A DNA stretch of 64,000 bases, taken from IMG/VR virus record IMGVR_UViG_3300037067_004979, positions 10,733 through 74,732 of that record. One strand, 5' to 3'. The notes under the pieces were generated by a model. It worked only from the letters and a program-made list of their open reading frames with translations, was not told the DNA's origin and did no database searches. Source of the stretch: a virus (taxonomy: Duplodnaviria > Heunggongvirae > Uroviricota > Caudoviricetes). Positions 1 to 64,000 of the stretch are shown here, in pieces; positions within the stretch are counted from its first letter, which is position 1, and each line of letters opens with the position of its first letter. Position numbers and translations under genes: made by a program.

Positions 1-132
1 ATAGAGGCCCTTGGTCTGAGTGATAGTCAATATAAGGCGGTGAGAAAGTTGGTTTTGTCAGAGATAAATGGCTGTCAGGAAGTAGTCCTTAGATCTCTGG
101 ATGATAAGGTAACAGTTATAGAAAATAAGTAA
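1..132 (+). CDS. 3' end of upstream gene (partial, C-terminal 43 aa)
   Basis: Open frame 1 from the window edge to TAA at 130-132; followed by RBS GGGAGGAAAA for the next gene. Confidence 0.4.
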   Translation: MEALGLSDSQYKAVRKLVLSEINGCQEVVLRSLDDKVTVIENK

Positions 133-158
133 ATCCACCTTAGTGGATGGGAGGAAAA

Positions 159-1376
159 ATGAGTGGAGATTTAAGAAAATCAATCTCTAGGTTGACCGAC
201 ATAGTAGCTGAGCTACAAAAGGGTGAGGTCAAGGCAGATGGAAGGGATGGTCACGCAACAGTTGGTAATCCAATGAAGGATAGCATGCCACATCAGATTG
301 CTAAGCCTGCTGGTATGCCACTGGCTAAGAGTGCCAATTCAAAGATACCAACCCCAAAGAAGGGTATACCTAAGCCAACACATAGAGTACCTGTTAAACA
401 CATAAACCCAACTAAGGAGAGAGCATATCTTAAGGTACAGAAGAGTATTGTTCTCATTAACAGGGAAATTGATGCATCTTCATTTAGACCAATGACTGAT
501 GATATGATTATGAAGTCATTTGGTAACATGCCTGATTTTATGCAGAATGTTAACTCTCGGCCTAGTGTATCATGGTGGGAACGTGGTATGGAGAGAGTTG
601 GTAACTATGAGAGCAAACCAGCTGATTATCTGAGTAATATCTGGTATGGTGATATCAACAAGGAAGCCCCCTGGTCTGAGGAGAGGGGCCAATCCAATGC
701 CCAACAGGAACTTAAGGGAGAAAACAAGGATGATGATCTAAAGAGATGGATTGCAAGCGCTCTTGAGGGTGGTGGTCTAGGTTCTCTAAGAAATCATCCC
801 AGAGCTGGTGATGCTATCAAGAAGGCCTGCTCATATGTAGGTAAGTCTATTCTTGGAAAGTCAAATAATCTGATTAAATCTGGTGTTGGTGATATTGATC
901 CAGAGGTTCTTGGTTCTGCTGTTATTGATGCAATTGATGAGATAGTGAATACCTCTGGTGATGAAAAGTTAGCTAAGGCCTGGTCTGGTACACTTGGTGG
1001 CATCATAACAAAGGATGCTGGTAGTGTTATTGGTACTGGTGTTGGTGGTGTTATGGGTGGTGCTGCTGCAGGTCCTATTGGTGCTGGAGTTGGGGCACTT
1101 GGTGGACAGAAAATTGGTGAACAATTTGATAAGAAATCAATTGATGTTCCAGCTGCTGTGGCTGCTGCTGGTAAGGGTATTAATGAGGGGTCTAAGGAAT
1201 ACAGAACACTGACACAGAAATCTGTTGCTGAACCAATAAGTAGTAAGTTTACCCCCAAAGCTCGTAAGGGCAGATTAGGAGAGGAGTATGACGGTGAGTC
1301 TGCTGTTTCTGGAGATGGCACCAAGCTAAATGTTGGTGATCTAACCAGTAAGAATGAGACAGTAAAGGATATCTAA
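159..1376 (+). CDS. Gly-rich hypothetical protein (possible internal virion/scaffold-like protein)
   Basis: Long ORF; start moved to ATG 159 behind GGGAGGAAAA RBS; Gly/Ala-rich low-complexity middle (GTGVGGVMGGAAAGPIGAGVGALGG); no catalytic motif recognised. Confidence 0.55.
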   Translation: MSGDLRKSISRLTDIVAELQKGEVKADGRDGHATVGNPMKDSMPHQIAKPAGMPLAKSANSKIPTPKKGIPKPTHRVPVKHINPTKERAYLKVQKSIVLINREIDASSFRPMTDDMIMKSFGNMPDFMQNVNSRPSVSWWERGMERVGNYESKPADYLSNIWYGDINKEAPWSEERGQSNAQQELKGENKDDDLKRWIASALEGGGLGSLRNHPRAGDAIKKACSYVGKSILGKSNNLIKSGVGDIDPEVLGSAVIDAIDEIVNTSGDEKLAKAWSGTLGGIITKDAGSVIGTGVGGVMGGAAAGPIGAGVGALGGQKIGEQFDKKSIDVPAAVAAAGKGINEGSKEYRTLTQKSVAEPISSKFTPKARKGRLGEEYDGESAVSGDGTKLNVGDLTSKNETVKDI

Positions 1377-1377
1377 G

Positions 1378-1704
1378 ATGTCTGAAGAAGAGATTGAATA
1401 TGAGGGAGAACCAGTAGATACCATCTTTGTCAGTTATGATGAGGACAACAAGGTCTTCTACATGGAGATCAATGATGATTATGGATTCATTCTTACTCCC
1501 CAGCAATCACTTGAGTTTGTTAATAAGTACATCAAGGTTATAGATGAGATAATAAAGGATGGGTTCAAGACTTCCATGAACTCATTTCTCAATGCACACA
1601 GACAGGCTGCAATGATTAAGATAGAGAGTGGTGATGAATCAAGAGCTGTTGAGGAGATAGAGAGAATGCTATCAGAAAATGACAATGGTACGATAGCGTC
1701 ATGA
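1378..1704 (+). CDS. small acidic protein
   Basis: ATG overlaps previous stop (TAAGATG); strongly acidic 108 aa. Confidence 0.5.
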   Translation: MSEEEIEYEGEPVDTIFVSYDEDNKVFYMEINDDYGFILTPQQSLEFVNKYIKVIDEIIKDGFKTSMNSFLNAHRQAAMIKIESGDESRAVEEIERMLSENDNGTIAS

Positions 1705-1715
1705 GGTGATTTACT

Positions 1716-4343
1716 ATGGGTAGAAGAGGACCACAACCTGGTGATATTGCTGGTAAGGTAAGGGTTATGGTACCAGCAGAAAAGAATGGTAAGAGATACT
1801 ATATACCTAGATATGTAACACAGGAAGCTGCATCAAAATACCAGCAATACACACCTGGTATGGAGGAGCAGGAACAATCCACAGGTAAAAAGAGACCAGA
1901 AAACTGGAAGGATCCAAGATTAAACCAGGTATATAATCTTCCACCAAATGATGAATCTAGATACCATTCTCACCAGGGATCACTAAAGTATCATCCTGTT
2001 CATCTCCCACATGACGATGATAATGTAAGCATAGAGCATCGTAATGAGAAGGATGCCTATGAAAATAGGTATTATGGCTCAAAGATGCAGAAACCTCTCT
2101 ATGAACAACTTGGTTTTGATCTTAATCGTAGTGTGCCAATAAACATGAGGGGATTGAGGCTAAAGGCAGATAAGTATGTGCATCCCAAGATAGGAAACTT
2201 CTATCTGTTTGATCACAAGGGATGGAGTTATGTTGTATCACCAGCCAACAAGATCACAAAACACTTCTATAATAAGTTAGATGGTGAGGATTTCATATTT
2301 AACTTGATAAGAGGGCCAAAGAAGTCATTTGAATCTAAATCACTCATACTAGATAAGATACAAAAGATGATACAGGCTTTCTCAAGTTATACATCTGGTA
2401 ACAATTCAGTCAGGATAGAGTATAATGGTAATGAATACTCTGTTTTGGTAAACAGCAACCCAATTATGCAGAGTGGTGATTTTGGATCAGCAATGTCAGA
2501 GTATTACAGACAGATAGGAGAGATAGTTAGACTGCAGGAGAGTGATCCAGACATCTCACTTAATATATTTGGGGATCAGGTTGTTAGAACAAACAGAGAG
2601 GCCATTGACAAGCTATCAATGATGGGTAAATCCATGGAAGCTGGGATGCTTAAGAATTTTGATTACTCTAATGTCAAGCTACCATTTGAGGATATCATTT
2701 TTAAGTATGAATCCCCCAGTAATCAGATAGGACAGGTACCAATACAGGAAGATATGGGGCAGGCTGCTGCAGAGACTGGTAATAAGCCTCGTAGATTAGA
2801 TGAAAACAGGGAGAGAAAACAGATTGGTTCTAATACATTTGAACTAAAGTCTATAGATAAGGATAGAGCTCAACGTATAGGTAGGAGCATTGGGATTGAT
2901 TTTGATAAGTATAATCTAGATCAATTCACAAGGGGCATAAATGTAGAGAGAGAACACGGTTCTAGGGATCCAGAAACCGATGTTATTGGTGATGACCCAT
3001 TTGCTGCCGGCAAGATTGCATGGGCACACCTAAAGGAAGTGCCAGACTACTACACCAAGTTAGAGATGGTGGAAAAGGAATTAAGAGATCTAGGCATGAG
3101 ACCCGCTCCAGAGGAAGCTCTACAAGATAGACACAGAGATGTTGATAGGCCGCATAAGGTAAGTCGTACCTTTCAACAGAGAAACTCTCCAAGTGAAGAG
3201 GTACCAATGGAGTTCAAGGATTTTCCGATGATGGCAGAGGGTGTACAAGCACATGAGAGTGTTAAGTTAGAGGGAACAGCTGATAAGATCGGTGGTAAAC
3301 CAAAACCAATAATTGGGAAGTCCTTTGGACCCATGATGGCAGTGGATAGAATTGGTGATAATCCCAAGCCAATAGATGGTAGAGACAGTGTTGGTAGCTT
3401 TTCTACAGAGCGTGATACCACATCTGAGCTAGAGAATCAAACTCAGGAGCAGCATGAGGTTGAGGAAAATAAGGAGCCATTCTATCACAAGAGATTTAAT
3501 ACTGATATGATCTATGACCAGTTAGAGGATATCCTTAAATCCCGCGGATTAATAGAGGGATCACAACCAATGGGTGTAAAGAGCATTGGTAATCAGGTAG
3601 AGCATGCAGTTTATCATGGCCTAAGAGATACTGTTAATGATTGGTTTTCTAGGATTGAACCCACCACACAACTTGATAAGGCTGTGCTGGATCTAAAGGC
3701 TGATCTTCTTAAGTGGGAGATTGGGGTGAGTAGAGATGTTGTAACAGATGTTAATGATATCTTTAATAAGGGTATTCAAGCTGGGATGGGAAATACAGGT
3801 ATTGCTGTTCCTGACAGATTAACTGGAATGTTTAACTATCAGATGTATAAACCAACTGGTATATCACCAGCTCTTGAGAATTTTCAAAACAGTGTCTTTG
3901 ACTCACTGTCTGGTATACTGAGAAAGCACTACGATAATGGCTTCCCAATTTACAGCACTAAGAGAGACATTGACTCATATCTCAGGAAAGCTAGATATAA
4001 CACCAGATTAATGATAAAGTCCGAGGTAGCCCAGATGGCCAACCTAGGCCAGATCATAGCATGGGAGCAGGATCCTGATAGGTACATGTATGAGTATTTC
4101 TGGAATGCAATTGATGATGATAGGATTAAGGTTATATCTAAGTCCAGACTGGATGGTAACCCATATGCATATCCTGAGATTCGTTTCCTCTGGGAAAACC
4201 AGATACAGATCATAGATGGTGTTGAGTACAATGACGTATTTAATCAGAGGTGTAGTATTTCCAGGGGTGATCTCCTTAGTAAAAGCTGGGATACAAATAG
4301 ATTTTCCTCTAGTGTGAATCTATTTAAGTCTACAATGATATGA
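1716..4343 (+). CDS. large virion-associated protein with MuF-like C-terminal region and N-terminal copy of the shared RYY module
   Basis: 875-aa ORF, RBS GAGGTGA; C-terminal YEYFWNAIDDDRIKVISKSRLDGNPYAYPE resembles phage Mu F/SPP1 gp7 head-morphogenesis signature (Y.W...D.R......LdG); N-term VRVMVPAEKNGKRYYIP similar to module in downstream paralogs. Confidence 0.55.
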   Translation: MGRRGPQPGDIAGKVRVMVPAEKNGKRYYIPRYVTQEAASKYQQYTPGMEEQEQSTGKKRPENWKDPRLNQVYNLPPNDESRYHSHQGSLKYHPVHLPHDDDNVSIEHRNEKDAYENRYYGSKMQKPLYEQLGFDLNRSVPINMRGLRLKADKYVHPKIGNFYLFDHKGWSYVVSPANKITKHFYNKLDGEDFIFNLIRGPKKSFESKSLILDKIQKMIQAFSSYTSGNNSVRIEYNGNEYSVLVNSNPIMQSGDFGSAMSEYYRQIGEIVRLQESDPDISLNIFGDQVVRTNREAIDKLSMMGKSMEAGMLKNFDYSNVKLPFEDIIFKYESPSNQIGQVPIQEDMGQAAAETGNKPRRLDENRERKQIGSNTFELKSIDKDRAQRIGRSIGIDFDKYNLDQFTRGINVEREHGSRDPETDVIGDDPFAAGKIAWAHLKEVPDYYTKLEMVEKELRDLGMRPAPEEALQDRHRDVDRPHKVSRTFQQRNSPSEEVPMEFKDFPMMAEGVQAHESVKLEGTADKIGGKPKPIIGKSFGPMMAVDRIGDNPKPIDGRDSVGSFSTERDTTSELENQTQEQHEVEENKEPFYHKRFNTDMIYDQLEDILKSRGLIEGSQPMGVKSIGNQVEHAVYHGLRDTVNDWFSRIEPTTQLDKAVLDLKADLLKWEIGVSRDVVTDVNDIFNKGIQAGMGNTGIAVPDRLTGMFNYQMYKPTGISPALENFQNSVFDSLSGILRKHYDNGFPIYSTKRDIDSYLRKARYNTRLMIKSEVAQMANLGQIIAWEQDPDRYMYEYFWNAIDDDRIKVISKSRLDGNPYAYPEIRFLWENQIQIIDGVEYNDVFNQRCSISRGDLLSKSWDTNRFSSSVNLFKSTMI

Positions 4344-7300
4344 ATGATATACTGTCTAGAATAGATGGTTTTCTTGTGAAGGCAAAGAAACATGGTGTAT
4401 CATATGCTGAGTATGTTAATAATACATCAATCAAGAGTGGGCATGATAAATTTAATGAGTATACCCCAAGTACACAGAGTAAAATCATTAAAAATCCTGC
4501 TGAGATATTAGATTATGATCTTGAGATTGGGGTAATTGATCAGGATGATTATGATAATATCATGGCATATCTTAAATCAATAAATAGTGAGCAGGCACCC
4601 CAACCACAGGGCCAAAAGGTATATCTCAAGCCTGGTGAGCACTCTCCTGAGGGTACCAGAGAGTATCAGGGCAAGCGTGGTGGGAGATACTACCTTGCTA
4701 CAGGCAAAACTGGATCAACTGGGGCAGAACAATATGACATTGATGCAGATTTAGATAGACAGATTAGGGAAGATCCTGTATTCTCTGATATGGTTAAGAC
4801 AGGTGGTGTGGGGGAATCAATCTATAGGGATATAGTTGGGTATCTTAAACTTGATAATAACCAACTGTTAGAGACATATCATCTTCGTGGTGATTCTGAT
4901 ATAAGTAATAAGATATTAAATGAGATAATAACTAGAAGAATTGCTAATGGTGATTTGAGTCTCAAGATTGATAAGACATATCTAATAGATTCTAGGCATG
5001 GCCTCATTGGGTATATATGGAGTGCCCCAAAAAACATAAAGATAGACTTTATCAAGAGTAACATAGATACTGATAATGTTAATATAGGTAGAGTTATACT
5101 GGATATTCTTGAAGATAACATAAATCTACCAGGTAGAGATAATCTATATCTTGATCTAGCACATGGATTGGGCTCTAAAAATTTAACTATAATGGAAAAC
5201 ATATTACATCATATCTCTAGTGACCATATCTCTGATAAGATCTTTATAAGAAGTAAATACCCAGAGGTGAGGAGTTTGGCCATGTCTAGAATATCAGATC
5301 CAGATTTAATCAGAAGAATGTTGAACAATGAGTTAGGTATGAGCCTTAAGAGTCCCTATATACTTGAACGAGGGTTATCTAGGGGTGATAAGGATCTGGT
5401 TACCAGCCCAAGATATCTTGAAGCCTGCGCTGCTGATGATAGGGTTAGTTTAGGACGTCTTCTTAATAGGAGTGGTGATCCTCTAACTATACCAGATATC
5501 TATGGTGTATATAAATCAGTACCAAGTGGTACGTTTATATCAATCATCTGGGGTTTAAATAGTGAAGAGGGCATACTTGATTTAATGAGATATAATGATC
5601 CTGTACTAAATAATTTGATTTTTAATAACAGAAATTTTGATAATCAATTCATATCCCAAATTATTGATAGTGATGATATAGATAAAACCAGTGACATGTG
5701 GCGTAACATACTATACGATACAGATAGTGAGGATATCATCAGTGGTAAGCTAGATGATCCTGACATTCAGACATCTCGTATAGCTCTATCTAGATTGATA
5801 GATCTTGGGGGTGTAAATCGTTTTGGTAATGATAACTGGGTGTTAACAGCATATAATCACACAAATGAGGATAATCTAGATTATGTTATATCTAAGAAAA
5901 GCCCAAAGTTAAGTAATCTCCTCTTTGATGAGATATTCATCAGTGATAAATTTAGTGTGGTTGATAAGGATGATGTGTTGGATTACTTTTCTAGATACAT
6001 ACCAGACGATGCCTTTGCAGAAAAGATAGTTGGGTACATGGATATCAATTCTGCTAAGGTAGAATCCATATTTTATGATTTTCCAGGACCAGACCTAGCT
6101 CTAAGGTTAAGAGATACAGAGAATGATGAATTGAGAAGAAAGATAGCTCTGTATCTAAGAGAAGAGGATATCAATGAATCTTATATGTTTGATAGCAATC
6201 TATATGTTAGAAGAGTAATTGCTGATAGATTAATGGATAAGGATAAGATACATCAGATGATAATTAATACTCCCTATGATTCATCTAATAATGAGGGTTC
6301 TCTCTATAATCGCATGATGGATAAATTACTGTGGAAAGCCTCCAGTGAGGATAAGATACATAAGTTTGATGAGTTATTGTCTAACTTTGCTAGGGATGAA
6401 CGTACATATATCTTAACATCAATACTAGCAGATGCTGAATATGATGTACTGTCACATGTTATAAATAACATTAATAACATACCAGATACACATCTTAGGG
6501 ATATCATGACAAACTGCTCTGCTGATGATATCATTAGACTATCTAAAATGGAGAGAATTCCTAAAGATAAAATTCTTACTACCAGATTAAAAAACATAGA
6601 GAATCTCGGTGGTGTTACTGCCATCAATAAATTTAGGGAAACTGGAGAGATTGATACCAATGCTATGAGGAAGGATTTTCTGGATAAGATAAGGAGAGTT
6701 GATGGGATTAATATTCAGGCTGAGGAAATTCATGATGATGATGAACCAGTTGGTCTAGATGAGTTTCTCCATCATCATAGAATTCATGCTGGGTTAAGAC
6801 AGGGATGGCTGTCTAGCTCAAATAGTAGTAAGTCTGCTCTGCTTAAGGAAGCTGCAAGAAGACTGTTTGGTGGGCACGTCTTTTATCATGATAATGCTAT
6901 TGCCAGTGATAAGAAGTGGGATGATGAGGTTACTCAATATAGTAAGGATAATAATATAGATATTGGAGAGGTTGAGAGTTATGTTAGAGATCTATATCAG
7001 ATGACCCAGCAATTACTATCTATTAGATTTCCTGGTAAGGAGGAGTTTACTCTCTGGAGGGGTTCATCTGAGGATGAGATTGCTGAGAAAACTGGAGAGC
7101 AAGATGAGTTTTACTTAACTCCTATTAAGATAAGGCAAAACTCTATCTCATCATGGACACTCAAGAAGAATGTTGCTGCATCATTTGGTAACACAATATT
7201 TGAGATCAAGGTACCCAAGAATGAGATCATAGCCAGCTATCTAATGTACTCATATTCTGGGTTTGAGGCCGAGATTCTTCTACATGGATCTGAGAATAGG

Positions 7301-7360
7301 GATGGATATATAGTACCAGCAAAGGGTATCTGGGAAGATATAACGATAAAGCATGGTTAA
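4340..7360 (+). CDS. polyvalent virion protein with C-terminal ADP-ribosyltransferase domain
   Basis: 1006 aa; KVYLKPGEHSPEGTREYQGKRGGRYYL module (nt 4616-4696); HEAT-like repeats (EVRSLAMSRISDPDLI, YVRRVIADRLMDKD); C-terminal LWRGSS ... SISSWT ... FEAEILL = R / S-x-S / E-x-E ART triad. Confidence 0.65.
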   Translation: MNDILSRIDGFLVKAKKHGVSYAEYVNNTSIKSGHDKFNEYTPSTQSKIIKNPAEILDYDLEIGVIDQDDYDNIMAYLKSINSEQAPQPQGQKVYLKPGEHSPEGTREYQGKRGGRYYLATGKTGSTGAEQYDIDADLDRQIREDPVFSDMVKTGGVGESIYRDIVGYLKLDNNQLLETYHLRGDSDISNKILNEIITRRIANGDLSLKIDKTYLIDSRHGLIGYIWSAPKNIKIDFIKSNIDTDNVNIGRVILDILEDNINLPGRDNLYLDLAHGLGSKNLTIMENILHHISSDHISDKIFIRSKYPEVRSLAMSRISDPDLIRRMLNNELGMSLKSPYILERGLSRGDKDLVTSPRYLEACAADDRVSLGRLLNRSGDPLTIPDIYGVYKSVPSGTFISIIWGLNSEEGILDLMRYNDPVLNNLIFNNRNFDNQFISQIIDSDDIDKTSDMWRNILYDTDSEDIISGKLDDPDIQTSRIALSRLIDLGGVNRFGNDNWVLTAYNHTNEDNLDYVISKKSPKLSNLLFDEIFISDKFSVVDKDDVLDYFSRYIPDDAFAEKIVGYMDINSAKVESIFYDFPGPDLALRLRDTENDELRRKIALYLREEDINESYMFDSNLYVRRVIADRLMDKDKIHQMIINTPYDSSNNEGSLYNRMMDKLLWKASSEDKIHKFDELLSNFARDERTYILTSILADAEYDVLSHVINNINNIPDTHLRDIMTNCSADDIIRLSKMERIPKDKILTTRLKNIENLGGVTAINKFRETGEIDTNAMRKDFLDKIRRVDGINIQAEEIHDDDEPVGLDEFLHHHRIHAGLRQGWLSSSNSSKSALLKEAARRLFGGHVFYHDNAIASDKKWDDEVTQYSKDNNIDIGEVESYVRDLYQMTQQLLSIRFPGKEEFTLWRGSSEDEIAEKTGEQDEFYLTPIKIRQNSISSWTLKKNVAASFGNTIFEIKVPKNEIIASYLMYSYSGFEAEILLHGSENRDGYIVPAKGIWEDITIKHG

Positions 7361-8549
7361 TACATATAACATAGATAACAACACAGATAACTCTGATTGG
7401 ATCCAGACAGTCAGGAGGTTAAATGAATTCAGTGATTTCAGAAAAACCTATCTGAGAACTGGCCAGAAACCTCCTAAGGGAAAGGAACTATATCAGGGGC
7501 CAAGAGGTGGGCACTTCTACCTTGCTAATGAGGATGATAAGTCTGAGGTTGAGTTCATGATTGATAATAATCTTATCTCTGAGTTAAGAGATAGTGTATT
7601 ATCCAACTGGTATCCAGTTATAAATAGGGTAGCATCATCTATACCAGATTGGATTACAAGAGATCTGAGAATACACATCAGTACCAATCTATATCTTGAA
7701 TCCAGGAAGATGTCAGAGGCAACAATTACTGGTAGGTATCTAGGGAAGGATGATATAATTATGATCAATCCACTCCTGCTTGTTATTAGTGATGAGGATG
7801 AATTGAGAATAAAGAGTGTTGATTATAATAATGAGATAAGATCCAGTGCATTTATATGTGTGTTAACTCATGAGCTTGGACACAGGGTAGAGAGAATACT
7901 ATACGATCACAGACCAAGATTGGTGTCTGATCTATTTGTTGAATATGAAAATACACCTGGTGCTGTTACTAGATATGGGAAAACCAATAAGAATGAGAGA
8001 TTTGCTGAGGCCTTCCTCTACTACAATCAGAATCCCAGAATTCTAGCAGGGAGAGACCCAACATCATATAAATTTATGAGGATGCACGTGTTTGATAACA
8101 GAGATATTGATAATCCAGTCTTAAAATCTGCTGATACTGGTGATATACCACTAGGGTCTGCCTGGATTGAGGATAGGGGGGCCTCCCTAAAATTCTTTGA
8201 GAAAGTCATTCGTGGAAAGAAGATTAGTGAATCTAAGAGAGATAAATCAAAGGATAATAAATCAGCTAATCCACCATTCATAACAATAGAGCCAGATCAG
8301 GGATTAATGCAGAAGTCTAAGATCTACTCTGAGATGGGTGAGGATAGCACAAAGACCACTGATGGCCCTAGAGGCCAACCACAGGAAGATCCACTTGAAA
8401 ATCCTGAGTATGGTTATGGTAATGCTGTTGGTAGCATGTCTATTGATAAGAGTGAGGGACTAGATTCTGTGAAGAAAAAAATAAGAGGGATAACACACGG
8501 TGATGCGGATGTTAAGAGTAAGCAAGACTATCCTTCAAGAGGAGAATAA
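7353..8549 (+). CDS. polyvalent protein with HExxH zinc-metallopeptidase motif
   Basis: KGKELYQGPRGGHFYLAN module near N-terminus; ICVLTHELGHRVE HExxH motif (nt ~7856-7894); start overlaps upstream stop. Confidence 0.6.
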   Translation: MVNTYNIDNNTDNSDWIQTVRRLNEFSDFRKTYLRTGQKPPKGKELYQGPRGGHFYLANEDDKSEVEFMIDNNLISELRDSVLSNWYPVINRVASSIPDWITRDLRIHISTNLYLESRKMSEATITGRYLGKDDIIMINPLLLVISDEDELRIKSVDYNNEIRSSAFICVLTHELGHRVERILYDHRPRLVSDLFVEYENTPGAVTRYGKTNKNERFAEAFLYYNQNPRILAGRDPTSYKFMRMHVFDNRDIDNPVLKSADTGDIPLGSAWIEDRGASLKFFEKVIRGKKISESKRDKSKDNKSANPPFITIEPDQGLMQKSKIYSEMGEDSTKTTDGPRGQPQEDPLENPEYGYGNAVGSMSIDKSEGLDSVKKKIRGITHGDADVKSKQDYPSRGE

Positions 8550-8970
8550 GAGGTGGGAATCCTATCAGATTGGTTCAAGAGTAAGCAAGAGAACCAAGTT
8601 ATTGATTGGTAACTCCCTCAGTATCATGGGATCCATCATAGGTAATGCAGATGATAATGTCAGAGCTGTTTATCATGGTGGTGAGTTACAGGGTGCTGTT
8701 GTCTATGGTGTTAGTAATGATGAGATGAGAGTTGCATTTATTGCTGTTGCCCCTTGGAATGTCTATGGTATGCCAGATAGACTGAGTGGGTGTGGGGCAT
8801 ACATGATGAGACATATTTTCAAAATAGTCAGCAGAGATGTTAAAATTAAGGGTGTATCACTGGTTGCCTTTGATGAGGCAGTCAATTTTTATAGGAAACT
8901 TGGATTTACTGAGAGAGGTGCATCAATGTTTATATCAAGAAGGAAGATCAATGGGAAACTGGGAAAATAG
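8500..8970 (+). CDS. GNAT family N-acetyltransferase
   Basis: VAFIAVAPW...RLSGCGAYMMRHI...FYRKLGF matches GNAT motifs A/B; overlaps both neighbours by short stretches (translational coupling). Confidence 0.55.
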   Translation: MMRMLRVSKTILQEENKRWESYQIGSRVSKRTKLLIGNSLSIMGSIIGNADDNVRAVYHGGELQGAVVYGVSNDEMRVAFIAVAPWNVYGMPDRLSGCGAYMMRHIFKIVSRDVKIKGVSLVAFDEAVNFYRKLGFTERGASMFISRRKINGKLGK

Positions 8971-10060
8971 AGCCAGAAAACTAGATTCTAGAAAGAAGCA
9001 GAGGGGATTTAAGACACACAATAAGGGTATGGCTAATCTACATGCTAATATTGCTAGTAAGAGATCCGCTGAGGCTGATGTGGTTCTTGATAAGATAAAT
9101 AGATTAACCAAGGGTAAGGTATACCTCTATGGTGATGAACACTCCCCTGAGAATACCCAGGAATTTAGAGGTCCTAAGGGTGCTAGATTCTACTACAGTG
9201 ATCAGTCAGGTGGTGGAGAAGTCCAACAATCACCAGACATATCCAGTTTAAATAGCAGAGAGATTGATGATAACACACTCCAAATTCTACAGAAGCAATC
9301 TGCTGTATGGAAGCAGTATGCAGAGAAATTTGGAGATGAGAACTCAGTTAATGCTGCATGGTTATTTGATGAGTTGGTTGGTGATATACAGGATTCTCAC
9401 ATACCACGTAGACTTAAATTTATATCATCTGACAGGGGCATTGAGAATGTTGCTGAGTTTAGGGATGTTAAGAAGAACAATGCCTACTACATTGATGTTC
9501 TAGCGTCTTCCCCACTAAATCAGGTTGGTTCAAGAGATAGAAGACCTGGTGGTGGTAATAAGCTACTCTATGATATATGCAGGGAAGCTGTTGATAATAA
9601 CAAGGATTACATCAAGTTAACCACTCTGGATGCTGCAAAACCATATTATCTCCAGAATGGATTTAGGGAATCCCAGACAGAGGGAGACATGATCTTATCA
9701 AGAGATGGTATTATGAGTTTTGTTAAGCAATATGAATCTAAACTTGGTAAGGCCATAGATATTGAGCCTGTCGCAATACCAGAGGGATCTAATATTAGAA
9801 AGGAGTTTGGTATGGCAGCTGATGTTAATACTCCCACATTTGGTGGTGGTTCAAGAAAAATCAGGGATAGAATCAAGATGATACTTGGGAAATCCCAAAA
9901 TCAAATAGATGACATACATGGGGAAGCTAAGCAGGTGGTACCTAAAACCCACATACAGAGAAGGGTTTTACATGAAGTAGAATATTTTGATGATGATAAT
10001 TTAAAAAAGAGTTTAATATTATATGAAGAAGGAGACAAATATTTTGTTGAAGTTATCTAA
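8951..10060 (+). CDS. polyvalent protein with RYY module and GNAT-like C-terminal domain
   Basis: Start placed at ATG 8951 (MGNWENRARK); track start 8837 would overlap the GNAT gene by 130 nt in another frame. KVYLYGDEHSPENTQEFRGPKGARFYY module (nt 9113-9196); YYIDVLAS...RDRRPGGGNKLLYDI...YYLQNGF GNAT-like. Confidence 0.5.
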   Translation: MGNWENRARKLDSRKKQRGFKTHNKGMANLHANIASKRSAEADVVLDKINRLTKGKVYLYGDEHSPENTQEFRGPKGARFYYSDQSGGGEVQQSPDISSLNSREIDDNTLQILQKQSAVWKQYAEKFGDENSVNAAWLFDELVGDIQDSHIPRRLKFISSDRGIENVAEFRDVKKNNAYYIDVLASSPLNQVGSRDRRPGGGNKLLYDICREAVDNNKDYIKLTTLDAAKPYYLQNGFRESQTEGDMILSRDGIMSFVKQYESKLGKAIDIEPVAIPEGSNIRKEFGMAADVNTPTFGGGSRKIRDRIKMILGKSQNQIDDIHGEAKQVVPKTHIQRRVLHEVEYFDDDNLKKSLILYEEGDKYFVEVI

Positions 10061-10796
10061 GAATTGTTTGAAATGTGGGAAAGAAATATTTGTAAAGCCT
10101 TCTATCTATAATAGAAAAAAATACTGTTCTAGAGAATGTAGAAAAACAGTAAAAATAGAACATGAATGTATAGGATGTCATGAGAAGTTTTATGTTTTTC
10201 CTAGTAGTAAAAAAATATATTGTTCACGTAAATGTCTAGATAAATATAGACCTAATGTTTGGCAGAAAAAATGGCCAAAAATATATGAATATGCTAATGT
10301 TAAATGTAATATGTGTGGGTCTCTAATGTATAGATCTTTAAAAAATAAAAATAATTATTATTGTTCTCAAAAGTGTTATCAAGAATATATAAAAAATAAT
10401 CCACATACTATCAGAATTGATCAAATTAACAACCAAGAGGTATTTTTACAAATTCTTTTAGAAATTATTTTGCCTACAGAATGGATATACGTTGGGAATA
10501 ACCAATTAAATATTTCTGGTAAAAATCCTGATTATGTACATAAAAGTGGTAATAAGTTAATAGAATATTATGGAAGATATTGGCATAGGAATGATAATCC
10601 AAATGAAAGAATTAAATTTTTTAGGGAAAGAGGCTATGAGTGTTTAGTAATATGGGAAGATGAATTATTTAAACAAGGCAAGACAAAATTATGCCCTAAG
10701 TGGTTAGAAACATTAGAAAAAATAGTGATATTTTCTGGTTATACAGGAGATAACTATGTAGGAGCTAGTAATGAGAAAAGAATTTGGGAATATTGA
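10023..10796 (+). CDS. free-standing homing-endonuclease-like protein (three zinc ribbons + Vsr/DUF559-like PD-(D/E)xK nuclease)
   Basis: Three C-x2-C...YCS(R/Q)xC(R/L/Y) zinc-ribbon repeats; C-terminal ISGKNPDYVHKSGNKLIEYYGRYWH...RERGYECLVIWEDE resembles Vsr/DUF559 fold and the intein endonuclease at 13563-14579; very AT-rich. Confidence 0.5.
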   Translation: MKKETNILLKLSKNCLKCGKEIFVKPSIYNRKKYCSRECRKTVKIEHECIGCHEKFYVFPSSKKIYCSRKCLDKYRPNVWQKKWPKIYEYANVKCNMCGSLMYRSLKNKNNYYCSQKCYQEYIKNNPHTIRIDQINNQEVFLQILLEIILPTEWIYVGNNQLNISGKNPDYVHKSGNKLIEYYGRYWHRNDNPNERIKFFRERGYECLVIWEDELFKQGKTKLCPKWLETLEKIVIFSGYTGDNYVGASNEKRIWEY

Positions 10797-11361
10797 TGAA
10801 GCCTCTAAATTTTTTAATAAAATGAAAATTAAATCTAAAATAAATTATATTTCTAAAGAATTGGATAGCTGTATTAATGAAGAGGGGATGATTCAAAAGT
10901 TCCTTAATGGTTATAAAAAGCTGGCTTTATTAAGTAAATCTTTTAACGGCCAAGAACTTAAAGATCTAGTAGATTTAGCTAAGTATGTTAATTCCATCAA
11001 GGGATTTAATCTATCTATGTCTGATAATCCAGATAGAATAGATAGGGTGTGTTACATAGATGCTGTTGCTCATAACCTGCACAAGCAGAAGCTGGTTGAT
11101 GGATCCTCAATATATAAGCAATTGGATGAGTTAGCATCAATCTCAAAATCAATTGGTGAGAGTAATAGGGAAGATAGGTTATTATTGTTGCAATCTCCAG
11201 TATATAATATTAATAAGATAAATAGTCTGGGAATAAGCATCCTCCAAAAATCATCTCTATCTCTTTGGGGGTTATATGAAAAAGCTATTAAGATTGGGGT
11301 GGAGAGATTATCAAATAGAGAACTGGTCTTACTCAGGGAATTCCTATGGAGTAAGATCTAG
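10771..11361 (+). CDS. hypothetical protein
   Basis: 196-aa ORF, no recognisable motif. Confidence 0.45.
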   Translation: MRKEFGNIDEASKFFNKMKIKSKINYISKELDSCINEEGMIQKFLNGYKKLALLSKSFNGQELKDLVDLAKYVNSIKGFNLSMSDNPDRIDRVCYIDAVAHNLHKQKLVDGSSIYKQLDELASISKSIGESNREDRLLLLQSPVYNINKINSLGISILQKSSLSLWGLYEKAIKIGVERLSNRELVLLREFLWSKI

Positions 11362-11372
11362 AGGAGGTAACT

Positions 11373-12557
11373 ATGGAAGACAAGAATCTATATAAGTCTA
11401 GGGATTATGATAAGGCTAATCAATTTGACAGGGTATTTCATAAGAGATATGAGTCTGGTTCATCCAAGATTGAGATTGGCCAGAGACCTGATAACATGGG
11501 TGTTGGTGGAAGAGCAATAGACATACTTCTTAATACCCCAATTTCTAAACTAGAATCAGTACTAAAGGCAGTTGGTGGTGTACCTGGTCAAAAGGCTGGT
11601 AGAAGAGTATATGTGGCACCAGGTGAAGCCCCACCCAAGGGTATTACTCTCTATAGAGGAAAGGAGGGTGGAAGATTCTATCTTGAAAACGAGTTTGAAC
11701 AGATGAAGGGATCACCATCTACCAGAGAAAACAAGCCTGATTATAAAAAAGAGCACTCATCTTTGTCTGATAGGGTCAAGTCTATTACTGAGAAGATGGA
11801 GAAGGAATACAACAATCTTGGTAATACTAAACCCAGAAATCCAGTAAATAGGTTTCAACCTGATCTACCACAAAATCAGGGTGTATTTAAGGGTAAGAAT
11901 CTAGCTACTGAGTATACACAAAAACCTGCTTCTCCAAAGTTTGAAGCTCCACAGGGTACTGTAAAGAACATCAAGCCCCCAAAGATTGAGAAGGAAGCTG
12001 GTCTTGGTGATGTTGGGTATAAGTCACCTGAGGTTGTATCTAAATCAATTAGTAGATTTCTGGCTAAACAGAATAATCCCTTTGCAATTGCTACTGCACA
12101 AGCTAAGAAGATGGGCTATCATAATTTTAAGGAGGGTACTCCTGGTGAGAAAAAGGTAGATGATATCTCTGAGGCTATCAAGGGCACAAAGAAGGTAGAG
12201 AAACAGAATCTTCCTAGCTTCAATCCAACTGGTAATCCAATGACTGGTATGGGTAACAAAGTAAAAGCTCAGGGCATAAAGAATAAACTTCTTGCTGGTC
12301 AAGGACAAGCTAAACTTGGTGCGGGTGGCAATATGCCGTCTAGTGCACAGAATGATATAGTAACTACAAATCAGCCACAAATACCTAAGACTATTGATCA
12401 AAGAAATCAAACCTTGTCAAGTAGGTCTGCTGGAATGTCTTCTCCAAAGATACAAGCTCCTGCAATGAGAAGTAGGGGTCCAAGAAATATACCATTTGCC
12501 CAATTTTCTTTGGCTGATAGAATAAATAAGTATATCCAGAAGAATGAAAAGAAATAG
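11373..12557 (+). CDS. Lys/Pro/Gly-rich protein carrying the RYY module (putative internal/ejection protein)
   Basis: RBS AGGAGGTAAC; RRVYVAPGEAPPKGITLYRGKEGGRFYLENE (nt 11601-11681); basic low-complexity C-terminal half. Confidence 0.5.
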   Translation: MEDKNLYKSRDYDKANQFDRVFHKRYESGSSKIEIGQRPDNMGVGGRAIDILLNTPISKLESVLKAVGGVPGQKAGRRVYVAPGEAPPKGITLYRGKEGGRFYLENEFEQMKGSPSTRENKPDYKKEHSSLSDRVKSITEKMEKEYNNLGNTKPRNPVNRFQPDLPQNQGVFKGKNLATEYTQKPASPKFEAPQGTVKNIKPPKIEKEAGLGDVGYKSPEVVSKSISRFLAKQNNPFAIATAQAKKMGYHNFKEGTPGEKKVDDISEAIKGTKKVEKQNLPSFNPTGNPMTGMGNKVKAQGIKNKLLAGQGQAKLGAGGNMPSSAQNDIVTTNQPQIPKTIDQRNQTLSSRSAGMSSPKIQAPAMRSRGPRNIPFAQFSLADRINKYIQKNEKK

Positions 12558-12571
12558 ATCTGAGGTATTAG

Positions 12572-12853
12572 TTGAGGAATCTCTTAAGGAGCCTCCAGGC
12601 GATTCTTTGGAATCCGAGGCAGAAGAAATCATACAAGATAATAAAGTATGTGTCAATAGTATTTGGGCATATAACCTTGCCACTGGACTTCTATGTGGCC
12701 ATAATGTGGGATGATGGAAGATTATTGATGGCATACATCTTGTTATTTACCCTGATTGTTCTGGGAATAATTGATAACATAGCCTGGGTTTGGATAATGG
12801 AGGAGATGGCTAAGGATAAGGTAAACTATGGTAGAAGAGGCAGAAGAAAATAG
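12572..12853 (+). CDS. small membrane protein
   Basis: 93 aa with two hydrophobic helices. Confidence 0.35.
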   Translation: MRNLLRSLQAILWNPRQKKSYKIIKYVSIVFGHITLPLDFYVAIMWDDGRLLMAYILLFTLIVLGIIDNIAWVWIMEEMAKDKVNYGRRGRRK

Positions 12854-12969
12854 TGGGTTGTCAGATCTGTCCAATCTGTGGTAAACCAAAGCCCTGCTAT
12901 GATGATATCTGCTATCAGTGTGAGCTAAGAGGTTATGAGGTACCAAAGAAAGATGATAAATTGGCTTGA
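12853..12969 (+). CDS. zinc-ribbon micro-protein (38 aa, GTG start), not in ORF track
   Basis: VGCQICPICGKPKPCYDDICYQCELRGYEVPKKDDKLA; two CxxC pairs. Confidence 0.25.
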   Translation: MGCQICPICGKPKPCYDDICYQCELRGYEVPKKDDKLA

Positions 12970-13058
12970 AATATTTATTTGTATTCCCGTTTGTTTATGT
13001 GTATGTGTTCCAACATGTTCACTGGTATGCTATCTACTAGATAAGAGGAGACACAATA

Positions 13059-14651
13059 GTGAAAAAGATTCTAAATAGAGTAGAGCAAGAGATTGAGAAC
13101 AGAAATATAGGAGAGGATGAGTTATCTGATATACTATCCTCATTTGAGCCAGCAAAAAATAGACGAATAATTGCAGGGTATGCCTCAGTATCAATTGTTG
13201 ATAGAGAGGGGCATCGAATAAGTATTGCTGCTCTTAAGGATGCTGCCTCAAGATTTATGAAGAGTGGTTATCCCCTTCTAAATGTTTTTCACAGTGATAT
13301 ATCAGTTGGTAAGGTCTTGCCAAGATGGACTGATCCTGAAACAGGTAAGATCTGGGAATCAAGAGTTGATGATAAGGGTTGGTTTGTTGTCTGTGAACTA
13401 AGATCTGACATAGAGATAGCTGATAAGGTTTGGGAAGAGGTTGTTAAGGGTAATCTTAGATCATTCTCCATAGCTGGTTCATCTAAGGCTAAGCATCAGG
13501 CCTATGAGGGTGGCCAACAGTTTACATCAATTGATGAGCTGGATTTGGCAGAAATTACAATTTGTTTACCTGGTGATCAAAAAGTATGGACTAAGTCAGG
13601 TCTTAAAGATATTAAAGACATACAAATTGGTGAGGAAGTTATATCTCATAAAGCTAAATGGAGAAAAGTTACCAAAAAATTTGAAAGGCTAATATCTGAG
13701 AAAATAATTAAGATAACTACTTCAAAGGGATCAGTTATTATAACAAAGAATCATCCTGTCAGAACTTTAATTTATGGTGGACAAAATATTGGAACACATT
13801 ATGAATGGAAAGAAGCTGGTTTTCTTAATGAGGGAGATCTAATATCTTTATTATCATTTAGAGGTGTATGCCCAAGATGTGGTTCTCCGATTTTTATGAC
13901 TAAAGGAAATAGAAATAGAGATTATTGTTCTCTAAAATGTAGATATACTATTGGCAATAGAAGAGGCAAAACATATGCTTCTGGTGATAAAGGAGCTTTG
14001 AAACGTAAAAAGAAAATGGAAGAATTCTATTCTTTTGAAGAAAACAGAAAAAAGATGGGTGCTGGTGGTAGATCAACATGGAATATACGAAAAAATAACC
14101 CAGAAAAATTAAAAGAATGGTTTATGAGATTTAGATCTAAAGATAACTCTAATCATTTTGTGTCTGGAGAAAATCATAAAAAAACTAAACCAGAAAGAGA
14201 GCTAGAGATCATTCTTAAAGAGCTTGGCCTCAGTGAATGGAAGTTTACTGGTGATGGTTCTTATCCTATAGCAGGCAAGTTTCCTGATTTTTATGATGGT
14301 GATAAAAAGATAATCGAGGTATTTGGTGGATATTGGCATAAAAAGGAAGAAGAACAAGAAAGAATAGAACATTTCAGGAAACATGGTTATGATTGTATCA
14401 TTTTATGGGATCATCAATTTGGTGATAAGGCTAGCATTAGAGATACAGTTAGTCAATTTAGCAGAAATAAATTATATAAGATATTAAAGATAGAAGAAAT
14501 GGAATATTCTGGTCTTGTATATAATTTAGAGGTAGAAGAGGATAATTCATTCTGCACAAATATCTGTTTGGTACATAATTGTGAAACTCCAGTCAATCAG
14601 ATGAGTAAGTTTGACATACTATGGAATCCTGGAAGGGTGGATGTTTTTTGA
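13059..14651 (+). CDS. HK97-family prohead protease (S78/U35) interrupted by an intein
   Basis: GTG start behind AGAGGAG RBS; N-extein IIAGYASVSIVDREGHRI...PLLNVFHSD...RSFSIAGSS matches HK97 gp4-type protease (His, Ser); intein begins CLPGDQKVWT and ends LVHN|CETPV. Confidence 0.8.
   Translation: MKKILNRVEQEIENRNIGEDELSDILSSFEPAKNRRIIAGYASVSIVDREGHRISIAALKDAASRFMKSGYPLLNVFHSDISVGKVLPRWTDPETGKIWESRVDDKGWFVVCELRSDIEIADKVWEEVVKGNLRSFSIAGSSKAKHQAYEGGQQFTSIDELDLAEITICLPGDQKVWTKSGLKDIKDIQIGEEVISHKAKWRKVTKKFERLISEKIIKITTSKGSVIITKNHPVRTLIYGGQNIGTHYEWKEAGFLNEGDLISLLSFRGVCPRCGSPIFMTKGNRNRDYCSLKCRYTIGNRRGKTYASGDKGALKRKKKMEEFYSFEENRKKMGAGGRSTWNIRKNNPEKLKEWFMRFRSKDNSNHFVSGENHKKTKPERELEIILKELGLSEWKFTGDGSYPIAGKFPDFYDGDKKIIEVFGGYWHKKEEEQERIEHFRKHGYDCIILWDHQFGDKASIRDTVSQFSRNKLYKILKIEEMEYSGLVYNLEVEEDNSFCTNICLVHNCETPVNQMSKFDILWNPGRVDVF
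13563..14579 (+). mobile_element. intein (339 aa) with zinc ribbon and Vsr/DUF559-like homing endonuclease domain
   Basis: Block A CLPGDQKVW after extein AEITI; block G VHN followed by Cys; internal CPRCGSPIF...YCSLKCR zinc ribbon and GDGSYPIAGKFPDFYDGDKKIIEVFGGYWH...HGYDCIILWDHQF nuclease paralogous to ORF 10023. Confidence 0.65.
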
Positions 14652-14657
14652 TATAAT
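14640..14657 (+). promoter_or_regulatory. conserved phage promoter motif GATGTTTTTTGATATAAT (extended -10)
   Basis: TGnTATAAT extended -10 with upstream T-tract; one of >=9 copies. Confidence 0.5.
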
Positions 14658-14676
14658 ATAAGTGGGCTTGTATCCA

Positions 14677-14720
14677 ATGTCCTGCCGGAAATCCCCTGGA
14701 GTCTAAAAAGATTCTGGGGG
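14677..14720 (+). terminator. rho-independent terminator
   Basis: GGAAATCCCC...GGGGATTTTTATT hairpin + T-run after protease gene. Confidence 0.6.
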
Positions 14721-14730
14721 ATTTTTATTG

Positions 14731-14748
14731 ATGTTTTTTGGTATAATG
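14731..14748 (+). promoter_or_regulatory. conserved promoter motif GATGTTTTTTGGTATAAT
   Basis: Immediately after terminator; drives small-protein cluster. Confidence 0.55.
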
Positions 14749-14844
14749 TGTATATGCCAACTATTGAAATTGAGTTTAATGTTGTGGTGGGGGGTAATAA
14801 GATATAACCTTAACCATAACACTGTTGAGGATAGGGGAAAGTGT

Positions 14845-15027
14845 ATGGCTTGTGGGTATATTTTCCCTAATTACAAGCACTATATGGTAATATGTGATAA
14901 CTGTTTTGATGTGTGGAGTAATAATAGGTTATCCAAGGGGAGAGATCACTTCTTTAGAAATTTTAGGAGAATACCAACCATTGAGGAATACAAGAGATAC
15001 CGATTGCTTGATAGTTTAAGAGGATGA
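14845..15027 (+). CDS. small zinc-ribbon protein (MML-tail family)
   Basis: Start moved to ATG 14845 after AGGGGAAAG; CxxC...CDNCF; C-term EEYKRYRLLDSLRG. Confidence 0.45.
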   Translation: MACGYIFPNYKHYMVICDNCFDVWSNNRLSKGRDHFFRNFRRIPTIEEYKRYRLLDSLRG

Positions 15028-15275
15028 CTAAATTAGATAGAGTGTTATTTGCCTACTACAGGTATCACACAAACAGTCACAGAGAAACTGGTATGTGTAT
15101 ATGCTGTGATGCAAGGTGTAAGAATAACAACATCATGTTTTGTGAGAGTTGTCTCAATATCTATCTAACATTCAGGCAATCACTCAAAAAAAGTGAGCTA
15201 TATACCTTAGCTAAAGCCAGCAGTGATTTTGCTGACTTCAAGTATAAGCTAATGATGCTGAGGTTAAAAGCATAA
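15024..15275 (+). CDS. small zinc-ribbon protein (MML-tail family)
   Basis: CICCDARC...MFCESCL; C-term KLMMLRLKA. Confidence 0.5.
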   Translation: MTKLDRVLFAYYRYHTNSHRETGMCICCDARCKNNNIMFCESCLNIYLTFRQSLKKSELYTLAKASSDFADFKYKLMMLRLKA

Positions 15276-15529
15276 TGGATATTGATATTGCTAGATTAGC
15301 TAGAGCTGTATATTATCATTATAATCAAACATCATATGAAAAGATCAAAGAGTGCGTTGTTTGTGGTAAGGATGTAGCTTCTAATATGATCTTTTGTTCA
15401 GAACATGATAAACAGTGGGAGGATTTTAAGCATTATTCTCTTGGTTTGGAAGATACCTATGCTATGTTAGCTTCATCAGAATCTGAGGATGAGTATATTA
15501 GAAACCTAATGATGAGGGTAATGAGATGA
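15275..15529 (+). CDS. small zinc-ribbon protein (MML-tail family)
   Basis: CVVCGKDV...FCSEHD; C-term IRNLMMRVMR. Confidence 0.5.
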   Translation: MDIDIARLARAVYYHYNQTSYEKIKECVVCGKDVASNMIFCSEHDKQWEDFKHYSLGLEDTYAMLASSESEDEYIRNLMMRVMR

Positions 15530-15601
15530 TAGAGGATTTATGTATCTGTATATTTTTGTTAGTGCCTTGTTTTATCATAGCATTTATATTTTTTTGGCAG
15601 G

Positions 15602-15796
15602 ATGATATATAGATCAATCCTGAGAATCAAGAGAATTCATGAGGTATATCTATTCAGTAGTAAGATACTAGAAGAGGATATTAATGAATATTGTCTCTTG
15701 CCACCATTTAGATATATGGTAGATAGACATGATATACCATTAGAGGATTTTGCTAAGACTGAGAGAATATTATACAGGATGAGAAATAGCATATGA
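15602..15796 (+). CDS. small hypothetical protein, paralog of 15812
   Basis: Shares LLPPFRYMVDRHDIPLEDFAKTERILYRMRNSI-type C-terminus with next ORF. Confidence 0.4.
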   Translation: MIYRSILRIKRIHEVYLFSSKILEEDINEYCLLPPFRYMVDRHDIPLEDFAKTERILYRMRNSI

Positions 15797-15811
15797 GGAT
15801 CTACTAATAAG

Positions 15812-16084
15812 ATGTTTAGTATATTTATTATGATTATTTTTTCTATCATGGTAATTTGTTCAATTCCTTTTATAGTGACTGGTTTTATCAAAATTCATGA
15901 GTGTAATAAGGACTTAAAGAGAAATGAAGAGGTATATGATTACAGAGTAAGGATGATAAAAAAAGATTATGAGGAGTTTCTTCTTCTGCCAAGTTATGAT
16001 AAGATGTTGGAGGATAGAGACACACCCGTAGATGGTTTTGCCATAAGGGAAAGAATGCTGCATAGGATGAGAAAGAGTGTATGA
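15812..16084 (+). CDS. small protein with N-terminal TM helix, paralog of 15602
   Basis: LLLPSYDKMLEDRDTPVDGFAIRERMLHRMRKSV parallels previous ORF. Confidence 0.4.
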   Translation: MFSIFIMIIFSIMVICSIPFIVTGFIKIHECNKDLKRNEEVYDYRVRMIKKDYEEFLLLPSYDKMLEDRDTPVDGFAIRERMLHRMRKSV

Positions 16085-16368
16085 GTATCTGTGAAGATAT
16101 CCACTGCCCAGCCTGTTATTCAGTGAGTGGAGACCATGCAACTTATGAAATAGTACCAAAGTATACCTGTGGGACAATCTGGTGTGTGGGTGAGTGTATT
16201 ACTGGTGAGGCTGGTAACAGACTACAGTGCTGTTATCTATGTAGAAAGAGAGGCAGGTGTGATGAGTATGCACTGGTATATAAGGGTAGTGGACTAGAGG
16301 GTATCATGAGAACAAGAGCTATCAGAAAACACATAAGGAGATACTATAGAGATAATGAGTATATGTGA
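16081..16368 (+). CDS. Cys-rich small protein (CC-x-L-C subfamily)
   Basis: CPACYS...CGTIWCVGEC...CCYLCRKRGRC. Confidence 0.5.
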   Translation: MSICEDIHCPACYSVSGDHATYEIVPKYTCGTIWCVGECITGEAGNRLQCCYLCRKRGRCDEYALVYKGSGLEGIMRTRAIRKHIRRYYRDNEYM

Positions 16369-16621
16369 TGATATTAGGTGTCCCTGTGGTTATGATGTGC
16401 ATGGTATCTCTAGGTATGATCTTCACCCAAAATATGTAGATGATACATTACGATGTGATGAGTCTTGCCCCGATTCAAAGGATCATTTGTATGCATGCTG
16501 TTATCTATGTGATAGCAGAGATAAATGCAGTGTATTTACAGCTACCTTTGGTGGTCTTGAGGGTATAATAAGAGAAAAAAAGATCCGAGATCATCTGAAG
16601 GAACACTATGGTAAGTCCTGA
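16355..16621 (+). CDS. Cys-rich small protein (CC-x-L-C subfamily), tandem paralog
   Basis: MSICDDIRCPCGY...CCYLCDSRDKC; same N-terminus MSIC(E/D)DI as previous. Confidence 0.5.
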   Translation: MSICDDIRCPCGYDVHGISRYDLHPKYVDDTLRCDESCPDSKDHLYACCYLCDSRDKCSVFTATFGGLEGIIREKKIRDHLKEHYGKS

Positions 16622-16694
16622 GTATAGCTCAGTCTGGTAGAGCACTTGGCCTGGGACCAAGGGGTCGTTGGTTCGAATCCAACTACTCAGACCA
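16618..16694 (+). tRNA. tRNA-Pro (anticodon UGG), CCA encoded
   Basis: Cloverleaf read by hand: acceptor CTGAGTA/TACTCAG, D-arm GCTC-AGTCTGGTA-GAGC, anticodon arm CTTGG-CCTGGGA-CCAAG, T-arm GTTGG-TTCGAAT-CCAAC, ACCA 3' end. Confidence 0.75.
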
Positions 16695-16721
16695 AATAGA
16701 TGTTTGTTGTATAATGTAATT

Positions 16722-16982
16722 ATGCCAATAATAAAATTCTTTAGTAGTGATCTAGGATGCAGGATGGAGGATAATTCATCCTGTGAGTATAACACTGACA
16801 CTGGTGAGCTCATCTGTGCTGAGGAGTGTGATAGAATAACTGATAGTGATAACAATCACATCTGTTGTTTATTTTGTGGTAAATTTCCCTGTAAGGGATG
16901 GGATGAACCACTTGGAGCTATTATGATTAAGAACAATGCAATGAAGAAGATAGGTTATTGCATTGAGGAGAAACAACAGTGA
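16722..16982 (+). CDS. Cys-rich small protein
   Basis: Start trimmed to ATG 16722 to avoid tRNA; CEYNTDTGELICAEEC...CCLFCGKFPC. Confidence 0.4.
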   Translation: MPIIKFFSSDLGCRMEDNSSCEYNTDTGELICAEECDRITDSDNNHICCLFCGKFPCKGWDEPLGAIMIKNNAMKKIGYCIEEKQQ

Positions 16983-17278
16983 GTTGTGAGATCTGTGGTA
17001 GTCCTGATAAATTTAAGATCTGTTCATTTACCAGTGGAATCCGTTCAAATAGTTTGTATCATATCTTAGATCTGAAATCAGTAAATAACATGAATAGTGA
17101 GATTACTATACACCACAAGTTTTGCTCAGAACATCTAATTGAATTTTATCGTATGGAACTCATATTAAATGGGTTAAGAGATAATAACCTCCCTGTTGTG
17201 GGTGGTTGTAGGAGATGTAAGGATATACTAAAAAATTTATTTTCTGAGAGGGGACATGATATTACCAATCTACTCTGA
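16979..17278 (+). CDS. small zinc-ribbon protein
   Basis: CEICGSPDKFKIC...CSEH...CRRCKD. Confidence 0.45.
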   Translation: MSCEICGSPDKFKICSFTSGIRSNSLYHILDLKSVNNMNSEITIHHKFCSEHLIEFYRMELILNGLRDNNLPVVGGCRRCKDILKNLFSERGHDITNLL

Positions 17279-17446
17279 GATTATAGATATAATCATAGAG
17301 AGGAGGTTACCACTCCCCATGAATTGCAGTGGGAAAACAAATCATAACATGATGATGCTTCATCTCTGGTTTAACTCACTCATTGCAAGAGACAGGATTG
17401 TTTATCTGGATAGGAATGGTTATATACAGGAGGTTATGTTATAGAT

Positions 17447-17731
17447 ATGATTAAAGAATTAAGGGATTATATTGATATTTTCTTAAAAGTTGAAGAATTA
17501 GAGAATCAAGCAAGAACAGCAACTTCAGAGCTATATGGTATTCGTAATAAGACGTTCAAATTACTACAGGAAATAGGACACTCTGTTGCAATCTGTGTTG
17601 ATAATAAAGTTATTGTGCTTCAATCAGAGGGGACTTCCTCTGTAAAAGTCACTATTCACTACAGTGAGGATGAGGCTATCAAAAAATTAATGTTGGAGAA
17701 ACTGAATGACAAGAATCTGCCCAAAGTGTAA
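17447..17731 (+). CDS. small coiled-coil protein with LMLEKL C-terminal helix
   Basis: No Cys; C-term AIKKLMLEKLNDKN parallels ORF 18938. Confidence 0.45.
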   Translation: MIKELRDYIDIFLKVEELENQARTATSELYGIRNKTFKLLQEIGHSVAICVDNKVIVLQSEGTSSVKVTIHYSEDEAIKKLMLEKLNDKNLPKV

Positions 17732-17987
17732 GACAATTCTGTTTAGGGATGGCAAAAATACATATCATTGTATTGGTTGCTCTCTCAATGGTTCATACAT
17801 TGATATGGAGAGGCAGGCAATACAGATAAGAGATAGGGTAGAGAGACATGCCATCAAGGTCGAGTGTGTTAGGTGTGGTGTGAGAAAGGTACTCAATAAG
17901 GAGATATCCTGCTCTACACTAATCAATAATAACTCCAGATTTATCTGTCATGATTGCCAGAGTATTATCAGAATTGGTAGAAGATAA
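17706..17987 (+). CDS. small zinc-ribbon protein
   Basis: CPKCKT...CIGC...CVRCG...CHDCQ. Confidence 0.45.
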   Translation: MTRICPKCKTILFRDGKNTYHCIGCSLNGSYIDMERQAIQIRDRVERHAIKVECVRCGVRKVLNKEISCSTLINNNSRFICHDCQSIIRIGRR

Positions 17988-18358
17988 TGAGAATATACGC
18001 CAAGTTTAGTGAGATACATAATGTAGAGGTAAATGTGTCACATGTTGGATCATTCCACATGCCAGATTTATTGAAGATCCCTGGCGCTGAGATCACAGTT
18101 ATCAAGTGTAATAAATTTAATATAACCAAGGATAATAAGTATAATCCTAAGATTGTTGGTGATTTAATCAAACACATGAATTATAGATGGCATAGGGTTA
18201 AAGTTAAACTGTGTATTCCTGGTACCAGGTGTACTCTCACATACTCATCAGAGAGACTAATGGCAAGTGAGGTGAAGGCACTTGGGTTAGAGCCAATTGA
18301 ATCTGCTATTCTCAAGGAAGAGCAGTATGCCATGTTTGGAGCTATATCAGGTGGGTAA
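17987..18358 (+). CDS. hypothetical protein
   Basis: 123-aa ORF, no motif. Confidence 0.4.
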   Translation: MRIYAKFSEIHNVEVNVSHVGSFHMPDLLKIPGAEITVIKCNKFNITKDNKYNPKIVGDLIKHMNYRWHRVKVKLCIPGTRCTLTYSSERLMASEVKALGLEPIESAILKEEQYAMFGAISGG

Positions 18359-18533
18359 TTCTAGTGAGATAATCCTAATGATGCGTGCACAGTTAGACAG
18401 ATTACTGATTATCACTGGTGAGCTTGACATTAATCTGAGTGCTAGTGATTCTGTCTATGATGATATCATTCCATCTGTGGAAGCCATAAGAAGAGAACTG
18501 GCATCCATAGAGAGAGTCATCAGTAATGTATGA
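18297..18533 (+). CDS. hypothetical small protein
   Basis: 78-aa ORF, overlaps previous; weak. Confidence 0.3.
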   Translation: MNLLFSRKSSMPCLELYQVGNSSEIILMMRAQLDRLLIITGELDINLSASDSVYDDIIPSVEAIRRELASIERVISNV

Positions 18534-18611
18534 TACCATTGGCTTTATAATCTGGATTATTGTCTTTGTGGTTATTCTTGTGGTGTCTGCTATAGTTGGG
18601 AGGTCAAGCAG

Positions 18612-18896
18612 GTGAACTACGACAGAATAAGAAAGTTAGCATCAATTATAGTGGATTATTGTGAGGATCAATACCATACTGTTAAATATGATGGTAGATG
18701 TAGAGTGTGTGATGTGCTTATAGAACACGAATGTGTGTATTGCTGTAACACATGTTGGGAAACTTATTTTGAAAGTGGTATTTCCTTGATTGGGTGGGAT
18801 CCATCAACAGACTCCCTAATTAATTTCTATAGAAGTTTTAGAAATCTGTCTGATGAAGAAATCAGGTTGAAATTAATGCTAGGATCACTAAGGTAA
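18612..18896 (+). CDS. small zinc-ribbon protein (MML-tail family)
   Basis: GTG start after GGGAGG; CRVCDV...CVYCCNTCW; C-term IRLKLMLGSLR. Confidence 0.5.
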   Translation: MNYDRIRKLASIIVDYCEDQYHTVKYDGRCRVCDVLIEHECVYCCNTCWETYFESGISLIGWDPSTDSLINFYRSFRNLSDEEIRLKLMLGSLR

Positions 18897-18912
18897 GTTG
18901 TTTTTTGATATA
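18895..18912 (+). promoter_or_regulatory. conserved promoter motif GTTGTTTTTTGATATAAT
   Basis: Extended -10 copy; followed by GGAGGATTT RBS. Confidence 0.5.
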
Positions 18913-18937
18913 ATTATCATGTTTGGAGGATTTAACA

Positions 18938-19270
18938 GTGTTTAGAGAGAAATATCATGAGGTAAAAGCCATTGACGAAGAGGTAAAAAACATACAAAAA
19001 GAGATTGTTTCTTTTCTTGCCAAAACCCAGGCTAAATATTCTGATATGCAGATAGAGCTTCGTAAGAAAACTGGTGAACTTATCATGAAGAGAGGGGCTC
19101 TAATTGAATCCCTTGAGAAACTTGGTACAAATGTCTTTATTGAGGATGGTGACAAGAAGGTTATGATTACCTTCTTTACCAATAAGACTGGCAAGAAATC
19201 TGTGTTCTTTAATGAGGGAATTACCCCAGAGGAAGCAGATAGACAACTCATGCTGGAGAATCTAAAGTAG
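18938..19270 (+). CDS. small coiled-coil protein with LMLENLK C-terminus
   Basis: GTG 18938 sits 8 nt after GGAGGA (same RBS spacing as other genes after this promoter type); C-term ADRQLMLENLK. Confidence 0.45.
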   Translation: MFREKYHEVKAIDEEVKNIQKEIVSFLAKTQAKYSDMQIELRKKTGELIMKRGALIESLEKLGTNVFIEDGDKKVMITFFTNKTGKKSVFFNEGITPEEADRQLMLENLK

Positions 19271-19272
19271 AG

Positions 19273-19575
19273 ATGAAAACATACTTTGGGATAATTGATG
19301 ATATGGGCATAGAGAGTTTCATTGATCTTGAGGGTCTAAAGAGGGAGGATATGCTGAGGGCCCTCAAGAATGAGAAAAAATATAAGATGGCCTCTACCAT
19401 AAACTATCTATTACTCAGAGCAAGAATGAATCCACACAGGCACTCTCAGGTATACTGTGTCACTCTGAGTGATGGCCTTGCTAAGAAGATGAATAGCATG
19501 ATAGAGCGTGGTTTATATATGGAAGCTGTTAGGTTTCTTGGAAAGCATGACATAGAGATAGTAAAGATCAAATGA
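19273..19575 (+). CDS. hypothetical protein
   Basis: 100-aa ORF. Confidence 0.4.
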   Translation: MKTYFGIIDDMGIESFIDLEGLKREDMLRALKNEKKYKMASTINYLLLRARMNPHRHSQVYCVTLSDGLAKKMNSMIERGLYMEAVRFLGKHDIEIVKIK

Positions 19576-19793
19576 AGAAATCCGAGTGTGAGTTTGCTGT
19601 GTATTGCCCATTTGGTAATGATAGATACTGTGCTGGGATACCACATAAAACATATCACTGTTTTGAACCCAAAGCAAGTCATCTATTCTGTACTGATCAG
19701 TGTCATGTTAGGGGCGAGGTTATTAGTAATTTTGGCGAGTTTAGGGCTCTGATACTTAGACGCAAGGTGTTGGCATATCTTGAGAAAGCATAG
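19572..19793 (+). CDS. Cys/His-rich small protein
   Basis: CEFAVYCPFGNDRYCAG...HCFEP...CTDQCH. Confidence 0.45.
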   Translation: MKKSECEFAVYCPFGNDRYCAGIPHKTYHCFEPKASHLFCTDQCHVRGEVISNFGEFRALILRRKVLAYLEKA

Positions 19794-20079
19794 GATCATG
19801 TGTTATATCTGCGGTAAGCAGGAGTCTGAGTTTGTTGTATATAGAGACGACGAGATGTTATTCTTCTATTACCCACATAAAACCTACCTCCTATGTAAGA
19901 AGTGTGCTGTGTTGGAGAGGCTGACAAATTCCACATACACCATGTATAAGATACGCAGCATAAGAAATGTTGAGGAACACTCCAAGTGGATTCGTAAGGC
20001 TGTTGTCTATGTTATTATAGAGAATAGAAAACACGTGAAGAAACTCATTAGAGCCTGGGGGATCGATGTCAGGAAGTAA
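19780..20079 (+). CDS. small zinc-ribbon protein
   Basis: CYICGKQE...LCKKCAV. Confidence 0.45.
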   Translation: MRKHRIMCYICGKQESEFVVYRDDEMLFFYYPHKTYLLCKKCAVLERLTNSTYTMYKIRSIRNVEEHSKWIRKAVVYVIIENRKHVKKLIRAWGIDVRK

Positions 20080-20182
20080 GTGCCCAGTCTGTAATAACTA
20101 TTGTAGTGATCCTGGTGGTGTATGTGTTTATTATTGTTGTAATCATGAACAAACCTGTTGTCTGGTCTGTGATCATTTTTAA
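20066..20182 (+). CDS. Cys-rich micro-protein (38 aa, 10 Cys), not in ORF track
   Basis: MSGSKCPVCNNYCSDPGGVCVYYCCNHEQTCCLVCDHF; contains CC-L-V-C motif of the local family; competes with overlapping ORF 20106-20324. Confidence 0.35.
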   Translation: MSGSKCPVCNNYCSDPGGVCVYYCCNHEQTCCLVCDHF

Positions 20183-20329
20183 GAGAGTTGCTGCAAAGAA
20201 ACTTAGGGGACACTGTGGTCTTCTTCAGGGTGGCCTCTACAAGAAGGTATTTGAAACATATAATATCACTGATTATTGTTTTCCCCTGAAAAACCCAAAG
20301 AGCAAGAGAGAGCTTAGTAAGTAGTATTA

Positions 20330-20347
20330 ATTGTTTTTTGGTATAAT
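20330..20347 (+). promoter_or_regulatory. conserved promoter motif TTGTTTTTTGGTATAAT
   Basis: Extended -10 copy followed by GGAGGATTT RBS. Confidence 0.5.
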
Positions 20348-20366
20348 TTCAAGTGGAGGATTTCAA

Positions 20367-21083
20367 ATGATTGAATTAACGCCAATTGAGAAAAAAATAC
20401 TGAGTGTATTTAAGGCTAGGGGAGCAGATGATGCTCTTAACATTGTTAAAGCACTAAAACAGAAACCAATCTACTATCAGGTGAGTGGCCTGAGACAGGA
20501 ATATAACCTAAGATTTGTTAAGGCTCTGATGAAGACATCCAGTCCAGCTGGAGCCAATGAGTACATCATATACTCCAATGGTGATTTGGGTAGTTACCAC
20601 AATGAAAAATACTTCTCAGGTTCGTTTACTGTGGGTGGATATCACAGAATCTATAATGGTTCTAATATCTCAGCTATTGAGACACCCAGCTGGGTATCTT
20701 CCTGCTTTGGCAAGACTGTTTCTGATGAGATCATTCAATACATAACAGATAATCTAAAAAGAGAGCAGGTTGTGGGAAGTCTGATTAGTAGAATTTGTGC
20801 AGGTTTAATTAAGAATATGGGTGAGGAGGATTGGGGATACACAGTGTTTAAGTATCTCATGACTGATGAGCATCTAACTGCACTGGATCTAACACTAGAG
20901 AATCTAATTCAACCTAATAAGAAATATGGTGCGCGTGACCTACAGGAGTATATCAGTGATATACTTAAGGGATACATCAATGATAACTTTGAGAACTACC
21001 TATCTGGGGACAGGTCATTTATGAATGTATCTCTGTCAGAGTGTTTGAGAAAATCAATGATGCTGAGTTTACTAAGAAGGTAG
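20367..21083 (+). CDS. hypothetical protein
   Basis: Start placed at ATG 20367 after GTGGAGGATTTCAA; 238 aa. Confidence 0.5.
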   Translation: MIELTPIEKKILSVFKARGADDALNIVKALKQKPIYYQVSGLRQEYNLRFVKALMKTSSPAGANEYIIYSNGDLGSYHNEKYFSGSFTVGGYHRIYNGSNISAIETPSWVSSCFGKTVSDEIIQYITDNLKREQVVGSLISRICAGLIKNMGEEDWGYTVFKYLMTDEHLTALDLTLENLIQPNKKYGARDLQEYISDILKGYINDNFENYLSGDRSFMNVSLSECLRKSMMLSLLRR

Positions 21084-21100
21084 ATATTTTTTGATATAAT
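21083..21100 (+). promoter_or_regulatory. conserved promoter motif ATTTTTTGATATAAT
   Basis: Extended -10 copy; GGAGGATTT RBS; ATG 21121. Confidence 0.5.
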
Positions 21101-21120
21101 TAAAAAATGGAGGATTTATT

Positions 21121-22152
21121 ATGAAACCATCACAAGTACTGGAGGCAATGGCTGTCTCCTACAAGAACAACGGACCACGTATCATTCTCATTGGTAGCCC
21201 CGGCACTGCAAAGACAAGTCTGGTAAATCAGCTGCCAGCATACATGAAGAAACCCAATCTTCCTGTATACACATTCCAGGCAACACTCTATGCACCTGAT
21301 GAGGTAAAAGGTTTACCCACTCTTGTTACCAAGTCTGATGGTAGGCAAGAGGCTGTATTCCTTCCGTTTCAGGATATGCCATCTGCACCGGAGGGTATAC
21401 TCAACATTGATGACCTGCCACATGCACCGACAGCTACACAGAATGCCTTTATGAGACTGATTCTTGAAAACATCTGTGGGGCATGGAATCTGGGTGGTAT
21501 CAGACCATTTGCCACAGGAAACCGGTCAAGTGATCGAGCTGGTGCAAAGGATCTGCAATCTGCAATGGCCAACAGGTTTACCAGAATAGAGGTAGACATC
21601 AACTATGAGGATTGGAGATCCTGGGCAATAGGACAGAACATACGACCAGAGATCATATCATTTCTTGGTGCTCCCTATGGAGCAGAGTGGCTCAACAATG
21701 ACAAGTTTGATCCTGGTAGGCAGGTCAATCCCACCCCAAGGTCATGGGAGTTTGCCTCAAGGTGGTTTGAGGCCTTCAAGGGACAGGGTGAGGTGCTTCA
21801 TGAGTGTCTGAATGGATGCATTGGTGGAGCGGCTACATCAAAGTTCATGGGCTGGTTGAAGGTCTACTCTGAGTTGCCAGATCTTAATCTGATCATGCAG
21901 GGTGCTAAGACATACCCTGAAAAACTTGACATCTTCTATGCCTGCATATCTGGTCTGGTACAACTAGCCAGAAACTCAACAAAGAGAGCACAGGCTTTCC
22001 AGACTCTGGTTGATTATGCCACCACCATACCTGATAAGTATATTGAGATGGGTGCCATGCTCAGTAAAGACCTATTTCTTTTGGATGAGAAGGTCTTTAC
22101 CAAGTGCAACATCAGCAAGTGGCAAAACAGATATGAGGATGTAATTCTCTAA
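21121..22152 (+). CDS. MoxR-like AAA+ ATPase
   Basis: Walker A LIGSPGTAKTS, Walker B LNIDDL, sensor/arginine finger region; size 343 aa typical of MoxR/CbbQ family; GC-richer than flanks. Confidence 0.7.
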   Translation: MKPSQVLEAMAVSYKNNGPRIILIGSPGTAKTSLVNQLPAYMKKPNLPVYTFQATLYAPDEVKGLPTLVTKSDGRQEAVFLPFQDMPSAPEGILNIDDLPHAPTATQNAFMRLILENICGAWNLGGIRPFATGNRSSDRAGAKDLQSAMANRFTRIEVDINYEDWRSWAIGQNIRPEIISFLGAPYGAEWLNNDKFDPGRQVNPTPRSWEFASRWFEAFKGQGEVLHECLNGCIGGAATSKFMGWLKVYSELPDLNLIMQGAKTYPEKLDIFYACISGLVQLARNSTKRAQAFQTLVDYATTIPDKYIEMGAMLSKDLFLLDEKVFTKCNISKWQNRYEDVIL

Positions 22153-22206
22153 TATTCCAACGCAGTCCATCATTCACATGGTGGACTGAATGGAGGATTA
22201 AAGAAA

Positions 22207-23373
22207 ATGGATAAGAAAGTAATAAGAGCTAAGGTACAACTGATGTTGAAGTACCCCTTCTTTGGGGCTCTGTCAGCTCTTCTTGAACTTGTAGATTATG
22301 ATGGTAATACCTTTGCTACTGATGGAAAGCACATCTTTGTACCACCGAAGGAATACTATGATGGCACCAAGGGGCTTCTCTATGATGACTCACAACTGAT
22401 AACAGTCATAGCCCATGAAACTGCTCACTGTGCATTCCTGCATAGCTACAGAGAGGGCAATCGTAACCACATGGGATGGAATGTAGCTGGTGATCTTGCC
22501 ATTAATCCAATCCTGAAACAGGCAGGGCTGAGTGTTAATCCGGCCTGGTTATACAACAAGGATTATGAGGGGATGACTGCAGAGAGAATATATGAGCTTC
22601 TACCAAAGGTTTATGTTTCCTCTTCAGGTGGTGGATCTGGGTCTGGATCTGGGGGTGGCATGTCTGTTCCAGGAAATATGAATGACATCAAGGACTCAAA
22701 GGGTCAGAATAAGTCTAAGGGTAAGGACACTAACGATAGATACATGACTGAAAATGACTGGAAGGATGCTGTTGCTCAGGCTGCTCAGGATGCAAAGCAG
22801 AAGGGAAAGCTACCAGGTGGTCTTGAACAGTACATAGAGGAATTTCTTAATCCAAAGATTCCCTGGCAACAGGTGCTCATGAGATACCTGCAAACATCAA
22901 GGGGATGCAGTGACTATCGTAGTTATCCATATCGCCGGGCTCATCTTCACAGAGGATTATACATGAGTTCACTTGCTGGAGACAGCATTGAGTTGGTCTG
23001 TGCAATTGATACCTCTGGATCCATTGGTGATGTTGAGTTTAAATCATTCCTGGGTGAGATATGTGGAATATGTCAAGCCTTTGGTGAATATCAGATACAC
23101 CTATTTCAGTGTGATGCTCAAATTCATGAGTATACTGTGATAGAATCAGAGGCTGATGTTCCTCACAAGATGAAGGGTCGTGGTGGTACCAGTTTTGTAC
23201 CGGTATTTGAGAAGGTTAATGAACTTGAGCTTGATGATCTACCCCTGGTGTACTTCACCGATCTGTGTGGTGATTTCCCATCAGAGGGTAAATCTAACAC
23301 ATATTGGGTTGTTAGGGAGGAGTTTGCCAAGCAATTTAAGCCACCATTTGGGGAGGTCATCGAGCTAGACTAA
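22207..23373 (+). CDS. VWA-domain protein with N-terminal HExxH metallopeptidase-like domain (DUF2201-like partner of MoxR)
   Basis: AHETAHCAFLH HExxH; Gly/Ser linker; MIDAS motif CAIDTSGSIGD; adjacency to AAA+ ATPase. Confidence 0.65.
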   Translation: MDKKVIRAKVQLMLKYPFFGALSALLELVDYDGNTFATDGKHIFVPPKEYYDGTKGLLYDDSQLITVIAHETAHCAFLHSYREGNRNHMGWNVAGDLAINPILKQAGLSVNPAWLYNKDYEGMTAERIYELLPKVYVSSSGGGSGSGSGGGMSVPGNMNDIKDSKGQNKSKGKDTNDRYMTENDWKDAVAQAAQDAKQKGKLPGGLEQYIEEFLNPKIPWQQVLMRYLQTSRGCSDYRSYPYRRAHLHRGLYMSSLAGDSIELVCAIDTSGSIGDVEFKSFLGEICGICQAFGEYQIHLFQCDAQIHEYTVIESEADVPHKMKGRGGTSFVPVFEKVNELELDDLPLVYFTDLCGDFPSEGKSNTYWVVREEFAKQFKPPFGEVIELD

Positions 23374-23386
23374 ATCCTCCATTAGT

Positions 23387-23434
23387 ATGGGTGCTGGGGT
23401 ATATCTCTAGCACCCATATTCTCTCTTTATTTGG
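23387..23434 (+). terminator. rho-independent terminator
   Basis: Perfect 9-bp stem ATGGGTGCT/AGCACCCAT then T-rich tract. Confidence 0.55.
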
Positions 23435-23446
23435 TGAGGAAATCAA

Positions 23447-23749
23447 ATGAAAAATTCAGATAAGATTAAGACAATCCTAACAATCCTAGATGAATACTAT
23501 TCCTGTCATGAGACTAGTGATTCCTGGAGTCTTAGTTATACCAGAGAAACCAAATGTAGATGTTGTGATAAGATTCTGGAAGATCATGACTTTCCTATTC
23601 TATGTACTAGATGTTATCTATATATGTGTGATCAGGTTATTCGCAGTTTTCCTCATTTTAGTGGTTGGTTTTGGAAGGACATATTCAAAGAGTTTACAGT
23701 AGAGGAGATATATAAATCAATTCTCACGAGGAGTCTTTCTGGTGGATAG
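23447..23749 (+). CDS. small zinc-ribbon protein
   Basis: CRCCDK...LCTRCYLYMCD. Confidence 0.5.
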   Translation: MKNSDKIKTILTILDEYYSCHETSDSWSLSYTRETKCRCCDKILEDHDFPILCTRCYLYMCDQVIRSFPHFSGWFWKDIFKEFTVEEIYKSILTRSLSGG

Positions 23750-23999
23750 AGCTATCTGTTGTAGACTATTTTTGTGCAAGCAAGCAGAAGAAAGGCCTGA
23801 GGCACAATTAAAAATTATCAATGGATCCCTCTATTGTGGTAGTTGTGATAGGTATACTGGAATACACTCATGCTGTGTGTATTGTAATACAGATAGATAT
23901 TATGGTTGTAAGACACTTACCAAATACATAAGCAAATCTTTCATAGAAGAGAAAATACCTGAGATAAAGCTCGCCATGATGCTGAGAAATCTATCATGA
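23742..23999 (+). CDS. Cys-rich small protein (CC-x-Y-C, MML tail)
   Basis: CCRLFLC...CGSC...CCVYCNTDRYYGC; C-term KLAMMLRNLS. Confidence 0.5.
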   Translation: MDRAICCRLFLCKQAEERPEAQLKIINGSLYCGSCDRYTGIHSCCVYCNTDRYYGCKTLTKYISKSFIEEKIPEIKLAMMLRNLS

Positions 24000-24256
24000 A
24001 CAGACAGATTTGTTATGATCTGATTAAGTGTAAACAAGCCGAAAATGCCCTATATGATGAATTGATTCTCATTAATGATATGTTACATTGTGGTTACTGC
24101 TCCAATCTTGGACTTTTGCATCCCTGTTGTGTTTTCTGTAAAGAGAAATGTAAGGGTAGAGACTATGTAAGAGGTATTAATAAGAGTATGATCATCAAAG
24201 CTCTTCCTAAGATAAAGAAAGCCATGATGTTGGAGGCCTTGAATGATAGAGACTAA
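23996..24256 (+). CDS. Cys-rich small protein, tandem paralog
   Basis: CGYC...CCVFCKEKC; C-term IKKAMMLEALNDRD. Confidence 0.5.
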   Translation: MNRQICYDLIKCKQAENALYDELILINDMLHCGYCSNLGLLHPCCVFCKEKCKGRDYVRGINKSMIIKALPKIKKAMMLEALNDRD

Positions 24257-24551
24257 CAAGGTTAGATATGTGTTATCTACAATGGAGAAATTCTATCAAG
24301 ATAAAACTTACAAGACAGTTTGGGTTATTGGAGAGAATAATACAGATGTCTGCCCAACTTGTGGGAAACATGTCAAATATAAAGAATATATTTATGGGGT
24401 TTGTACACCATGCTATATAGATGTTTGTGATTTAGTGCGCTCAGCTATTGGTAGCTTTGAATATGGATACTGGGATGAAATTATAAGTGGAATAGGTGTT
24501 GAGAAACTGGTTGAGCTCTGCATGCTTAAGAAACTTGGGAGTACAGAGTAG
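24243..24551 (+). CDS. small zinc-ribbon protein
   Basis: CPTCGKHV...CTPCYIDVCD. Confidence 0.5.
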   Translation: MIETNKVRYVLSTMEKFYQDKTYKTVWVIGENNTDVCPTCGKHVKYKEYIYGVCTPCYIDVCDLVRSAIGSFEYGYWDEIISGIGVEKLVELCMLKKLGSTE

Positions 24552-24666
24552 ATGGTTGAGCTACTATTTGTGATATCAATCATCTCATTCATAGTTCAGT
24601 GCTATGCTAAGAAGAGAGAGAAGGAATGCAAGCATGATGAAAACAGAGAGGCTATGCTAAGGAAAC

Positions 24667-24888
24667 TTGGTGGTGATGACTAGTTTCTGTAGGATGGCCA
24701 GATGTACTATTAGTAGTGACTTCTTTAATGTTGCAACAAGAGAGTGCAGTTTTTCCTGCGGTAATGGTTCACGGCTGACTTGTTGTGTATTTTGTGGTAA
24801 GGAAAAATGTAGTCTCAGATGTGCTAAACAGATTATGGATACTCAGGAAATAAAAAGGATGATGATGCTATGTCAGTTAAGTCAGTAA
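24667..24888 (+). CDS. Cys-rich small protein (MML tail)
   Basis: CSFSCGNGSRLTCCVFCGKEKC; C-term IKRMMMLCQLSQ. Confidence 0.45.
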   Translation: MVVMTSFCRMARCTISSDFFNVATRECSFSCGNGSRLTCCVFCGKEKCSLRCAKQIMDTQEIKRMMMLCQLSQ

Positions 24889-25136
24889 AATGTCATGACG
24901 TGATTGGTAAGTGTGATTATGTCTTTACACAACATGGTGAGATATTAGAGGGAGCCATAGTTTGTAATAACTTAGCATATCAGTCAACCAATAATTCATG
25001 TTGTAAGACCTGCTGTTATCTATGTAAAAGTGATCGTAAGTGTCTGACTATAACAGGAGAGGGTGAGGGATTGTCTCTACTAATGAAAAAAAGAAAGATT
25101 ATGAAGATAATCAGAGACATGAAAAGATGTTTATGA
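24870..25136 (+). CDS. Cys-rich small protein (CC-x-L-C subfamily)
   Basis: CCKTCCYLCKSDRKC. Confidence 0.45.
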   Translation: MSVKSVKCHDVIGKCDYVFTQHGEILEGAIVCNNLAYQSTNNSCCKTCCYLCKSDRKCLTITGEGEGLSLLMKKRKIMKIIRDMKRCL

Positions 25137-25157
25137 TAAGATATCAATTGGAGGATT

Positions 25158-25403
25158 ATGAACATGAAAACAGAGAAAGAACTTGAATTAGCAGCAACAC
25201 TAATCAATGCTGTTTCAACAGAAGCCTCAAGGGGATTACCAACCTCAATCACTGAGGTATCACTCATGTGCCCCGGTGTGCTAACAGCCCTGGAAGCAGT
25301 TTCTCAATCAGAGGACAATAGGATTGCTCAGGCTGGATTCAGGATTGGAGCCTACGTTGGATTCCTTCTTAGCATTCAGATTGCCTTCGGGCAGAGGAAG
25401 TAA
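25158..25403 (+). CDS. hypothetical small protein
   Basis: RBS GGAGGATT; 81 aa. Confidence 0.45.
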   Translation: MNMKTEKELELAATLINAVSTEASRGLPTSITEVSLMCPGVLTALEAVSQSEDNRIAQAGFRIGAYVGFLLSIQIAFGQRK

Positions 25404-25697
25404 ATGAATATCCCAACCTTTGATGAATTGACCAGAAAATATAACATCACTGAACCAAATAGGGTACAGAAAGCCATTGACTTTGCCACTACCATGACAG
25501 ACTATGATGAGGCTCTTACACTGCTTATCATCACACATGATGAACATACCAAAGCTTTTAGAAATTCAAATTTAACAAAGCTTATGGAATCACCATTAGC
25601 AAATTATATCTTAAAGAATTTGCAGGATCACCCCATCTTTGTACAACTTCATGGTTGCCCTGTGTATATTGAAAATATAAAAAATATGGATGATTAA
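25404..25697 (+). CDS. hypothetical protein
   Basis: 97-aa ORF. Confidence 0.45.
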   Translation: MNIPTFDELTRKYNITEPNRVQKAIDFATTMTDYDEALTLLIITHDEHTKAFRNSNLTKLMESPLANYILKNLQDHPIFVQLHGCPVYIENIKNMDD

Positions 25698-25700
25698 AAA

Positions 25701-25985
25701 ATGTTAAAGAAAATATCAAATGTGATCAAAGAGTACCAAGGTAGGAGGAGGAATTTTAAATCTCTGCAGTCTGAGTATCAAAAGAAATTGAATGTCCTGT
25801 TACAAGATACATCAATGGATATTCAATACAGGCTTCTCTTTATCTGTCGCATGCGCATAGAGAATGAGAAGTTATTTGACAGTTTGGATTTATCTGTTTT
25901 TCAGGAGATATATGAGCAATATGTCCTTGATAAGAAATTCTATGATGGTTGGCTTGCCTGGGTAAGAGAAAATAAACTCGTCTAG
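25701..25985 (+). CDS. hypothetical protein
   Basis: 94-aa ORF. Confidence 0.45.
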   Translation: MLKKISNVIKEYQGRRRNFKSLQSEYQKKLNVLLQDTSMDIQYRLLFICRMRIENEKLFDSLDLSVFQEIYEQYVLDKKFYDGWLAWVRENKLV

Positions 25986-26002
25986 ATGTTTTTTGGTATA
26001 AT
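25985..26002 (+). promoter_or_regulatory. conserved promoter motif GATGTTTTTTGGTATAAT
   Basis: Exact copy of motif at 14731. Confidence 0.55.
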
Positions 26003-26041
26003 ACAGAATATAAAAATATTTTAAAAGGAGGAATTTAGAAT

Positions 26042-26686
26042 ATGTCAAAGAAAAACAAGGTCACTCATGCAGGGGGCATGACAGTAGAGCGAGTTGACAA
26101 TCTCCAGGAAATTCTGCCTGAGGTAGAGAAGTCAACAGCAAACTCTGTAGAACATACAGAGACAGACACCAAGCAAATGTATGATAGCTTTTTCGAGAAG
26201 CTCATACAGAAACTTGGCATTAAGCCTTCATGGGCCGGCACGCGTCATCTCAGGATATTCAATTCTGAGAAAGGCAGCAATTACTTCGTGGTTGTTTTCC
26301 ATCCAAAGACAGGACTGGTTGGCTGCGAGTTCTGGATGAGAGGAAAGAGGTCATTCACAGAAGAGATGCTGGAGAGGCTGCCCAGTCTCGGTCTAAATGA
26401 GGAAGTTGTACCAAAATACAACAACGGGAAGGATGCACACATCCAGGTCAGCATGGAAACAAAAAATGCCACCCCTGAATGGGCATCAAAGACATTGAAA
26501 AAAATGATGGACATCATCAACCCGCTTCTCAAAGTTGAAGAGACCACAGCGCCGGCGGCAACAGAAGAGAAAAAATCACATAAAGGCAAGGCCAGGAAGG
26601 TAGCTGAGGTGACCACTCCGACTGAGGAACACCTTGATGTTGAGGTTACTGATCAGGGTGCGGGGGAACCCCTTCTGATTAAATAG
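26042..26686 (+). CDS. hypothetical protein (compositionally GC-richer gene)
   Basis: RBS AAGGAGGAATT; 214 aa; visibly higher GC (e.g. GGGCCGGCACGCGTC, CAGCGCCGGCGGCAAC). Confidence 0.5.
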   Translation: MSKKNKVTHAGGMTVERVDNLQEILPEVEKSTANSVEHTETDTKQMYDSFFEKLIQKLGIKPSWAGTRHLRIFNSEKGSNYFVVVFHPKTGLVGCEFWMRGKRSFTEEMLERLPSLGLNEEVVPKYNNGKDAHIQVSMETKNATPEWASKTLKKMMDIINPLLKVEETTAPAATEEKKSHKGKARKVAEVTTPTEEHLDVEVTDQGAGEPLLIK

Positions 26687-26760
26687 AATTCCCAATCACA
26701 ACAAGATATTTGGGTAGGACAATAACAGTCCTACCCATTTTCTTTGTCTGTTGAGAACTA

Positions 26761-26778
26761 GATGTTTTGTGATATGAT
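26761..26778 (+). promoter_or_regulatory. variant of conserved promoter motif GATGTTTTGTGATATGAT
   Basis: Degenerate copy followed by ACGGAGGATTAG RBS. Confidence 0.4.
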
Positions 26779-26814
26779 ATATACATCTTAATAAAAAAAC
26801 GGAGGATTAGATAA

Positions 26815-27015
26815 ATGGCAAAGAAAGTACAGACACAGGAAACTGAGACCAAGACAAAGGCCATCAAGGTAGATATAACACAGATGGTAATAACTCACGC
26901 CTACCAGAGAAATTACAAAACTGGTTCAACTGGGTTCTTTGGCCAGGGAATGGATCCACAGACTGGAAAGAAGTATCAGATTCTCGGTTGTGTTGAGGTC
27001 AAACCGAAAGCATAA
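26815..27015 (+). CDS. small basic protein
   Basis: 66 aa, own promoter and terminator. Confidence 0.5.
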   Translation: MAKKVQTQETETKTKAIKVDITQMVITHAYQRNYKTGSTGFFGQGMDPQTGKKYQILGCVEVKPKA

Positions 27016-27035
27016 ATCAATTCAATTCATAATTT

Positions 27036-27068
27036 GGGGGAGTTGAAAGATATTCCCCCTTTTTATTG
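27036..27068 (+). terminator. rho-independent terminator
   Basis: GGGGGA-loop-TCCCCC followed by TTTTTATTGTT. Confidence 0.6.
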
Positions 27069-27069
27069 T

Positions 27070-28290
27070 TATTAAAAACTAGTCATATATGAACATCATA
27101 TTATATGAAGCTAATCATCCATCAATATAGACTCCAATCCAAATCAAATACGCAATATAAATGATGCCACAATAGCCAAGAGACACACACAAATACAAAA
27201 CCAATATAAACCTATATCAATAAAATGTGGGGCAAAAGAAAGATAGAACAAATGTATTAAACCTAGATACATGACAATATGATCAAATAAGAAGAGTACG
27301 ATTGAGACAGAATCAAACCAATTCAAAGCCAATTCAAAGTTGCTACCTCATCTCTCTGCCAACAGGTTCATATAAGACTATTTTTATCCAGGCGGACGGA
27401 GAAAGTACACTTTAGAACAAATGTATTATAATATTACCAGGTAGCAAATCGTATCCAAAACACGATCAATTATACAACAAATTTGCGCTCAGAATGACCA
27501 AGAATGATGCCGAAGTCATTTATTAATGATAGTATATTGATAAACACTTGTTCTATTAATCTTGAGCAAACGGGGCATTAAAAAGAACAAATACGTATGG
27601 ATGACTAGAACACTTGTATTATTCATATATGACTGTTTCTGAGACATCTTTATTGTAAAGCTGGAATTGGAATCAAATTCTATTCACGCCGTCAATGATA
27701 TAATATCAACAAATATGACTTTGTATTTGGTTAGAGAGTTCATTTATGACCATCAAAAGTTACTCAATTTGATCGTAATATTGCCAATTCCTAATTCAAG
27801 TATGTTTCTTTGACGCCACGAAGCTCAAGGATGATGCCGAGACAAGTTATGCGCTAGATTCTATTGGTGGATGAAATATATACTTATTTGCGCTCCAGAA
27901 GACCCTGATTAATAGCACAATTGTGTTGTCATATATGACTATTTGATCGTATCCTTATGTAAAGAAGCACACTTGTACTAGTTTGTTATAGAACAAATGG
28001 GCTAATTAGAACAGATGTGCTGTGTATCATTATGTAATGTAATTAACTAACTATCATATATGACATACATAATAACAAATATGGTTGGTTAATTAATACA
28101 TATATGACTATCTCTATGATATATGCTATATGACCATCATATATGACTGTCTTCCATGATTGTCTCATAACCCCCCATTATGTCAAATGCTTACTATATG
28201 ATATTCATATGTGACTATTGACCTGCAAGTCAGGGACTTACTTGAAAATTTTTTGACCTGAATTTATATCTGGGAACAATATATGATATC
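27070..28290. repeat. 1.2-kb non-coding divergent region with iterated motifs (TCATATATGACT x>=8; ACACTTGTA; AGAACAAATG)
   Basis: No ORF >62 aa; copies at ~27084, 27624, 27942, 28055, 28103, 28130, 28139, 28205; candidate origin/regulatory hub. Confidence 0.55.
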
Positions 28291-28544
28291 TATTGATGGT
28301 ACTCCTGTCGACTGTATTTTAGATATCTATGATACTTCTTGATGAATATTATGTGTGACAGTGGTTCAACACCCTCTAGTTTACCATCACATTTCTTTAT
28401 ATTTTTACATAGCATACAACACTTACACATATTTCTGTTGTGTATTTCCCAGACCACACAGCTAACAATACCATTCTCCATTCTATACCTACCATACATA
28501 CACCCCACTGATAGACAGTCTCTTGGATCGATTGGATTATTCAC
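28290..28544 (-). CDS. Cys-rich small protein (CC-M-L-C subfamily)
   Basis: CLSVGCMYG...CKCCMLCKNIKKC. Confidence 0.5.
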   Translation of the reverse strand: MNNPIDPRDCLSVGCMYGRYRMENGIVSCVVWEIHNRNMCKCCMLCKNIKKCDGKLEGVEPLSHIIFIKKYHRYLKYSRQEYHQ

Positions 28545-28557
28545 TGTGATCTACTCA

Positions 28558-28818
28558 TCATGTTAATTTAGATCTACTGTATCTTCTATACTTGAGATAT
28601 TTTTGGGAGAACATTAGACGTGCTAGGGGTTCTACCATTGCTAGGATGTTATGTTCTCTATCACATTCCCCTATATTCCTACATATCAGACAGCACTTGC
28701 ATTGATCTTTTTCACTTGTATTCCATATCTCACAGCTAAAAATACTGTTATTCTTTCTTGTTTTTCCATACTTGCATCCAACTGAGATGCAATCATCTAT
28801 ACTAATTGGGCTCTTCAT
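28558..28818 (-). CDS. Cys-rich small protein, tandem paralog
   Basis: CISVGCKYG...CKCCLICRNIGEC. Confidence 0.5.
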   Translation of the reverse strand: MKSPISIDDCISVGCKYGKTRKNNSIFSCEIWNTSEKDQCKCCLICRNIGECDREHNILAMVEPLARLMFSQKYLKYRRYSRSKLT

Positions 28819-29098
28819 CTCTAACCCCCAGATATTTTTGTCTAAAGACTAGTAGCATCAGTGGATCAACATCACTCATTTTCCCAACAACATTCCTGTG
28901 CCAGTTGCATGTGTCATCACACAGCAAACAGCACCCAGTTATACTGTTCATTCTATTAGAAATAGTGGGGGGATAGACTTTAAATCCATCACCTCTTCTA
29001 CAAACCTTTCCACAGTCATGTAAAGTTTTCATACTTGGTATTAACTCACTGTGTGGGCATCTGAGAGATTCACAGTCCTCTCTTCTTATAAATCTCAT
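28802..29098 (-). CDS. Cys-rich small protein
   Basis: CESLRCPHS...CGKVC...CCLLCDDTC. Confidence 0.45.
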   Translation of the reverse strand: MRFIRREDCESLRCPHSELIPSMKTLHDCGKVCRRGDGFKVYPPTISNRMNSITGCCLLCDDTCNWHRNVVGKMSDVDPLMLLVFRQKYLGVRDEEPN

Positions 29099-29439
29099 CT
29101 CATGTTCTCAAGTATTATTATTTTTTTAAACTCATCAAATGATATATTAACTACTTCTTCCATACTCATCCTTGTTACTCTTATTAATATATGATATATC
29201 ACATTTATCTCATCCCTAAATATCCTAGCTAATTTATCATGACAATGCAAGTGCATTTGATATGGCCATGATGACATAAAATAATCTGATTTACGTATAT
29301 GCACCGGATTATTACAGTAAATACATATTTGATCATATGATAGTGGTTGAACACGAGCGGACATCTTTTGAGATATCAGATATTTCTTTATCTGTATGAA
29401 GTCATTGATATCAATCACTCTAACCCCCCATATTTCCAA
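29095..29439 (-). CDS. hypothetical protein
   Basis: 114 aa; C-term IIILENMR. Confidence 0.4.
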   Translation of the reverse strand: MEIWGVRVIDINDFIQIKKYLISQKMSARVQPLSYDQICIYCNNPVHIRKSDYFMSSWPYQMHLHCHDKLARIFRDEINVIYHILIRVTRMSMEEVVNISFDEFKKIIILENMR

Positions 29440-29671
29440 TCATCAAGACCCTTCTATAATCGGGATCTGTTGGTAGTATTCCTTTATTTCTATAGTCACC
29501 AATTGCTGATATAAAACTAAAGATCTCATTATTGTGCTTATGAAAACACTTTTTGCAGCTGTAGAAGACTCTATCATGATGACAGTCTCTACCACAGATA
29601 AGGCACCTGCGGAGAGGTACAGCCCTGGTAGTATGCTGCTGATATATACCTAGTAATATCTCAAATTTCAT
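29420..29671 (-). CDS. small zinc-ribbon protein (MML tail)
   Basis: CLICGRDCHHDRVFYSCKKCFHKH; C-term RRVLMIGNMGG. Confidence 0.5.
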   Translation of the reverse strand: MKFEILLGIYQQHTTRAVPLRRCLICGRDCHHDRVFYSCKKCFHKHNNEIFSFISAIGDYRNKGILPTDPDYRRVLMIGNMGG

Positions 29672-29882
29672 TACTGCCTCATCCTTAAAAGCATTATCAG
29701 TCTTTTTACAGTATCTTCATTATTTTCTGTTATCTTTAAATTAACCTGAAAACATACTTGTCTTTTATTAACATAAAGACACTCATAACAGCAAACATAA
29801 TCATTGCATAACTACTGTCCACCAAAACAGTCCTCTCTGAATGAACAATTAAGCTTATCACACAATTCATTTCTCATTGTTT

Positions 29883-29957
29883 TGGTACCCCCGGCAGGAG
29901 TTGAACCTGCATTCTCTGTTTAGAAGACAGATGCTCTATCCACTGAGCTACGGAGGC
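29883..29957 (-). tRNA. tRNA-Arg (anticodon UCU), CCA encoded
   Basis: Reverse complement GCCTCCG-TA-GCTC-AGTGGATA-GAGC-A-TCTGT-CTTCTAA-ACAGA-GAAT-GCAGG-TTCAACT-CCTGC-CGGGGGT-A-CCA. Confidence 0.8.
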
Positions 29958-29962
29958 ACACA

Positions 29963-30214
29963 CTATCTTGACTCCAACTTTCCGAGCATTATTACTCTTC
30001 TGTATGTCTCATCATTTGGCAGTATTTGATATGAGTAATATAGATCGATTGCTGAGATAAACTTCCTTGCCTCATTACCATGAATAGCCCAACAGTCATT
30101 ACACATAAATATTGTTTGATCATCCCTACAGTATTTACCACAGACTGGGCAATCTTCTATTATCCCATAATAGTAGCATCTTCTATATATGTGTTGCAGT
30201 ATTGAGATATCCAT
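29963..30214 (-). CDS. small zinc-ribbon protein (MML tail)
   Basis: CPVCGKYCRDDQTIFMCNDCW; C-term RRVIMLGKLESR; close paralog of 29420. Confidence 0.5.
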   Translation of the reverse strand: MDISILQHIYRRCYYYGIIEDCPVCGKYCRDDQTIFMCNDCWAIHGNEARKFISAIDLYYSYQILPNDETYRRVIMLGKLESR

Positions 30215-30221
30215 GTATTTA

Positions 30222-30584
30222 CTAGATCCTCTTTCTGACAGGCCTTGTCTCCCTTACTGTTTTAGAGACCACCTTATTGGTTTCCTTAAATAAACCGGAT
30301 TGATAAAATCTGATTTCCTCACCACAAAATGGGCAGAATTTAATTTTCCTGGTTGAGGATTCATCATCAAAATAGGCATGACCAAGATATATCTCAATGA
30401 TTGGCTTGGGGTCTTCCATGGTGTCATAATAGGCACCAAAAGATACATGATGATCTGAATAGGCTTCCTCTAATTCATCACAGCAAAACTCCCTGGTCTT
30501 ATACTCTTCTAGGTAGGGTAGTTCCCTCTTGGATTTCCCTCCATCCATAACCTCTCTGATAACTCTATTGTATTCAAAAATCAT
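30222..30584 (-). CDS. hypothetical protein with C-terminal zinc ribbon
   Basis: CPFCGEE; RBS GAGGTGA; preceded by conserved promoter motif. Confidence 0.5.
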   Translation of the reverse strand: MIFEYNRVIREVMDGGKSKRELPYLEEYKTREFCCDELEEAYSDHHVSFGAYYDTMEDPKPIIEIYLGHAYFDDESSTRKIKFCPFCGEEIRFYQSGLFKETNKVVSKTVRETRPVRKRI

Positions 30585-30602
30585 ATATCACCTCATGTTA
30601 TT

Positions 30603-30619
30603 ATTATATCAAAAACATC
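30603..30619 (-). promoter_or_regulatory. conserved promoter motif (minus strand) GATGTTTTTGATATAAT
   Basis: Reverse complement of + strand attatatcaaaaacatc; followed by GAGGTGA RBS and ATG of 30584. Confidence 0.5.
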
Positions 30620-30855
30620 TATTCACTTTTTCTCAGTTGGTTGAGCATGGCTAGCTGTATTAGTTCACTCTCAGATAAATTTTGTAGAGTGGTGCACTCT
30701 TCCAGTACATGATAATTATTTTTTATGACAAGCATGAATTTTCTCCAGCAATCATCACAGGCAAATACTCTTGGCATCTTAATACCACAGTATGGGCACT
30801 CAGTGTGATTAATGGGGCTTTTGCTAAGCATTTCACTTATTATTTCCCTGTACAT
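30619..30855 (-). CDS. small zinc-ribbon protein (MML tail)
   Basis: CPYCGIKMPRVFACDDCW; C-term LAMLNQLRKSE. Confidence 0.45.
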   Translation of the reverse strand: MYREIISEMLSKSPINHTECPYCGIKMPRVFACDDCWRKFMLVIKNNYHVLEECTTLQNLSESELIQLAMLNQLRKSE

Positions 30856-30878
30856 CAGCTATCTTAATCCATCTTTAC

Positions 30879-31130
30879 TCATTGTGTAAAGTTACTTATT
30901 ATTGCTTCCTGTATTGTGTAATAGGTTGGATTACCCTTTTCCAATTTTATTTGACTATCATAAGAATCAAGATGATATGTATGAGCTGATTCATACCTTA
31001 CGAAGGCTCTCTCAAGCCAGATTATTCTCCCATCATTTAAGTTGTGTGGGAGAAAACAAAACACCGTATAACCAACTTGTAATCTCATTACCTTTTTGTT
31101 TATATCTTCTTTACATTTACCAATTATCAT
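30879..31130 (-). CDS. hypothetical small protein
   Basis: 83 aa. Confidence 0.4.
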   Translation of the reverse strand: MIIGKCKEDINKKVMRLQVGYTVFCFLPHNLNDGRIIWLERAFVRYESAHTYHLDSYDSQIKLEKGNPTYYTIQEAIISNFTQ

Positions 31131-31402
31131 TTTAATATCCCTATCTTTATAAACATCTTAATTTTCTGTATGAGTGATTGTGATTTACCTTCATATTGAC
31201 TTTTCTTGCACACTATAAAAAACATAAATTTTGTGTCTTTATCAACCTCTCCGGAAAAAAAACAGTAATCTGTGTCATTATCTATGTGACATTTAACACA
31301 ACAGATATACTTTTTACTTTGTCCACATAAGTGAGTTCGACAATGTAACATATTTTTTTGTGGACAAATAATTTGACATTGTTTTTCTGTGGGTACAAAC
31401 AT
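31127..31402 (-). CDS. Cys-rich small protein
   Basis: CQIICPQ...CRTHLCG...CCVKCH. Confidence 0.45.
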   Translation of the reverse strand: MFVPTEKQCQIICPQKNMLHCRTHLCGQSKKYICCVKCHIDNDTDYCFFSGEVDKDTKFMFFIVCKKSQYEGKSQSLIQKIKMFIKIGILK

Positions 31403-31428
31403 ATTATATAACCTCTAGTTAATATGAG

Positions 31429-31515
31429 TGGCGGAGTCGGTGAGATTTGAACTCACGATGCTGTTAGCATGACCGCTTTCAAGACGGCTCCGATAAACCA
31501 CTCCGGCACGACTCC
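31429..31515 (-). tRNA. tRNA-Ser (anticodon UGA), type II, CCA encoded
   Basis: Reverse complement GGAGTCG...GCCGT-CTTGAAA-GCGGT, long variable arm CATGCTAACAGCATC, T-arm GTGAG-TTCAAAT-CTCAC, CGACTCC-G-CCA. Confidence 0.75.
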
Positions 31516-31590
31516 TGGTAGGGAGTGCAAGATTCAAACTTGCGTCTCCGAGATATAAGCTCGGTATCCTAATCACTGAACTAACTCCCC
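31516..31590 (-). tRNA. candidate tRNA-Ile (anticodon UAU), CCA encoded; weak D-stem
   Basis: Reverse complement GGGGAGT..CCGAG-CTTATAT-CTCGG..GCAAG-TTTGAAT-CTTGC-ACTCCCT-A-CCA; anticodon loop has U33 and A37; D-stem has 2 G-U pairs. Confidence 0.55.
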
Positions 31591-31598
31591 CCATCAAG

Positions 31599-32387
31599 CT
31601 AGTCTGTTGGTAATACAATAGGCATGCCCTGTGGTACAACAACAATCTTTGCATCAGGAGCAAGCTTATTAATGTATAGATACTGTAGATACTCCCTTGT
31701 CAATGTTGATTGTAATACCTTGATGGCCTCTGCCTGTCCCTTGGCCTGAGCAACAGCCTGTTCTGCCTCTACTCTTATTTGGAGTAACTTATTTTCGGCC
31801 TTTAAGACATCCTGTGCAGCAGCTACCTTTGATTCAATTGCAGCAGAGAATTCCTTGGAAAAGGCAAAATCAGTAAGACTGACAGTCTCAACAACTATGT
31901 GTCTTAGTGCTAGACGCTCAGTTATAGCCTTTGCAATATCATCCTTAACCTGGGCTCTCTTGGTAATCATCTCCTCTGCAGGATACTTTGCAGTGATTTC
32001 CTTTAGTGTTTCCTGAATCATGTTGTGCCCAACTGTATTCATATAACTAACACCCAGTTGATTGTAGACATCAATGGCATAGTTCTTATCAAGATGATAG
32101 TTTATCTTTATGGTAGTTTTTACTTCCTGAAGGTCCCTGGTACCAGCAGATGATTCTGGTTCCTCATATAGCTGTGTTTGAAGTGATATGAGCTGTAAGC
32201 CCTCAAACAATGGCATCTTAACGGAGTATCCAGCCTCTCTCACACCAACAGCCTTACCACCCTGAAGAACAATATTTAGGTGTCCTGCAGGTGTGGTTAT
32301 GATACCACCAACAAGGGTAACAATGAGTAATATAACTATTACCACTGCCCCAAAAATGATTAAACCGACCTTAGTATCTTCGTCCAT
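31599..32387 (-). CDS. SPFH/band-7 (prohibitin/HflK/C-like) membrane protein
   Basis: N-terminal TM helix; SPFH core ...IVLQGGKAVGVREAGYSVKMPLFEGLQLISLQTQ...; C-terminal coiled coil AEQAVAQAKGQAEAIKVLQ; GC-richer. Confidence 0.7.
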   Translation of the reverse strand: MDEDTKVGLIIFGAVVIVILLIVTLVGGIITTPAGHLNIVLQGGKAVGVREAGYSVKMPLFEGLQLISLQTQLYEEPESSAGTRDLQEVKTTIKINYHLDKNYAIDVYNQLGVSYMNTVGHNMIQETLKEITAKYPAEEMITKRAQVKDDIAKAITERLALRHIVVETVSLTDFAFSKEFSAAIESKVAAAQDVLKAENKLLQIRVEAEQAVAQAKGQAEAIKVLQSTLTREYLQYLYINKLAPDAKIVVVPQGMPIVLPTD

Positions 32388-32557
32388 TTTTCTTTTCTCC
32401 TATTTATTTTATTTGTTGCTAGTTCTGGTTAGAGACTTGTTGTATGTATGAAAATAACACCTCCTGAAATTTTTTACAGTAATTAATCAATTCAGCCACA
32501 TATAAAAAATTTTACAAAACATAAAAAATATGATACAATAAATTCTGTCCTTCCAAC

Positions 32558-32821
32558 CTAATATAATCTATTTAACATTATTGTCTTCTTTATTTTTCTA
32601 TTAGATATACCCTCTCTACATAATCTAATTATCTCATACCTTTCACTCTGAAATTCACTAGATAAATCCAAGTATATACCAACACAATCATTACACAAGA
32701 TAAAAGCTCTTTCTCTTGATACTTTACACAGACAAAAACAGCAAACACTCCTATCAGAAGTTGGTGATGAATAATTAGTCATTGACCTAATCATATTAAT
32801 ATATTTATCTATACTACTCAT
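32558..32821 (-). CDS. small zinc-ribbon protein (MML tail)
   Basis: CCFCLCKVSRERAFILCNDCV; C-term KKTIMLNRLY. Confidence 0.5.
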   Translation of the reverse strand: MSSIDKYINMIRSMTNYSSPTSDRSVCCFCLCKVSRERAFILCNDCVGIYLDLSSEFQSERYEIIRLCREGISNRKIKKTIMLNRLY

Positions 32822-33086
32822 TATTTAGCCTATGCAGCATACATTTCTTTACTATATCATCAATACTATATCTTTCTAGTAGACCCTCAATACTAGTAGT
32901 ACCAGGAAATAACACAATATTAAGATCTCTTAGATATTTATTTCTGCAACTACCGCAGACAGGGTATCTTGTTAATACAAAACTATTATTCTTCTCACAC
33001 AGTATACAAACATCAGGTGGATCTATCTCTCTATTTGTGGCAAAGAAATCTTTTATCTTTTCTAGAACTTCTCTAAAAGACATCAC
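32814..33086 (-). CDS. small zinc-ribbon protein (MML tail)
   Basis: CILCEKNN...CGSCRNKY; C-term VKKCMLHRLNNE. Confidence 0.5.
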   Translation of the reverse strand: MMSFREVLEKIKDFFATNREIDPPDVCILCEKNNSFVLTRYPVCGSCRNKYLRDLNIVLFPGTTSIEGLLERYSIDDIVKKCMLHRLNNE

Positions 33087-33529
33087 TTATCATTCCAAAA
33101 TTTAGATTTTCTGAGATACTGCTGTTGTCTCTTATCATTCCAAGAGTCCATTCTTGATAGATTAGATAGTCTGTCTGCAAATTTCAGCATAATAGCCTTT
33201 TTGGTGTGGAGTCTGGGGAAGTAATATCCATGTTCATCATTGGTGCCATCATGCGTTACCTCATTCACAAGATCTGCTATCACAGGACCAAAATTCTCTG
33301 TTAGTTCCTCAAGAGTGGTGTCTGTATCTTCCAGTGTATCATGTAGATATGCAGCACAAATTATGTCATCATCATCAGTTACCATGGATAGTATACGTAC
33401 CACATTAAGTATGTGAGCAGATAGATAATCTCTATTATCATCATCTACCTGTCCATGATGTTTTACCATGGCAAAGCCATATGCTTTTGATCTTAGGGAT
33501 AAATCTTTTTCTGGAAATCCAACTTTCAT
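33083..33529 (-). CDS. small HD-domain phosphohydrolase (RelA/SpoT-like HD, candidate small alarmone hydrolase)
   Basis: HGQ...H...AAYLHDTLEDTDTT matches SpoT/Mesh1 HD motif (HD..ED); 148 aa. Confidence 0.6.
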   Translation of the reverse strand: MKVGFPEKDLSLRSKAYGFAMVKHHGQVDDDNRDYLSAHILNVVRILSMVTDDDDIICAAYLHDTLEDTDTTLEELTENFGPVIADLVNEVTHDGTNDEHGYYFPRLHTKKAIMLKFADRLSNLSRMDSWNDKRQQQYLRKSKFWNDK

Positions 33530-33536
33530 ATATTAC

Positions 33537-33552
33537 ATTATATCAAAAACAT
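33537..33552 (-). promoter_or_regulatory. conserved promoter motif (minus strand) ATGTTTTTGATATAAT
   Basis: -10 ends 7 nt before ATG 33529: near-leaderless, or true start is downstream. Confidence 0.4.
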
Positions 33553-33665
33553 TAAATTGTCTGTAATATTTTAGAAGTTTGAGTTTCTTTAATATAATAA
33601 AGAGTAGGAGACGGGTCGATTCCGCCTCTATTTTTTATTATTAGGAGGTATCAGAGAAAGAACCT

Positions 33666-34451
33666 ATGGCTGATAATGCTTTATGGGGTGAAATGTTGGA
33701 TGTCCTTAAGGACATTGGAGAGTATTTGAATAAACAAGATGCTCATCAAGAGCAGGCTAAGATAGATAAACCTCCCAAGATAGGTGAAAATCAGGCTAAA
33801 CAACCAATCAAGGGTGGTGAAGCTCCTGGATTTGGTCCTGGTAAGGATGCTCTAGTACAAAAAGAGTATCCTGGTGTAGTTAATGAACCAAGGGTAAATG
33901 ATAGTGAGCCTATAGATGCTAAGGAAGGAACTCTTCTAAAGGAAGATAATCTTGAAGCCTTAGAGGAAGATGGAGAGAATGAGGATTATAGGGATGATGA
34001 ACCATCTGAGTATCAATCTCTGAATAGAGAAGATCGTGGTGATGAGGATGAGGAACTGGAGCTTAAATCTATATTAAAGGACATCAGAAGTGCTCTGAAT
34101 GTTATTAAGAGTTCTAAATCTACTGAATCATCTAAGACCAAGGAAAAATCTACTAAGAGTTCAGAATCTGTTTCAAAGTCTTTGGTGGATGGTGTTGTGA
34201 CTGAGATTAAGAAAGCTCTGCCTTCTATAGTTAGTGCAGAATCTCATAGAATGCTTAGAAAGATGGGATTTTCTCCCTCTAGGCCAGATATTGTAAAGTT
34301 TGGTTTGGATGAAGACATCAAGAAAAGTGAAGATGTAAAGGATGAATCCAAAGAGGTTGAGAAGGTCGTTAATGAGCTCTCCCACAAATCATGGGGAGAA
34401 CTTGGAGCTCTTAGAGAGAGTACTGGTGGATTCAACGCCTTCAGTAGATAA
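33666..34451 (+). CDS. acidic coiled-coil protein, putative scaffolding protein
   Basis: RBS AGGAGGT; very acidic (EEDGENEDYRDDEPSE..); sits immediately upstream of capsid-like gene. Confidence 0.45.
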   Translation: MADNALWGEMLDVLKDIGEYLNKQDAHQEQAKIDKPPKIGENQAKQPIKGGEAPGFGPGKDALVQKEYPGVVNEPRVNDSEPIDAKEGTLLKEDNLEALEEDGENEDYRDDEPSEYQSLNREDRGDEDEELELKSILKDIRSALNVIKSSKSTESSKTKEKSTKSSESVSKSLVDGVVTEIKKALPSIVSAESHRMLRKMGFSPSRPDIVKFGLDEDIKKSEDVKDESKEVEKVVNELSHKSWGELGALRESTGGFNAFSR

Positions 34452-34473
34452 ACATAGGAGGTGAGTTTATAAA

Positions 34474-35847
34474 GTGGCAGATATTTCATTAGGTGAATAT
34501 TTAGCGCAAGCACAGAGATCCATGGGTGGAGGCCAATTCGGAAGAGTTAGTGGTCCTCTTAGTGGATATCTCTTTGGTCCGGATTTTTTTAGGAAACAGA
34601 CCTATCTTCAGGTAGCGGATACATTTACTGCTACATATGGTAAAAAGGTTTGGGATGCCCTAAATAACAAAACTGTAACATTCAATGCAATTAAAAAAGT
34701 TGATTGGGGTCCTACGGTTGGTTGGCGTCTTAGGACAGATCGTGGTAAGACTGGTGCTTCTTCTGAAACCATAACAAAGCGTTCTCGTCCTGTTACAGAG
34801 ACAGGGTCTCTTCCAACTATAGATGTATCAAATTATGTTGGTGTCTATAGCTATCCAAAGAACATAGTGTCTACCTTTGGTGTGAGCTTGAAATCTCAGG
34901 CTGTGTCAGCACTTGAAGGCGGCATTGGGAACCAATTTGCTGTGGAGCAGGAGGGTGCATCTCGTGACCACATCAAAGAAATAAACCAGGAAATAATGGC
35001 TTCTGGTGGATATCTGATGTCTGGTGGAAGTTCTGATTATGGTATAGTTGGTACTGCTACTGCTACCTTTGCTCTGGCTGATCACTTTAAGATCGGTGAT
35101 GGAGTGGCAAAATCTGGTACTGATACATCCAGGACAGTTACATATGTTACCACAGCTGATGGACATGTAAATGCAACATCTCTCAGTGGTGCAGATGGTT
35201 ATACTGTTTATGTAAAATCAAGGGCTGGTCTTACTAGCATTGATGATATCGTAGCAGATGATTCTCAGAAGATTGGCAATGTAACAACCCCCATAGATGT
35301 ATATAATCTTACCACAAGAACAGCTGGTGGGTATGCTGCTGCAGCCTACTGCAGTGATAATGCAGGTTCTGGCAGAGATCTTACTCTAAAGTTAGTTGAT
35401 CAGTGCTTTGAGAATATACGTCAGAATGGTGGTGAACCAAAACTTATCATAACTGGTCTTGATCAGTATGATAACTTTAACCAGCTTTTACAGGCTCAAC
35501 AGAGATTTGTAGATGTGACTGATTACATTGTTGGTGCTGGGGATGAGAGGACCTACCCTGGAACAAGAGCAGGCTTCCAGCTTGCTACCTACAGGGGTGT
35601 TCCCATTCTTCCTGATCCTGATACTCCAAAATCAATGAGTTCAGCAGATGCCTTACTTGGTAGTAATTTATATGTACTGGATACTGATTATCTGGAAACT
35701 GCTGTCATGTATCCTACTCAGTACATTGAAAATAGAGACTACTTTGCGGCAAATGCTCTTGTGATAAGAGGCATGTTTATCACAATGGCAGAAACCAGGG
35801 CTCTTAGGTTTGATGTACATGCAAAGCTGTCTGACTTAAATACATAA
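34474..35847 (+). CDS. putative major capsid protein
   Basis: 457 aa after scaffold-like gene, RBS AGGAGGTGAG, followed by strong terminator; family not provable by eye. Confidence 0.5.
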   Translation: MADISLGEYLAQAQRSMGGGQFGRVSGPLSGYLFGPDFFRKQTYLQVADTFTATYGKKVWDALNNKTVTFNAIKKVDWGPTVGWRLRTDRGKTGASSETITKRSRPVTETGSLPTIDVSNYVGVYSYPKNIVSTFGVSLKSQAVSALEGGIGNQFAVEQEGASRDHIKEINQEIMASGGYLMSGGSSDYGIVGTATATFALADHFKIGDGVAKSGTDTSRTVTYVTTADGHVNATSLSGADGYTVYVKSRAGLTSIDDIVADDSQKIGNVTTPIDVYNLTTRTAGGYAAAAYCSDNAGSGRDLTLKLVDQCFENIRQNGGEPKLIITGLDQYDNFNQLLQAQQRFVDVTDYIVGAGDERTYPGTRAGFQLATYRGVPILPDPDTPKSMSSADALLGSNLYVLDTDYLETAVMYPTQYIENRDYFAANALVIRGMFITMAETRALRFDVHAKLSDLNT

Positions 35848-35884
35848 TCTGATATTTTAGCATAAGCTAAATAAGTTATATAAT

Positions 35885-35918
35885 ATAGAGAGGCTTAATA
35901 ACCTCTCTATATTTTTGT
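35885..35918 (+). terminator. rho-independent terminator
   Basis: ATAGAGAGG-cttaataa-CCTCTCTAT + TTTTTGTT. Confidence 0.65.
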
Positions 35919-35929
35919 TCAAGGAGATT

Positions 35930-36445
35930 TTAGTGTATTCAAGAGAATTGATGGGAGAAGAAAGATATAATAAAATTAATGAAAAGAGGAAATTAAAAAT
36001 AAGTTTAAATTCAAACAAAGAAGGATGTAGAAATGGACAGAGATTGGGTGTTGAGTCTAGAAGAAAAAATGGTACTAAATGGTCTGTTTATGCAAAAGGT
36101 AGAACAAGTGAAAAATATAAGGGAAGAGTTCCTTGGAATAAAGGACTAACAAAACTAACCGATGCTAGAATTAAGAAACTTGCTGACTCTAAAACTATTC
36201 ATCATGAAAAAATAAATCGCAAGGACTATGGTTGGACTCTTGAACTACGTCAGAAAATTCGTACTAGAGATAATTGGTGTTGTACAAAGTGTGGTAAGAA
36301 TCAACATCATCTAAGGTGGGTATTATGTATACATCATATTGATCTTAACCCTAAAAATAATTCTGAAGATAATCTTATATCAATGTGTAGAGCTTGTCAT
36401 AATGCATTTCATAGTTCTTTATTTCCAAAGCGAAAAAAGTTTTAA
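35930..36445 (+). CDS. HNH homing endonuclease with AP2-like VPWNKGL motif
   Basis: GRVPWNKGLTK; CCTKCGKNQ...HHIDLNPKNN...CRACHN = HNH; very AT-rich insertion between capsid and decoration genes; start ambiguous (TTG 35915 / GTG 35930 / ATG 35951). Confidence 0.65.
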   Translation, partial: LVYSRELMGEERYNKINEKRKLKISLNSNKEGCRNGQRLGVESRRKNGTKWSVYAKGRTSEKYKGRVPWNKGLTKLTDARIKKLADSKTIHHEKINRKDYGWTLELRQKIRTRDNWCCTKCGKNQHHLRWVLCIHHIDLNPKNNSEDNLISMCRACHNAFHSSLFPKRKKF

Positions 36446-36532
36446 GTGTATCGGTTTATCAATATATAATGAATAATCACATCCAGTATGGATGTCTAGA
36501 TTATGGCTATGAGATATTAGGAGGTATAATTA

Positions 36533-36874
36533 ATGGGTGCTTTATCCTTAGGTAGTCCCACAATTGTATTTAAGTCTGTTTTTGGTAATAAGAGAGTTGT
36601 GGTTTGTACTCTCACATTTGGGGATGGTTCCTCAACCTGGACATCAGGTGGTTTTGCATTTACACCATCACAGGTTGGTATGACAAAGTTTGAATTTGTG
36701 GCAATTGATGGTGATGGACAGCAATTCTATATCTATGATTACACAAATGAGAAGATTAATGCTTACTTACCTGGGTCTACTACAGGTGCTACATATGTAA
36801 TGGGTTTGGCTAGTGCTAGTACACCTGCTGCAGGAACAATAAGACTTCTTTGTATTGGATATGGTGCATTTTAA
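36533..36874 (+). CDS. 113-aa structural protein (possible head decoration/fibre), tandem duplicate A
   Basis: RBS TAGGAGGT; LTFGDG...FTPSQVGMTKFEFVAIDGDG...TIRLLCIGYGAF. Confidence 0.5.
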   Translation: MGALSLGSPTIVFKSVFGNKRVVVCTLTFGDGSSTWTSGGFAFTPSQVGMTKFEFVAIDGDGQQFYIYDYTNEKINAYLPGSTTGATYVMGLASASTPAAGTIRLLCIGYGAF

Positions 36875-36892
36875 TTACGGAGGTGAAAATTA

Positions 36893-37234
36893 ATGGCTGA
36901 TGTAACTTTAGGTAATCCAACCACAATTTTCAGATCCGTATTTGGTAACAAGAGAATTGTAACTGCTACCCTAACTTTTGGTGGTGGTACACTTGATTGG
37001 CCAAAAGAAGGGCTCTCTTTTACACCATCACAACTGGGATTGACTAAATTCGAATTTGTTAAGATAGATTCTGATGGAGAATTTCTCTATTGGTATAATT
37101 ATACAAGTCAGTTAATCATGGCTTTTACAGCGGCTTCAGTTCCTGGTGCTAGTGTATTAAATGTAGTGGTGGATGATGCTCATAAAACATCTTGTACTAT
37201 AAGATTGTTATGTGTTGGTTATGGTGCTGGATAA
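36893..37234 (+). CDS. 113-aa structural protein, tandem duplicate B
   Basis: Colinear with A: LTFGGG...FTPSQLGLTKFEFVKIDSDG...TIRLLCVGYGAG. Confidence 0.5.
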   Translation: MADVTLGNPTTIFRSVFGNKRIVTATLTFGGGTLDWPKEGLSFTPSQLGLTKFEFVKIDSDGEFLYWYNYTSQLIMAFTAASVPGASVLNVVVDDAHKTSCTIRLLCVGYGAG

Positions 37235-37251
37235 GGAGGAGGTGATATTTA

Positions 37252-37815
37252 ATGGCTACCAAGATCCTTAGAGTTGTACAAGACATAGCACATGATCAGC
37301 TAACTGTATATAGCACTCTACAGAATCTGATTAATACCAATCATGTATATTCAGATGAAATAAAGGACTATGAGGTAACTCCATTTGGAGCTAATCAATT
37401 TCTCATATCTCTGATATTCCTGTGGTTACAACAGGAGTGGGCAGAAGGAATGATAAAGCTCCAAGTTGGTGTTGCTAGACGGCTTAAAAAGAGATGTACT
37501 AAGGCAATTGGATTTGTTGTGAAAACAATAAAGACCTTTCAGGTTAATCATCTCATGAGTAAAACCTCTACACTATTACTAACTGCTGTTAAAGCCTTTA
37601 GGATTAGATATAAGAGATCAATAAATACAACTAGTGTGTTAATCACAGCTGTACTGGTGCATCTTGTAAGGCACTATTGGTCTGCTGATACTCTACTTGT
37701 GGTGATTAAGACATTCCTGAGTGGATTTAGTCGTAGTGGTACTAATCTTAATCTATATTGTGTAACAACAAATTATAGAGCTTGGTATAATGGAGTAGAA
37801 GTAGAGCAGGGTTAA
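37252..37815 (+). CDS. basic hydrophobic hypothetical protein
   Basis: RBS AGGAGGT; 187 aa. Confidence 0.45.
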   Translation: MATKILRVVQDIAHDQLTVYSTLQNLINTNHVYSDEIKDYEVTPFGANQFLISLIFLWLQQEWAEGMIKLQVGVARRLKKRCTKAIGFVVKTIKTFQVNHLMSKTSTLLLTAVKAFRIRYKRSINTTSVLITAVLVHLVRHYWSADTLLVVIKTFLSGFSRSGTNLNLYCVTTNYRAWYNGVEVEQG

Positions 37816-37827
37816 AGGAGGTAAATA

Positions 37828-38010
37828 ATGACTGTTAAGAAGGAAAAGGGAATATCTGTTGGTAAGGTAGTTAAATCTAAGAAAAATAATAAATACCTTG
37901 AGTGTACTTTTTGTGGTAATAAACAAACCACTCTTAATAACCTAGATGAAACTGCATTCTGGTGTACAGTATGTGGTAGATGTAATTTGGCGAGGTGGAA
38001 AGAGGATTAG
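37828..38010 (+). CDS. small zinc-ribbon protein
   Basis: RBS AAGGAGGT; CTFCGNKQ...CTVCGRC. Confidence 0.45.
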   Translation: MTVKKEKGISVGKVVKSKKNNKYLECTFCGNKQTTLNNLDETAFWCTVCGRCNLARWKED

Positions 38011-38384
38011 GCTTAATGGAATGGAGAGATCTAGTACCAATACTGATATCAATATTTACACTAATAATAGGATTTGTTATTCAGTACTTTACCATAATCA
38101 GTAAGATAACTGAGAGATTAAAAGAGGTTGAGATAAAGGTTGAACCATTCTGGAAGATAATTGAGCAGGAGATACCAAAGATACTACACTCTCCCCACAC
38201 TCCAGAATTAGACAGTCTACTGGAAAAGATGATGGCTGGTAACCTAACCAGTGGTGAGGCCTATACTCTAAAGTGTATTTTAAAGAGAGATCTTGATACG
38301 GAATCTGATAAGGTTAGGGCTCTTTCAATGGTTCTTTTAATGGCTAGATTGGAACAATATGATAAGAGGATGTGCATAAAGTGA
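37995..38384 (+). CDS. membrane-anchored hypothetical protein
   Basis: N-terminal TM helix. Confidence 0.4.
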   Translation: MERGLGLMEWRDLVPILISIFTLIIGFVIQYFTIISKITERLKEVEIKVEPFWKIIEQEIPKILHSPHTPELDSLLEKMMAGNLTSGEAYTLKCILKRDLDTESDKVRALSMVLLMARLEQYDKRMCIK

Positions 38385-38698
38385 TACCAATACTAAATTT
38401 AATAGATGTTTTTGCTCTATTGATTGTTACGTCATGTACAATTGTATCATGGAAGATGTATCGATTAATACCAATAAAGCATCTCTTATTTCTATTTGTG
38501 GGGTTTTTGTTACTGATAATAACAAGAATTGGATTTGTTGTTATCAATTATCTGCCTCTTGGTGAGGACGTTATGATAAATAGATTTATTGGTGAAAACA
38601 TGGTGGCCTTTGCAGTAGTTCCCTATACATTTATATTACTTGGATTGTACTTTCTTTATCAGGCGATCAATACATTTATTGGAGGAGATGGTGAGTAA
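38372..38698 (+). CDS. multi-pass membrane protein (holin-like candidate)
   Basis: Three hydrophobic helices in 108 aa. Confidence 0.35.
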   Translation: MHKVIPILNLIDVFALLIVTSCTIVSWKMYRLIPIKHLLFLFVGFLLLIITRIGFVVINYLPLGEDVMINRFIGENMVAFAVVPYTFILLGLYFLYQAINTFIGGDGE

Positions 38699-38984
38699 GA
38701 CACGAGAGAAAGTTGTTTTAAAAGTTAGAATACCTAAATTTATAATTAGTATGTTAGATAGGAGTGGTCTGCTAGGTCTTGAGAAAAATATAACTGAGAG
38801 TGAATTTCAGCAGATTGCTCTTTATAACTATGAACATAGAACTTCCGAGGGAAGGATTAAGGCCTCAGGTAAGTCCTATGTTGACTGGCTTGGAAATGTA
38901 CATTTTATACAGAGGGATGCTAAGGGTAGGAAGATATCTGAATCAATTCACCTACCTGATGGGCGCATATTAAATAGGAGGTAA
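38640..38984 (+). CDS. hypothetical protein
   Basis: 114-aa ORF. Confidence 0.35.
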   Translation: MDCTFFIRRSIHLLEEMVSKTREKVVLKVRIPKFIISMLDRSGLLGLEKNITESEFQQIALYNYEHRTSEGRIKASGKSYVDWLGNVHFIQRDAKGRKISESIHLPDGRILNRR

Positions 38985-38990
38985 TTAAAA

Positions 38991-39392
38991 TTGGCTGTAG
39001 TTATTAATAGTGGTTTTACTGAGACTGCCTTACTTATGATCGGTGGGTCTGCTACTGCATTTAAGATCATGGGTCTTGGTACTGGATCTCTAGCAGATAG
39101 TGTTGCACAGACTTCAACAGCTCTTGCTACTCTAATTACTGAGGATAGTGGTTTGTCAAAAGCTACCGCTACCACAGCAGTAGCAAACAGTGCGGTAACA
39201 GGTGATACCTCAACCTTTGAGTATACCTGGACTTCAACAAAGGGTTCTACCGTTAATGTGAAGGAGTGTGGTGTATTTAACAGTGCTGGTTCGCCTGTTG
39301 AGTTATGCTATGGTACCTTTGCAAACGCAATACCTATGGAATCAGGTGATACTCTTAAGGTTTCTTGGTCTGTACAAGTTAAGGGTCCGTAA
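38991..39392 (+). CDS. Ala/Thr/Ser-rich structural protein
   Basis: 133 aa followed by terminator. Confidence 0.45.
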   Translation: MAVVINSGFTETALLMIGGSATAFKIMGLGTGSLADSVAQTSTALATLITEDSGLSKATATTAVANSAVTGDTSTFEYTWTSTKGSTVNVKECGVFNSAGSPVELCYGTFANAIPMESGDTLKVSWSVQVKGP

Positions 39393-39431
39393 AACAAATA
39401 GTTAAAAAAGAGCAGGGTGTTGCTCTATAAA

Positions 39432-39475
39432 ACAGGGTGGAGGTTGATGAGACTTTCGCCCTGTTTTTATTTTTG
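39432..39475 (+). terminator. rho-independent terminator
   Basis: ACAGGGTGG...CGCCCTGT + TTTTTATTTTT. Confidence 0.6.
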
Positions 39476-39490
39476 AAAGGAGGTATAGCT

Positions 39491-39622
39491 ATGAATATAG
39501 AATTACATGCAGTTAGATATAATCCTAATGTTGCAGGGGATGCCATCACTATAAAAATTAATTGTGATAAGGATGAGTATGCCGCTGCTATGAAACTAAT
39601 AGACAAATTTAAGAATAGTTAA
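39491..39622 (+). CDS. small hypothetical protein (43 aa)
   Basis: RBS AGGAGGT; track ORF 39437 trimmed to this ATG. Confidence 0.35.
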   Translation: MNIELHAVRYNPNVAGDAITIKINCDKDEYAAAMKLIDKFKNS

Positions 39623-39633
39623 GGAGGTAGGTT

Positions 39634-41679
39634 TTGAAACTCATTTGGCATAGTACCGCAAATTTTGTGGGGACTGGTTATGGTGTAATAACCAGAGACC
39701 TTGTGCATAGAATAAAGAGTCTTGGTCATGATGTAGATATCTACACAAAGCACTTTCTAGGTGGAAACATAGTTGTTGAGGGTGTTAATAACTATGATGG
39801 TACTCAGATGGATGTAATTAATCATAAACTTGAGAGTGAGGGGTACGACTACATTATTACCTTTGGGGATGCTTGGGTGTATCCAGATAGAGTAAATTAC
39901 TACTTTACAAAAAACAAGTGGGTGTCATCTATGTTTTTGGATGTGCAATTTATGCATCCAAGAATGGTAGAGGCCATGAATCAGTGTCAATACCAGTTAA
40001 CTCTTACAAAGCACGGTAAGAGTGAGTTGGAGAGATCTGGATTTAAGCCACTCTATGCACCACTTGGTGTTGACATGAAGAAATTTAGGCCAGATGAGGA
40101 GCTACGTAATTCATTTAGGAAGAAGTATGGTTGGGAGGATAAATTTGTTTATGGTTTTTTAGGTATCAACTATGGTACAGATAGAAAAAATATCATAAAT
40201 CTAATAAAGGCCTTCCAGGCAATAAACAAGAAGCATCCAGAAACAATCCTATACTTGCATACATCTTTGAATGGTGCACCAACAAGTGGTTTACCAATAG
40301 ACTGGATACTTCAATCATGTGGATTTCCAGTAGATAATACTGGTCCAGTTAGGTTTTGTAACCAGGATGACTACAGGACCTGGGTTATATCTCAAGATGA
40401 ACTTGTTGGTCTCTATAATGCATTTGATGTATTTGCATTCCCAACACAGGGTGAGGGATTTGGTATGCCAATTGTTGAGGCTCAGGCTTGTGGTTGTCCG
40501 ATCATAACAACTGATACCACAAGTGGTGGGGAGCTATTTAAGAGTGGTTGGTTAATTCCAATTGATGATGATGATTATGAGTTCTCCACACATAAGTCAT
40601 GGTTTGCCAAGGTTAGATTAAATAAGATTTATGAATATATGGAGAAATCCTATAATGATGTTAAAGCTGATACTGATAATATTCTAAGAAAAAATGCAAG
40701 AAATAATATACTTGAGTATGATATAGATACAGTATTTAATAAGTATTGGGTACCAATGCTAAACTTCCTTGAAGAGGCCAAGAAAACCCCTGTTAAGTTA
40801 CCAAACTGGACAAAGGAGATATATAGTGTTTGTGGTGGTAGAATATATCCTGACGCAGGGGATTGTGGGGCCTATCACTCATGTGATAGACAGTGTGATA
40901 AATTAAATCTATTTAGATTTCCATGTGAACCTCTTACAGAGGGTAGAAGTTTAATGATGAGAAGTTATCCATTATTCCCAGATAGAGATATGAAGGACAT
41001 GCTTATAGATTCTAGATGTCCAATGTCTAAGTGGGTAGCTGAGAGATTTACAGATGAGGTAAATGCTGCATGGGATAGAGTTATTGAGTACCCATCTCTA
41101 AGAAGATTCTATAAGGATAAGTGTGATGAGGGATTCTTTGATAACTTTGTTACCTCTAAATTGAAAGATAGAAACCTTAATTTTGATTCTGAGTATTCAA
41201 GGATCTTTTCTCTGCCATGGACAACCATATTTCAGGTAAGTGAAGAGGTTATAAATTTCTTTAGTGATTGCAAGCAGGTTCTTGATATTGGTTCTGGGGA
41301 AGGCAAGATAGTTAGAGCTCTTAATGATAGAGGAATAAATACAAAGGGTCTTGAGATAAACAGGGATAGAGTTGATAATAATCTAATTCTTTATGGTAAT
41401 GTTACAGATATACCATATGGGGATAAGACAATAGATGGCATAATTTGTATTGATACACTAGAGCATATCAGTGATCCTATCAAGGCCTTAAGAGAGATAT
41501 TTAGGGTAGCTAGAAAACGTGTTTTAATACAGGTTACATCTCTTAATTCGTGGGCTTTCAGAGAGGATCCTACACACGTTGTAAAGTGGCAGGATTACAG
41601 ATGGTGGAGAGAGATAGCTGAATTTGGTAGGATTATCAAGAAGGACGGCCAGAGGTTCTATGTGGAGGTAGTAGACTAA
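39634..41679 (+). CDS. GT4 glycosyltransferase fused to C-terminal class I SAM methyltransferase
   Basis: TTG start after AAGGAGGT; EGFGMPIVEAQACGCPIITTD (GT4 E-x7-E); Cys-rich middle; VLDIGSGEGKIV...D methyltransferase motif I. Confidence 0.65.
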   Translation: MKLIWHSTANFVGTGYGVITRDLVHRIKSLGHDVDIYTKHFLGGNIVVEGVNNYDGTQMDVINHKLESEGYDYIITFGDAWVYPDRVNYYFTKNKWVSSMFLDVQFMHPRMVEAMNQCQYQLTLTKHGKSELERSGFKPLYAPLGVDMKKFRPDEELRNSFRKKYGWEDKFVYGFLGINYGTDRKNIINLIKAFQAINKKHPETILYLHTSLNGAPTSGLPIDWILQSCGFPVDNTGPVRFCNQDDYRTWVISQDELVGLYNAFDVFAFPTQGEGFGMPIVEAQACGCPIITTDTTSGGELFKSGWLIPIDDDDYEFSTHKSWFAKVRLNKIYEYMEKSYNDVKADTDNILRKNARNNILEYDIDTVFNKYWVPMLNFLEEAKKTPVKLPNWTKEIYSVCGGRIYPDAGDCGAYHSCDRQCDKLNLFRFPCEPLTEGRSLMMRSYPLFPDRDMKDMLIDSRCPMSKWVAERFTDEVNAAWDRVIEYPSLRRFYKDKCDEGFFDNFVTSKLKDRNLNFDSEYSRIFSLPWTTIFQVSEEVINFFSDCKQVLDIGSGEGKIVRALNDRGINTKGLEINRDRVDNNLILYGNVTDIPYGDKTIDGIICIDTLEHISDPIKALREIFRVARKRVLIQVTSLNSWAFREDPTHVVKWQDYRWWREIAEFGRIIKKDGQRFYVEVVD

Positions 41680-42806
41680 TGAAGATAATGTGGTCTTTTA
41701 TATCTCCATTAACACCATTTGGGTATGGTGTTGTTAGTAAGAACATGGTTCCAAGAATGATGGCAGATGGGCATGAGGTCATTGTTTGTGCATCACAGTA
41801 TGTTGGTCATCCAATGCAATATAATGGCATGAATATGATTTCCTTTCTTGATTGGCATGTGGTTAGGAATCTGTGTGATCACTTTGGTGTGGATTATATC
41901 TTTGATCTGTATAACTATAAGTTACCAGAGCAGCCACACTATAGAGACTGGGTAATGTGTGCAGCAATGGATTTTCCCTTTATGTATGATAGATATGCTG
42001 GACACATAAATGAGTTGGCTTCTCATGTGATAGCACCATCTAAACATAACATTAAGGAAATAAAGAGATTTGGGTTTAATCCTACATATGCTCCCTGGGG
42101 AGTTGATACAAAGTTATATAGACAGGATATGGATGCCAGAAAGAGAAAGAGAGATTCACTAAAGATAGATGATGATGTATTCATTGTTGGTACTGTGGGG
42201 GCAAACATATTTGATGATAGAAAAAATCTATTCAATACAATAAGAGCATTTAATAAGTTAGCCTCAGTTCATCCGGATGTGGCTCTATATATACACTGTT
42301 ATTTACATTCATCTTTACCATTGCTTAGATTTATTCAAACCAGTGGTTTTTCAGATAGAATTTACTATCCAGATCAGAGAAAGATAGAGCTGATGTCTAT
42401 ACAGGATGAGGAGATGGTAGATACATATAATGCAATGGATGTATTTGTCTGTGCTTCAAAGGGTGAGTCCTTTTGTTTACCTCTTGTTGAGGCACAATCC
42501 TGTGGTGTACCAGCCATAGTGACTGATACAACTGCCTTACCAGAGATGCTATATGGTGGATGGAAAATACCAGTTGATGAGGACGACTATGAATGGGCAT
42601 ACTTTGGTGGATGGTGGCCTAAGGTAAGGGCACAAAGTATATATGAACAGATGGAAATAGCTTATCAGGAGTGGAAAACTGGGACCATACAGTGTGAATC
42701 AGAAAGAGCTGAGCAGATCAGAACAGAGTTTGATTGGGATGTTGTCTATGATAAGCATTGGAAGCCTCTTTTAAAGGATCTGGAGAGTAAAAAATGCACC
42801 TTATAG
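41679..42806 (+). CDS. GT4 glycosyltransferase
   Basis: GESFCLPLVEAQSCGVPAIVTD; paralog of N-domain of previous. Confidence 0.65.
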   Translation: MKIMWSFISPLTPFGYGVVSKNMVPRMMADGHEVIVCASQYVGHPMQYNGMNMISFLDWHVVRNLCDHFGVDYIFDLYNYKLPEQPHYRDWVMCAAMDFPFMYDRYAGHINELASHVIAPSKHNIKEIKRFGFNPTYAPWGVDTKLYRQDMDARKRKRDSLKIDDDVFIVGTVGANIFDDRKNLFNTIRAFNKLASVHPDVALYIHCYLHSSLPLLRFIQTSGFSDRIYYPDQRKIELMSIQDEEMVDTYNAMDVFVCASKGESFCLPLVEAQSCGVPAIVTDTTALPEMLYGGWKIPVDEDDYEWAYFGGWWPKVRAQSIYEQMEIAYQEWKTGTIQCESERAEQIRTEFDWDVVYDKHWKPLLKDLESKKCTL

Positions 42807-43588
42807 TATTCCCAACTTTTAGATGTGGATTAAACTGTCCTTACTGTAGTTATATACATGATGGTGATAAATTGATCTTTCGTGGTTCTGGCATGGAGTT
42901 CGATCAGAATAGTATAATTAGTGCCAGTGAATGGATAGATATTTTCAATCAACAAAGAGCAGATATAATTGAATTTTCAGGGGGAGGTGAGCCATATAAA
43001 CATCCAGAGATACTTTCCATATTATCAGGGGTTCCTAGTAAATGGGCAATCACATCAAACACTCTTAATTCAAAAATTAATGAAACAGATTTATCTAAGT
43101 GTTGTTTATGGACTGCTAGTTTTCATCCACAGGTGTCAGACAAGGCAAAAATAACATTTTTTAATAATATACACTTTATAGCATCAAAAGTACCAACTTC
43201 TGTTACTCTAGTAGCAACACCACAAAGAATACAAGAGACTCTCCAGTGGGCTAATAGAATTCATAATATGGGTTTTAGAGTAAATATACATCCCTACTAT
43301 GATGATAGGGAGTTTAGTTGGTATGATTATCCAAACGAACTAGCCTTTCTTAAAAGATCAAAATTTGTGGTTTATGATGAAATGATGTTTAAATATAGTG
43401 GATATAAGAGTCCTAGATTATGTGGGGCTGGTAACAATTATAAGATGTACGGACCAGATGGAAAATCATACAGATGTATGTCTGATTTGATGTTTAAAAG
43501 GGATTCAACAGAAGCTGTTTTTTGTGATAATTTTTGTCCTTTCCCTTGTGATTGGAGTCAAGTGATTAAAGATGATAGAAACATTTAG
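42794..43588 (+). CDS. radical SAM enzyme with Cys-rich C-terminal region
   Basis: FRCGLNCPYCSY (CxxxCxxC), SGGGEP motif; C-terminal C...C...C-x3-C-x3-C. Confidence 0.65.
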   Translation: MHLIVFPTFRCGLNCPYCSYIHDGDKLIFRGSGMEFDQNSIISASEWIDIFNQQRADIIEFSGGGEPYKHPEILSILSGVPSKWAITSNTLNSKINETDLSKCCLWTASFHPQVSDKAKITFFNNIHFIASKVPTSVTLVATPQRIQETLQWANRIHNMGFRVNIHPYYDDREFSWYDYPNELAFLKRSKFVVYDEMMFKYSGYKSPRLCGAGNNYKMYGPDGKSYRCMSDLMFKRDSTEAVFCDNFCPFPCDWSQVIKDDRNI

Positions 43589-44270
43589 ATTTAGAGGTAA
43601 GTCAAATAGTGGTGTTTTCTTTTTTAAGGGTAAACCCTATCAATATTACAATCATACATATAATGCTGTTGGTTTAAATGAAAGAACTATAGAAATACCA
43701 ATAATTAATGGCTACTTTGAGAAATACAGAGGAAAAGATGTATTGGAAATAGGACACACTCTTGGACACTATCTAACTAAATATGATCATGATATAGTTG
43801 ATAAGTGTGAAGAAGCTCCTGGGGTAACCAATGTTGATATAGTAGATTTTGAGCCCACTAAAAAATACGATTTAATATTTTCTATATCTACTATGGAGCA
43901 TGTTGGTAATGATGAGGCTTTTGAGGAAAGCCCAGATAAAGATAAGGTTAAAGTGGCCTTTGATAGGTGTGTATCTTGGTTAAAGCCAGATGGAGCATTT
44001 ATCTGTACTTTCCCACTAGGGTTTAACTATCACCTTGATACTAGAGTTATGAATGGTGAAATAAAGTTTGATGAGTTGTATTGTTTTGGTAGGGAGAGTT
44101 CTACTATCAATCATTGGATATTTACCTCCTTTGAAACAGCTTATAAATCAGATCTTAAGGTAATGAGGACTTCTATTAAAGATATAAATGGTGTTTTACA
44201 GCCATTTACAATATGTTTCTTTGTAGCTATAGGTATAATTTATGGAGGAAATAATGACAGAGAAGAATAA
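43572..44270 (+). CDS. putative SAM-dependent methyltransferase-fold protein
   Basis: DVLEIGHTLGHY, DLIFSISTMEHV, LKPDGAFI resemble MTase motifs I-III; tentative. Confidence 0.4.
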   Translation: MIETFRFRGKSNSGVFFFKGKPYQYYNHTYNAVGLNERTIEIPIINGYFEKYRGKDVLEIGHTLGHYLTKYDHDIVDKCEEAPGVTNVDIVDFEPTKKYDLIFSISTMEHVGNDEAFEESPDKDKVKVAFDRCVSWLKPDGAFICTFPLGFNYHLDTRVMNGEIKFDELYCFGRESSTINHWIFTSFETAYKSDLKVMRTSIKDINGVLQPFTICFFVAIGIIYGGNNDREE

Positions 44271-44913
44271 ACATATTCCATGGAATAGAGGTCTTACTAA
44301 GTATTCAGACAACAGAATTATGAAAGTTTCTATTGAAATGTCCGGGAAAATTAGATCAAAGGAACACAGTTTAAATATTTCTCTATCTAAAATTGGTGTA
44401 AAAAATATAAAAAAATCTATACAAATGAAAGATAATTCTAGTGGTTCTAAGAATTTATTCTATGGTCATCATCATACACAAGAAACTAAAAACAAGATTA
44501 GTATTGCAAATAAAGGTAGAAGATACCCAGGCAGAAAATTACCCTCTCTTATGGGAAATAATAACCCATCTAAACGTCCGGAAGTAAGATTATTGATAAG
44601 TAAGAGAGTTAGTGAAACTCATTGGAATACTTCCTTAGAGAAAAATCCTAACTGGAGAGGAGGTATATCTTTTTTACCTTATAAACCTTATAGACATCTA
44701 AAAAATCAAATTATTCATAGAGATAAATCTGATAGATGTCTTTTATGCGGAGAGGACACTAAGGTCCGTGTTATTCATCATATAGATTATATTAAGGTAA
44801 ATAATAATTTAAATAATCTATGTATATTATGTAATAGTTGTAATTCTAAAGTTAATAAAAATAGGTCTTATTGGGAAAACTATTTTGTTGGGAGGATTAA
44901 AGATGGAGTATAA
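44242..44913 (+). CDS. HNH homing endonuclease (AP2-like IPWNRGLTK)
   Basis: IPWNRGLTKYSD; CLLCGED...HHIDY...N...CNSCN HNH motif; AT-rich insertion in glycan cluster. Confidence 0.6.
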   Translation: MEEIMTEKNKHIPWNRGLTKYSDNRIMKVSIEMSGKIRSKEHSLNISLSKIGVKNIKKSIQMKDNSSGSKNLFYGHHHTQETKNKISIANKGRRYPGRKLPSLMGNNNPSKRPEVRLLISKRVSETHWNTSLEKNPNWRGGISFLPYKPYRHLKNQIIHRDKSDRCLLCGEDTKVRVIHHIDYIKVNNNLNNLCILCNSCNSKVNKNRSYWENYFVGRIKDGV

Positions 44914-45910
44914 ATTTACTTCAGAAGTACAAATGAACTATGAACACAGTAAGAAAAAATTAATTTCTTGTATATCTGGGGTTAATGGACAAGATGGTTC
45001 GTTTTTGGCTGAAATATTGTTAGAAAAAGGGTACGAAGTACATGGGATACTGCGTAGAAGTAGTGTTTCTAATACAAAAAATATAGATCATATAAAGAAT
45101 AATATATACTTACATGTGGGTGATGTAAATGATTCTAATTTTATTAATACTATACTCTATGATATACAACCAAATGAGTTTTATCATTTAGCTGCTCAGA
45201 GTCATGTCGGGTTAAGCTTTGATATCCCCATTTATACAGCTGAAACTGTTGCTATAGGTACATTAAATGTTCTCGAATCTGTAAGAAAATATTCCCCATT
45301 CACTAAAATATATTATGCGGGGACTTCTGAGTTATATGGCTCAGCTAAACCTCCTCAGAATGAAAATACTTTAATGCATCCCAATAGTCCATATTCTATA
45401 TCAAAGTTATTTGGTTTTGAGATGTCTAGATTATATAGAAAATCATATAATTTATTTATATCATGTGGCATACTTTTCAACCACGAATCTGAACGCAGAG
45501 GTGATGAATTTGTAACACAAAAAATTGTTAAGGGGTTGATAAACTGTAAATTAGGCAAACAAAAAAAGTTATACTTGGGCAATCTAGATGCTAAGAGAGA
45601 TTGGGGTTATGCAAGAGATTACTGTGAAGCTATGTGGATGATGCTTCAGCATGGAGAAGCAGATGATTTTGTTATAGGGACTGGAGAATCTTATTCAATA
45701 AGAGATTTTTTAAATGTTACTGGAGACTATGTTAAGATAGATTGGAAGGACTATGTTGAAATTGATTCTAATTTATTCAGACCCACTGAAACTGAGTACC
45801 TATTGGCAGCTCCCGGTAAGGCCTTCAGTAAGTTGGGTTGGAGACCTAAGGTTAGATTTGAACAATTGGTAAGAATTATGGTTGATGCACAGATAAATTT
45901 GGAGGTATAA
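44903..45910 (+). CDS. gmd: GDP-mannose 4,6-dehydratase
   Basis: ISGVNGQDGSFLAEILLEKGYEVHGILRRSS (Rossmann GxxGxxG), YSISK, catalytic region; start moved to ATG 44903 after GGAGGATTAAAG. Confidence 0.75.
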   Translation: MEYKFTSEVQMNYEHSKKKLISCISGVNGQDGSFLAEILLEKGYEVHGILRRSSVSNTKNIDHIKNNIYLHVGDVNDSNFINTILYDIQPNEFYHLAAQSHVGLSFDIPIYTAETVAIGTLNVLESVRKYSPFTKIYYAGTSELYGSAKPPQNENTLMHPNSPYSISKLFGFEMSRLYRKSYNLFISCGILFNHESERRGDEFVTQKIVKGLINCKLGKQKKLYLGNLDAKRDWGYARDYCEAMWMMLQHGEADDFVIGTGESYSIRDFLNVTGDYVKIDWKDYVEIDSNLFRPTETEYLLAAPGKAFSKLGWRPKVRFEQLVRIMVDAQINLEV

Positions 45911-45911
45911 T

Positions 45912-46631
45912 ATGCCAGGTTTTGGTTGGGTTAAGGATAAATTTGATATCAGAGATTTTAATGTCAGGAGTTTAATTACTCCAGAGAAAAAGCAAGCTCT
46001 GCTACCAAATCACTTCGTTGTCTATGATGGTACAATCATATATGATCAGGGTCAGACATCAAAGTGTGTTGCATACTCTGCTAGTGGTGTTAAGACAGAT
46101 CAGGAATTTATACAGTATGGTAAGCAATATCGATTTGATGCAAACTGGCTCTATTCTGAGTGTAAGAAGATAGATGGCATACCAAATGAAAATGGCACGT
46201 ATCCCAGAATAGCCTGTAAAATACTTCAGGAAAAGGGTGATAAACTAGATACATCAAATCTGTGCTTTCTTAAGAAAATGGTATCTGGTCCAGATAAAAA
46301 GTGGGGCATAGATTCCTACTATAGGATAGATATATCAAATACAGATGAGGACATCAAGCAAATTCTGTTTTCCTATGGTAGTTTTATAGCTGCATCATCA
46401 TGGTATAGCAATTGGATGGATAAGTTTACTGAGTTTCCAGAACCAAATGGCATTGTTGATGGTGGCCATGCCTATCGAATAATTGGCTGGAATGAAAAGG
46501 GCTGGATAATTGCTAACTCATGGGGTACCATTCTATGGGGTGACGGTGGTAAGGCAACAATGTCATATGATATTTTTAGAAGAAGGGTATTGTCTGAAGG
46601 CGACTGCTGGAAGCTAGTCGATTCAAAATAA
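45912..46631 (+). CDS. papain-like (C1 family) cysteine peptidase
   Basis: QGQTSKCVAYSA (Gln...Cys), GGHAYRIIGW (His), NSWG (Asn-Ser-Trp). Confidence 0.6.
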   Translation: MPGFGWVKDKFDIRDFNVRSLITPEKKQALLPNHFVVYDGTIIYDQGQTSKCVAYSASGVKTDQEFIQYGKQYRFDANWLYSECKKIDGIPNENGTYPRIACKILQEKGDKLDTSNLCFLKKMVSGPDKKWGIDSYYRIDISNTDEDIKQILFSYGSFIAASSWYSNWMDKFTEFPEPNGIVDGGHAYRIIGWNEKGWIIANSWGTILWGDGGKATMSYDIFRRRVLSEGDCWKLVDSK

Positions 46632-46640
46632 GGAGGAAAA

Positions 46641-47414
46641 ATGAAGGATAATTTAGATCAAATCATCGTAGCACTGTGTTCACTTGCTGCGGCAATAATT
46701 CTGTTTGTTTGGCCAGATAAGACACAGCTTGCAGGGTTGATAACCAGTACAGTTGGTCCTACTCTGTCAATTGTTGTTGGTATAATCTATACCTGGATTG
46801 CTGGTAGTCAGAAGATTGAGGTTGCTAAGCAGAGGACTGCTGAATTGCAGTACAAGTTAGCAATGCTTAGTCCGAAGGGAACTGGTGCAAAACCATCTGC
46901 AAGTACAATCCCAACATATACCTATACCAGTAAGGATGTTGAGATTGTTGAGAGTGAGGCAAAGGCAGATATTCAAGGTAACTCTCTAACTGTAGATAAG
47001 CTAAATTTTGCAGAGTATAACTATACTCACATGTCTAACTATGACTTGAGGCCTGTTGCAAGGGAGTTAAGGGTAGACCTAGCTAAGGAATTTCTTGATA
47101 ATGAGGTCTCACTGTTGAACGATGCCTGGGTGTTTGCTACAAACATTCAGACTCCACCAACTCCAGAGCAGGCGGCTAGTAAGTCAACAAGCATGTACTA
47201 CTTCAAGAAGGAGTGGGAAAAGGCAAATGGTCTTAAGTGTGGAGACAATGTGTATACCACAATGTCTACGCTGCTTGGGTACTACAATGGAACATACTCA
47301 GCTCTTTCTGGTGTAGAATCACTCATAGGCAAGACTGTTGATTACAGTGTGTTTGGGGGTGGTATGTTTAGTCCGACCTCACTGGGTTGGGAAGCTGCAA
47401 ACCTAGTTGTATAG
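46641..47414 (+). CDS. membrane-anchored hypothetical protein
   Basis: RBS AGGAGGAAAA; N-terminal TM helix. Confidence 0.45.
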   Translation: MKDNLDQIIVALCSLAAAIILFVWPDKTQLAGLITSTVGPTLSIVVGIIYTWIAGSQKIEVAKQRTAELQYKLAMLSPKGTGAKPSASTIPTYTYTSKDVEIVESEAKADIQGNSLTVDKLNFAEYNYTHMSNYDLRPVARELRVDLAKEFLDNEVSLLNDAWVFATNIQTPPTPEQAASKSTSMYYFKKEWEKANGLKCGDNVYTTMSTLLGYYNGTYSALSGVESLIGKTVDYSVFGGGMFSPTSLGWEAANLVV

Positions 47415-47427
47415 ATAAAGTGTGATG

Positions 47428-47464
47428 CCCGGTGATATAGATTTTTTCATGTCACCGGGTATTT
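47428..47464 (+). terminator. hairpin, possible terminator
   Basis: CCCGGTGA...TCACCGGG 8-bp stem, weak T tract. Confidence 0.35.
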
Positions 47465-47474
47465 AGGAGGATGA

Positions 47475-48968
47475 ATGGCAACAACCTTTCTGGTACCAAA
47501 GAATAATGCTGCTACAACTCTAAATGGGGATATAAATAACTCTGTAACCTCAATAGTGGTGACAGCTAGCTCTGTGTTTCCAACTACCTATCCATTTCAT
47601 ATCACAATTGATAGCGAGATCATGGAGGTTAATAATAATAACACAGGGACAAACACACTCACAGTTGAGGCCAGAAATGGTGATGCAGCAAAGTGTGAGG
47701 GTACTGCTGCAGCAACACACTCAAGTGGGGCTGTTGTTAGGTTAAATATCACAGCAAAGGCTATCAGTGATATCAGTACTGCAGTAAATACATTAGAGGG
47801 CTGTGTTTATCCAAGTGGTTCTACTTTTCCAACTGGTTCTACCGGTATGCTCTTTACACACTCTGTTACTGGAAGAAGTATCCTATATGAGTATGATGGT
47901 TCTTCGTGGATACCTTTATATTCTATTGGAGCCATGACGGTTTATGTTGATTCTACTGATGGAACAGATGATAGAGACCATGGTACTGCAGTAGATGCTT
48001 CAGCATTTAAAACTATACAATATGCTATAAATCAAATACCGCCTATATTTACTGGTAATGTATCTATTTATATAGCTGCTGGTACATATGCTGAAAGTAT
48101 TGGTGTTGTGGGTAAAACACCAAGTGGTTCTTATACTATTTCAATATATGGAACATTAATTGCTCATGATGCTGAAAATCAAATAATGGATGGTGATGGT
48201 GTAAAAGGAGCAACTACTTCTCAATCTTCAGTACATAAGCATGGTCTATCTGCTGATCATTATCAGAATCAATTAATTAAGTTTACAAGTGGTACAAATA
48301 ATAATTTATATAGAATAGTAGACAGTAATACTACTACAGATTTAATTTTGGTTGGTACCACATTATCAGCACAGCCGTTAACTGGTGATACCTTTACTAT
48401 CTACGATTGGGGAACTATAATAACAACCGTGACTATATCAGATTCACAAAATTTTGTTTATTTATATGATTTAAAGGTAGATGCTAGTTCAGCAGCAGCA
48501 CTTACGGTCGGTTTGAATGCTGTGGTTTATATAAATCGTTGTTGGTTTAATGGCTCTGGATTTTTATTTTATTCACAACGGAGAGGATCAATAAAACCAT
48601 ACTGGTCATTTCTTTCTTCTACCACAGGTAGCGTAGTTGGATATCATTGTGAAAATTCTCTTTGTGAATATAAAAGTTGTAAGGTTACAGTTACAAACGG
48701 TACAGGATTAACTTCTGCTAGTTGTTCATATGTAGATATTAATGCTTGTGTGATAGACGGTATTACGAAAGCAACTCAAGTAGGAATATCTTCAACTGGT
48801 GTTTCTTCATTTGTTTGTTCAGGTAGCCCTTATAATATTATCAGACATTTAGGAACAGGTGTAACTGCTTCTACAGGAGGTCAAGTTACAGGTACATCAG
48901 CTAATGTTTATACTGATAATACAGCAGATGAGTCTGCTACAGCGGCTTCATATGGATATATAGATTAA
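47475..48968 (+). CDS. putative tailspike/fibre with right-handed beta-helix (pectate-lyase-like) domain
   Basis: RBS TAGGAGGATGA; TIQYAINQIPPIFTGNVSIYIAAGTYAE; Thr/Ser/Gly-rich. Confidence 0.45.
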   Translation: MATTFLVPKNNAATTLNGDINNSVTSIVVTASSVFPTTYPFHITIDSEIMEVNNNNTGTNTLTVEARNGDAAKCEGTAAATHSSGAVVRLNITAKAISDISTAVNTLEGCVYPSGSTFPTGSTGMLFTHSVTGRSILYEYDGSSWIPLYSIGAMTVYVDSTDGTDDRDHGTAVDASAFKTIQYAINQIPPIFTGNVSIYIAAGTYAESIGVVGKTPSGSYTISIYGTLIAHDAENQIMDGDGVKGATTSQSSVHKHGLSADHYQNQLIKFTSGTNNNLYRIVDSNTTTDLILVGTTLSAQPLTGDTFTIYDWGTIITTVTISDSQNFVYLYDLKVDASSAAALTVGLNAVVYINRCWFNGSGFLFYSQRRGSIKPYWSFLSSTTGSVVGYHCENSLCEYKSCKVTVTNGTGLTSASCSYVDINACVIDGITKATQVGISSTGVSSFVCSGSPYNIIRHLGTGVTASTGGQVTGTSANVYTDNTADESATAASYGYID

Positions 48969-48976
48969 AGGGTTTT

Positions 48977-50128
48977 TTGATGTACAATGCTTACTTATAT
49001 AATGAAGCAGAATATAATAAACACTCATTTGGGGCAATTAAGACTACTGTTCTCATTGTCTCTTCTATATCCACACTCCTAAAAAACATAACAAAGAATT
49101 CAAATAGAGTAATTACATCTCTTATAACAGAAATGCATGGCTGTATAGCTACTATATTAAGAGCTATATTACTACAAGCTATTAATAGGAGTTCTAATAT
49201 TGAATTCAATAGATATCTAGATGTAATTACTGTTATGAGCTCTGTAATAGATATTCTCATTTACTATGGCAGATTAATCTTCGTAGAATTGATAATTAAT
49301 GGTGTGGATAGCCATACCACAAAATTTACTCGTATCATAGAAATATATGTTGATCTAATTCTCAACAAGATTCAACAGATAAATTTCAATATCACAAGAT
49401 ACTTAAGTATCATTATGTATACTGTGATCTATAGAATCATAGGTATAAATAGATTAATATTAATTGTCTTGAATATTCTAGATGTATTTAATAAGAAATA
49501 CGCAGATATTGAAGAGATAATCACAGCAGCAAAGGTAATGACTGCTAACAATGACTTTGTAATAAACTATAACAGAGACATAGATGATCTAATATATGCC
49601 GTATCTAACTTACTCTACAGAGGTAATCTGGTAAGAGATATAAGGGTATCTGAATTGATGGAATCTATGCTGATTAGATATATTAACATCAATAGAATCA
49701 GTGCAATAATATCTGTTATTGCTTGTATTGTATGGATAAACACTACCCTACATAGAATAATCACATCTAATCTATTGATATCACAGGTATTATCTAACTC
49801 AGTTAGATATATGAGATCAAGTGGGTTGATCATAAGGATGGAATCCAGATTAAGAAGAACATTACATGATATTGAGGTAATAATCATAACTGGTTTTGCG
49901 TTTATGGTTAGGATAACCAGGGGTTTTAGGAAATATCTATTCTCAATTGGTGTGTTAAGCCCAAGATTAACCAGGATATTAAACATAAAAAAGACGGTGA
50001 TAACTATTATTAAATTGGGGGTATTACCATTGTCATATTTTCTTAGTAGGAAGGGCTTGAAATGGATGAAATTCTGGGTTAGGGATTACTCTGTTAGTAT
50101 AAAGAAGACCTCAGTGAGATCATATTAA
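48977..50128 (+). CDS. Ile/Leu/Arg/Tyr/Asn-rich hypothetical protein (IRYN family member 1)
   Basis: MMYNAYLYNEAEYNKH N-terminus; extremely AT-rich. Confidence 0.45.
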   Translation: MMYNAYLYNEAEYNKHSFGAIKTTVLIVSSISTLLKNITKNSNRVITSLITEMHGCIATILRAILLQAINRSSNIEFNRYLDVITVMSSVIDILIYYGRLIFVELIINGVDSHTTKFTRIIEIYVDLILNKIQQINFNITRYLSIIMYTVIYRIIGINRLILIVLNILDVFNKKYADIEEIITAAKVMTANNDFVINYNRDIDDLIYAVSNLLYRGNLVRDIRVSELMESMLIRYININRISAIISVIACIVWINTTLHRIITSNLLISQVLSNSVRYMRSSGLIIRMESRLRRTLHDIEVIIITGFAFMVRITRGFRKYLFSIGVLSPRLTRILNIKKTVITIIKLGVLPLSYFLSRKGLKWMKFWVRDYSVSIKKTSVRSY

Positions 50129-50928
50129 TGACTACATATAATGATTATCTATACAATGAGGAAGTATATAACATACACCCTATAAGATATATTATCTCAT
50201 ATGTAAAATCACTTATTAATAAGATAAAGTTAATAATTCATGGTAGATGGTCAGAGGAATTTTTAATATCAGTAATTACCAGCGGGGTTTTAAGAAGGAT
50301 TGCGCCATCTAGCGTGCTATTTAATATTCTATTTAGATTAGATAATGTATTTATATTTAGAGGTTCAAGGTATGTTGAGTTTGATTTGATTGTATCTGTG
50401 ATACAATCAAATCTAAAAAAATCTAAGGCATATATTAGATATATACTTCTAGAGCTTATTCAGTTAAGAAAATTAGTGAGAAATATATCTATAATTAGGG
50501 GATATATATTATATATAACCTTTGCCTGGTATCATAGGGTAGAGAATACTATAGAATTCAGTAATATTCTGTATATCATTAACAAGATACATATTTATAC
50601 AAGATATATCAGGATAAATAATATATCTACTAAGCTATCTCTGGTATTATCAAGAAGATTATATAACTTTAGCCGTAAGATGGCTATTAGATACATATTT
50701 ATTATATATAAGAGAGTAAACTATACCGGTATATTCAGGTCTGTAATATCTTTGATATCATCAATTATAAAAATCTATGGCTCTAATGTTATTATTAAGC
50801 TAGTAGTTAGACGTGTTTGTTCACTTATAGGTCTGAAATATGGTGTTATAGAAGAACAGAGAAATACAAAATTTTTGGGAAGAGAGTATGTTGTGGATAT
50901 AAAGATAATATATGAGAGAGATTATTAA
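50128..50928 (+). CDS. IRYN family member 2
   Basis: MTTYNDYLYNEEVYNIH N-terminus paralogous to member 1. Confidence 0.45.
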   Translation: MTTYNDYLYNEEVYNIHPIRYIISYVKSLINKIKLIIHGRWSEEFLISVITSGVLRRIAPSSVLFNILFRLDNVFIFRGSRYVEFDLIVSVIQSNLKKSKAYIRYILLELIQLRKLVRNISIIRGYILYITFAWYHRVENTIEFSNILYIINKIHIYTRYIRINNISTKLSLVLSRRLYNFSRKMAIRYIFIIYKRVNYTGIFRSVISLISSIIKIYGSNVIIKLVVRRVCSLIGLKYGVIEEQRNTKFLGREYVVDIKIIYERDY

Positions 50929-51707
50929 TGACAACTGACACATTCTATGCTGTTGCTGATGATTCTATAGATAGATCAACTACAGAAGAAACTTGGGCTG
51001 CTAAGCATGATGCAGCCAGTGGTAGTACATTATATCAGTATGGATCTATAAATTTACTTTGTGGTTTGAGTGGTTATGATAGTCTTAGACGGTATATATG
51101 TACATTTGATACATCTTCAATTTCAGATACAGCTAGAATTACATCTGCTACTCTGTATATTAGGGGTTATTCTAAAACCAATGATCAAGCTGGGAGCTGG
51201 TTTCCTACCATAAATGTTGTTTCCTCAACACCAGCTTCAAATACAGAAATAGTAATTGGAGATTATGATCAATTAGGTACTTCAGCTCTTTCTTCAGCCA
51301 TAAGTTATTCATCATTTAGTAGTTCTGGCTGGAACAGCTTTTCTTTAAACTCTACAGGTTTGGATTTGATCAGTAAAGTTGGGTATACCAGACTAGGTAT
51401 TAGAGAAATGGTATATGATGCTGCGAATAGCCCTCCTTATATTTTTGGTGGAAATAGATTTGAATTTAGATTTTATGGTAATGAAAATGGCACCTACCCA
51501 ATACATTTGGAAGTTATATATTCCACACAAACCGATTATACAGAGTCTTTAAGCACACAAATTTTAAGGAGCTCTTCTTTTTCTAGAAAAGTGCCACCCA
51601 ATATTCATTGGTCTATGCCAGAAACTAAATCTGTGATAGATAGGGCCTCACTAAAAAAGAAAACAAATTATCATAGAGACTCAAAATATTGGAGATCAAG
51701 GTGGTAA
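50928..51707 (+). CDS. Ser/Thr-rich structural protein (fibre-like)
   Basis: 259 aa, ATGA overlap with previous. Confidence 0.45.
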   Translation: MTTDTFYAVADDSIDRSTTEETWAAKHDAASGSTLYQYGSINLLCGLSGYDSLRRYICTFDTSSISDTARITSATLYIRGYSKTNDQAGSWFPTINVVSSTPASNTEIVIGDYDQLGTSALSSAISYSSFSSSGWNSFSLNSTGLDLISKVGYTRLGIREMVYDAANSPPYIFGGNRFEFRFYGNENGTYPIHLEVIYSTQTDYTESLSTQILRSSSFSRKVPPNIHWSMPETKSVIDRASLKKKTNYHRDSKYWRSRW

Positions 51708-51710
51708 TGA

Positions 51711-52247
51711 ATGTCAGCTATTATAACAGTTTGTGAAAAGAACGGTGTTAGTGGTGTGGTATCATCTCTGGTTAATAACAACATCAGGTATTGTACATCT
51801 GATGCATTTAATCCAGGTACTCAATACACAATCCCAAATCCCACATCAGGTATACAGAGAAGTTACTGGAAGAGTATCTGTCTAGCCATATCTGGTACAT
51901 ACACACAGATTTCAAATATAAGATTATATATTATGGATCTGGTATGGTCTAATATAAATATATACATAGGTAGTCCTACTCTGACTACAGCACAGTATTC
52001 CATTGCTACTGGTACGCCAAGTGTATCTGGTAATGCCATGGTAGGTAGTCACCCAAACATAACCTCAAGAACATCATTATTTTCTTACACATCTAGTAAT
52101 ACATTTCTGGTTGATTCTAGTACATACACATATTCACCCTCTGTAATATACACCAAGCATGTTGTTTTACAGATGGAGGTTTTACCAGGTGTTTCTAATG
52201 GTCCTATTGCAGCAAAAAATTTAACCTGGATTTATGATGAAGTATAA
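51711..52247 (+). CDS. Ser/Thr-rich structural protein
   Basis: 178 aa. Confidence 0.45.
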   Translation: MSAIITVCEKNGVSGVVSSLVNNNIRYCTSDAFNPGTQYTIPNPTSGIQRSYWKSICLAISGTYTQISNIRLYIMDLVWSNINIYIGSPTLTTAQYSIATGTPSVSGNAMVGSHPNITSRTSLFSYTSSNTFLVDSSTYTYSPSVIYTKHVVLQMEVLPGVSNGPIAAKNLTWIYDEV

Positions 52248-52587
52248 GATTGGATGGCGTGTGTATTTTGATGATAATTCAGTACTCTCTCAATATAAGA
52301 TAAATTCATTAACTGAAACGTCATACTCAGAGGTAATAGAAAAGAGTAAAGCCTGTAATATAACTAGAATTGATTGGTTATATTACATTGGTATGGACTC
52401 CACAAATATTGAGATATTCTCTACTGTGGTTGAAGATGGGTCTGTTGCAGAAGTATTTAGTAGACACTATATTACCGGATCTAATGAGGTTATTGAATAC
52501 TGTGTTGCACTAAGTAAAAATGGTGTAAAGACAGTCTATTATATTTCACCAGATGGTAGTATCAAGACTGAAGTAACAAATGGATAA
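52234..52587 (+). CDS. hypothetical protein
   Basis: 117 aa. Confidence 0.4.
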   Translation: MMKYKIGWRVYFDDNSVLSQYKINSLTETSYSEVIEKSKACNITRIDWLYYIGMDSTNIEIFSTVVEDGSVAEVFSRHYITGSNEVIEYCVALSKNGVKTVYYISPDGSIKTEVTNG

Positions 52588-55500
52588 CATTGAAAAGTTA
52601 AGACAGATAAAAAAAGACAAGCGAGACGCTGTATTTAAAAAACCCAATGTAGTAGGCTTGTCTGTTGGTTATAAGGAAATACAGGGTATCCTAACTGATA
52701 CTCCGTGTATAAAGGTATTTGTCTCTAAAAAGATAGATAAGAAGAAAATCAAGAAGAGTGATCTAATACCAGAGTCAATTGATGGTGAGATGACTGATGT
52801 TATAGAGAGCATGCCAGAAGCTCTGGATGTTAGAACATCTAAGCAAAGACCTGCCTTTGGTGGTATTTCCATAGGACATCCAAGTATAACGGCTGGTACA
52901 CTTGGATGTTTGATTAATACTGGTGGCTCAAATTACATCATCTCAAATAATCACGTGTTAGCTGCTGTAAATACAGCAACCATTGGTGATTACATATATC
53001 AACCAGGTGTTTATGATGGAGGTACTGCCTCTGATATAATAGGCCGTTTAACAAAATTTGTACCAATAACTCTCTATGAAAATATAGTAGAGGATCCAAC
53101 TGTAAACTATGTTGATGGAGCATTGTGTTTACCAACAACTCAATCACTTGTAAATAACACAATCTATGAGGTAGGTACTTACTCAGGATTAGTTGTAGAG
53201 CCATACCTTGGACAGACAGTTACAAAATCTGGTAGAACCACAGGTGTTTCTGTTGGCACAGTCTCATCCATAGATTTTGAGGGCTGGGTTTCATACAGTA
53301 CACATGGTTATGGATATTTTGTTGATCAAATACAGGTTAGTGCTACAGTAGCTGGTGGTGATTCTGGTAGTGCTGTATTAGATAGTTCAATGGGGTTTGT
53401 TGGGCTTCTGTTTGCTGGTGGTGGTGGATATTATGTTGCAAGTAAATCTGGTCAGGTGTTTACTAGACTAATATATGGTAACTTTTCACAGTCTTCTATG
53501 GATTCAATCATAGGTGGTTTAGTACAAACCAATACAATGGATGCCTTTATAGGTACATATAACATGACTGTCATAACTCAGTATATGTCTGGGTTTAACA
53601 TAGATACATATACAGCATTGCGGTCAATTGTAAGAGATTCCAGTGGTACTCTTTGGTATGCAGATAAATTAGGTAGAGGGGCTGTTGGTGGAACCTGGGG
53701 TATTGTTAGAGTTTTTAACTCTGTTGATAATGGTGTTACCTGGTCTTATGAGAATTTAGCAGTGCCGGTTTTTCCATCTGGGGAGGGTATTGGTAATTTT
53801 TTCTATAATCCACACATAATCACCAATGGCCTAGATATATATGTTGTGGCATATGGATGGATTTTGCCTCACTATAATACATACCCAGTTGATTATGGTA
53901 TTTATGGATTTTATAGGAATCACACCACTGGTGTATGGAGTGGTCCTGAAGCTGTAGCATTAGCATCAGAAATAGGTATAAGCACATTTGGTAGTTATAC
54001 CATTGAACCAGCTGCAATATATGATGAGTTTGATAATATACATTTTGTCTGGTCAAATCTAGGCACCATACCATTTTATAGAAAAAAGAGTTCATCTGGG
54101 GTATTTTCTGCTATAGAAATACCAAGTGTTACTTACAAGGTACCAGGGGCTTTCTTTAATTCAGTGGCTCCATTAATCTTTATGGATAAAATTACAAGAG
54201 ATATATATCTAGTTATGCCTGGTTGTATCTATCCAAATTCAACTCCCTTTGTAATTTATTGTTTTGTTAAGGATTACATTACAAATCAATGGTCCACAGA
54301 GGTAGTGGATAGCTATCTAACAAATATATCTTTCTGGTCTTCTTGTATGGATAGTGATAACACCATACATGTTGTATATGGTGGTTCAAAGGGTAATCCA
54401 TATCTAGATATATACTATACAAAGAGAACTACATCAGCTGGGTGGTCTACACCCATAAAATTAGTTACAAATACAACGGGAGACGTATTTGATGCAGATA
54501 GTATATCATCTGATATAAATAACAATCTGTATGTTTTATATAATTCAAGATCTGGTGAATTACCAGACACCACAAAACCAACATTACACTTGATTAGATG
54601 TGTTTCTAATGTATGGCAAAGTCCAGAGATTATCATAGATAGTTCTGTTGGTGGTCATAGAGGTAGACTAATACATCAAAATACTCCAAATAATTATAAT
54701 TTGACAAAGAGTGGATATTATGGTAGTGCAGAAGATAGGATTGATTCTGGTACTATGACAGGATATTCAATTATGGCTATACCAGATAGTGCTATATTTA
54801 CTTCACAAACTACTAATTATACCAAGATAGTTGCAGCACCATTGATATTTTTAAATAGAATGGTTAGAAAAATTGCTGGTAAGAGAATAGAGAACATTAG
54901 ATTAATATTAACTAGAGTCTTGTCAAAACACACAAAGAAAAATGCAGAATTCCTTGTTGGTGTGTTGTCTTTTTATAATTTATTAACTAAGAAAGATAAA
55001 AATTCCCCAGAAGAATTCATAAGAAATTTTATAATCTCTATGAAGGTAATCCTTAATGATATATCTATAAATGAGATTGCTAGTTTCATTGTTGGTGTTA
55101 TAGTTAATCAAGTGAAGAAGAGGACTTCTGGTAAATTGATTACCAAACAGATATCACTATCAAAGAATATACAGAGTAGCCATGGTTTTATAAGATCTAT
55201 TCTATTACAATTAAAGACAAAGAGTTTAGAGACTAAGTTAATGGCTATATCAAAAACCATTCTTACCAGAATATACATGACAAACACTAGATTAATAAAG
55301 TTTATATCTAAATTAATTAGGATATCCATATATACACGTAATGATCTGGATTTTGATAATAAAAATATAAAGAGGTTTAGAGTAACTGGTTTTATTAGTT
55401 CAAAGATAAATAGATCAGTTAATTTGAGTAGTATCTATAAACCACCTATAATATTCAGTTCTGTTAAGAGATTGAATTGGCCTACAAGTGTTCTGATTAC

Positions 55501-55609
55501 ATTGTTATTTACCAGTGGTTCTAGACTTATTTATCTATATATAAAAGGCAGATTTATAAGTGTGTCTATATATCTTAACTCTAGCATGGATAGATTTTCT
55601 GCTATTTAG
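52580..55609 (+). CDS. 1009-aa multidomain fibre protein: trypsin-like serine protease + BNR/Asp-box domain + IRYN-like basic tail
   Basis: NNHVLAA (His), DGALCLP (Asp), GDSGSAVL (Ser) protease triad; SVDNGVTWSY Asp-box; last ~250 aa of IRYN composition. Confidence 0.55.
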   Translation: MDNIEKLRQIKKDKRDAVFKKPNVVGLSVGYKEIQGILTDTPCIKVFVSKKIDKKKIKKSDLIPESIDGEMTDVIESMPEALDVRTSKQRPAFGGISIGHPSITAGTLGCLINTGGSNYIISNNHVLAAVNTATIGDYIYQPGVYDGGTASDIIGRLTKFVPITLYENIVEDPTVNYVDGALCLPTTQSLVNNTIYEVGTYSGLVVEPYLGQTVTKSGRTTGVSVGTVSSIDFEGWVSYSTHGYGYFVDQIQVSATVAGGDSGSAVLDSSMGFVGLLFAGGGGYYVASKSGQVFTRLIYGNFSQSSMDSIIGGLVQTNTMDAFIGTYNMTVITQYMSGFNIDTYTALRSIVRDSSGTLWYADKLGRGAVGGTWGIVRVFNSVDNGVTWSYENLAVPVFPSGEGIGNFFYNPHIITNGLDIYVVAYGWILPHYNTYPVDYGIYGFYRNHTTGVWSGPEAVALASEIGISTFGSYTIEPAAIYDEFDNIHFVWSNLGTIPFYRKKSSSGVFSAIEIPSVTYKVPGAFFNSVAPLIFMDKITRDIYLVMPGCIYPNSTPFVIYCFVKDYITNQWSTEVVDSYLTNISFWSSCMDSDNTIHVVYGGSKGNPYLDIYYTKRTTSAGWSTPIKLVTNTTGDVFDADSISSDINNNLYVLYNSRSGELPDTTKPTLHLIRCVSNVWQSPEIIIDSSVGGHRGRLIHQNTPNNYNLTKSGYYGSAEDRIDSGTMTGYSIMAIPDSAIFTSQTTNYTKIVAAPLIFLNRMVRKIAGKRIENIRLILTRVLSKHTKKNAEFLVGVLSFYNLLTKKDKNSPEEFIRNFIISMKVILNDISINEIASFIVGVIVNQVKKRTSGKLITKQISLSKNIQSSHGFIRSILLQLKTKSLETKLMAISKTILTRIYMTNTRLIKFISKLIRISIYTRNDLDFDNKNIKRFRVTGFISSKINRSVNLSSIYKPPIIFSSVKRLNWPTSVLITLLFTSGSRLIYLYIKGRFISVSIYLNSSMDRFSAI

Positions 55610-55623
55610 AAAAATTTTGAATA

Positions 55624-55859
55624 CAATGATATACTCTATAAATAGGAGAGTATTAATTGGCAGAAATAGAAAACTGTCATCAATTCTTAAATATATCAAT
55701 ACACTATGGTCTGAGCACATACGTTTACCCAAGGTATATTATTTTAAATTTGAGAAGAGCTTAATTGTTATTAGAGCTTCTAATTCTGTGCAAAAATTAC
55801 TTGTACTAGGAAAAACCTGGGTCAAGTTCTTATATGATAATAAGACATTTAGATCTTAA
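55624..55859 (+). CDS. small IRYN-like basic protein (uncertain)
   Basis: Fills 270-nt gap; composition like IRYN family. Confidence 0.25.
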
Positions 55860-55882
55860 TGATAGGGGTTTTATAATTAACT

Positions 55883-56302
55883 ATGGCTAATGAGTTAAAG
55901 CATGCAGATCCAGGTGGTTCCTTACCAAAAGCTACATATACGAGTACAAGTGCCCATATAGCTGATGGACAGATTCTAGGGGATACATTTTATTTTAATG
56001 GTTCTACCTGGATCAGAAGACCCATAAATTATCAGAATGTAACTATTCAAACTGGTGGTACTTATTCTGTACAACTAAGTGATTTTACGGTTATTTGTAA
56101 CAATGCTACTGCAATTACAGTATCTTTACCAGCTGCCACTGGTACTGGAAGGATAATAGAGATAAAGAATATTGGGGAAGGTAATACCACAATTGATGGT
56201 AATAGTAGTGAAACAATTGATGGTGATTCTACACAGACATTATACCAGTGGGAAGGAATAAAAGTTGTGGATTATTCAGCTGGTGCCTGGATAGTACTAT
56301 AG
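55883..56302 (+). CDS. structural protein (fibre/baseplate-like)
   Basis: 139 aa, Thr/Gly-rich. Confidence 0.45.
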   Translation: MANELKHADPGGSLPKATYTSTSAHIADGQILGDTFYFNGSTWIRRPINYQNVTIQTGGTYSVQLSDFTVICNNATAITVSLPAATGTGRIIEIKNIGEGNTTIDGNSSETIDGDSTQTLYQWEGIKVVDYSAGAWIVL

Positions 56303-56311
56303 GAGATAATT

Positions 56312-57139
56312 ATGGCAGATATTCATGGGATAAAATGGATTGACACAGATGGTGTAGTAAGATCATTTGAAAATATTGGTGGTGATCCTTGTGTGGCGTC
56401 TCACGATTACTTGTATCAGATGTCACAAGGCAATGTACCGGGTCATTCTCCATGGTTCAAACTAGGTTATAATCCAGATGTAGGTACCACAGAAGAGGAC
56501 ATATGGCCTGTTGGTGGTATATATGTTCCTCCCTCAGCTGAAATGCAAATGAGAGTATTGGGAGCTAATGCTTCAGATACCTCAGCAGGTACTGGTATAA
56601 GGACAGTAAGGCTGAGATACTTAGATGATTTATACGCCGAAAAATATGAAGATATAACTCTCACTGGGACAACTCCGGTAAACACAGTGGCAACAGATAT
56701 TTTTAGAGTTCAAAGTTTTAGAGCTCTTACTGTTGGATCAAATGGTTCTGCAGTGGGTAATGTATACCTACAGAATACAGGTGGTACTACATACTATGGT
56801 CAAATATCTGCTGGAAGAACAAAGGCTAGGACAATATTTTACACTGTTCCAGCAGGAAAAGTCTTATACATAACCAGTGTTAAGTTTAGTGCTGGTTCTT
56901 CACAGTCAGGGAAGCATGTTGTTTTTACTACAAAGGCTACATATGATGATGCCACGGCCTCAGTGAATACCTTTTTTATGAGCTATCATGAAATGGGTGT
57001 ACAAGATGGGGCTTTTACAGTTGATCTAGAACTACCTACTAGGTTTCCAGCTACTGTGGATCTAAAAGTTAGTGCTATATCTGATAGTTCTGGTGCTGTT
57101 TGTACTAGTGCTCTAAGAGGTTGGTTAGAGACTGCCTAA
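56312..57139 (+). CDS. structural protein
   Basis: 275 aa. Confidence 0.45.
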   Translation: MADIHGIKWIDTDGVVRSFENIGGDPCVASHDYLYQMSQGNVPGHSPWFKLGYNPDVGTTEEDIWPVGGIYVPPSAEMQMRVLGANASDTSAGTGIRTVRLRYLDDLYAEKYEDITLTGTTPVNTVATDIFRVQSFRALTVGSNGSAVGNVYLQNTGGTTYYGQISAGRTKARTIFYTVPAGKVLYITSVKFSAGSSQSGKHVVFTTKATYDDATASVNTFFMSYHEMGVQDGAFTVDLELPTRFPATVDLKVSAISDSSGAVCTSALRGWLETA

Positions 57140-57148
57140 GGAGTAATA

Positions 57149-58246
57149 ATGCCTTTTCCTTATGACTGGCCAATAATATGGGACCATGAAGAGAGTGGTT
57201 CTTTTGAGATAGATTTTAATTCTGTAAATTCAAAGAGATCTATACTAAGTAGAATCAAAAATGCCTATCTGTATTATCCTTCTTACATAGATAGATTGAT
57301 TAATAGTAGTATAATAAAATCCTCTAATTTCAAAGAAACAGCCTTATATTTTAATGATAATTGGTATATAAGAAGCTTATCTAAATATCTGTCATTAGAA
57401 ACAAAGACACTAAAAGATATATTTCTACATTTTGTAACATCGTTAAATATTAGACCTGCTTTAAATAAAACAGCAAATTATGTAAAAGCTTCTGCAATAC
57501 AAATTTCTAATGGTATAGAAAATGTAATATCCTTAAGTAAGTCATTTATTTCTGAATTTAATTTTAGTGGCTTGTTAAACCGTAATATTAATATAAATAA
57601 TGTAATTATATCTACTGTAGGCTACTTTACTATGTATATAGAAGAGAGCTTTTTGCACAATGGCTTATATACATATATGAGAAATATCATATCTACTGTT
57701 AAAGTAGAACACAATATAGGTAGATTGTTGTTTTACTATAGGCTATATACCATAAATATAATAAGTGCCTTTCTTTTAATCAAGAACATAACCAAATCGT
57801 TTAAAGCATATAAGTTATTAAGTGGCATTAAAAATTCGATATCTTGGTTCTCTAGAAACATGTTATCTAATATTGTAACAGAGATAACACTAGGAAGGTC
57901 ATATAGAAAAATATCAGTTTATAGACTTGTATTACAAAATAGTATATCCAAGAAAATTGGGCAAGGCAAGAAACTTAGTGTTCAATTCTACCTGCTTAGC
58001 TTGAGAGAAGACTTAGCTGGATATTGGGAACACCCTGTTGTGTATATGATTACAAGATTAACTGTATTAAGAAATATAGTGGTTAATCAACTTTATAGTA
58101 TTAGAGTTAGTGTTAGTCCTAGAGAGTATAAGTATGCTAATATATATAAGAGATTCAGAATATATCTATTGGTGTTATCTAGTGTTATTTCTGGTATTAC
58201 AGATAAATACCTTAAGAGAATATTGAGTGCTGTATTTATTAGATAG
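57149..58246 (+). CDS. IRYN family member 3
   Basis: 365 aa of same composition (ILRNSYK-rich), AT-rich. Confidence 0.45.
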   Translation: MPFPYDWPIIWDHEESGSFEIDFNSVNSKRSILSRIKNAYLYYPSYIDRLINSSIIKSSNFKETALYFNDNWYIRSLSKYLSLETKTLKDIFLHFVTSLNIRPALNKTANYVKASAIQISNGIENVISLSKSFISEFNFSGLLNRNININNVIISTVGYFTMYIEESFLHNGLYTYMRNIISTVKVEHNIGRLLFYYRLYTINIISAFLLIKNITKSFKAYKLLSGIKNSISWFSRNMLSNIVTEITLGRSYRKISVYRLVLQNSISKKIGQGKKLSVQFYLLSLREDLAGYWEHPVVYMITRLTVLRNIVVNQLYSIRVSVSPREYKYANIYKRFRIYLLVLSSVISGITDKYLKRILSAVFIR

Positions 58247-58285
58247 AGTTTTTAAATAATGAACAGGAGGAATTATAATAAGTAG

Positions 58286-58633
58286 ATGGCTACTGATTCA
58301 ATAAGTATAAGAGAGGGCACTACCTCTGACATAGAGATGCAATTATTATCTGGTTCTACTCCTATTGACCTGTCTGGGATAGACCATCTAGAGCTAGAGA
58401 TGAGAGATTCAAAGAGAAAGGTATATAGATATAGTACCAGTGATGCCTCACCAAAGATATCAATAGTTAGTGCATCACTTGGGAGAGTAAAGTATTCACC
58501 ACCAAATAATAAGATATTTCTGGCTACAAACTCTCCATATAGGGGATATTGGATAATATATGAAACATCTACTAAGGAATACACTGTGCCTGAAGATAAT
58601 GAATGGGAAATAAAGATCAGGGAGGATTTTTAA
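58286..58633 (+). CDS. hypothetical structural protein
   Basis: 115 aa. Confidence 0.45.
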   Translation: MATDSISIREGTTSDIEMQLLSGSTPIDLSGIDHLELEMRDSKRKVYRYSTSDASPKISIVSASLGRVKYSPPNNKIFLATNSPYRGYWIIYETSTKEYTVPEDNEWEIKIREDF

Positions 58634-59713
58634 TTGCTGCGTCCTGAGGCTGTATGGAAGTATTCAGCTGGTACACCAAGTGGAACATATACTGACTATA
58701 CAAACAATGTCAGAGTTAATTCAGATATAACTTTTTTGGGGTTAACCACAGACTACTTTTACATAGGTTTCCCAAGAAGATTTACTGGAATCTATGTTGA
58801 TTTATCAACAAATGGGTCATATTCTGGATTAACATATGAATTCTATGATGGTACTCAATGGGTCAGTTTATCTCTGATAGATACATATACATTTTCAGAG
58901 TCAAAGTATCTTAGATGGGTTATGCCAGATCAGTGGCAGAAATATAGATTATCAAGTGAGGAACCTCACGTAGGTATTACCCCACCAGACAGCACAGAGA
59001 GATATTGGGTTAGAGTTAATGCAGCAACATCAGTAACAACTGCTGCAGTGATCAGTAAGATAAGAGTTATACCCTATTCAATGTATACGACTCCAACAAA
59101 GGTATTTCAGATGCTCCAGTTTAAGAAGGACTTTGATCACAGCACCACTCCCAGTGATCTAACTGTAGAAGATATAATTAGAAGGGCTGAGGATAGGATA
59201 GATTATTTAACAACTAAATCATGGCGTGCAAATGTTATAGATAGTGAATTAGTATCATATAATAGATATGGTTTATTCCCAAGATATAAAAATTTTATAA
59301 AGATATATTCTATAAAGTTATGGAATGGTAGTGGTTGGACAACAATGACAGAGGGTAGAAATAATGATTACTTTATTGATTATGATAGAGGTATGATTTA
59401 TTTTACTAGACTATTCTTATTGCCAGCTTCCTATGGGATAAGTGGGAGATATTTTCACTATGGTTTTGGAGAATTCGCTTATTCATGTCAATTAAATTAT
59501 ATATATGGTAGAGATATAGAAAAAGATTCTCAGTTTTTTCTTGTTGAAGATGTAGCTACTAAGATAGCTGCTTTGGACATACTCAAACATCATGATTACT
59601 CTACAATGGTTGTTAGTGGTACAGATAAATTTGATTTACCATCAAAAGTTAGGTTTCTTGAAGAAGAAGTTGAGAAAAAGATTGAAGACTTGAAGGGTGT
59701 AACACTATGGTAA
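58634..59713 (+). CDS. hypothetical structural protein
   Basis: 359 aa. Confidence 0.45.
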   Translation: MLRPEAVWKYSAGTPSGTYTDYTNNVRVNSDITFLGLTTDYFYIGFPRRFTGIYVDLSTNGSYSGLTYEFYDGTQWVSLSLIDTYTFSESKYLRWVMPDQWQKYRLSSEEPHVGITPPDSTERYWVRVNAATSVTTAAVISKIRVIPYSMYTTPTKVFQMLQFKKDFDHSTTPSDLTVEDIIRRAEDRIDYLTTKSWRANVIDSELVSYNRYGLFPRYKNFIKIYSIKLWNGSGWTTMTEGRNNDYFIDYDRGMIYFTRLFLLPASYGISGRYFHYGFGEFAYSCQLNYIYGRDIEKDSQFFLVEDVATKIAALDILKHHDYSTMVVSGTDKFDLPSKVRFLEEEVEKKIEDLKGVTLW

Positions 59714-60504
59714 TATGTAAGATTTGTGGACAGAAAATGAAAAGATTACAATCTCATTTAAGAATTCATGGGATTAATTCTATTAAATATCTTGAAAAAT
59801 TTCCAGGTTCAGAAATTGAATCAATAGAAACTAGAAATTTGAGAACTGGTATTTTAAGAAAATACTGGGATAGTAATGATTATAGATCTAAGTTGAGTGT
59901 TGTCCATATGGGAATAAAACCTTCAAAGGAATCTATCATAAAAAGAACAAATTCAAGGAGACGTAATGGTTGGTATTCTGATAGAGATAGTACAGTAGCT
60001 AAGATATCTGCTGCAAATAAATCACAGGTACCATGGAATAAGGGTTTAAGAATAGAAGATCACTCATCATTAAAATCTTGGCACGAAAAAATGAAAAAAT
60101 ATTATGGTGATCAAGACTGGATAGAAAATAGACAGAGAAGAATCAAACATTCAGGTATAGGTAAGAGTGGTTTTAGAGAAGATATAGGACACTTTGTCAG
60201 ATCTACTTGGGAGGCAAATTTTGCTAGATGGTTAAGATATCTAGATATCCCATATATCTATGAGCCAAAGGGTTTTAGATTATCCAATGGTAAGGTATAC
60301 ATATTAGATTTTTGTATATATCCAGATAGTGATATACCAACTTATATAGAAATAAAGGGTTACAAGAATAATGAATTTATGGATAAATATAATTTATTTT
60401 GTAGTGATTATCCTAATATAGAAGTTGGATTGATCTGTTCTGATGATTACAGATGTATAGAAAAACAATGGTCTTCCAAAATAGAATTATGGGAGAAATC
60501 TTAA
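59707..60504 (+). CDS. homing-endonuclease-like protein (C2H2-like finger, VPWNKGL, PD-(D/E)xK-like C-terminus)
   Basis: CKICGQKMKRLQSHLRIH; VPWNKGLRIEDH; ILDFCIYPDSD...YIEIKGY (D...E-x-K). Confidence 0.5.
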   Translation: MVICKICGQKMKRLQSHLRIHGINSIKYLEKFPGSEIESIETRNLRTGILRKYWDSNDYRSKLSVVHMGIKPSKESIIKRTNSRRRNGWYSDRDSTVAKISAANKSQVPWNKGLRIEDHSSLKSWHEKMKKYYGDQDWIENRQRRIKHSGIGKSGFREDIGHFVRSTWEANFARWLRYLDIPYIYEPKGFRLSNGKVYILDFCIYPDSDIPTYIEIKGYKNNEFMDKYNLFCSDYPNIEVGLICSDDYRCIEKQWSSKIELWEKS

Positions 60505-60505
60505 T

Positions 60506-60958
60506 ATGCCATATACTGCAGAATTTGATCCCGTATCCACAATGAGAGATCTATTAGAGGATAACTGGGTTCCCTATAATGAGTGCCCAGCTCCATCTAT
60601 TGTTGTTGGTAATGAGGCAGAGGAACCATATGCAAGAATTGATATAAATCTCGGTGATTACATTGTTATAAGATCTGGTGGGGGAGAGATATTTAAGGGA
60701 CGTGGTAATCTTAAATACTTTGATAAGGAGTATCCAATAACACTAGATGTCTGGACTAAGTATAATCGTCAGAGATTAAGAGATATATATAGAGAGATAA
60801 AGGCAATATGCATGGCTAATAAGTTTAGCTTTACTGGGTTTCAACTTATTCTCCCAGTTTCCTATACAGAGATGGTTAATGAGCAGTTGAACATATGGAG
60901 AGCAGAGGTACAGATTAAGGTTACCTCAGCAGGAGTGTGTGTGGATACAATATCATGA
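60506..60958 (+). CDS. hypothetical protein (tail-completion-like position)
   Basis: 150 aa. Confidence 0.4.
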   Translation: MPYTAEFDPVSTMRDLLEDNWVPYNECPAPSIVVGNEAEEPYARIDINLGDYIVIRSGGGEIFKGRGNLKYFDKEYPITLDVWTKYNRQRLRDIYREIKAICMANKFSFTGFQLILPVSYTEMVNEQLNIWRAEVQIKVTSAGVCVDTIS

Positions 60959-61100
60959 TGGAACAGAAGATATGTCCTCATTGTAATACCTCTAACCCAA
61001 TTGATATAATATACTGTGTATCCTGTGGTGCTAATCTTAAGTATCTAAGGGTGATGGTTGAGGCTGAAAAAATTCTTAAGAAGAAGAGGGGTGATAGATA
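60955..61100 (+). CDS. zinc-ribbon micro-protein (48 aa), not in ORF track
   Basis: MMEQKICPHCNTSNPIDIIYCVSCGANLKYL; ATGA/TAATG overlaps both neighbours. Confidence 0.4.
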
Positions 61101-62147
61101 ATGGGCTATGTGATTCGTGGAGAGAATTTTAAGGTAACCTATGCAGTGGAATCAGCGTATGGCACAGATCCTGGTACTGCAAGTCTGGTAAATTCATTTG
61201 GTGTGGTTCAAACTGCTAACATAACTGATCCACAGATTGATTACATGCCATTCTGGGGTATGAGTACTGGACAGTATAGAAACTGGTGGATTACCTACAA
61301 GGGTAAGATATCACTGGGTATGTCAATTCCAGATATAGTTCTTCTTAATGGTGCCCCCCTGTTTCTTCCACTAGGGTCTTGTACAACCACAGGAACAAAT
61401 CCATATACTCACACAATGGCAGAAACATATGATCTGCCAACAATAACAACTCATGTTACGTATACTGATACCAATGATGCTGACGTACTCATGAGAAGAT
61501 TCTGTGGGGGTAAGGTTGGTAGAGCTACATACTCTGCCACAGAGGGTGGATTCCTGACAATGGCTTTAGAGGATATACAGTTTAAGAATCTTTATCATAA
61601 TAAATCTGGACATACTTGGTATAGTGCAAATGTTGCAGATGTAACACCATCATATCCTTGCACAGAACCATACCTATTTTCATATGGGTCTCTTACACTA
61701 GATGGATCAGAGTTTGCTCGTGTCAAGGAATGGAGATTAAGTGTTGATAATGCTCTAGAACCAAAATACTATGTTACCAATGATGCAATTAGTCAATTAC
61801 CATATGAGCATAGAGAGGGTAGAAGGCAATATCAGATGTCAGTAACATGTGATATAGAGGATGCCGCCTTATATCAGGAACTAATTGACCAGGGTACATA
61901 CTCAAGTGTATATAAGGGATTTGTAGCAACAATGGTATTTACCAGGGGATCAAATGATACAATCACATTCACCACACCATCAAGTGGTTCAGTTGCTTGT
62001 GGTGGTGGTAATATGGGATGTTTAATAAAGACTGCACCTCACTCCATAGTGTCTGATCCTATAGTTCCAGTATCATTAGATATAATTTGTAGAAGCTTAA
62101 GCATTGTTTCTGTTGATGCAGTATCTACCTATAGTGGTAGTGTTTAA
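61101..62147 (+). CDS. putative major tail protein
   Basis: 348 aa immediately upstream of G/GT chaperone pair. Confidence 0.45.
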   Translation: MGYVIRGENFKVTYAVESAYGTDPGTASLVNSFGVVQTANITDPQIDYMPFWGMSTGQYRNWWITYKGKISLGMSIPDIVLLNGAPLFLPLGSCTTTGTNPYTHTMAETYDLPTITTHVTYTDTNDADVLMRRFCGGKVGRATYSATEGGFLTMALEDIQFKNLYHNKSGHTWYSANVADVTPSYPCTEPYLFSYGSLTLDGSEFARVKEWRLSVDNALEPKYYVTNDAISQLPYEHREGRRQYQMSVTCDIEDAALYQELIDQGTYSSVYKGFVATMVFTRGSNDTITFTTPSSGSVACGGGNMGCLIKTAPHSIVSDPIVPVSLDIICRSLSIVSVDAVSTYSGSV

Positions 62148-62163
62148 TAATTAGGAGGTAAAG

Positions 62164-62505
62164 ATGGATATAAATGATATCTTCGTAAAAGAGGATGTTC
62201 AAGAGGTGTGGCTGGATTATCGAGAGCAGAAGATAGGACCAATTAAGGTTAGATCTCTTTCCTGGAGTCGCAAGAATCAGATACTAACTAACTGTTTTAC
62301 ATATGGTCAGGATGGTCAAATGAAGTTTAATTTTGATAAGTATATGAAAGATATGCTTTCAGAGATAATCATTGAAGCTCCATGGGGAAAAACAGATCAG
62401 ATATTTCTAAGTAGGATCAAACCAGACTTTGGAACAACACTAGAGAAACTTGTACCGAAGGCGTTTGAGGAGATAGCTAATGCGGATTTTTTCGCAAGAG
62501 AGTAA
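62164..62505 (+). CDS. tail assembly chaperone (G-like)
   Basis: RBS TAGGAGGTAAAG; 113 aa; slippery T_TTT_TTC 4 codons before stop. Confidence 0.55.
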   Translation: MDINDIFVKEDVQEVWLDYREQKIGPIKVRSLSWSRKNQILTNCFTYGQDGQMKFNFDKYMKDMLSEIIIEAPWGKTDQIFLSRIKPDFGTTLEKLVPKAFEEIANADFFARE

Positions 62506-62714
62506 GAAGGCTACTGTCTGGTGGAATACAAAATCCAGACATGTTTGATGGACTATTATCTCGTAAGTTAGTTGATGTTTATCTAATGAAGAGAGGCATA
62601 TCTTATAATAGCATAAATCAAATGTGTGAGAGAGATGTAATGGAGTATTACTTCATATTACAGGAAATGGACAAAATAGAGATGGAATCCATGGAAAAGA
62701 ATATCAGGAGATAA
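62164..62714 (+). CDS. tail assembly chaperone -1 frameshift fusion (GT-like)
   Basis: -1 slip at 62487-62493 opens a 74-codon extension ending TAA 62712-62714, 2 nt before next gene. Confidence 0.45.
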
Positions 62715-62716
62715 GT

Positions 62717-63676
62717 ATGGCAGAAGAAACCTGGAAGGTAATTTTAGAGGAAGGTACTGCTGGGACTGGTTCTACCACAGGTTCAGCTGGGGGAACATCA
62801 GGTGGTAAATCACCAGTAACACAGAGCAAGACCTGGGGGGATATAGGTAAGATAGCCGGTGCTGTGGCAGGATTTGCTTCTGCTATTGGATTTATCATAC
62901 AAGCATTGAGAAGAAGTAAGATTCTCTCTACCTTTACAGATAATCTATTAACCATAATGGGTGCTGTTGTTGATATGCTATTGATTCCACTCATACCAGT
63001 ATTAGTTCCATTCCTTCAACTAGCAGTGAAGTTACTGCCAATAGCAAAGAAAATTGGTGAAATGGTGGCTCCAGTACTTGAACAATTAGTCAAGGCTATA
63101 GGGGTTTTACTAGATACTGGTGATCTTGGCCCAATAGTTCAATGGTTTGATGATCTTTTTAATAAATATTTGATACCATGGATTAGGGATTTCTTTACTA
63201 ATGTTATGCCTAAGGTAATGGAGTTTTTAAAGGCTGTTATACCAAAGGTTGTGTCATTTTTATCTGAGATAATACCAGTAATAATTAAGACCTTGACTGA
63301 GTTGTGGCCAATGATAGTTGGGGCTCTTGTTGGTTTATGGAATTTAATAGCACCATATGTAAACGACTTTTTAATTAACATAGTTTTGCCGACCATAAAA
63401 ACTCTAATAGATTCAATATTATCTTATACCATAGAATTTATCAAAAATATGGCAGATTGGTTACCAAAGGTAATCGGTGTGGCCATAAATAATAATCTAC
63501 CAGATGTACTTAAAATACCTGGTTTTTGGAAATCACAAGAAATGCCTGATTTTCAAATGCCAACATTCAAGATAGATCTTCAGATAAATGGCCAGAAAGT
63601 AAAGAGCACAACATCTACATCTGGTGGTACATCTCTGAGTTGGGAAGATTCATTTTTTAGTTCAGCTTTAGGATAG
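62717..63676 (+). CDS. tape-measure-like protein (short)
   Basis: Gly/Ser/Thr N-terminus then long hydrophobic helical region; downstream of chaperones. Confidence 0.4.
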   Translation: MAEETWKVILEEGTAGTGSTTGSAGGTSGGKSPVTQSKTWGDIGKIAGAVAGFASAIGFIIQALRRSKILSTFTDNLLTIMGAVVDMLLIPLIPVLVPFLQLAVKLLPIAKKIGEMVAPVLEQLVKAIGVLLDTGDLGPIVQWFDDLFNKYLIPWIRDFFTNVMPKVMEFLKAVIPKVVSFLSEIIPVIIKTLTELWPMIVGALVGLWNLIAPYVNDFLINIVLPTIKTLIDSILSYTIEFIKNMADWLPKVIGVAINNNLPDVLKIPGFWKSQEMPDFQMPTFKIDLQINGQKVKSTTSTSGGTSLSWEDSFFSSALG

Positions 63677-63680
63677 TAAG

Positions 63681-64000
63681 ATGTCATTATTAGTAAATAT
63701 ACAAAAGACAGGTGAAACACCTAGTTCATATAATTTGAAGGTAGATACTGTTCAACACAGTATGGTGAGGATGCCCATACAATCTGGTTTACCAGGTGAT
63801 ATAGACAATAATTCCATTAATTTGTTTGGGCTGGATCTTGGTCAATGTATAGAACAGATAACAATAACTGGTGTGGTTGATGAGGTTCCAGAATCAGGTG
63901 AACCCTCAAAAAAGAATCTAGAAAGTGTGGTTAGATCATGGTGGTCAGAGGAATGTAATGATCAATCAACTTGTACTGATGGTATTGGATTAACAATTGA
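63681..64000 (+). CDS. hypothetical tail protein (partial, continues beyond window)
   Basis: Open to window end. Confidence 0.4.
   Translation, partial: MSLLVNIQKTGETPSSYNLKVDTVQHSMVRMPIQSGLPGDIDNNSINLFGLDLGQCIEQITITGVVDEVPESGEPSKKNLESVVRSWWSEECNDQSTCTDGIGLTI

Follow-up and report, generated by a model that had tools for sequence, protein, structure and literature searches.

Four neighbouring ORFs in the head-assembly region of the analyzed window, i.e., 64,000 nt of the Caudoviricetes record IMGVR_UViG_3300037067_004979 (record positions 10,733 to 74,732), were found to carry the same mini-domain of about 30 residues, hereafter the module, joined to a different partner in each. We lean, with modest confidence, towards the reading that this module is a portable encapsidation tag for internal cargo enzymes of archaeal tailed viruses, which would dock to the head and be ejected with the DNA. 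The module consensus was [KR][VI]YLxPGExPPxGxxVxxGx[RK]GGx[YF]Y, and the four copies, on the + strand like all window features given below, were PQGQKVYLKPGEHSPEGTREYQGKRGGRYYLATGKT (nt 4604-4711, aa 89-124 of ORF 4340-7360), SDFRKTYLRTGQKPPKGKELYQGPRGGHFYLANEDD (nt 7431-7538, aa 27-62 of ORF 7353-8549), LTKGKVYLYGDEHSPENTQEFRGPKGARFYYSDQSG (nt 9104-9211, aa 52-87 of ORF 8951-10060), and KAGRRVYVAPGEAPPKGITLYRGKEGGRFYLENEFE (nt 11592-11699, aa 74-109 of ORF 11373-12557), each preceded by a leader of 26-88 residues. A six-frame search of the 64 kb window with the strict pattern [YF].G.[KRE]G[GA][RH][YF][YF] gave exactly four matches, all in these ORFs. When leave-one-out HMMs were used, the omitted copy was recovered with 24.2-48.2 bits (48, 37, 24, and 40 bits in the order above, the third copy being the most divergent) and E values from 1e-6 to 3e-14, and the best non-module ORF of the window reached no more than 7.8 bits. 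A first-pass annotation of this DNA had placed the module in five ORFs; four of these assignments stood, and the weak copy proposed in ORF 1716 was rejected, with module HMM scores of -0.4 to 4.7 bits. The N-terminal motif of ORF 1716 is a different conserved element, common to its orthologue P0034, where RYY is not kept (P-numbers, proteins from the profile search; L-numbers, viral loci).

The module is real and conserved. Residues Y7, P15, and G23 were invariant among its copies, G17, G26, G27, and Y30 were kept in at least 90% of them, and the AF2 model of the first window copy had three strands with a core pLDDT of 88. The best explanation of these data is a predicted small adaptor of about 30 residues, a three-stranded β-sheet that would fold independently. 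No Pfam, PHROG, or NCBIfam model matched it, in agreement with its earlier placement outside named families, and this includes the LPD families, which we take to be among the Pfam models. When 1.84 billion representative proteins were searched exhaustively with HMMER, 223 module proteins were returned at E ≤ 1e-3, 24 of them at E ≤ 1e-10, often with 2-3 copies placed N-terminally, internally, C-terminally, or in repeats; within-protein positions are approximate because many of the representatives are metagenomic fragments. The module is restricted to viruses: it was present on about 40 distinct IMG/VR contigs, the Druskaviridae gave the sole matches among 50,697 phage records, and the genomes of 185,579 species contained only 4 module loci, all on MAG contigs. 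The viruses that bear it span haloarchaea, marine groups, and DPANN-associated contigs.

Analysis of the window genes showed what the module is attached to. The 1006-aa product of ORF 4340-7360 comprises a leader, the module, a long helical (HEAT-like) region, and a C-terminal ADP-ribosyltransferase (ART), which matched DRAT PF07357 at aa 820-971 with 59.5 bits (cutoff 25; E 3.8e-16) and recurs in the module proteins P0052, P0004, and P0133. In the 398-aa product of ORF 7353-8549, the module accompanies an ATLF-like HExxH zincin (PF07737, aa 168-243), whose 28.9 bits lie narrowly over the cutoff of 27.4; HELGH is present in the translation, and P0063 is a full-length orthologue (9e-91). Both enzymes had been named in the first-pass annotation, and both assignments were borne out. 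In the 394-aa product of ORF 11373-12557, just upstream of the protease gene, the leader and the module are followed by an extended basic stretch of low complexity and then by a conserved C-terminus. No match was obtained for this product in Pfam, PHROG, or NCBIfam; the basic tail described earlier is indeed there, in a protein that belongs to a conserved family with full-length homologues P0006, P0018, P0049, P0014, and P0091 (E 1e-47 to 1e-72), and P0006, P0018, and P0014 carry two modules each. This protein is a possible core or anchor protein. The module was absent from the window protease and from the portal just upstream of the window (L001), so that the part of an anchor, if one is needed, would fall to ORF 11373 or to a surface outside the module.

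The 875-aa head-region protein encoded at 1716-4343 has no module; it contains DUF5661 (aa 385-454, E 1.3e-15) and a C-terminal domain (aa ~586-870) that can be called MuF-like by transitivity only, because its homologues match Phage_Mu_F and ORF 1716 itself does not. Its C-terminus is homologous to domains of L004, L050, and L032 that match this family (E 1e-26 to 1e-68); L004 and L050 scored 32.4 and 24.2 bits against Phage_Mu_F, with E 1e-26 to 1e-36 to ORF 1716. The segment aa 586-875 gave no PF04233 match at E ≤ 0.05 (cutoff 29.6 bits), and the MuF-like region proposed earlier thus holds through homologues and not through a direct Pfam match.

The GNAT assigned earlier to ORF 8951 fared similarly. 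The 369-aa product of ORF 8951-10060 (gene call P0012) carries the module and a probable GNAT-like region, to which aa 134-263, alignable with the GNAT region of P0043, and a sub-threshold GNAT match of the orthologue P0035 (E 0.006) point; the ORF itself had no GNAT match in Pfam, NCBIfam, or PDB. The clear GNAT is a separate, stand-alone acetyltransferase without module at 8500-8970, between the cargo genes (Acetyltransf_7, 2.2e-4; phrog_1758), with an orthologue in L057. ORF 8951 is the N-terminal half of a cargo gene split by a homing endonuclease. Its aa 282-348 showed 57% identity to P0002 aa 610-675, and aa 24-196 of the 196-aa product of ORF 10771-11361, the C-terminal half, showed 56% identity to P0002 aa 670-843; the domain of ORF 10771 also terminates P0043, P0032, and one module protein of L032. 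Between the halves lies a free-standing Zn-ribbon endonuclease (10023-10796; phrog_1271 HNH endonuclease, 8.6e-13; C-terminus Vsr-like by eye), paralogous to the endonuclease within the intein of the prohead (head maturation) protease (BLASTP 2e-19). The gene for this protease (13059-14651; head maturation protease PHROGs, Intein_splicing PF14890, Peptidase_S78_2) bounds the cargo cluster on its downstream side.

The head proteins point to an archaeal host. The major capsid protein (34474-35847; HK97 fold, SU10-like, SU10_MCP 4.1e-9) had tblastn matches only to Methanofastidiosa virus vir519 and Druskaviridae, and the portal matched only those of HCTV-5, HVTV-1, and HCTV-1 (E 5e-25, 24-25% identity). 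Judged from these sequences, the window virus is an archaeal tailed virus with hallmark head proteins closest to the Druskaviridae (Thumleimavirales) group; the portal and capsid protein identities are too low to claim membership of that family. With the portal gene 4.3 kb upstream (L001), the cargo genes fall within the portal-to-capsid interval. The module is located in head-gene neighbourhoods elsewhere too: head genes were beside it in 33 of 46 distinct viral loci (within the fetched stretches), usually in the order terL-portal-[module ORFs]-protease-[module ORF]-MCP. The cultured haloarchaeal viruses HVTV-1, HCTV-1, and HCTV-5 have the portal followed by MuF, a module-zeta toxin polyprotein, the protease, and MCP. 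Any early-injected or assembly function could fit this association.

A Pfam scan of 70 module proteins identified Topoisom_I in 11, S78 prohead protease and DUF5661 in 5 each, ADPrib_exo_Tox and DRAT in 4 each (perhaps the same proteins), GNAT in 3, and RelA_SpoT, ATLF, portal, SAM lyase, PI3/4-kinase, and ParB_N in 2 each; NUDIX and PolyA_pol were also found, and topoisomerase IB, zeta toxin, zincin, and DNA ligase are among the neighbours or partners as well. By their domain content, these partners look like a packaged-effector repertoire. The module is also fused to portal and protease domains. Portal-module-effector fusions were found, with only L021 and L036 passing the Phage_portal Pfam cutoff, and nine ORFs (7 distinct) combined a protease domain with the module, which in 5 distinct ORFs came after the protease domain (in L027, protease aa 17-165 and module aa 183-215). 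This is the slot taken by the capsid-targeting tail in HK97-type proteases. MuF and module occurred together within single proteins (L050, P0039), so that the module cannot be read simply as a replacement for MuF.

Moreover, the module marks cassette boundaries and travels with the cassettes. P0004, with the layout module-HEAT-GNAT-module-module-HEAT-ART, represents the separate genes of the window in fused form; HVTV-1 gp115 is arranged as module-zeta toxin-ART, and the L018 and L023 polyproteins have modules at their cassette boundaries. In the close relative L057, the orthologue of ORF 1716 gained a module-led insertion and the zincin gene carries three modules; the insertion in the ORF 1716 orthologue P0034, about 390 aa long and located at aa 329, starts with a module. 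In L052 each of five consecutive ORFs has an N-terminal module.

Known capsid-targeting signals, i.e., the CTS of T4 internal proteins, the C-terminal tail of the HK97 protease, and the cargo-loading peptides of encapsulins, are portable and common to unrelated cargo of HK97-fold shells; they are short linear terminal peptides of about 10-20 residues, some of them cleaved off. The module may be analogous to the HK97 tail in standing directly after the catalytic domain in protease fusions; unlike all of these peptides, it is a conserved predicted fold of about 30 residues that is found at any position and can be repeated. The arrangement also resembles the polyvalent proteins of Iyer et al. 2017 (PMC5512222), among which, as here, ART, zincin, GNAT, NTase, and ParB domains occur among portal-terminase head genes, with portal and MuF fusions and a proposed route in which the proteins are packaged in the head and injected together with the DNA. 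This likeness, already suggested in the first-pass annotation, was strengthened by the module separating cassettes in true polyvalent relatives: P0004 (GNAT + ART), HVTV-1 gp115 (zeta toxin + ART), and the L018 and L023 polyproteins all fall within the polyvalent definition. Unlike polyvalent proteins, the window cassettes are separate genes, each with its own tag and one recognizable effector, and no multi-activity polypeptide was seen. The effector set also differs in that it includes eukaryote-type topoisomerase IB and zeta toxin; the same paper reports polyvalent proteins as scarce in archaea, and its text contains no occurrence of the module or of PBCV. The window effectors are best read as an archaeal-virus version of polyvalent proteins.

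The closest known domain is the chlorovirus basic adaptor PF08789. With the PF08789 HMM (gathering score 20.4 bits), all four copies from the window and one canonical copy remained without a match even at E ≤ 10, and one intermediate copy reached 12.7 bits. When the module alignment was compared by hhalign with PF08789-type units, which had first been retrieved by the module profile and whose members pass PF08789 in Pfam, the probability was 97.1% (E 7.5e-11), with module columns 13-35 aligned to unit columns 2-24. These 23 columns hold a Y-x-G-x-[RK]-G-G-x-Y-Y β-hairpin core, and both domains are small, repeated, non-catalytic, of putative function, and linked to a variety of enzymes in large dsDNA viruses. 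Proteins with PF08789 are abundant in the PBCV-1 virion, which also favours the encapsidation tag. The module differs in an additional N-terminal strand and loop ([KR][VI]YLxPGExPPxG) and in lacking the C-terminal GxKxY strand of PBCV, so that it is shifted or permuted relative to PF08789; it adjoins portal and protease genes in HK97-type tailed archaeal viruses, whereas PF08789 belongs to Varidnaviria. The best explanation is that the module and PF08789 are divergent relatives, the module having an N-terminal extension and the profile similarity covering the C-terminal two-thirds of the module. Neither this proposed kinship nor the archaeal nature of the virus had figured in the first-pass annotation.

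If the module is an encapsidation tag, each enzyme cassette would carry its own copy, here ART, zincin, and GNAT, and in other viruses zeta toxin, topoisomerase IB, NUDIX, SAM lyase, and ParB. During procapsid assembly, the module would attach the cassette to a component inside the head, with the core of portal, protease, and scaffold and the inner surface of the capsid as candidates, perhaps by module-module pairing, which is possible because core proteins of related viruses bear the same module. The docked enzymes would be trapped in the head, ejected with the DNA, and act early in the host. We infer the packaging of module proteins, the binding target of the module, and the ejection of the cargo.

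We regard it as unlikely, yet worth weighing, that the module is instead a nucleic-acid-binding basic adaptor that tethers enzymes to the viral genome in the head or host, with packaging riding on the DNA. Its mean net charge is +2.6 per 36 residues, with K/R beside conserved tyrosines at position 5 in 115 of 118 copies and at position 25 in 102; topoisomerase IB, ParB_N, and DNA ligase, all of which act on DNA, are frequent partners, and several copies per protein would provide avidity on a polymer. The profile similarity to PF08789 would fit too: two PBCV-1 proteins with this domain, A278L and A282L, number about 400-530 copies in each virion and are recovered together with the viral DNA (PMC3281028), although this association may come from an overall pI of 10.8 and not from the PF08789 domain. 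However, the charge spans -6 to +10, haloarchaeal copies are net acidic (residues counted by hand) with the conserved Arg often replaced (GPSGA, GEQGG, GDQGG), the invariant positions are all structural (Y, P, G), and the proteins in protease or scaffold position work before DNA enters the head.

The modules at the cassette boundaries of P0004, L018, and L023, those immediately after protease and portal domains, and the leaders ahead of the window copies could also be explained by a processing junction, recognized or cut by the prohead protease or a co-encoded zincin to free effectors or remove leaders, as leaders are removed from T4 internal proteins. We consider this improbable, and the idea of a prohead-protease recognition site, raised in the first-pass annotation, appears weakened, because stand-alone single-cassette genes (window, L052) retain the module and some proteins finish with it. 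Full-size P0022, P0051, and P0102 terminate with the module, and the tandem modules of HVTV-1 gp116 and HCTV-5 gp114 stop about 5 residues or fewer from the C-terminus, where cutting would free almost nothing. Some 30 conserved residues with a predicted fold far exceed what prohead-protease sites need, and PF08789 relatives are present in chloroviruses, which are not known to have HK97-type proteases. Zincin processing of polyvalent proteins, proposed by Iyer et al. 2017 (PMC5512222), counts for such a junction. Least probable of all is a role after delivery, as a common targeting or oligomerization domain or a stable inter-domain spacer: enzymes that bear one common tag could all be sent to a single target in the host, and the domain does occur in viruses of very different archaea, but a conserved target is unlikely over such divergent hosts, portal, prohead protease, and scaffold-position proteins bear the module yet work inside the procapsid, and the strict head-module location would be left unaccounted for.

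A further-reaching reading, which we hold possible though doubtful, makes the module a universal, portable domain for cargo loading in archaeal tailed viruses and gives it true homology with the virion adaptor of chloroviruses. If so, any protein could be brought into the head by about 30 residues alone, and the module may pair with copies on portal, protease, or scaffold proteins. One system for tagging virion cargo would then be in use in two realms, Duplodnaviria and Varidnaviria.

The strict pattern [YF].G.[KRE]G[GA][RH][YF][YF], drawn from the ~30-residue module [KR][VI]YLxPGExPPxGxxVxxGx[RK]GGx[YF]Y, occurred four times in the six frames of the 64-kb window. A series of + strand ORFs fills the region around the module genes, and both the pattern and a 36-column profile located the copies, all on the + strand, at nt 4604-4711 in ORF 4340-7360, nt 7431-7538 in ORF 7353-8549, nt 9104-9211 in ORF 8951-10060, and nt 11592-11699 in ORF 11373-12557. 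When the profile was rebuilt with each copy left out in turn, the omitted copies scored 48.2, 37.1, 24.2, and 40.0 bits in window order, and the top unrelated ORF of the window reached at most 7.8 bits. The first-pass annotation had described the module as common to five ORFs, and this held for these four but not for ORF 1716, which scored -0.4 to 4.7 bits against the module profile. The N-terminal motif of ORF 1716 is a separate element, conserved with its orthologue P0034, in which the "RYY" is not retained. The low scores and the separate motif therefore indicated four copies, not five, and the candidate fifth copy was rejected.

The domains attached to the modules were then compared with those proposed from the first reading. 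In Pfam, the C-terminus of ORF 4340 is a DRAT-type ADP-ribosyltransferase (ART; 59.5 bits), and ORF 7353 carries an ATLF-type HExxH zincin (28.9 bits, barely over the cutoff), confirming the ART and the peptidase claimed downstream of the module; the ORF 7353 protein has no exact match on record and no relative in the IMG/VR scan. The basic tail of ORF 11373 was also borne out, as the module is followed there by low-complexity basic sequence. This protein had no tblastn match in GenBank phages and belongs to a conserved family (P0006, P0018, P0049, P0014, and P0091; E down to 1e-72), with two modules in three of the five members. The GNAT claimed for ORF 8951 had to be moved: the clear GNAT is ORF 8500-8970, a separate gene without a module, and ORF 8951 gave no direct family match in Pfam, NCBIfam, or a PDB sequence search, its GNAT-likeness coming only from sub-threshold matches in P0035, its orthologue, and from an alignment with the P0043 GNAT region. 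The PDB and NCBIfam searches likewise returned nothing for other proteins of the set. ORF 1716 carries DUF5661 in Pfam, and the MuF-like region assigned to it survived indirectly: its C-terminal domain had no Phage_Mu_F match of its own in Pfam, but is homologous (E 1e-26 to 1e-68) to domains of L004, L050, L003, and L032 that do match Phage_Mu_F, that of L004 over the cutoff at 32.4 bits.

Two genes of this region are interrupted. A gene that is whole in P0002 is divided here into ORF 8951-10060 and ORF 10771-11361 (57% and 56% identity either side of a junction at P0002 aa ~670-675), and between them lies ORF 10023-10796, a Zn-ribbon HNH-type endonuclease; no group I intron was found around it, Rfam reporting only tRNAs in the whole window. 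The prohead protease gene at 13059-14651 is split by an intein (Intein_splicing PF14890, aa 196-507), and the endonuclease in this intein is paralogous to free-standing ORF 10023 (BLASTP 2e-19), indicating that one homing-endonuclease family invaded two head-region genes.

In agreement with the first-pass annotation, the module corresponds to no named family, as searches of Pfam, PHROGs, and NCBIfam were empty even at E<=10. Searching 1.84 billion representative proteins exhaustively with a HMMER profile of the four copies retrieved 223 proteins at E<=1e-3, 24 of them at E<=1e-10. Among the best 150 of the 223, one copy was found in 92 proteins, two in 52, and three in 4, and the first copy started at median residue 59. 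The family consensus is (D.FI.)K.[KR][VI]YLKPGEkPPeGvqVxrGp[RK]GGr[YF]YE, in which Y7, P15, and G23 are invariant and conservation reaches 90% or more at G17, G26, G27, and Y30. All ten module proteins looked up by name were "hypothetical" or unnamed. Word-indexed homology searches returned nothing with module alignment A1, since the index cannot seed on queries of 36-44 residues, two short proteins with the 115-sequence alignment A5, for which the index is likewise insensitive at so short a query size, and only itself with full-length ORF 4340. A literature search, outside which the genome and virion-protein papers of HVTV-1 and the HCTV viruses fell, found no paper on the motif.

Pattern scans of IMG/VR confirmed 18 module loci with sub-family alignment A6 and 31 with A7, on about 40 distinct contigs in all, and the same kind of scan over prokaryotic genomes of 185,579 species gave only four loci, all on MAG contigs labelled Woesearchaeota, Pacearchaeota, Daviesbacteria, and Patescibacteria. 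The module is thus strongly enriched in viruses, and a housekeeping or cellular domain was rejected. An identical 727-residue module protein, P0039, lies on two ~110-kb MAG contigs binned to different phyla (Daviesbacteria and Woesearchaeota) and equal in size to an IMG/VR viral contig of 109,910 bp; the host labels are therefore unreliable, suggesting that these contigs are a mis-binned virus. P0039 (L050 / L051 5974-8154) unites the module with MuF and with a topoisomerase IB of eukaryote type (2e-31) in one polypeptide. A canonical module copy matched only HVTV-1, HVTV-2, and HCTV-5 by tblastn against GenBank phages, and Foldseek against BFVD returned, always at E >0.07, only module copies in "uncultured archaeal virus" proteins, among them an XkdF-like protease, and in HVTV-1 gp116.

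One record of the ORF 4340 protein exists, from a 106-kb JGI contig and a 28-kb Logan contig, and the upstream sequence of the latter places a portal gene 4.3 kb upstream of ORF 1716. An HK97-fold capsid protein is encoded at 34474-35847, downstream of the module genes. Against 50,697 GenBank phage records, the portal matched only the haloarchaeal Druskaviridae HCTV-5, HVTV-1, and HCTV-1 (E 5e-25, 24-25% identity), and the capsid protein only one Methanofastidiosa virus and the same haloviruses. Because the matches of both proteins are limited to archaeal tailed viruses, a bacterial phage origin was rejected; judged by its sequence, the window is a distant relative of archaeal tailed viruses with ~100 kb genomes. 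Its GC content is low (32-42% in 2-kb windows), and the module region had no megablast match in GenBank phages.

Several other features of the window were observed. The protein encoded at 147-1376, upstream of ORF 1716, is 409 aa long and contains a glycine-zipper stretch at aa ~291-330 (a sub-threshold Pfam match), and its gene is kept in the related contig L057 at 65% nucleotide identity. The head module is split, with the capsid gene ~20 kb downstream of the protease; in between (12600-34400) lie small ORFs, a GC-skew reversal, tRNA-Pro, and, at 28-33 kb, a block on the minus strand with tRNAs Arg, Ser, and Ile. Directly after the protease, at 14728-16084, small paralogous ORFs (64-99 aa) appear by eye to share CxxC...CxxC zinc-finger-like motifs and similar C-termini. 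At 21121-23373, a gene for an AAA_5 (MoxR-like) ATPase precedes a DUF2201 metallopeptidase and VWA-like gene (5.5e-34 and 3.7e-21). Nine consecutive + strand ORFs run from 39634 to 47414; the first two, the only ones scanned, are glycosyltransferases, the first a 681-aa glycosyltransferase-methyltransferase fusion, and are possible modifiers of the virion or host surface. A 1009-aa ORF at 52580-55609 has a NARROW LEAF 1 N-terminal domain (2.6e-9) and a sub-cutoff match to a trypsin-like peptidase (E 0.0023).

Pfam partners of the module were counted over 70 module-bearing representatives. Topoisom_I was found in 11 proteins, DUF5661 and prohead protease S78 in 5 each, ADPrib_exo_Tox and DRAT in 4 each, DUF192, GNAT, and DUF3293 in 3 each, RelA_SpoT, ATLF, Phage_portal, SAM lyase, PI3/PI4 kinase, and ParB_N in 2 each, and PolyA_pol and NUDIX in 1 each. 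When ten large IMG/VR module proteins were scanned one by one, in seven the module came after a Phage_portal match, which exceeded the Pfam cutoff in only two; only direct matches were counted, because a transitive "portal" label is contaminated by module-to-module matches. Two of the seven have one more recognisable domain, namely L015 (Peptidase_Mx 831-926, after portal 236-392 and module 506-538) and L036 (DUF3293, after the portal and two modules). Also among the ten are a NUDIX-PAP2-module protein, whose tail is ART-like judging from its homology to ORF 4340, and a DNA ligase-module protein. By local annotation, a prohead-protease domain and the module occur together in seven distinct ORFs, and in five the module follows the protease domain, as in L027 (protease aa 17-165, module aa 183-215).

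The order terL, portal, module ORFs, protease, a module ORF, and the major capsid protein (MCP) recurs, and at least one recognisable head gene was present in 33 of 46 distinct module loci. In a marine contig group, a long acidic Ala/Glu/Gln-rich ORF with the module at its start lies between the protease and capsid genes; it had no family match and, by position and composition only, may be a scaffold. On the related IMG/VR contigs this ORF is at L017 2345-3796, L009 16038-16766, and L028 1414-3267, and its C-terminus is a conserved basic tail, KMMQKxNxDNKRRDPIVLSNKGG. The cultured viruses HVTV-1, HCTV-1, and HCTV-5 have the module in the same genomic position: the HVTV-1 order is portal, gp113, MuF gp114, gp115, gp116, protease, and MCP, where gp115 carries the module (aa 18-50), a zeta toxin, and an ART, and gp116 has two modules and ends with them at the C-terminus. 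In HCTV-5 gp114, one copy is N-terminal and two lie at the extreme C-terminus, and HCTV-1 gp109 has a single copy at its N-terminus.

Modules also mark where these genes have been rearranged. P0004, laid out as module, HEAT, GNAT, module, module, HEAT, and ART, is the fused counterpart of the window's separate genes. A Pacearchaeota-MAG contig has the same layout as the window, with five consecutive ORFs that each begin with a module and contain ART, ART, unknown, zeta toxin plus glutaredoxin, and unknown domains. In L057, a close relative of the window (65-75% nucleotide identity in shared segments), P0034 (6334-10119), the orthologue of ORF 1716 (window 1716-4343), has an insertion of ~390 residues at residue 329 with a bona fide module at its start and no family match for the inserted domain; the zincin gene carries three modules, and no ART gene lies between the two. 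These layouts indicate that cassettes, each an enzyme domain with its own module, are gained, lost, fused, and split at modules.

What portal, protease, scaffold-position proteins, and effectors would share is the procapsid interior before DNA entry, and for this reason we favor, with moderate confidence, the module as an encapsidation adaptor. It would dock its own cassette onto an internal head component, and the docked enzymes would be carried in the virion and delivered along with the genome; packaging, binding partner, and ejection are all steps that we infer. Some of the proteins picked up by the module profile are ones that Pfam itself accepts as PF08789, the PBCV-specific basic adaptor (P0046, 77 bits). 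In a profile-profile comparison, with a set first found by the module profile, module columns 13-35 aligned with a PF08789-type unit (97% probability, E 7.5e-11), yet the module itself gives no match to the PF08789 HMM. It is predicted to be the PBCV-type hairpin with an additional N-terminal strand and loop. The PF08789 domain is borne by the PBCV-1 kinases A278L and A282L, which number about 400-530 copies in each virion and co-purify with the viral DNA (PMC3281028). Together with the basic consensus, this co-purification would fit a module that ties enzymes to DNA, which we nonetheless regard as unlikely: module charge spans -6 to +10, the haloviral copies are acidic and without Arg, and the invariant residues are purely structural. 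That the module is a cleavage or processing junction is more doubtful still, since it is retained in stand-alone genes and several proteins terminate in it. Host-side targeting or a mere spacer fits the portal and protease fusions poorly and is the least probable.

An encapsidation adaptor would give the module proteins the same functional theme as the polyvalent and MuF-linked packaged effectors (Iyer et al. 2017). That study noted a paucity of polyvalent proteins in archaea and mentions neither the module nor PBCV (PMC5512222). By the strict criterion, polyvalent proteins have at least two activities per polypeptide, as the relatives do and the window's proteins do not; the likeness proposed in the first-pass annotation holds for the theme and for the relatives.

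To our knowledge, almost nothing is known about the non-DNA cargo that archaeal tailed viruses inject. As a sequence marker, the module points out in any archaeal caudovirus genome the repertoire that is likely injected, which includes ARTs, zeta toxins, zincins, GNATs, topoisomerase IB, and SAM lyase. The hypothesis is testable now, since the three cultured haloviruses HVTV-1, HCTV-1, and HCTV-5 carry the module. If the module is an encapsidation tag, it would provide a compact means to load foreign proteins into HK97-type capsids and give a function to the uncharacterised chlorovirus domain PF08789.

Follow-up and report, generated by a model that had tools for sequence, protein, structure and literature searches.

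A DraT-like ADP-ribosyltransferase domain on a large protein encoded among the head genes of a probable archaeal tailed virus

The window, i.e., the whole 64,000-nucleotide stretch of viral DNA that was analysed, carries on its plus strand an open reading frame (4340..7360, taken from the ORF list with its translation) encoding a 1006-aa protein that ends in an ADP-ribosyltransferase (ART) domain. The protein consists of an N-terminal region, a motif of about 34 aa shared with neighbouring gene products, a long helical region and the C-terminal DraT-like ART. The gene overlaps its upstream neighbour by 4 nt and its downstream neighbour by 8 nt, and an identical 1006-aa protein is present on a 106-kb JGI contig and on one Logan contig. 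The three strings in which an earlier note on this DNA had read an ART signature (FTLWRGSSEDE, IRQNSISSWTLKK and YSGFEAEILLHGS) all occur in this ORF and in the same order.

The genes around the ART gene are oriented in the same direction. The upstream gene (1716..4343) encodes an 875-aa protein with a DUF5661 domain (Pfam E=1.3e-15) and a divergent MuF-like (head morphogenesis) C-terminus, which aligns with the MuF region of HVTV-1 gp114 (E=5e-5). The downstream gene (7353..8549) encodes a 398-aa anthrax-lethal-factor-like zincin with an HELGH motif (Pfam ATLF E=1.1e-6; 28.9 bits vs a cutoff of 27.4) and is followed by genes for a 407-aa protein with a weak GNAT-like region (8837..10060; Acetyltransf_10 E=0.15) and a 394-aa protein of unknown function (11373..12557), which has no Pfam family and was recognized by an HMM of the shared motif. 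The module is closed by an intein-interrupted gene (13059..14651; Intein_splicing E=7e-9) resembling, weakly, prohead proteases of the XkdF/S78 type (Peptidase_S78_2 E=0.003). A portal gene is located about 6.7 kb upstream of the ART gene on the same contig, and the resulting portal–MuF-like–ART–protease arrangement is matched in HVTV-1 and at the locus of one relative, L005, where the gene order is portal, prohead protease, DRAT protein, RelA/SpoT and major capsid protein (MCP). The MCP, portal and tail tube proteins give matches almost exclusively to haloarchaeal tailed viruses, e.g., HVTV-1, and the virus is by these similarities probably an archaeal tailed virus.

We found that the C-terminus of the 1006-aa protein matches the Pfam family DRAT (PF07357) with E=3.8e-16 (59.5 bits vs a cutoff of 25; aa 820-971), a threshold also passed by most of the relatives tested. 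The match takes in the helical region preceding the catalytic core, and we delimit the domain to aa ~815-1000 (6782..7339, plus strand), comprising a helical N-terminal part, in which W823, S826/S827 and L835/K836 are conserved, and a beta-sandwich catalytic core. The domain that the earlier note had announced is thus present, but it starts at nt ~6782, upstream of the position 6850 given there. The DRAT alignment covers model positions 86-235 of 256, i.e., it falls short of the full-length model, and nothing in the viral protein corresponds to the N-terminal third of DraT. Judged by this profile, the domain belongs to the DraT Pfam family and is not a DraT orthologue. The placement originally proposed, among C3/VIP2/Alt-type enzymes, did not hold: PF03496 (ADPrib_exo_Tox) reached 16.2 bits, below its cutoff of 23.4, and it was DRAT that scored above threshold instead; membership in the Alt/VIP2 family was therefore rejected. 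Translated searches with aa 801-1006 against 50,697 phage records (tblastn) gave no match at E<=1e-3, blastn of the gene against the phage collection gave none, PHROGs and NCBIfam gave no match for the 1006-aa protein, and PDB searches with the single sequence and with a profile returned no meaningful match.

Since word-indexed searches with the whole protein, the C-terminal domain and a profile retrieved the protein itself or one relative only, an exhaustive search of representative proteins was needed. Among 1.84 billion sequences it yielded 77 relatives, 35 of them at E<=1e-10; residue conservation was counted over the 61 that were aligned, which share 25-40% identity. A degenerate DNA pattern run on genome contigs picked up 17 stretches, of which only two are true relatives. 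These two sit on contigs of ~110 kb assigned to Daviesbacteria and Woesearchaeota bins, and therefore provide no reliable host.

The alignment of relatives defines three catalytic elements, all on the plus strand. Arg907 and Gly908 (7058..7063, R907 at 7058-7060), part of a [Y/W]-R-G motif, lie on strand 1 of the ART core (aa 902-909, model pLDDT ~96) and are each found in 61/61 relatives. The counterpart of the STS motif is S937-S938-W939-T940 on strand 2 (aa 936-940; 7148..7159, S937/S938 at 7148-7153), with S937 conserved in 55/61 and S938 in 60/61; in an hhalign comparison with the Alt/VIP2-type ART of HVTV-1 gp115, S938 falls opposite the first Ser of STS. The serine motif had been predicted in a slightly different register, S935-x-S937; the motif is real, but position 935 varies among S, P and A, and the unit conserved among relatives is S937-S938-W-[T/S]. 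The third element, E976-A-E978 (7265..7273), is an ExE motif where the ARTT loop runs into strand 5, E978 being the first residue of the modelled strand at aa 978-982; E976 is retained in 56 and E978 in all of the 61 relatives. The arrangement is that of the R-S-E clade, i.e., Arg on strand 1, a Ser motif on strand 2 and [Q/E]xE at the ARTT loop/strand 5. Its register is consistent with that of a PF03496 ART (hhalign), and the fold of the clade, with a split beta-sandwich core, is confidently predicted for the C-terminus, the outcome that the earlier note had asked of structure prediction.

The loose pattern R..S-x-S..E-x-E arises in 30% of shuffles of the whole protein, or in 7% when only its last 170 aa are shuffled, and by itself it is not significant. 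This is what would favour a chance resemblance, or a domain that persists as a structural remnant without catalysis. The profile match lies far outside what chance would produce, R907 and E978 do not vary across relatives as divergent as those described above, and the predicted ART fold is confident; with these three results, we regard both versions as hardly credible and effectively refuted. On profile, conservation and predicted fold, the signature first read by eye is confirmed: the C-terminus is a real ADP-ribosyltransferase domain of the DraT-like family and the R-S-E clade, and apparently a catalytically active one.

Enzymes with an ExE motif are arginine-specific, and DraT itself modifies Arg101 of NifH. 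From the family and the conserved residues we infer enzymatic activity and arginine specificity for the viral domain. Aa ~815-1000 would act as a catalytically competent mono-ADP-ribosyltransferase in which NAD+ is bound via R907 and S938 and the E976-x-E978 pair transfers ADP-ribose, most likely to an arginine of a protein target. The context of a viral head module makes NifH implausible as that target. A non-protein substrate is conceivable, in that the domain might be an NAD+ glycohydrolase that depletes or alters the NAD+ pool or NAD-derived immune signals, or might modify DNA or RNA as do pierisin, Scabin, DarT and, by RNAylation, ModB. We consider this distinctly improbable, as the best-matching family comprises protein-arginine ARTs, the conserved ExE pair is typical of arginine-directed protein ARTs, and the large repeat domain suits protein-protein recognition.

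In the 1006-aa protein itself, HEAT-like repeats can be detected only weakly. The long helical region (4787..6679, plus strand; aa ~150-780) is possibly a degenerate HEAT/LRV-like alpha-solenoid: a single-sequence AF2 model of aa 127-800 is all-alpha with 47 short helices, at low confidence (pLDDT 48). Pfam detects no HEAT or LRV match in the 1006-aa protein even at E<=10. A single LRV/HEAT-like unit rises above chance (aa 618-641, DSNLYVRRVIADRL...; 6191..6262, plus strand), scoring 7.2 bits with a repeat HMM built from relatives vs a maximum of 4.5 in 200 shuffles; BLASTP aligns it with the repeat region of relative P0002 (E=0.003), and weak matches to the repeat regions of relatives recur over aa ~590-645. 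Close relatives have a clear HEAT/LRV+DRAT architecture (LRV E=9e-22 in P0002, strong matches in ORFs of loci L002 and L003). The HEAT-like repeats claimed for this protein are thus clear in relatives and hinted at by one unit in the protein itself. Such a middle region would probably serve in target selection, or as an extended spacer.

The ~34-aa motif, KvYvKP.E.PP.G.....G.[KR]GG.YYE, links the ART protein to its neighbours. We found it in four proteins of the module, all on the plus strand: the ART protein (4601..4702; aa 88-121, core KVYLKPGEHSPEGTREYQGKRGGRYY; motif HMM domain E=1e-14), the zincin (nt 7431-7532; E=4e-15), the GNAT-like protein (nt 9104-9205; E=5e-16) and the 394-aa protein (nt 11595-11687; E=1.4e-10). 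Among the 77 relatives it is carried by 14, in up to three copies per protein; at L005 it is found on the portal and protease ORFs, and in the ~100 kb of HVTV-1 scanned (all but record positions 50001-51999) it is restricted to gp115 and gp116. The carriers include DraT-like and Alt-like ARTs, a zeta-toxin kinase, a lethal-factor-like zincin, GNATs and a RelA/SpoT-type enzyme. The motif may be a head-packaging or processing signal.

The relatives associate the DRAT domain with further enzymes and with head proteins. Multi-enzyme fusions combine GNAT+HEAT+DRAT, MTase+DRAT and protease+DRAT; in P0020 it is a prohead protease that is fused to DRAT, and one structural relative in BFVD is annotated as a 'phage head morphogenesis domain' protein. 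At least two effector domains, the mark of polyvalent proteins, are present in P0003, P0020 and P0023, while Pfam recognises one enzymatic domain in the 1006-aa ORF.

From the portal-MuF-protease position, the fusions of relatives and the shared motif, we infer that the ART protein is a virion protein. The domain is real, apparently active and encoded beside head-assembly genes, and the protein is therefore probably a host-modifying enzyme carried in the head; by analogy, delivery with the head in the manner of T4 Alt is the best reading of the gene context. Taken as a whole, we hold with moderate confidence that the protein is a modular effector of a probable archaeal virus, i.e., an active ART that is loaded into the head, injected, and modifies host proteins early. 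The N-proximal motif and the place directly after a MuF-like gene suggest the route of loading into the procapsid, which the ART protein would share with its sister enzymes (zincin, GNAT-like and others); all would then be released into the host with the DNA and act on its proteins as infection begins, in the way of T4 Alt.

The case for packaging is drawn from gene context, and the same context would suit an ART that is active and stays unpackaged, made late with the head genes and acting inside the infected cell like T4 ModA/ModB. It might modify proteins of the host or, during assembly, those of the virus itself (head, portal or packaging proteins); it might also shield the packaging machinery from host defence. 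The other module enzymes (GNAT, zincin) could likewise act on virion proteins, and PMC9503650 itself proposes, as an alternative, that ARTs near packaging genes counter portal- and terminase-directed immunity. We nevertheless think this unlikely, given that relatives fuse the domain to a prohead protease and to a MuF-type head protein, both internal components of the head, and that the shared motif is borne also by the portal and protease ORFs of L005.

Membership in the DraT family also brings to mind a reversible pair, DraT/DraG-like or toxin-antitoxin, in which the protein would be the toxin and which would serve, e.g., superinfection exclusion or dormancy control; some phages do have ART-ARG pairs (PMC9503650). 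Yet neither an ADP-ribosylglycohydrolase (DraG/ARH) nor a Macro family was found in the 69 other ORFs of the window or in 25 larger ORFs that were each scanned singly; on this ground we reject, for the window, a pair of the DraT/DraG type. A related genome has five ART paralogues with no partner among the adjoining ORFs scanned, and a protein as long as 1006 aa, with repeats and with a motif found throughout the module, does not resemble the compact toxins of toxin-antitoxin systems. We regard such a pair as very doubtful indeed.

Returning to the head-carried effector, packaging of ARTs in the head is well known as a 'first strike' of bacteriophages, exemplified by T4 Alt; the strategy of head enzymes is already known in viruses, and the present protein is an unstudied form of it. 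We know of nothing comparable to head-packaged ARTs that has been studied in archaeal viruses. The only trace known to us is in HVTV-1 and HCTV-5, where a gene annotated 'ADP-ribosyltransferase' is counted with the metabolic genes (PMC8651126). In relatives of these two viruses a different ART family, DraT-like and of the R-S-E clade, has been recruited into the slot that their ARTs use; it is linked to HEAT/LRV repeats and expanded to several paralogues per genome, and one short motif unites the ART protein with neighbours bearing unrelated enzyme domains. It is possible, if on balance somewhat doubtful, that this motif is an undescribed capsid-targeting signal of archaeal tailed viruses, which loads a changeable arsenal of enzymes for co-injection, and that the HEAT-repeat and DraT-like ARTs (up to five paralogues per genome) are diversifying injected arginine ADP-ribosyltransferases directed against archaeal host proteins. 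As the motif is found also in the cultivable HVTV-1, a possible capsid-targeting role and the targets of the enzymes that would be injected are experimentally accessible in an archaeal cell.

T4 Alt ADP-ribosylates host RNA polymerase and other proteins. Our protein shares with it the R-S-E clade, the ExE motif and the build of a large protein with a C-terminal ART, as well as a late, head-associated gene context suggesting co-injection (PMC5512222, PMC9503650); Alt is packaged and injected (PMC5512222), and about 44% of phage ARTs are placed in head-packaging contexts (PMC9503650). It differs from Alt in that a sequence relationship is undetectable by the PF03496 and tblastn searches given above and in that the host is probably an archaeon; the virus being most likely archaeal, bacterial RNA polymerase is a target by analogy only. 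With DraT, the best-matching family, it has in common the R-S-E catalytic residues and the pre-core helical region included in the match, and it differs in the location of the domain at the end of a 1006-aa head-module protein and in having no DraG partner in the window. C3/VIP2/iota-type toxins are more distant: sequence identity is about 9-18%, S-S-W-[T/S] stands in place of STS, and the viral ART has an extra DraT-type N-terminal helical part and lacks a secretion or translocation component.

Polyvalent proteins and MuF-effector fusions (Iyer et al. 2017, PMC5512222; Iyer et al. 2022, PMC9503650) likewise tie ART, zincin metallopeptidase, GNAT and methyltransferase domains to head proteins and are predicted to be injected. 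The ARTs described in polyvalent proteins are of the H-Y-D type (Tox-ART-HYD2/N4), unlike the R-S-E, DraT-like domain described here, and the enzymes of our module are spread over neighbouring genes that each carry a copy of the motif. Archaeal viruses lie outside the scope of the polyvalent-protein study (PMC5512222), and the available part of its text does not mention the 34-aa motif. The closest parallel is HVTV-1 gp115 (with HCTV-5 gp114), which comes from a lineage related by MCP, portal and tail tube. Its ART belongs to PF03496 and not to DRAT, aligning with the viral DraT-like ART at profile level only (hhalign E=8e-4, probability 25%), and a Zeta_toxin kinase domain takes the place of the helical repeats. 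Similar to our protein, gp115 is large, with a C-terminal R-S-E ART and the N-proximal 34-aa motif, and its gene occupies the same slot, directly after the MuF gene gp114 and before the protease and MCP genes.

The 1006-aa protein encoded at 4340..7360 on the plus strand is predicted to end in an ADP-ribosyltransferase (ART) domain. The C-terminal ~100 residues quoted in the earlier note, where an R / S-x-S / E-x-E signature was read as a C3/VIP2/T4-Alt-type ART, are present exactly in this ORF. The loose pattern R...S-x-S...E-x-E occurs in 30% of whole-protein shuffles and 7% of shuffles of the last 170 residues, and by itself it is therefore no evidence. The deciding evidence is the profile match to Pfam DRAT (PF07357, dinitrogenase reductase ADP-ribosyltransferase), which spans aa 820-971 (E=3.8e-16; 59.5 bits, the curated cutoff being 25), whereas the Alt/VIP2-type family (PF03496) reached 16.2 bits, below its cutoff of 23.4, and was rejected. 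Thus, sequence profiles confirm the ART observation, but in a family other than the one named.

Word-indexed protein searches returned only the ART protein itself. With the C-terminal 226 residues, an exhaustive HMMER search of 1.84 billion representative proteins detected 77 relatives, 35 of which reach E<=1e-10; they differ greatly in length, and in most the ART domain is C-terminal. Among 61 aligned ART domains, sharing only ~25-40% identity, R907, G908 and E978 are invariant (61/61), S938, W823 and F949 are kept in 60, E976 and N934 in 56 and S937 in 55. The serine motif reported previously holds, yet its register does not: position 935, its proposed first Ser, varies, and the conserved unit is S937-S938-W-[T/S]. 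When its profile is aligned with that of an Alt/VIP2-type ART, S938 pairs with the first Ser of STS, and E976-x-E978 with the E-x-D of that enzyme. The domain also begins further upstream than previously placed, at ~aa 815 (nt ~6782); the helical segment with which it opens is covered by the DRAT match.

The earlier reading was staked on an ART fold, and this fold was modelled confidently by AlphaFold2 from a 26-sequence alignment (aa 781-1006, pLDDT 87.8, pTM 0.85). In the model, strand 902-909 contains R907, strand 936-940 contains S937/S938 and strand 978-982 starts with E978, as in the canonical R-S-E layout. The best matches among predicted viral structures (E 3e-9 to 7e-7) are multidomain proteins of uncultured tailed phages, of Bacillus phage SP-15 and of an uncultured archaeal virus, together with a 'phage head morphogenesis domain' protein; annotated viral ARTs rank lower. 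The C-terminal domain is very probably a functional DraT-like ART. A chance pattern or a dead domain, whatever the shuffles allow for the bare signature, is effectively refuted and retains only the slightest probability.

HEAT-like repeats had also been proposed for this protein. Pfam recognizes no HEAT or LRV repeats up to residue 790, not even with the limit set at E<=10, yet a repeat HMM built from relatives places one unit at aa 618-641, above 200/200 shuffles, and many relatives match aa ~590-645 weakly. Relatives often combine clear HEAT/LRV repeats with DRAT, e.g., P0002 (LRV, E=9e-22), P0007, P0023 and several IMG/VR ORFs. The single-sequence model of aa 127-800, which is of low confidence (pLDDT 48), is all-alpha, made up of 47 short helices. 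It is plausible that the middle of the protein is a degenerate, HEAT-like alpha-solenoid.

The gene order on the source contig is portal (upstream of the window), several small genes, an 875-aa protein, the ART gene, a 398-aa zincin protein, a GNAT, a 407-aa GNAT-like protein, three further genes and an XkdF-like prohead protease with an intein. The 875-aa protein (1716-4343, plus strand), whose gene overlaps the ART gene by 4 nt, contains DUF5661 (E=1.3e-15) and a divergent MuF-like C-terminus, which is unrecognized by Pfam and aligns to the MuF region of HVTV-1 gp114 (pairwise E=5e-5). Directly downstream of the ART gene, with an 8-nt overlap, lies the gene of the anthrax-lethal-factor-like zincin (7353-8549, plus strand; HELGH; Pfam ATLF E=1.1e-6, barely above threshold), which could process neighbouring proteins or represent a second effector. 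The small GNAT ORF (8500-8970, plus strand) overlaps the 407-aa ORF (8837-10060, plus strand) by 134 nt; the latter probably starts at an internal Met near 8951, unless the two ORFs are parts of one split or frameshifted gene. The prohead-protease-like ORF (13059-14651, plus strand) gives a weak XkdF/S78-type match (E=0.003) and seems to be split by an intein at aa 196-507 (Pfam Intein_splicing E=7e-9), which includes a zinc-ribbon-like insert; a head-maturation protease is an unusual place for one. Further along, at 21121-23373 (plus strand), the gene of a MoxR-like AAA_5 ATPase precedes that of a DUF2201 metallopeptidase/VWA protein (E=5.5e-34), a pair that recalls the VWA gene annotated in HVTV-1. 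An HD_4-type domain was found among the smaller ORFs of the window. No ADP-ribosylglycohydrolase or Macro domain is encoded anywhere in the 64-kb window, which disfavours a reversible DraT/DraG-type pair; that the ART protein is the toxin of such a pair is thus very improbable.

A shared ~34-aa motif links the ART protein (4601-4702, aa 88-121, core KVYLKPGEHSPEGTREYQGKRGGRYY) to three neighbours on the plus strand: the 398-aa (7431-7532), 407-aa (9104-9205) and 394-aa (11595-11687) proteins. Its consensus reads KvYvKP.E.PP.G.....G.[KR]GG.YYE. Its profile, built from 19 instances, gives matches at E 1e-8 to 5e-16, and in the 64-kb window it detects only these four proteins, located between the MuF-like gene and the protease. 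The motif has no family in Pfam or PHROGs. It occurs in 14 of the 77 relatives, in up to three copies per protein that flank the recognized domains. At locus L005, ordered portal, prohead protease, 534-aa protein, DRAT protein, 289-aa protein, RelA/SpoT and major capsid protein (MCP), it is carried by the portal, the prohead protease, the DRAT protein, two other ORFs and the RelA/SpoT-type nucleotide pyrophosphokinase (11430-12236, plus strand, E=1.9e-22), two genes 3' of DRAT. Several ORFs of the related locus L004 also carry it. In HVTV-1 it is restricted to gp115 and gp116 (16554-20561 and 20542-21015 of locus L006) in the ~100 kb scanned, which leaves aside record positions 50001-51999. 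A tblastn search with a 38-aa query against all phage records matched haloarchaeal zeta-toxin proteins (E 0.03-0.06) and otherwise only a Synechococcus phage at chance level (E=3). The motif sits on diverse head-module enzymes and on the protease and portal of relatives, both of which necessarily lie within the procapsid. It is most simply read as a putative signal for incorporation into the head, or for processing through recognition by the prohead protease.

Relatives also include fusions of DRAT to a prohead protease (P0020), a methyltransferase (P0003) and GNAT plus HEAT repeats (P0023). Five DRAT paralogues, three in tandem, are encoded on one 69-kb viral contig, IMGVR_UViG_3300027852_000040 (segments L002, 6301-10513, and L003, 7582-10552); HEAT or LRV repeats are present in several of them, and genes for methyltransferases come next. 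The effector family is strikingly expanded here, and this expansion with variable repeat regions fits an arms race over targets.

As for the virus itself, neither the ART gene nor its domain matched any of 50,697 phage records. In the same records the portal, the MCP (34474..35847) and the tail tube (61101..62147) matched almost only haloarchaeal tailed viruses (HVTV-1, HCTV-1, HCTV-5, HHTV-2, HCTV-2) and one Methanofastidiosa virus, the sole exception being a weak partial tail-tube alignment to a Bacillus phage. A related IMG/VR contig encodes an MCP that shares 39% identity with the HVTV-1 MCP over its full length and 35% with the MCP of the window over its C-terminal ~200 residues. Because of these matches, and since the source contig (106 kb) is similar in size to HVTV-1 (102 kb), the sequence most likely derives from an archaeal tailed virus that is a distant relative of Druskaviridae and has a low G+C content (~36%). 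Four tRNA genes (Pro-TGG, Arg-TCT, Ser-TGA, Ile-TAT) lie at 16618-16694 (plus strand), 29883-29957 and 31429-31590 (both minus), three of them in an island on the minus strand (~28-33.5 kb) with reversed GC skew. Between capsid and tail genes (39634-47414, plus strand) a cluster encodes glycosyltransferases, a GDP-mannose 4,6-dehydratase and a fusion of glycosyltransferase and methyltransferase. The dehydratase shares ~50% identity with homologues from cyanophages and uncultured phages; the cluster may serve glycosylation of the virion or host surface. Genomic ART relatives occur only on two ~110-kb contigs, JACOXG010000010.1 (L017, 109,932 bp) and CAYSNL010000001.1 (L018, 109,520 bp), binned into Daviesbacteria (CPR) and Woesearchaeota (DPANN) MAGs, respectively. 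Their DRAT ORFs are both 263 aa long and have the same HMM scores and alignment coordinates, and an ORF beside the DRAT gene of L018 carries the shared motif. Both are probably viral genomes, almost identical to each other, that were wrongly assigned to cellular MAGs.

DraT, cholera toxin, iota toxin and ART2 are ExE enzymes, and all modify arginine. By analogy, the ART domain would bind NAD+ via its Arg and Ser residues and attach a single ADP-ribose to an arginine on its target protein, which the helical repeat region would pick. An NADase, or an ART directed at nucleic acid, seems improbable. From its context, the ART protein would be incorporated into the procapsid and then delivered with the DNA, a proposal that draws on the fusions in relatives, HVTV-1 synteny, the shared motif and the tendency of phage ARTs to be head-packaged, as described in PMC9503650 and, for T4 Alt, PMC5512222. 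An unpackaged ART acting late in the cytoplasm on host or virion proteins is unlikely. The analysis itself establishes the domain family, the invariance of the catalytic residues, the predicted fold, the order of the genes and where the motif occurs. The full scenario of a packaged and injected arginine-ART is in our estimate slightly better than even.

The association of ARTs with phage head genes is well described, and HVTV-1 and HCTV-5 already carry ART annotations (PMC8651126). In the cultured HVTV-1, gp115 (1313 aa) occupies the position directly after the MuF gene, as the ART gene does here, and is therefore its positional counterpart. Yet gp115 combines a zeta-toxin kinase domain with a C-terminal ART of PF03496 (E=1.4e-8), non-orthologous to the DRAT domain. 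The ARTs reported for polyvalent proteins (PMC5512222) are of H-Y-D types, in contrast to the R-S-E, DraT-like ART found here. What is new is a matter of degree: a DraT-like R-S-E family in place of Alt/VIP2 or H-Y-D types, a probable archaeal host, a HEAT/LRV+DRAT architecture with multi-paralogue expansion, and a motif across the whole module. The last may be a capsid-targeting or processing signal; it is the part with possible broader importance, and HVTV-1 allows it to be tested directly.

Follow-up and report, generated by a model that had tools for sequence, protein, structure and literature searches.

The stretch of DNA analyzed here, called the window, comprises 64,000 nt of the genome of an uncultivated phage of about 100 kb. 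Between its prohead protease and major capsid genes lies a block of non-structural small ORFs and tRNAs, and this block of small accessory genes contains ten near-identical putative promoters of bacterial type, devoid of a -35 box. Their consensus word is (t)aGATG-T5-6-G(A/G)-TATAAT. When up to 3 mismatches were allowed, the 18-mer GATGTTTTTTGRTATAAT matched the window 8 times (at 14640, 14730, 18897, 20330, 21083, 25985 and 26761, and weakly at 43514) versus 0.46 expected, and 0 of 100 shuffles reached 8. Two minus-strand copies were overlooked by this search because they carry T5 instead of T6; the 13-mer TTTTTGRTATAAT has 8 exact matches, these two among them (30603-30615 and 33537-33549), and 9 matches with at most 1 mismatch versus 1.08 expected. 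The first-pass annotation had reported at least nine uses of the word on both strands, and all nine were found, at positions agreeing to within 1 to 2 nt (14731 should read 14730, and 18895 should read 18897). The weight-matrix scan that it had proposed set these nine copies (at least 18.3 bits) apart from the rest (next best 16.5 bits, within a gene), a gap that is partly circular because the matrix was trained on the same nine copies, and revealed a tenth, degenerate copy. All ten lie between 14.6 and 33.6 kb, that is, in 30% of the window, for which we estimate a chance probability of about 0.3^10. Each occupies a short intergenic gap or overlaps the upstream stop codon, and the next gene is always co-directional with the copy.

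Copy 1 (GATGTTTTTTGATATAAT, 14640-14657, plus strand) includes the stop codon of the prohead-protease gene (TGA, 14649-14651). About 30 nt downstream of it, between copies 1 and 2, is an intrinsic terminator with an 18-bp stem and a T-run (14687-14726, plus strand; dG -30.2, z -4.2), which would end the protease operon and limit the copy 1 transcript to about 65 nt. Copy 2 (GATGTTTTTTGGTATAAT, 14730-14747, plus strand) opens the series of promoters in the plus-strand small-ORF block. The degenerate copy 3 (AGATGTTTGTTGTATAAT, 16698-16715, plus strand) lies directly 3' of tRNA-Pro; 6 nt separate its TATAAT, without a Shine-Dalgarno (SD) sequence, from an ATG (16722) in frame with an ORF ending at 16982, and this start looks leaderless. 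Copy 4 (GTTGTTTTTTGATATAAT, 18897-18914, plus strand) is followed by GGAGGATT at 18925-18932 and a GTG start at 18938, and copy 5 (ATTGTTTTTTGGTATAAT, 20330-20347, plus strand) by GGAGGATT at 20355-20362 and an ATG at 20367, 19 nt past the hexamer. Copy 6 (GATATTTTTTGATATAAT, 21083-21100, plus strand) stands upstream of an AAA_5 ATPase / DUF2201 gene pair, and an intrinsic terminator (23384-23420, plus strand; z -7.5) is found 3' of the ATPase / VWA-like pair. Copy 7 (GATGTTTTTTGGTATAAT, 25985-26002, plus strand) precedes GGAGGAAT (26027-26034) and an ATG at 26042. The variant copy 8 (GATGTTTTGTGATATGAT, 26761-26778, plus strand) comes immediately after an intrinsic terminator (26711-26737, plus strand; z -5.3), forming a composite terminator-promoter. 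It is the weakest copy, with a TATGAT hexamer and a broken T-tract, and it alone has a -35-like hexamer (TTGAGA, 26751-26756, 16-nt spacing; feature span 26751-26778), which may be read as compensation for the weak word and would support a sigma70-type reading. On the minus strand, copy 9 (AGATGTTTTTGATATAAT, 30603-30620) is followed by the SD sequence GAGGTGAT and an ATG at 30584. Copy 10 (TAATGTTTTTGATATAAT, 33537-33554, minus strand) opens the corresponding series in the minus-strand block; 7 nt separate its TATAAT, again with no SD sequence, from the ATG (33529) of an HD_4 (RelA/SpoT-type) ppGpp-hydrolase-like gene, whose start appears leaderless. The T6-7 tract announced upstream of every copy is T5 in both minus-strand copies, where a tract is nonetheless present, and is interrupted in copy 8.

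A common ribosome-binding site had also been described as typically following the copies. In fact, GGAGGATT or GGAGGAAT is present downstream of 5 of the 10, at 4 to 7 nt from the start codon rather than 6 to 8. Since the same sequence precedes genes without a promoter copy (22153-22206 and 25137-25157), it is the general SD sequence of the phage and not part of the word. SD-less ATGs occur 6 to 8 nt past the hexamer in the window (33537, minus strand; 16715, plus strand) and in two of the related phages described below (L002, at 250 and 3147; L004, at 4200, 4410 and 5977); within 4 to 8 nt, they are found at two window copies and at least 7 sites in relatives. A first ORF-opening ATG lies 4 to 8 nt downstream of 9 of 59 motif sites versus 11 of 418 other TATAAT sites. 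At other copies, the start codon is just 18 to 20 nt past the hexamer, with the SD sequence in between. The SD-less spacing fits leaderless mRNAs that would begin about 7 nt after a bacterial -10. Neither an archaeal TATA box nor a T7-like promoter is compatible with this spacing. The bacterial host advanced by the first-pass annotation agrees with the leaderless TATAAT-N6-8-ATG spacing and the starts at 18 to 20 nt; the strong hairpin-plus-T-run terminators that bound the transcription units and the ppGpp-hydrolase-like gene also point to such a host.

The information content of the window copies is confined to positions of about -26 to -7, and no conservation suggestive of a -35 or UP element is seen in them upstream of about -27. 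The 64 promoters pooled from nine genomes show no A/T enrichment farther upstream than -27 and have an A/T-rich discriminator (0.82). In window copies and pooled promoters alike, conservation stops sharply at the word edges and no conserved initiating sequence lies downstream of the hexamer. Hexamer variants (TATGAT, TATACT) differ only at positions 4 and 5, with T1, A2 and T6 kept, as is usual among sigma70 -10 elements. The word is best read as a putative sigma70-family promoter with a TGn-extended -10, which agrees with the promoter nature claimed initially (promoter-like elements with bacterial geometry) and with the absence of any need for a -35. The UP-like role suggested for the T-tract is not retained, because the tract, at -16 to -21, falls within the spacer, whereas UP elements are located at about -40 to -60.

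TATAAT or TATACT is retained in eight related phage contigs, each with its own upstream word of 9 to 16 nt. This constant TATAAT joined to a different word in each related phage is the new observation here. Copies of the word number 11 in L004, 9 in L007, 7 in L241 and 6 in L001 and, counted by pattern, 4 to 8 in L238 and 5 to 7 in L240. In 5 of the 8 relatives the word abuts TATAAT without a TG, and there is no -35 either. Sister phages have words that are akin yet distinct, fixed across all copies: TTTTTAACTAT in L240 versus TTTTTATCAAG in L241 (70% ATPase identity), and AAAACACTAAnTGn in L238 versus AAACCTCAA-N3-4 in L239 (77%). Words shift in concert inside each genome and drift along the ATPase phylogeny, and non-T-rich words exist among them (for example, AAAACTTCAGCG). 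L007 is the only relative with a GCTTCA-containing word near -30, and its repeat reaches into the 5' UTR, giving a cassette of about 70 nt. In the slot preceding the conserved ATPase, word and TATAAT are present in the window, L001, L002, L238, L240 and L241, and in L004 the promoter is one small ORF further upstream. The small genes of the hyperplastic block are mostly absent from relatives, and other samples carrying the phage itself are 99.95 to 100% identical. TGn is thus not what this promoter family conserves. Because words differ by phage and 5 of 8 relatives lack the TG, TGn and T-tract would be the form that a phage-specific element takes in this lineage rather than a generic UP element; the differing words favor the second suggestion of the first-pass annotation, recognition of an element specific to the phage, and speak less for a plain extended -10.

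We consider it fairly probable that the ten promoters form one class driving the non-structural block, used by a sigma70-family holoenzyme independently of a -35, and that the word is a lineage-specific promoter-proximal element. The holoenzyme, most simply host RNA polymerase with its primary sigma factor, would read TATAAT as the -10 and the TG at -15/-14 as an extended -10, require no -35 contact and initiate about 7 nt downstream, giving short SD-led or leaderless mRNAs that would end at the hairpin-plus-T-run terminators. The 14 nt before the hexamer (tAGATG, T-tract and TGn, roughly -27 to -13) would be the lineage version of a promoter-proximal word whose sequence changes from one related phage to the next; it would either improve or flag phage promoters for the host enzyme, or serve as the recognition site of a factor specified by the phage. 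This promoter-class reading draws on the enrichment, placement, information content, hexamer variation, leaderless geometry, compensation at copy 8, terminators and conserved ATPase slot, and on the precedent of phage P23-45. Pattern, placement, geometry and comparative behavior are seen in the sequences themselves; which polymerase and sigma factor act, where transcription starts and when the genes are expressed is inferred, and so are the reading by host sigma70 and the early/middle class proposed initially. Against this explanation, copy 1 directs transcription at once into a terminator, an odd arrangement for a plain mRNA promoter, and the concerted change of the words, with their drift along the ATPase phylogeny, is what would be expected of words co-evolving with a trans-acting factor. 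Primary sigma factors usually respond only weakly to a -10 by itself, and since five relatives have TATAAT with neither TG nor -35, host polymerase alone may not suffice across the family.

Possible, if rather doubtful, is that host sigma reads the -10 while a specificity protein encoded by the phage (an activator, or a partner that remodels sigma) binds -13 to -27 and replaces the -35 contact, which would make the class middle and not immediate-early. The genome-specific word beside an invariant TATAAT/TATACT in all nine genomes, the distinct but fixed words of sister phages, the five genomes without TG and -35, and the sharp word edges all suit this proposal. Moreover, in T4 middle promoters a phage element accompanies a host -10 of excellent quality (PMC2988021), and Lpa is a phage sequence-specific DNA-binding activator (PMC1891329). 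However, among the approximately 101 ORFs of the window no sigma factor, RNA polymerase, HTH, MotA, AsiA or regulator family was found; the roughly 40 kb of phage genome beyond it could encode a sigma factor, polymerase or activator. The sole fast-evolving syntenic protein (20367-21083) has no PDB match, and its predicted model was unusable. T4 early promoters and PeSLs are precedents for a genome-specific early consensus with no specificity factor (PMC2988021, PMC4122927), and the block is early-like, early genes needing unmodified host polymerase unless the factor is injected.

It is unlikely that the copies are mainly recombination substrates, that is, mobile promoter cassettes like the T4-type PeSLs (a documented precedent; PMC4122927), uniform through copy-and-paste or gene conversion and not through recognition beyond TGnTATAAT. 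Their position in a hyperplastic block, where relatives lack most of the small genes, the composite terminator-promoters at copies 2 and 8, and the cassette of L007 would agree with this; but similarity in the window stops exactly at the word edges, so larger segments have not been recently duplicated, and a stem-loop accompanies only 2 of 10 copies. In any case, cassette mobility would complement promoter function and not replace it.

A phage polymerase or phage sigma factor, for which the whole 20-nt word would be a T7-like promoter ('specificity region + TATA') with an incidental likeness to a -10, is very improbable. Genome-specific words with a constant A/T-rich end, sharp edges and phylogenetic drift are compatible with it, and promoter families of T7-group phages resemble this architecture. 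Against it stand the lack of a conserved initiating sequence past the hexamer, the clustering of SD-less ATGs at N6-8 (the distance from a sigma70 -10 to the start, not initiation at the TATA end), a primary-sigma consensus hexamer in 9 of 9 genomes, the compensating -35-like hexamer of the weak copy, and the absence of a polymerase or sigma domain in the window. Scarcely credible is an archaeal virus with BRE/TATA promoters starting about 25 nt past TATAAT, despite frequent small CxxC zinc-ribbon ORFs in the block (23 of 50) and a major capsid protein whose only matches in an isolate-phage collection are weak and to archaeal tailed viruses (Methanofastidiosa vir519, HVTV-1 and HCTV-5; 26 to 29% identity over 35 to 44% of the protein): start codons 6 to 8 nt (SD-less) or 18 to 20 nt (with SD) past the hexamer would place archaeal start sites within genes, the sequence before the hexamer is T-rich and varies from virus to virus whereas BRE is purine-rich and host-determined, the strong terminators and the HD_4 hydrolase gene are present, L007 promoters show TGTGnTATACT, a form typical of bacteria, and the Pfam family of the capsid protein is SU10_MCP, which belongs to bacterial phages.

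Among known systems, Thermus phage P23-45 has middle and late promoters with an extended -10 and no -35 that are used by host polymerase, and this class lets gp39 shut off -10/-35 host promoters while sparing those of the phage (PMC3950348). They share with the present class a consensus -10 preceded by TG, no recognizable -35 and phage specificity; here, however, 10 to 12 further nt (T-tract, tAGATG) are conserved, relatives replace TG by other words, and no gp39- or AsiA-like gene was identified. In T4 middle promoters (MotA/AsiA sigma appropriation), a phage-specific element likewise substitutes for the -35 beside a near-perfect host -10, and about half carry TGn (PMC2988021); but the MotA box is centered at -30, 12 +/- 1 bp from the -10, whereas the word here abuts the hexamer (-13 to -27), the GCTTCA-containing word of L007 being the only one near -30, and the window yielded no homologue of MotA or AsiA. 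PeSLs and T4-type early promoters resemble the window copies as near-identical repeats across hyperplastic small-ORF regions, some fused to an upstream terminator (PMC4122927), with a consensus exceeding known sigma70 needs (PMC4122927, PMC2988021). They differ in that T4 early promoters have UP, -35, TGn and -10, with no -35 or UP here, and in the stem-loop, seen here at only 2 of 10 copies. In housekeeping promoters of Campylobacterales, the sequence immediately before TGnTATAAT is also T-rich, and a periodic A/T-rich signal substitutes for the -35 (PMC3656092, PMC3887049), and the word could be an ideal promoter for a host of that type; yet no A/T-rich or periodic signal lies upstream of -27 here, the phage SD is a strong GGAGG versus AAGGA in C. 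jejuni (PMC3656092), and relatives have non-T-rich words such as AAAACTTCAGCG. Late promoters of P1 (Lpa with host SspA) also combine a standard -10 with a nearby phage-specific element and no -35, but drive late structural genes rather than a non-structural block. Their element, a 9-bp inverted repeat unlike the asymmetric word here, was reportedly placed near -22 by Lehnherr et al. in 1992. Finally, the weak 18-mer match (GCTGTTTTTTGTGATAAT, 43514-43531, plus strand) falls inside a gene, at its 3' end, with the next start (43572) 40 nt further on, and may be a chance match.

Anchored on the -10 hexamer, ten sites in the window share the consensus tAGATG-T5/6-G(A/G)-TATAAT, with hexamers ending at 14657, 14747, 16715, 18914, 20347, 21100, 26002 and 26778 on the plus strand and at 30603 and 33537 on the minus strand. 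The first-pass annotation had claimed that one promoter word is reused at least nine times on both strands, and this is confirmed: a motif search of the window with GATGTTTTTTGRTATAAT, allowing up to three mismatches, gave 8 matches versus 0.46 expected, and the core TTTTTGRTATAAT has 8 exact matches, both minus-strand copies included. TGNTATAAT by itself is also over-represented (20 occurrences versus 9.3 expected). The weight-matrix scan that the annotation had proposed, run on the window, placed nine copies at 18.3 bits or more and all else at 16.5 bits or less, a separation that is partly circular because the matrix was trained on the same nine copies that it then scored. It also found a degenerate tenth copy (16698-16715), directly 3' of tRNA-Pro; 43514-43531 is a weak candidate. 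The ten copies all fall within 14.6-33.6 kb, each in a short intergenic gap or overlapping the stop codon of the upstream gene, and each oriented towards the next gene; the structural modules, which together span 44 kb, contain no copy of the word. The alternative that the word encodes a conserved C-terminal peptide plus its stop was rejected, as upstream stops occur at varying offsets and frames, and copies 16715 and 26778 are preceded by a tRNA and a terminator, respectively, rather than by an ORF.

The hexamer is TATAAT in nine of the ten copies and TATGAT in the other, in which A2 and T6 are retained; when relatives are included, the variants (TATGAT, TATACT) differ at positions 4 and 5 only. 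The extended -10 seen at first reading holds, as TG(A/G)TATAAT, with TG at -15/-14, in 9/10 copies, the exception being the added copy 16715. The T-tract described as six or seven residues long is present, but measures five or six, the minus-strand copies being shorter by one T. Likewise, the ribosome binding site said to accompany the promoters, GGAGGATT, follows five copies but not the others; it also precedes genes that have no copy, and is therefore the phage's ordinary Shine-Dalgarno sequence.

Conservation extends from about -27 to -7 with sharp edges, and no -35 is conserved, the columns upstream of -27 in the window copies holding about 0-0.5 bit each, in agreement with the proposal that no -35 box is needed. 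Only the weakest copy, 26761-26778, has a -35-like hexamer, TTGAGA, 16 nt upstream; this appears to be compensatory and points to a full-length factor of the sigma70 type. UP elements, the sites bound by the alpha-CTD, are A/T-rich and lie at about -40 to -60. The T-tract, which had been proposed as a UP-like element, lies at -16 to -21, within the spacer, and is therefore no UP element; between -61 and -37 the A/T content amounts to 0.61-0.70, compared to about 0.64 for the genome. In 64 promoters pooled from nine genomes, the discriminator is A/T-rich and 5-nt bins reveal no A/T-rich signal upstream of -27.

A near-TATAAT hexamer, TG at -15/-14 and the lack of a conserved -35 define the extended -10 class, and all three are found here; judged by its sequence, the window motif is a member of the known phage extended -10 promoters. 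The most economical reading would be a sigma70-family class in which the extended -10 stands in for the -35 contact, and which would serve the accessory block specifically. In Thermus phage P23-45 an extended -10 substitutes for the -35 (PMC3950348), and the word promoters would similarly rely on it. Campylobacterales housekeeping promoters combine TGnTATAAT with periodically A/T-rich sequence upstream of -14 and have no -35 (PMC3656092, PMC3887049); in the window a T-tract is present directly upstream, and the 5-nt bins show no A/T enrichment beyond -27.

Relatives were gathered via the AAA_5 ATPase gene downstream of the copy at 21083..21100 (+), yielding eight contigs of related phages whose ATPases are 47-62% identical to that of the window; apart from contigs that are 99.95-100% identical, the closest relative retrieved stands at 62%. 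All eight have the window's layout, and in each a word of its own is repeated, with a -10 hexamer at its end: AAATAAyGTTTTAnnn-TATAAT in L001 (6 copies), (A)TTGTTTT(T)R-TATAAT in L002/L003 (4 copies), AAAACTTCA-N3-TATAAT in L004 (11 copies), AAAACACTAAnTGn-TATAAT in L238 (4-8 copies, depending on the pattern), AAACCTCAA-N3/4-TATAAT in L239 (3-4 copies), TTTTTAACTAT-TATAAT in L240 (5-7 copies, again depending on the pattern), TTTTTATCAAG-TATAAT in L241 (7 copies) and GGTAGCTTCAAAACCC-N4-TGTGn-TATACT in L007 (9 copies). TG at -15/-14 is limited to the window, L007, L238 and part of L239, and is missing from all or most copies in L001, L002, L004, L240 and L241. The words track the ATPase phylogeny: YGTTTT occurs at the same offset in the window and L001, AAAC..Y.AA is common to L238 and L239 (77% ATPase identity), and the words of L240 and L241 (70%) have three fixed differences. 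The slot upstream of the ATPase holds the local word in 6/9 genomes, and in L004 the word is one small ORF further upstream. Since each genome has its own word and the words follow phylogeny, the hexamer is constant while the word next to it is specific to each lineage and, inside a genome, varies in a concerted manner. This comparative pattern, of a constant -10 and a private word that drifts with phylogeny, is the more useful lead, and the family-wide private word could be the part that proves new. We favour as probable the view that these are -35-independent promoters of the host sigma70 type, whose proximal word is a lineage-specific element. It overlaps with two alternatives, a phage-specified factor and a role like that of promoter-early stem-loop (PeSL) cassettes, because both assume that host sigma reads the -10.

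In L007, a contig of 100 kb, a cassette of about 70 nt, comprising the word promoter and a conserved 5' UTR (GTnAGGGTAGAGAAAAA..AGGAGAG), is repeated nine times between 4782 and 20704, and the GCTTCA of its word, near -30, is similar to GCTT(t/c)a, the MotA box core of T4. In L002, three TGTTTGTATAAT repeats were rejected as promoters, being located inside paralogous ORFs (where they code for CLYN).

The concerted, lineage-specific change of the word, together with the relatives that have neither TG nor -35, argues for a reader specified by the phage, with parallels in T4 middle promoters (host -10 plus MotA box) and P1 Lpa; we regard such a reader as possible but doubtful. Against it, T4 early promoters and their PeSL cassettes indicate that a genome-specific consensus can arise with host polymerase alone (PMC2988021, PMC4122927), and Pfam and PHROG searches of the approximately 101 window ORFs (about 40 kb of the genome, a contig of 106 kb, lies outside the window) found no sigma factor, polymerase or regulator, and no MotA or AsiA family. 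The window class resembles T4 middle promoters in pairing a host-type -10 with a phage-specific element, but the MotA box, (a/t)(a/t)TGCTT(t/c)a, is centred at -30, 12 +/- 1 bp from the -10 (PMC2988021), whereas the window word spans -13 to -27 and has another sequence. Just upstream of the ATPase lies a fast-evolving protein of about 230 aa (238 aa in the window, 20367-21083; L001 83-793, L002 7282-7974, L004 8773-9747), with 20-25% identity and an N-terminal LTxxEK motif, next to an ATPase that is well conserved (50-62%). It retrieved no homologue but itself in an indexed search, no Pfam match and, with a 6-sequence profile, no PDB match, and its AlphaFold single-sequence model (pLDDT 38) is unusable. 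Tentatively, a fast-evolving phage factor in this clade of uncultivated phages, each about 100 kb in size, might read a 9-14 bp word abutting the -10 (-13 to -27), an undescribed promoter-specificity system. The word would then replace the -35 and TGn contacts, co-evolve with the factor and be private to each lineage, so that the clade would offer orthogonal promoter pairs, each made up of word and factor, with a new geometry beside those of T4 MotA and P1 Lpa. If host polymerase alone reads the word, the pattern shows the extent of within-genome promoter homogenisation beyond known sigma needs.

A PeSL-like role is unlikely. In T4-type phages, these cassettes fuse a repeated early promoter to a stem-loop or terminator in hyperplastic regions. 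The motif block, a 19-kb insert of about 50 small ORFs separating the protease and capsid genes, is hyperplastic, as few of its small ORFs are common to relatives, but a terminator lies directly upstream of only 2/10 copies. That the word is the promoter of a phage polymerase or phage sigma factor, neither of which appears among the window ORFs, is very improbable.

Whether the host is bacterial or archaeal is a fair question, since the major capsid protein has only weak matches among isolate phages (26-29% identity), all to archaeal tailed viruses (Methanofastidiosa vir519, HVTV-1, HCTV-5). A bacterial -10 element lies 6-8 nt from the start site, while transcription starts about 25-26 nt downstream of an archaeal TATA box, which is immediately preceded by a purine-rich BRE. 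At 33537(-) an ATG comes 7 nt after the hexamer, and at 16715(+) an in-frame ATG comes 6 nt after it, both without a Shine-Dalgarno sequence; five further copies of TATAAT-N6-8-ATG, equally devoid of one, occur in L002 (250, 3147) and L004 (4200, 4410, 5977). These mRNAs would be leaderless. The first ORF-opening ATG lies 4-8 nt downstream at 9/59 motif sites, compared to 11/418 other TATAAT sites. An archaeal start would thus fall inside the genes whose ATG follows at 6-8 nt, and past the start codons 18-20 nt after copies 20347, 21100 and 30603. The upstream element is moreover T-rich and differs between genomes, unlike a BRE, terminators of the hairpin and T-run type are strong (z -4.2 to -7.5), the first minus-strand gene encodes an HD_4 (RelA/SpoT-type) domain, and L007 promoters read TGTGnTATACT. 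An archaeal BRE/TATA promoter is accordingly hardly credible, and the bacterial host proposed at first reading is upheld: the promoter geometry fits bacterial spacing, and all signals other than the capsid matches indicate a bacterial host, which the word thus allows to be read despite that similarity. An ATPase profile search of genome contigs for the host gave only two distant, uninformative matches. The HD_4 gene (33083-33529, minus strand; E 1.5e-15), the first of its operon, has a predicted leaderless start, and its product is likely a (p)ppGpp hydrolase.

The word yields a transcription map of an otherwise unannotatable ORFan block, with ten predicted promoters, four terminators and two leaderless genes. 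From promoter and terminator positions, plus-strand units are predicted between 14747 and about 16.6 kb, 16715 and 18.9 kb, 18914 and 20.3 kb, 20347 and 21.08 kb, 21100 and a terminator at 23384-23420, 26002 and one at 26711-26737, and 26778 and one at 27036-27059; on the minus strand, one unit would run from 33537 to 30.6 kb and another from 30603 to 28.3 kb. The protease stop codon lies within copy 1 (14640-14657), and a terminator with an 18-bp stem (14687-14726) follows this copy within 30 nt; transcription from it would give an RNA of at most about 65 nt (dG -30.2, z -4.2). This unit corresponds to no known RNA family, as Rfam recognised four tRNAs in the window and nothing else. In L004, the protease gene is followed (4183-4410) by a word promoter, a G/C-rich inverted repeat (read by eye) and a second promoter, in the same order as in the window. 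Before the capsid operon, a candidate promoter of ordinary type, TTTAGA-N17-TATAAT, lies at 33570-33598; a hairpin at 33608-33628 was rejected as an attenuator ahead of this operon (z -0.7, not significant). A near-consensus promoter-like site, TTTACA-N17-TG-TACAAT (32511-32539, plus strand), occupies a 170-nt gap of the minus-strand operon and would run antisense to the gene at 32558-32821.

The window comes from a tailed phage, with a prohead protease (13059-14651; S78-like N-terminus, Pfam Intein_splicing intein), a major capsid protein (34474-35847; Pfam SU10_MCP), tail tube and tape measure proteins, glycosyltransferases and HNH endonucleases. The same phage is present in three other datasets, JGI 3300014205, SRR18595300 and ERZ27247358, at 99.95-100% identity, with 1-2 substitutions only, none in promoter copies. 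Exact-motif scans of viral and metagenome contigs gave single chance matches only, among the matches listed, and megablast of the 20-kb block matched no isolate phage, none being similar in DNA. The protease homologues of L238, L240 and L243 also carry an intein; that of L004 (191 aa) has none.

At least two CxxC-type pairs occur in 23/50 small ORFs of the block (14.7-33.5 kb) versus 8/51 elsewhere in the window, which suggests zinc-ribbon paralogues. Besides the ATPase and its DUF2201 partner, the block carries tRNA genes for Pro(UGG), Arg(UCU), Ser(UGA) and Ile(UAU) (16618-16694, 29883-29957, 31429-31590). Where its plus- and minus-strand small genes converge lies a non-coding 1.27 kb (27016-28289) with six copies of a palindromic iteron, CATATATG(AC), at 27084, 27624, 27930, 28055, 28099 and 28138, which may be a replication origin. 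Comparable gaps of 1.2-2.3 kb exist in L001 (7789-9035), L004 (16530-17893) and L238 (16374-18674), and the L238 non-coding gap has about seven tRNA-like TψC arms.

In the head-module region, a 1006-aa protein (4340-8549) carries at its C-terminus a DRAT-like domain of the ADP-ribosyltransferase type (residues 820-971, E 4e-16), and the next protein an anthrax lethal-factor-like domain; both could be injected effectors. T4 Alt, which is injected, modifies RNA polymerase by ADP-ribosylation and raises early promoter activity, so the DRAT-like protein may bear on use of the promoter class. Finally, three ORFs among the virion genes, at 10023-10796 and elsewhere, match HNH/NUMOD3 homing endonucleases (phrog_1271).
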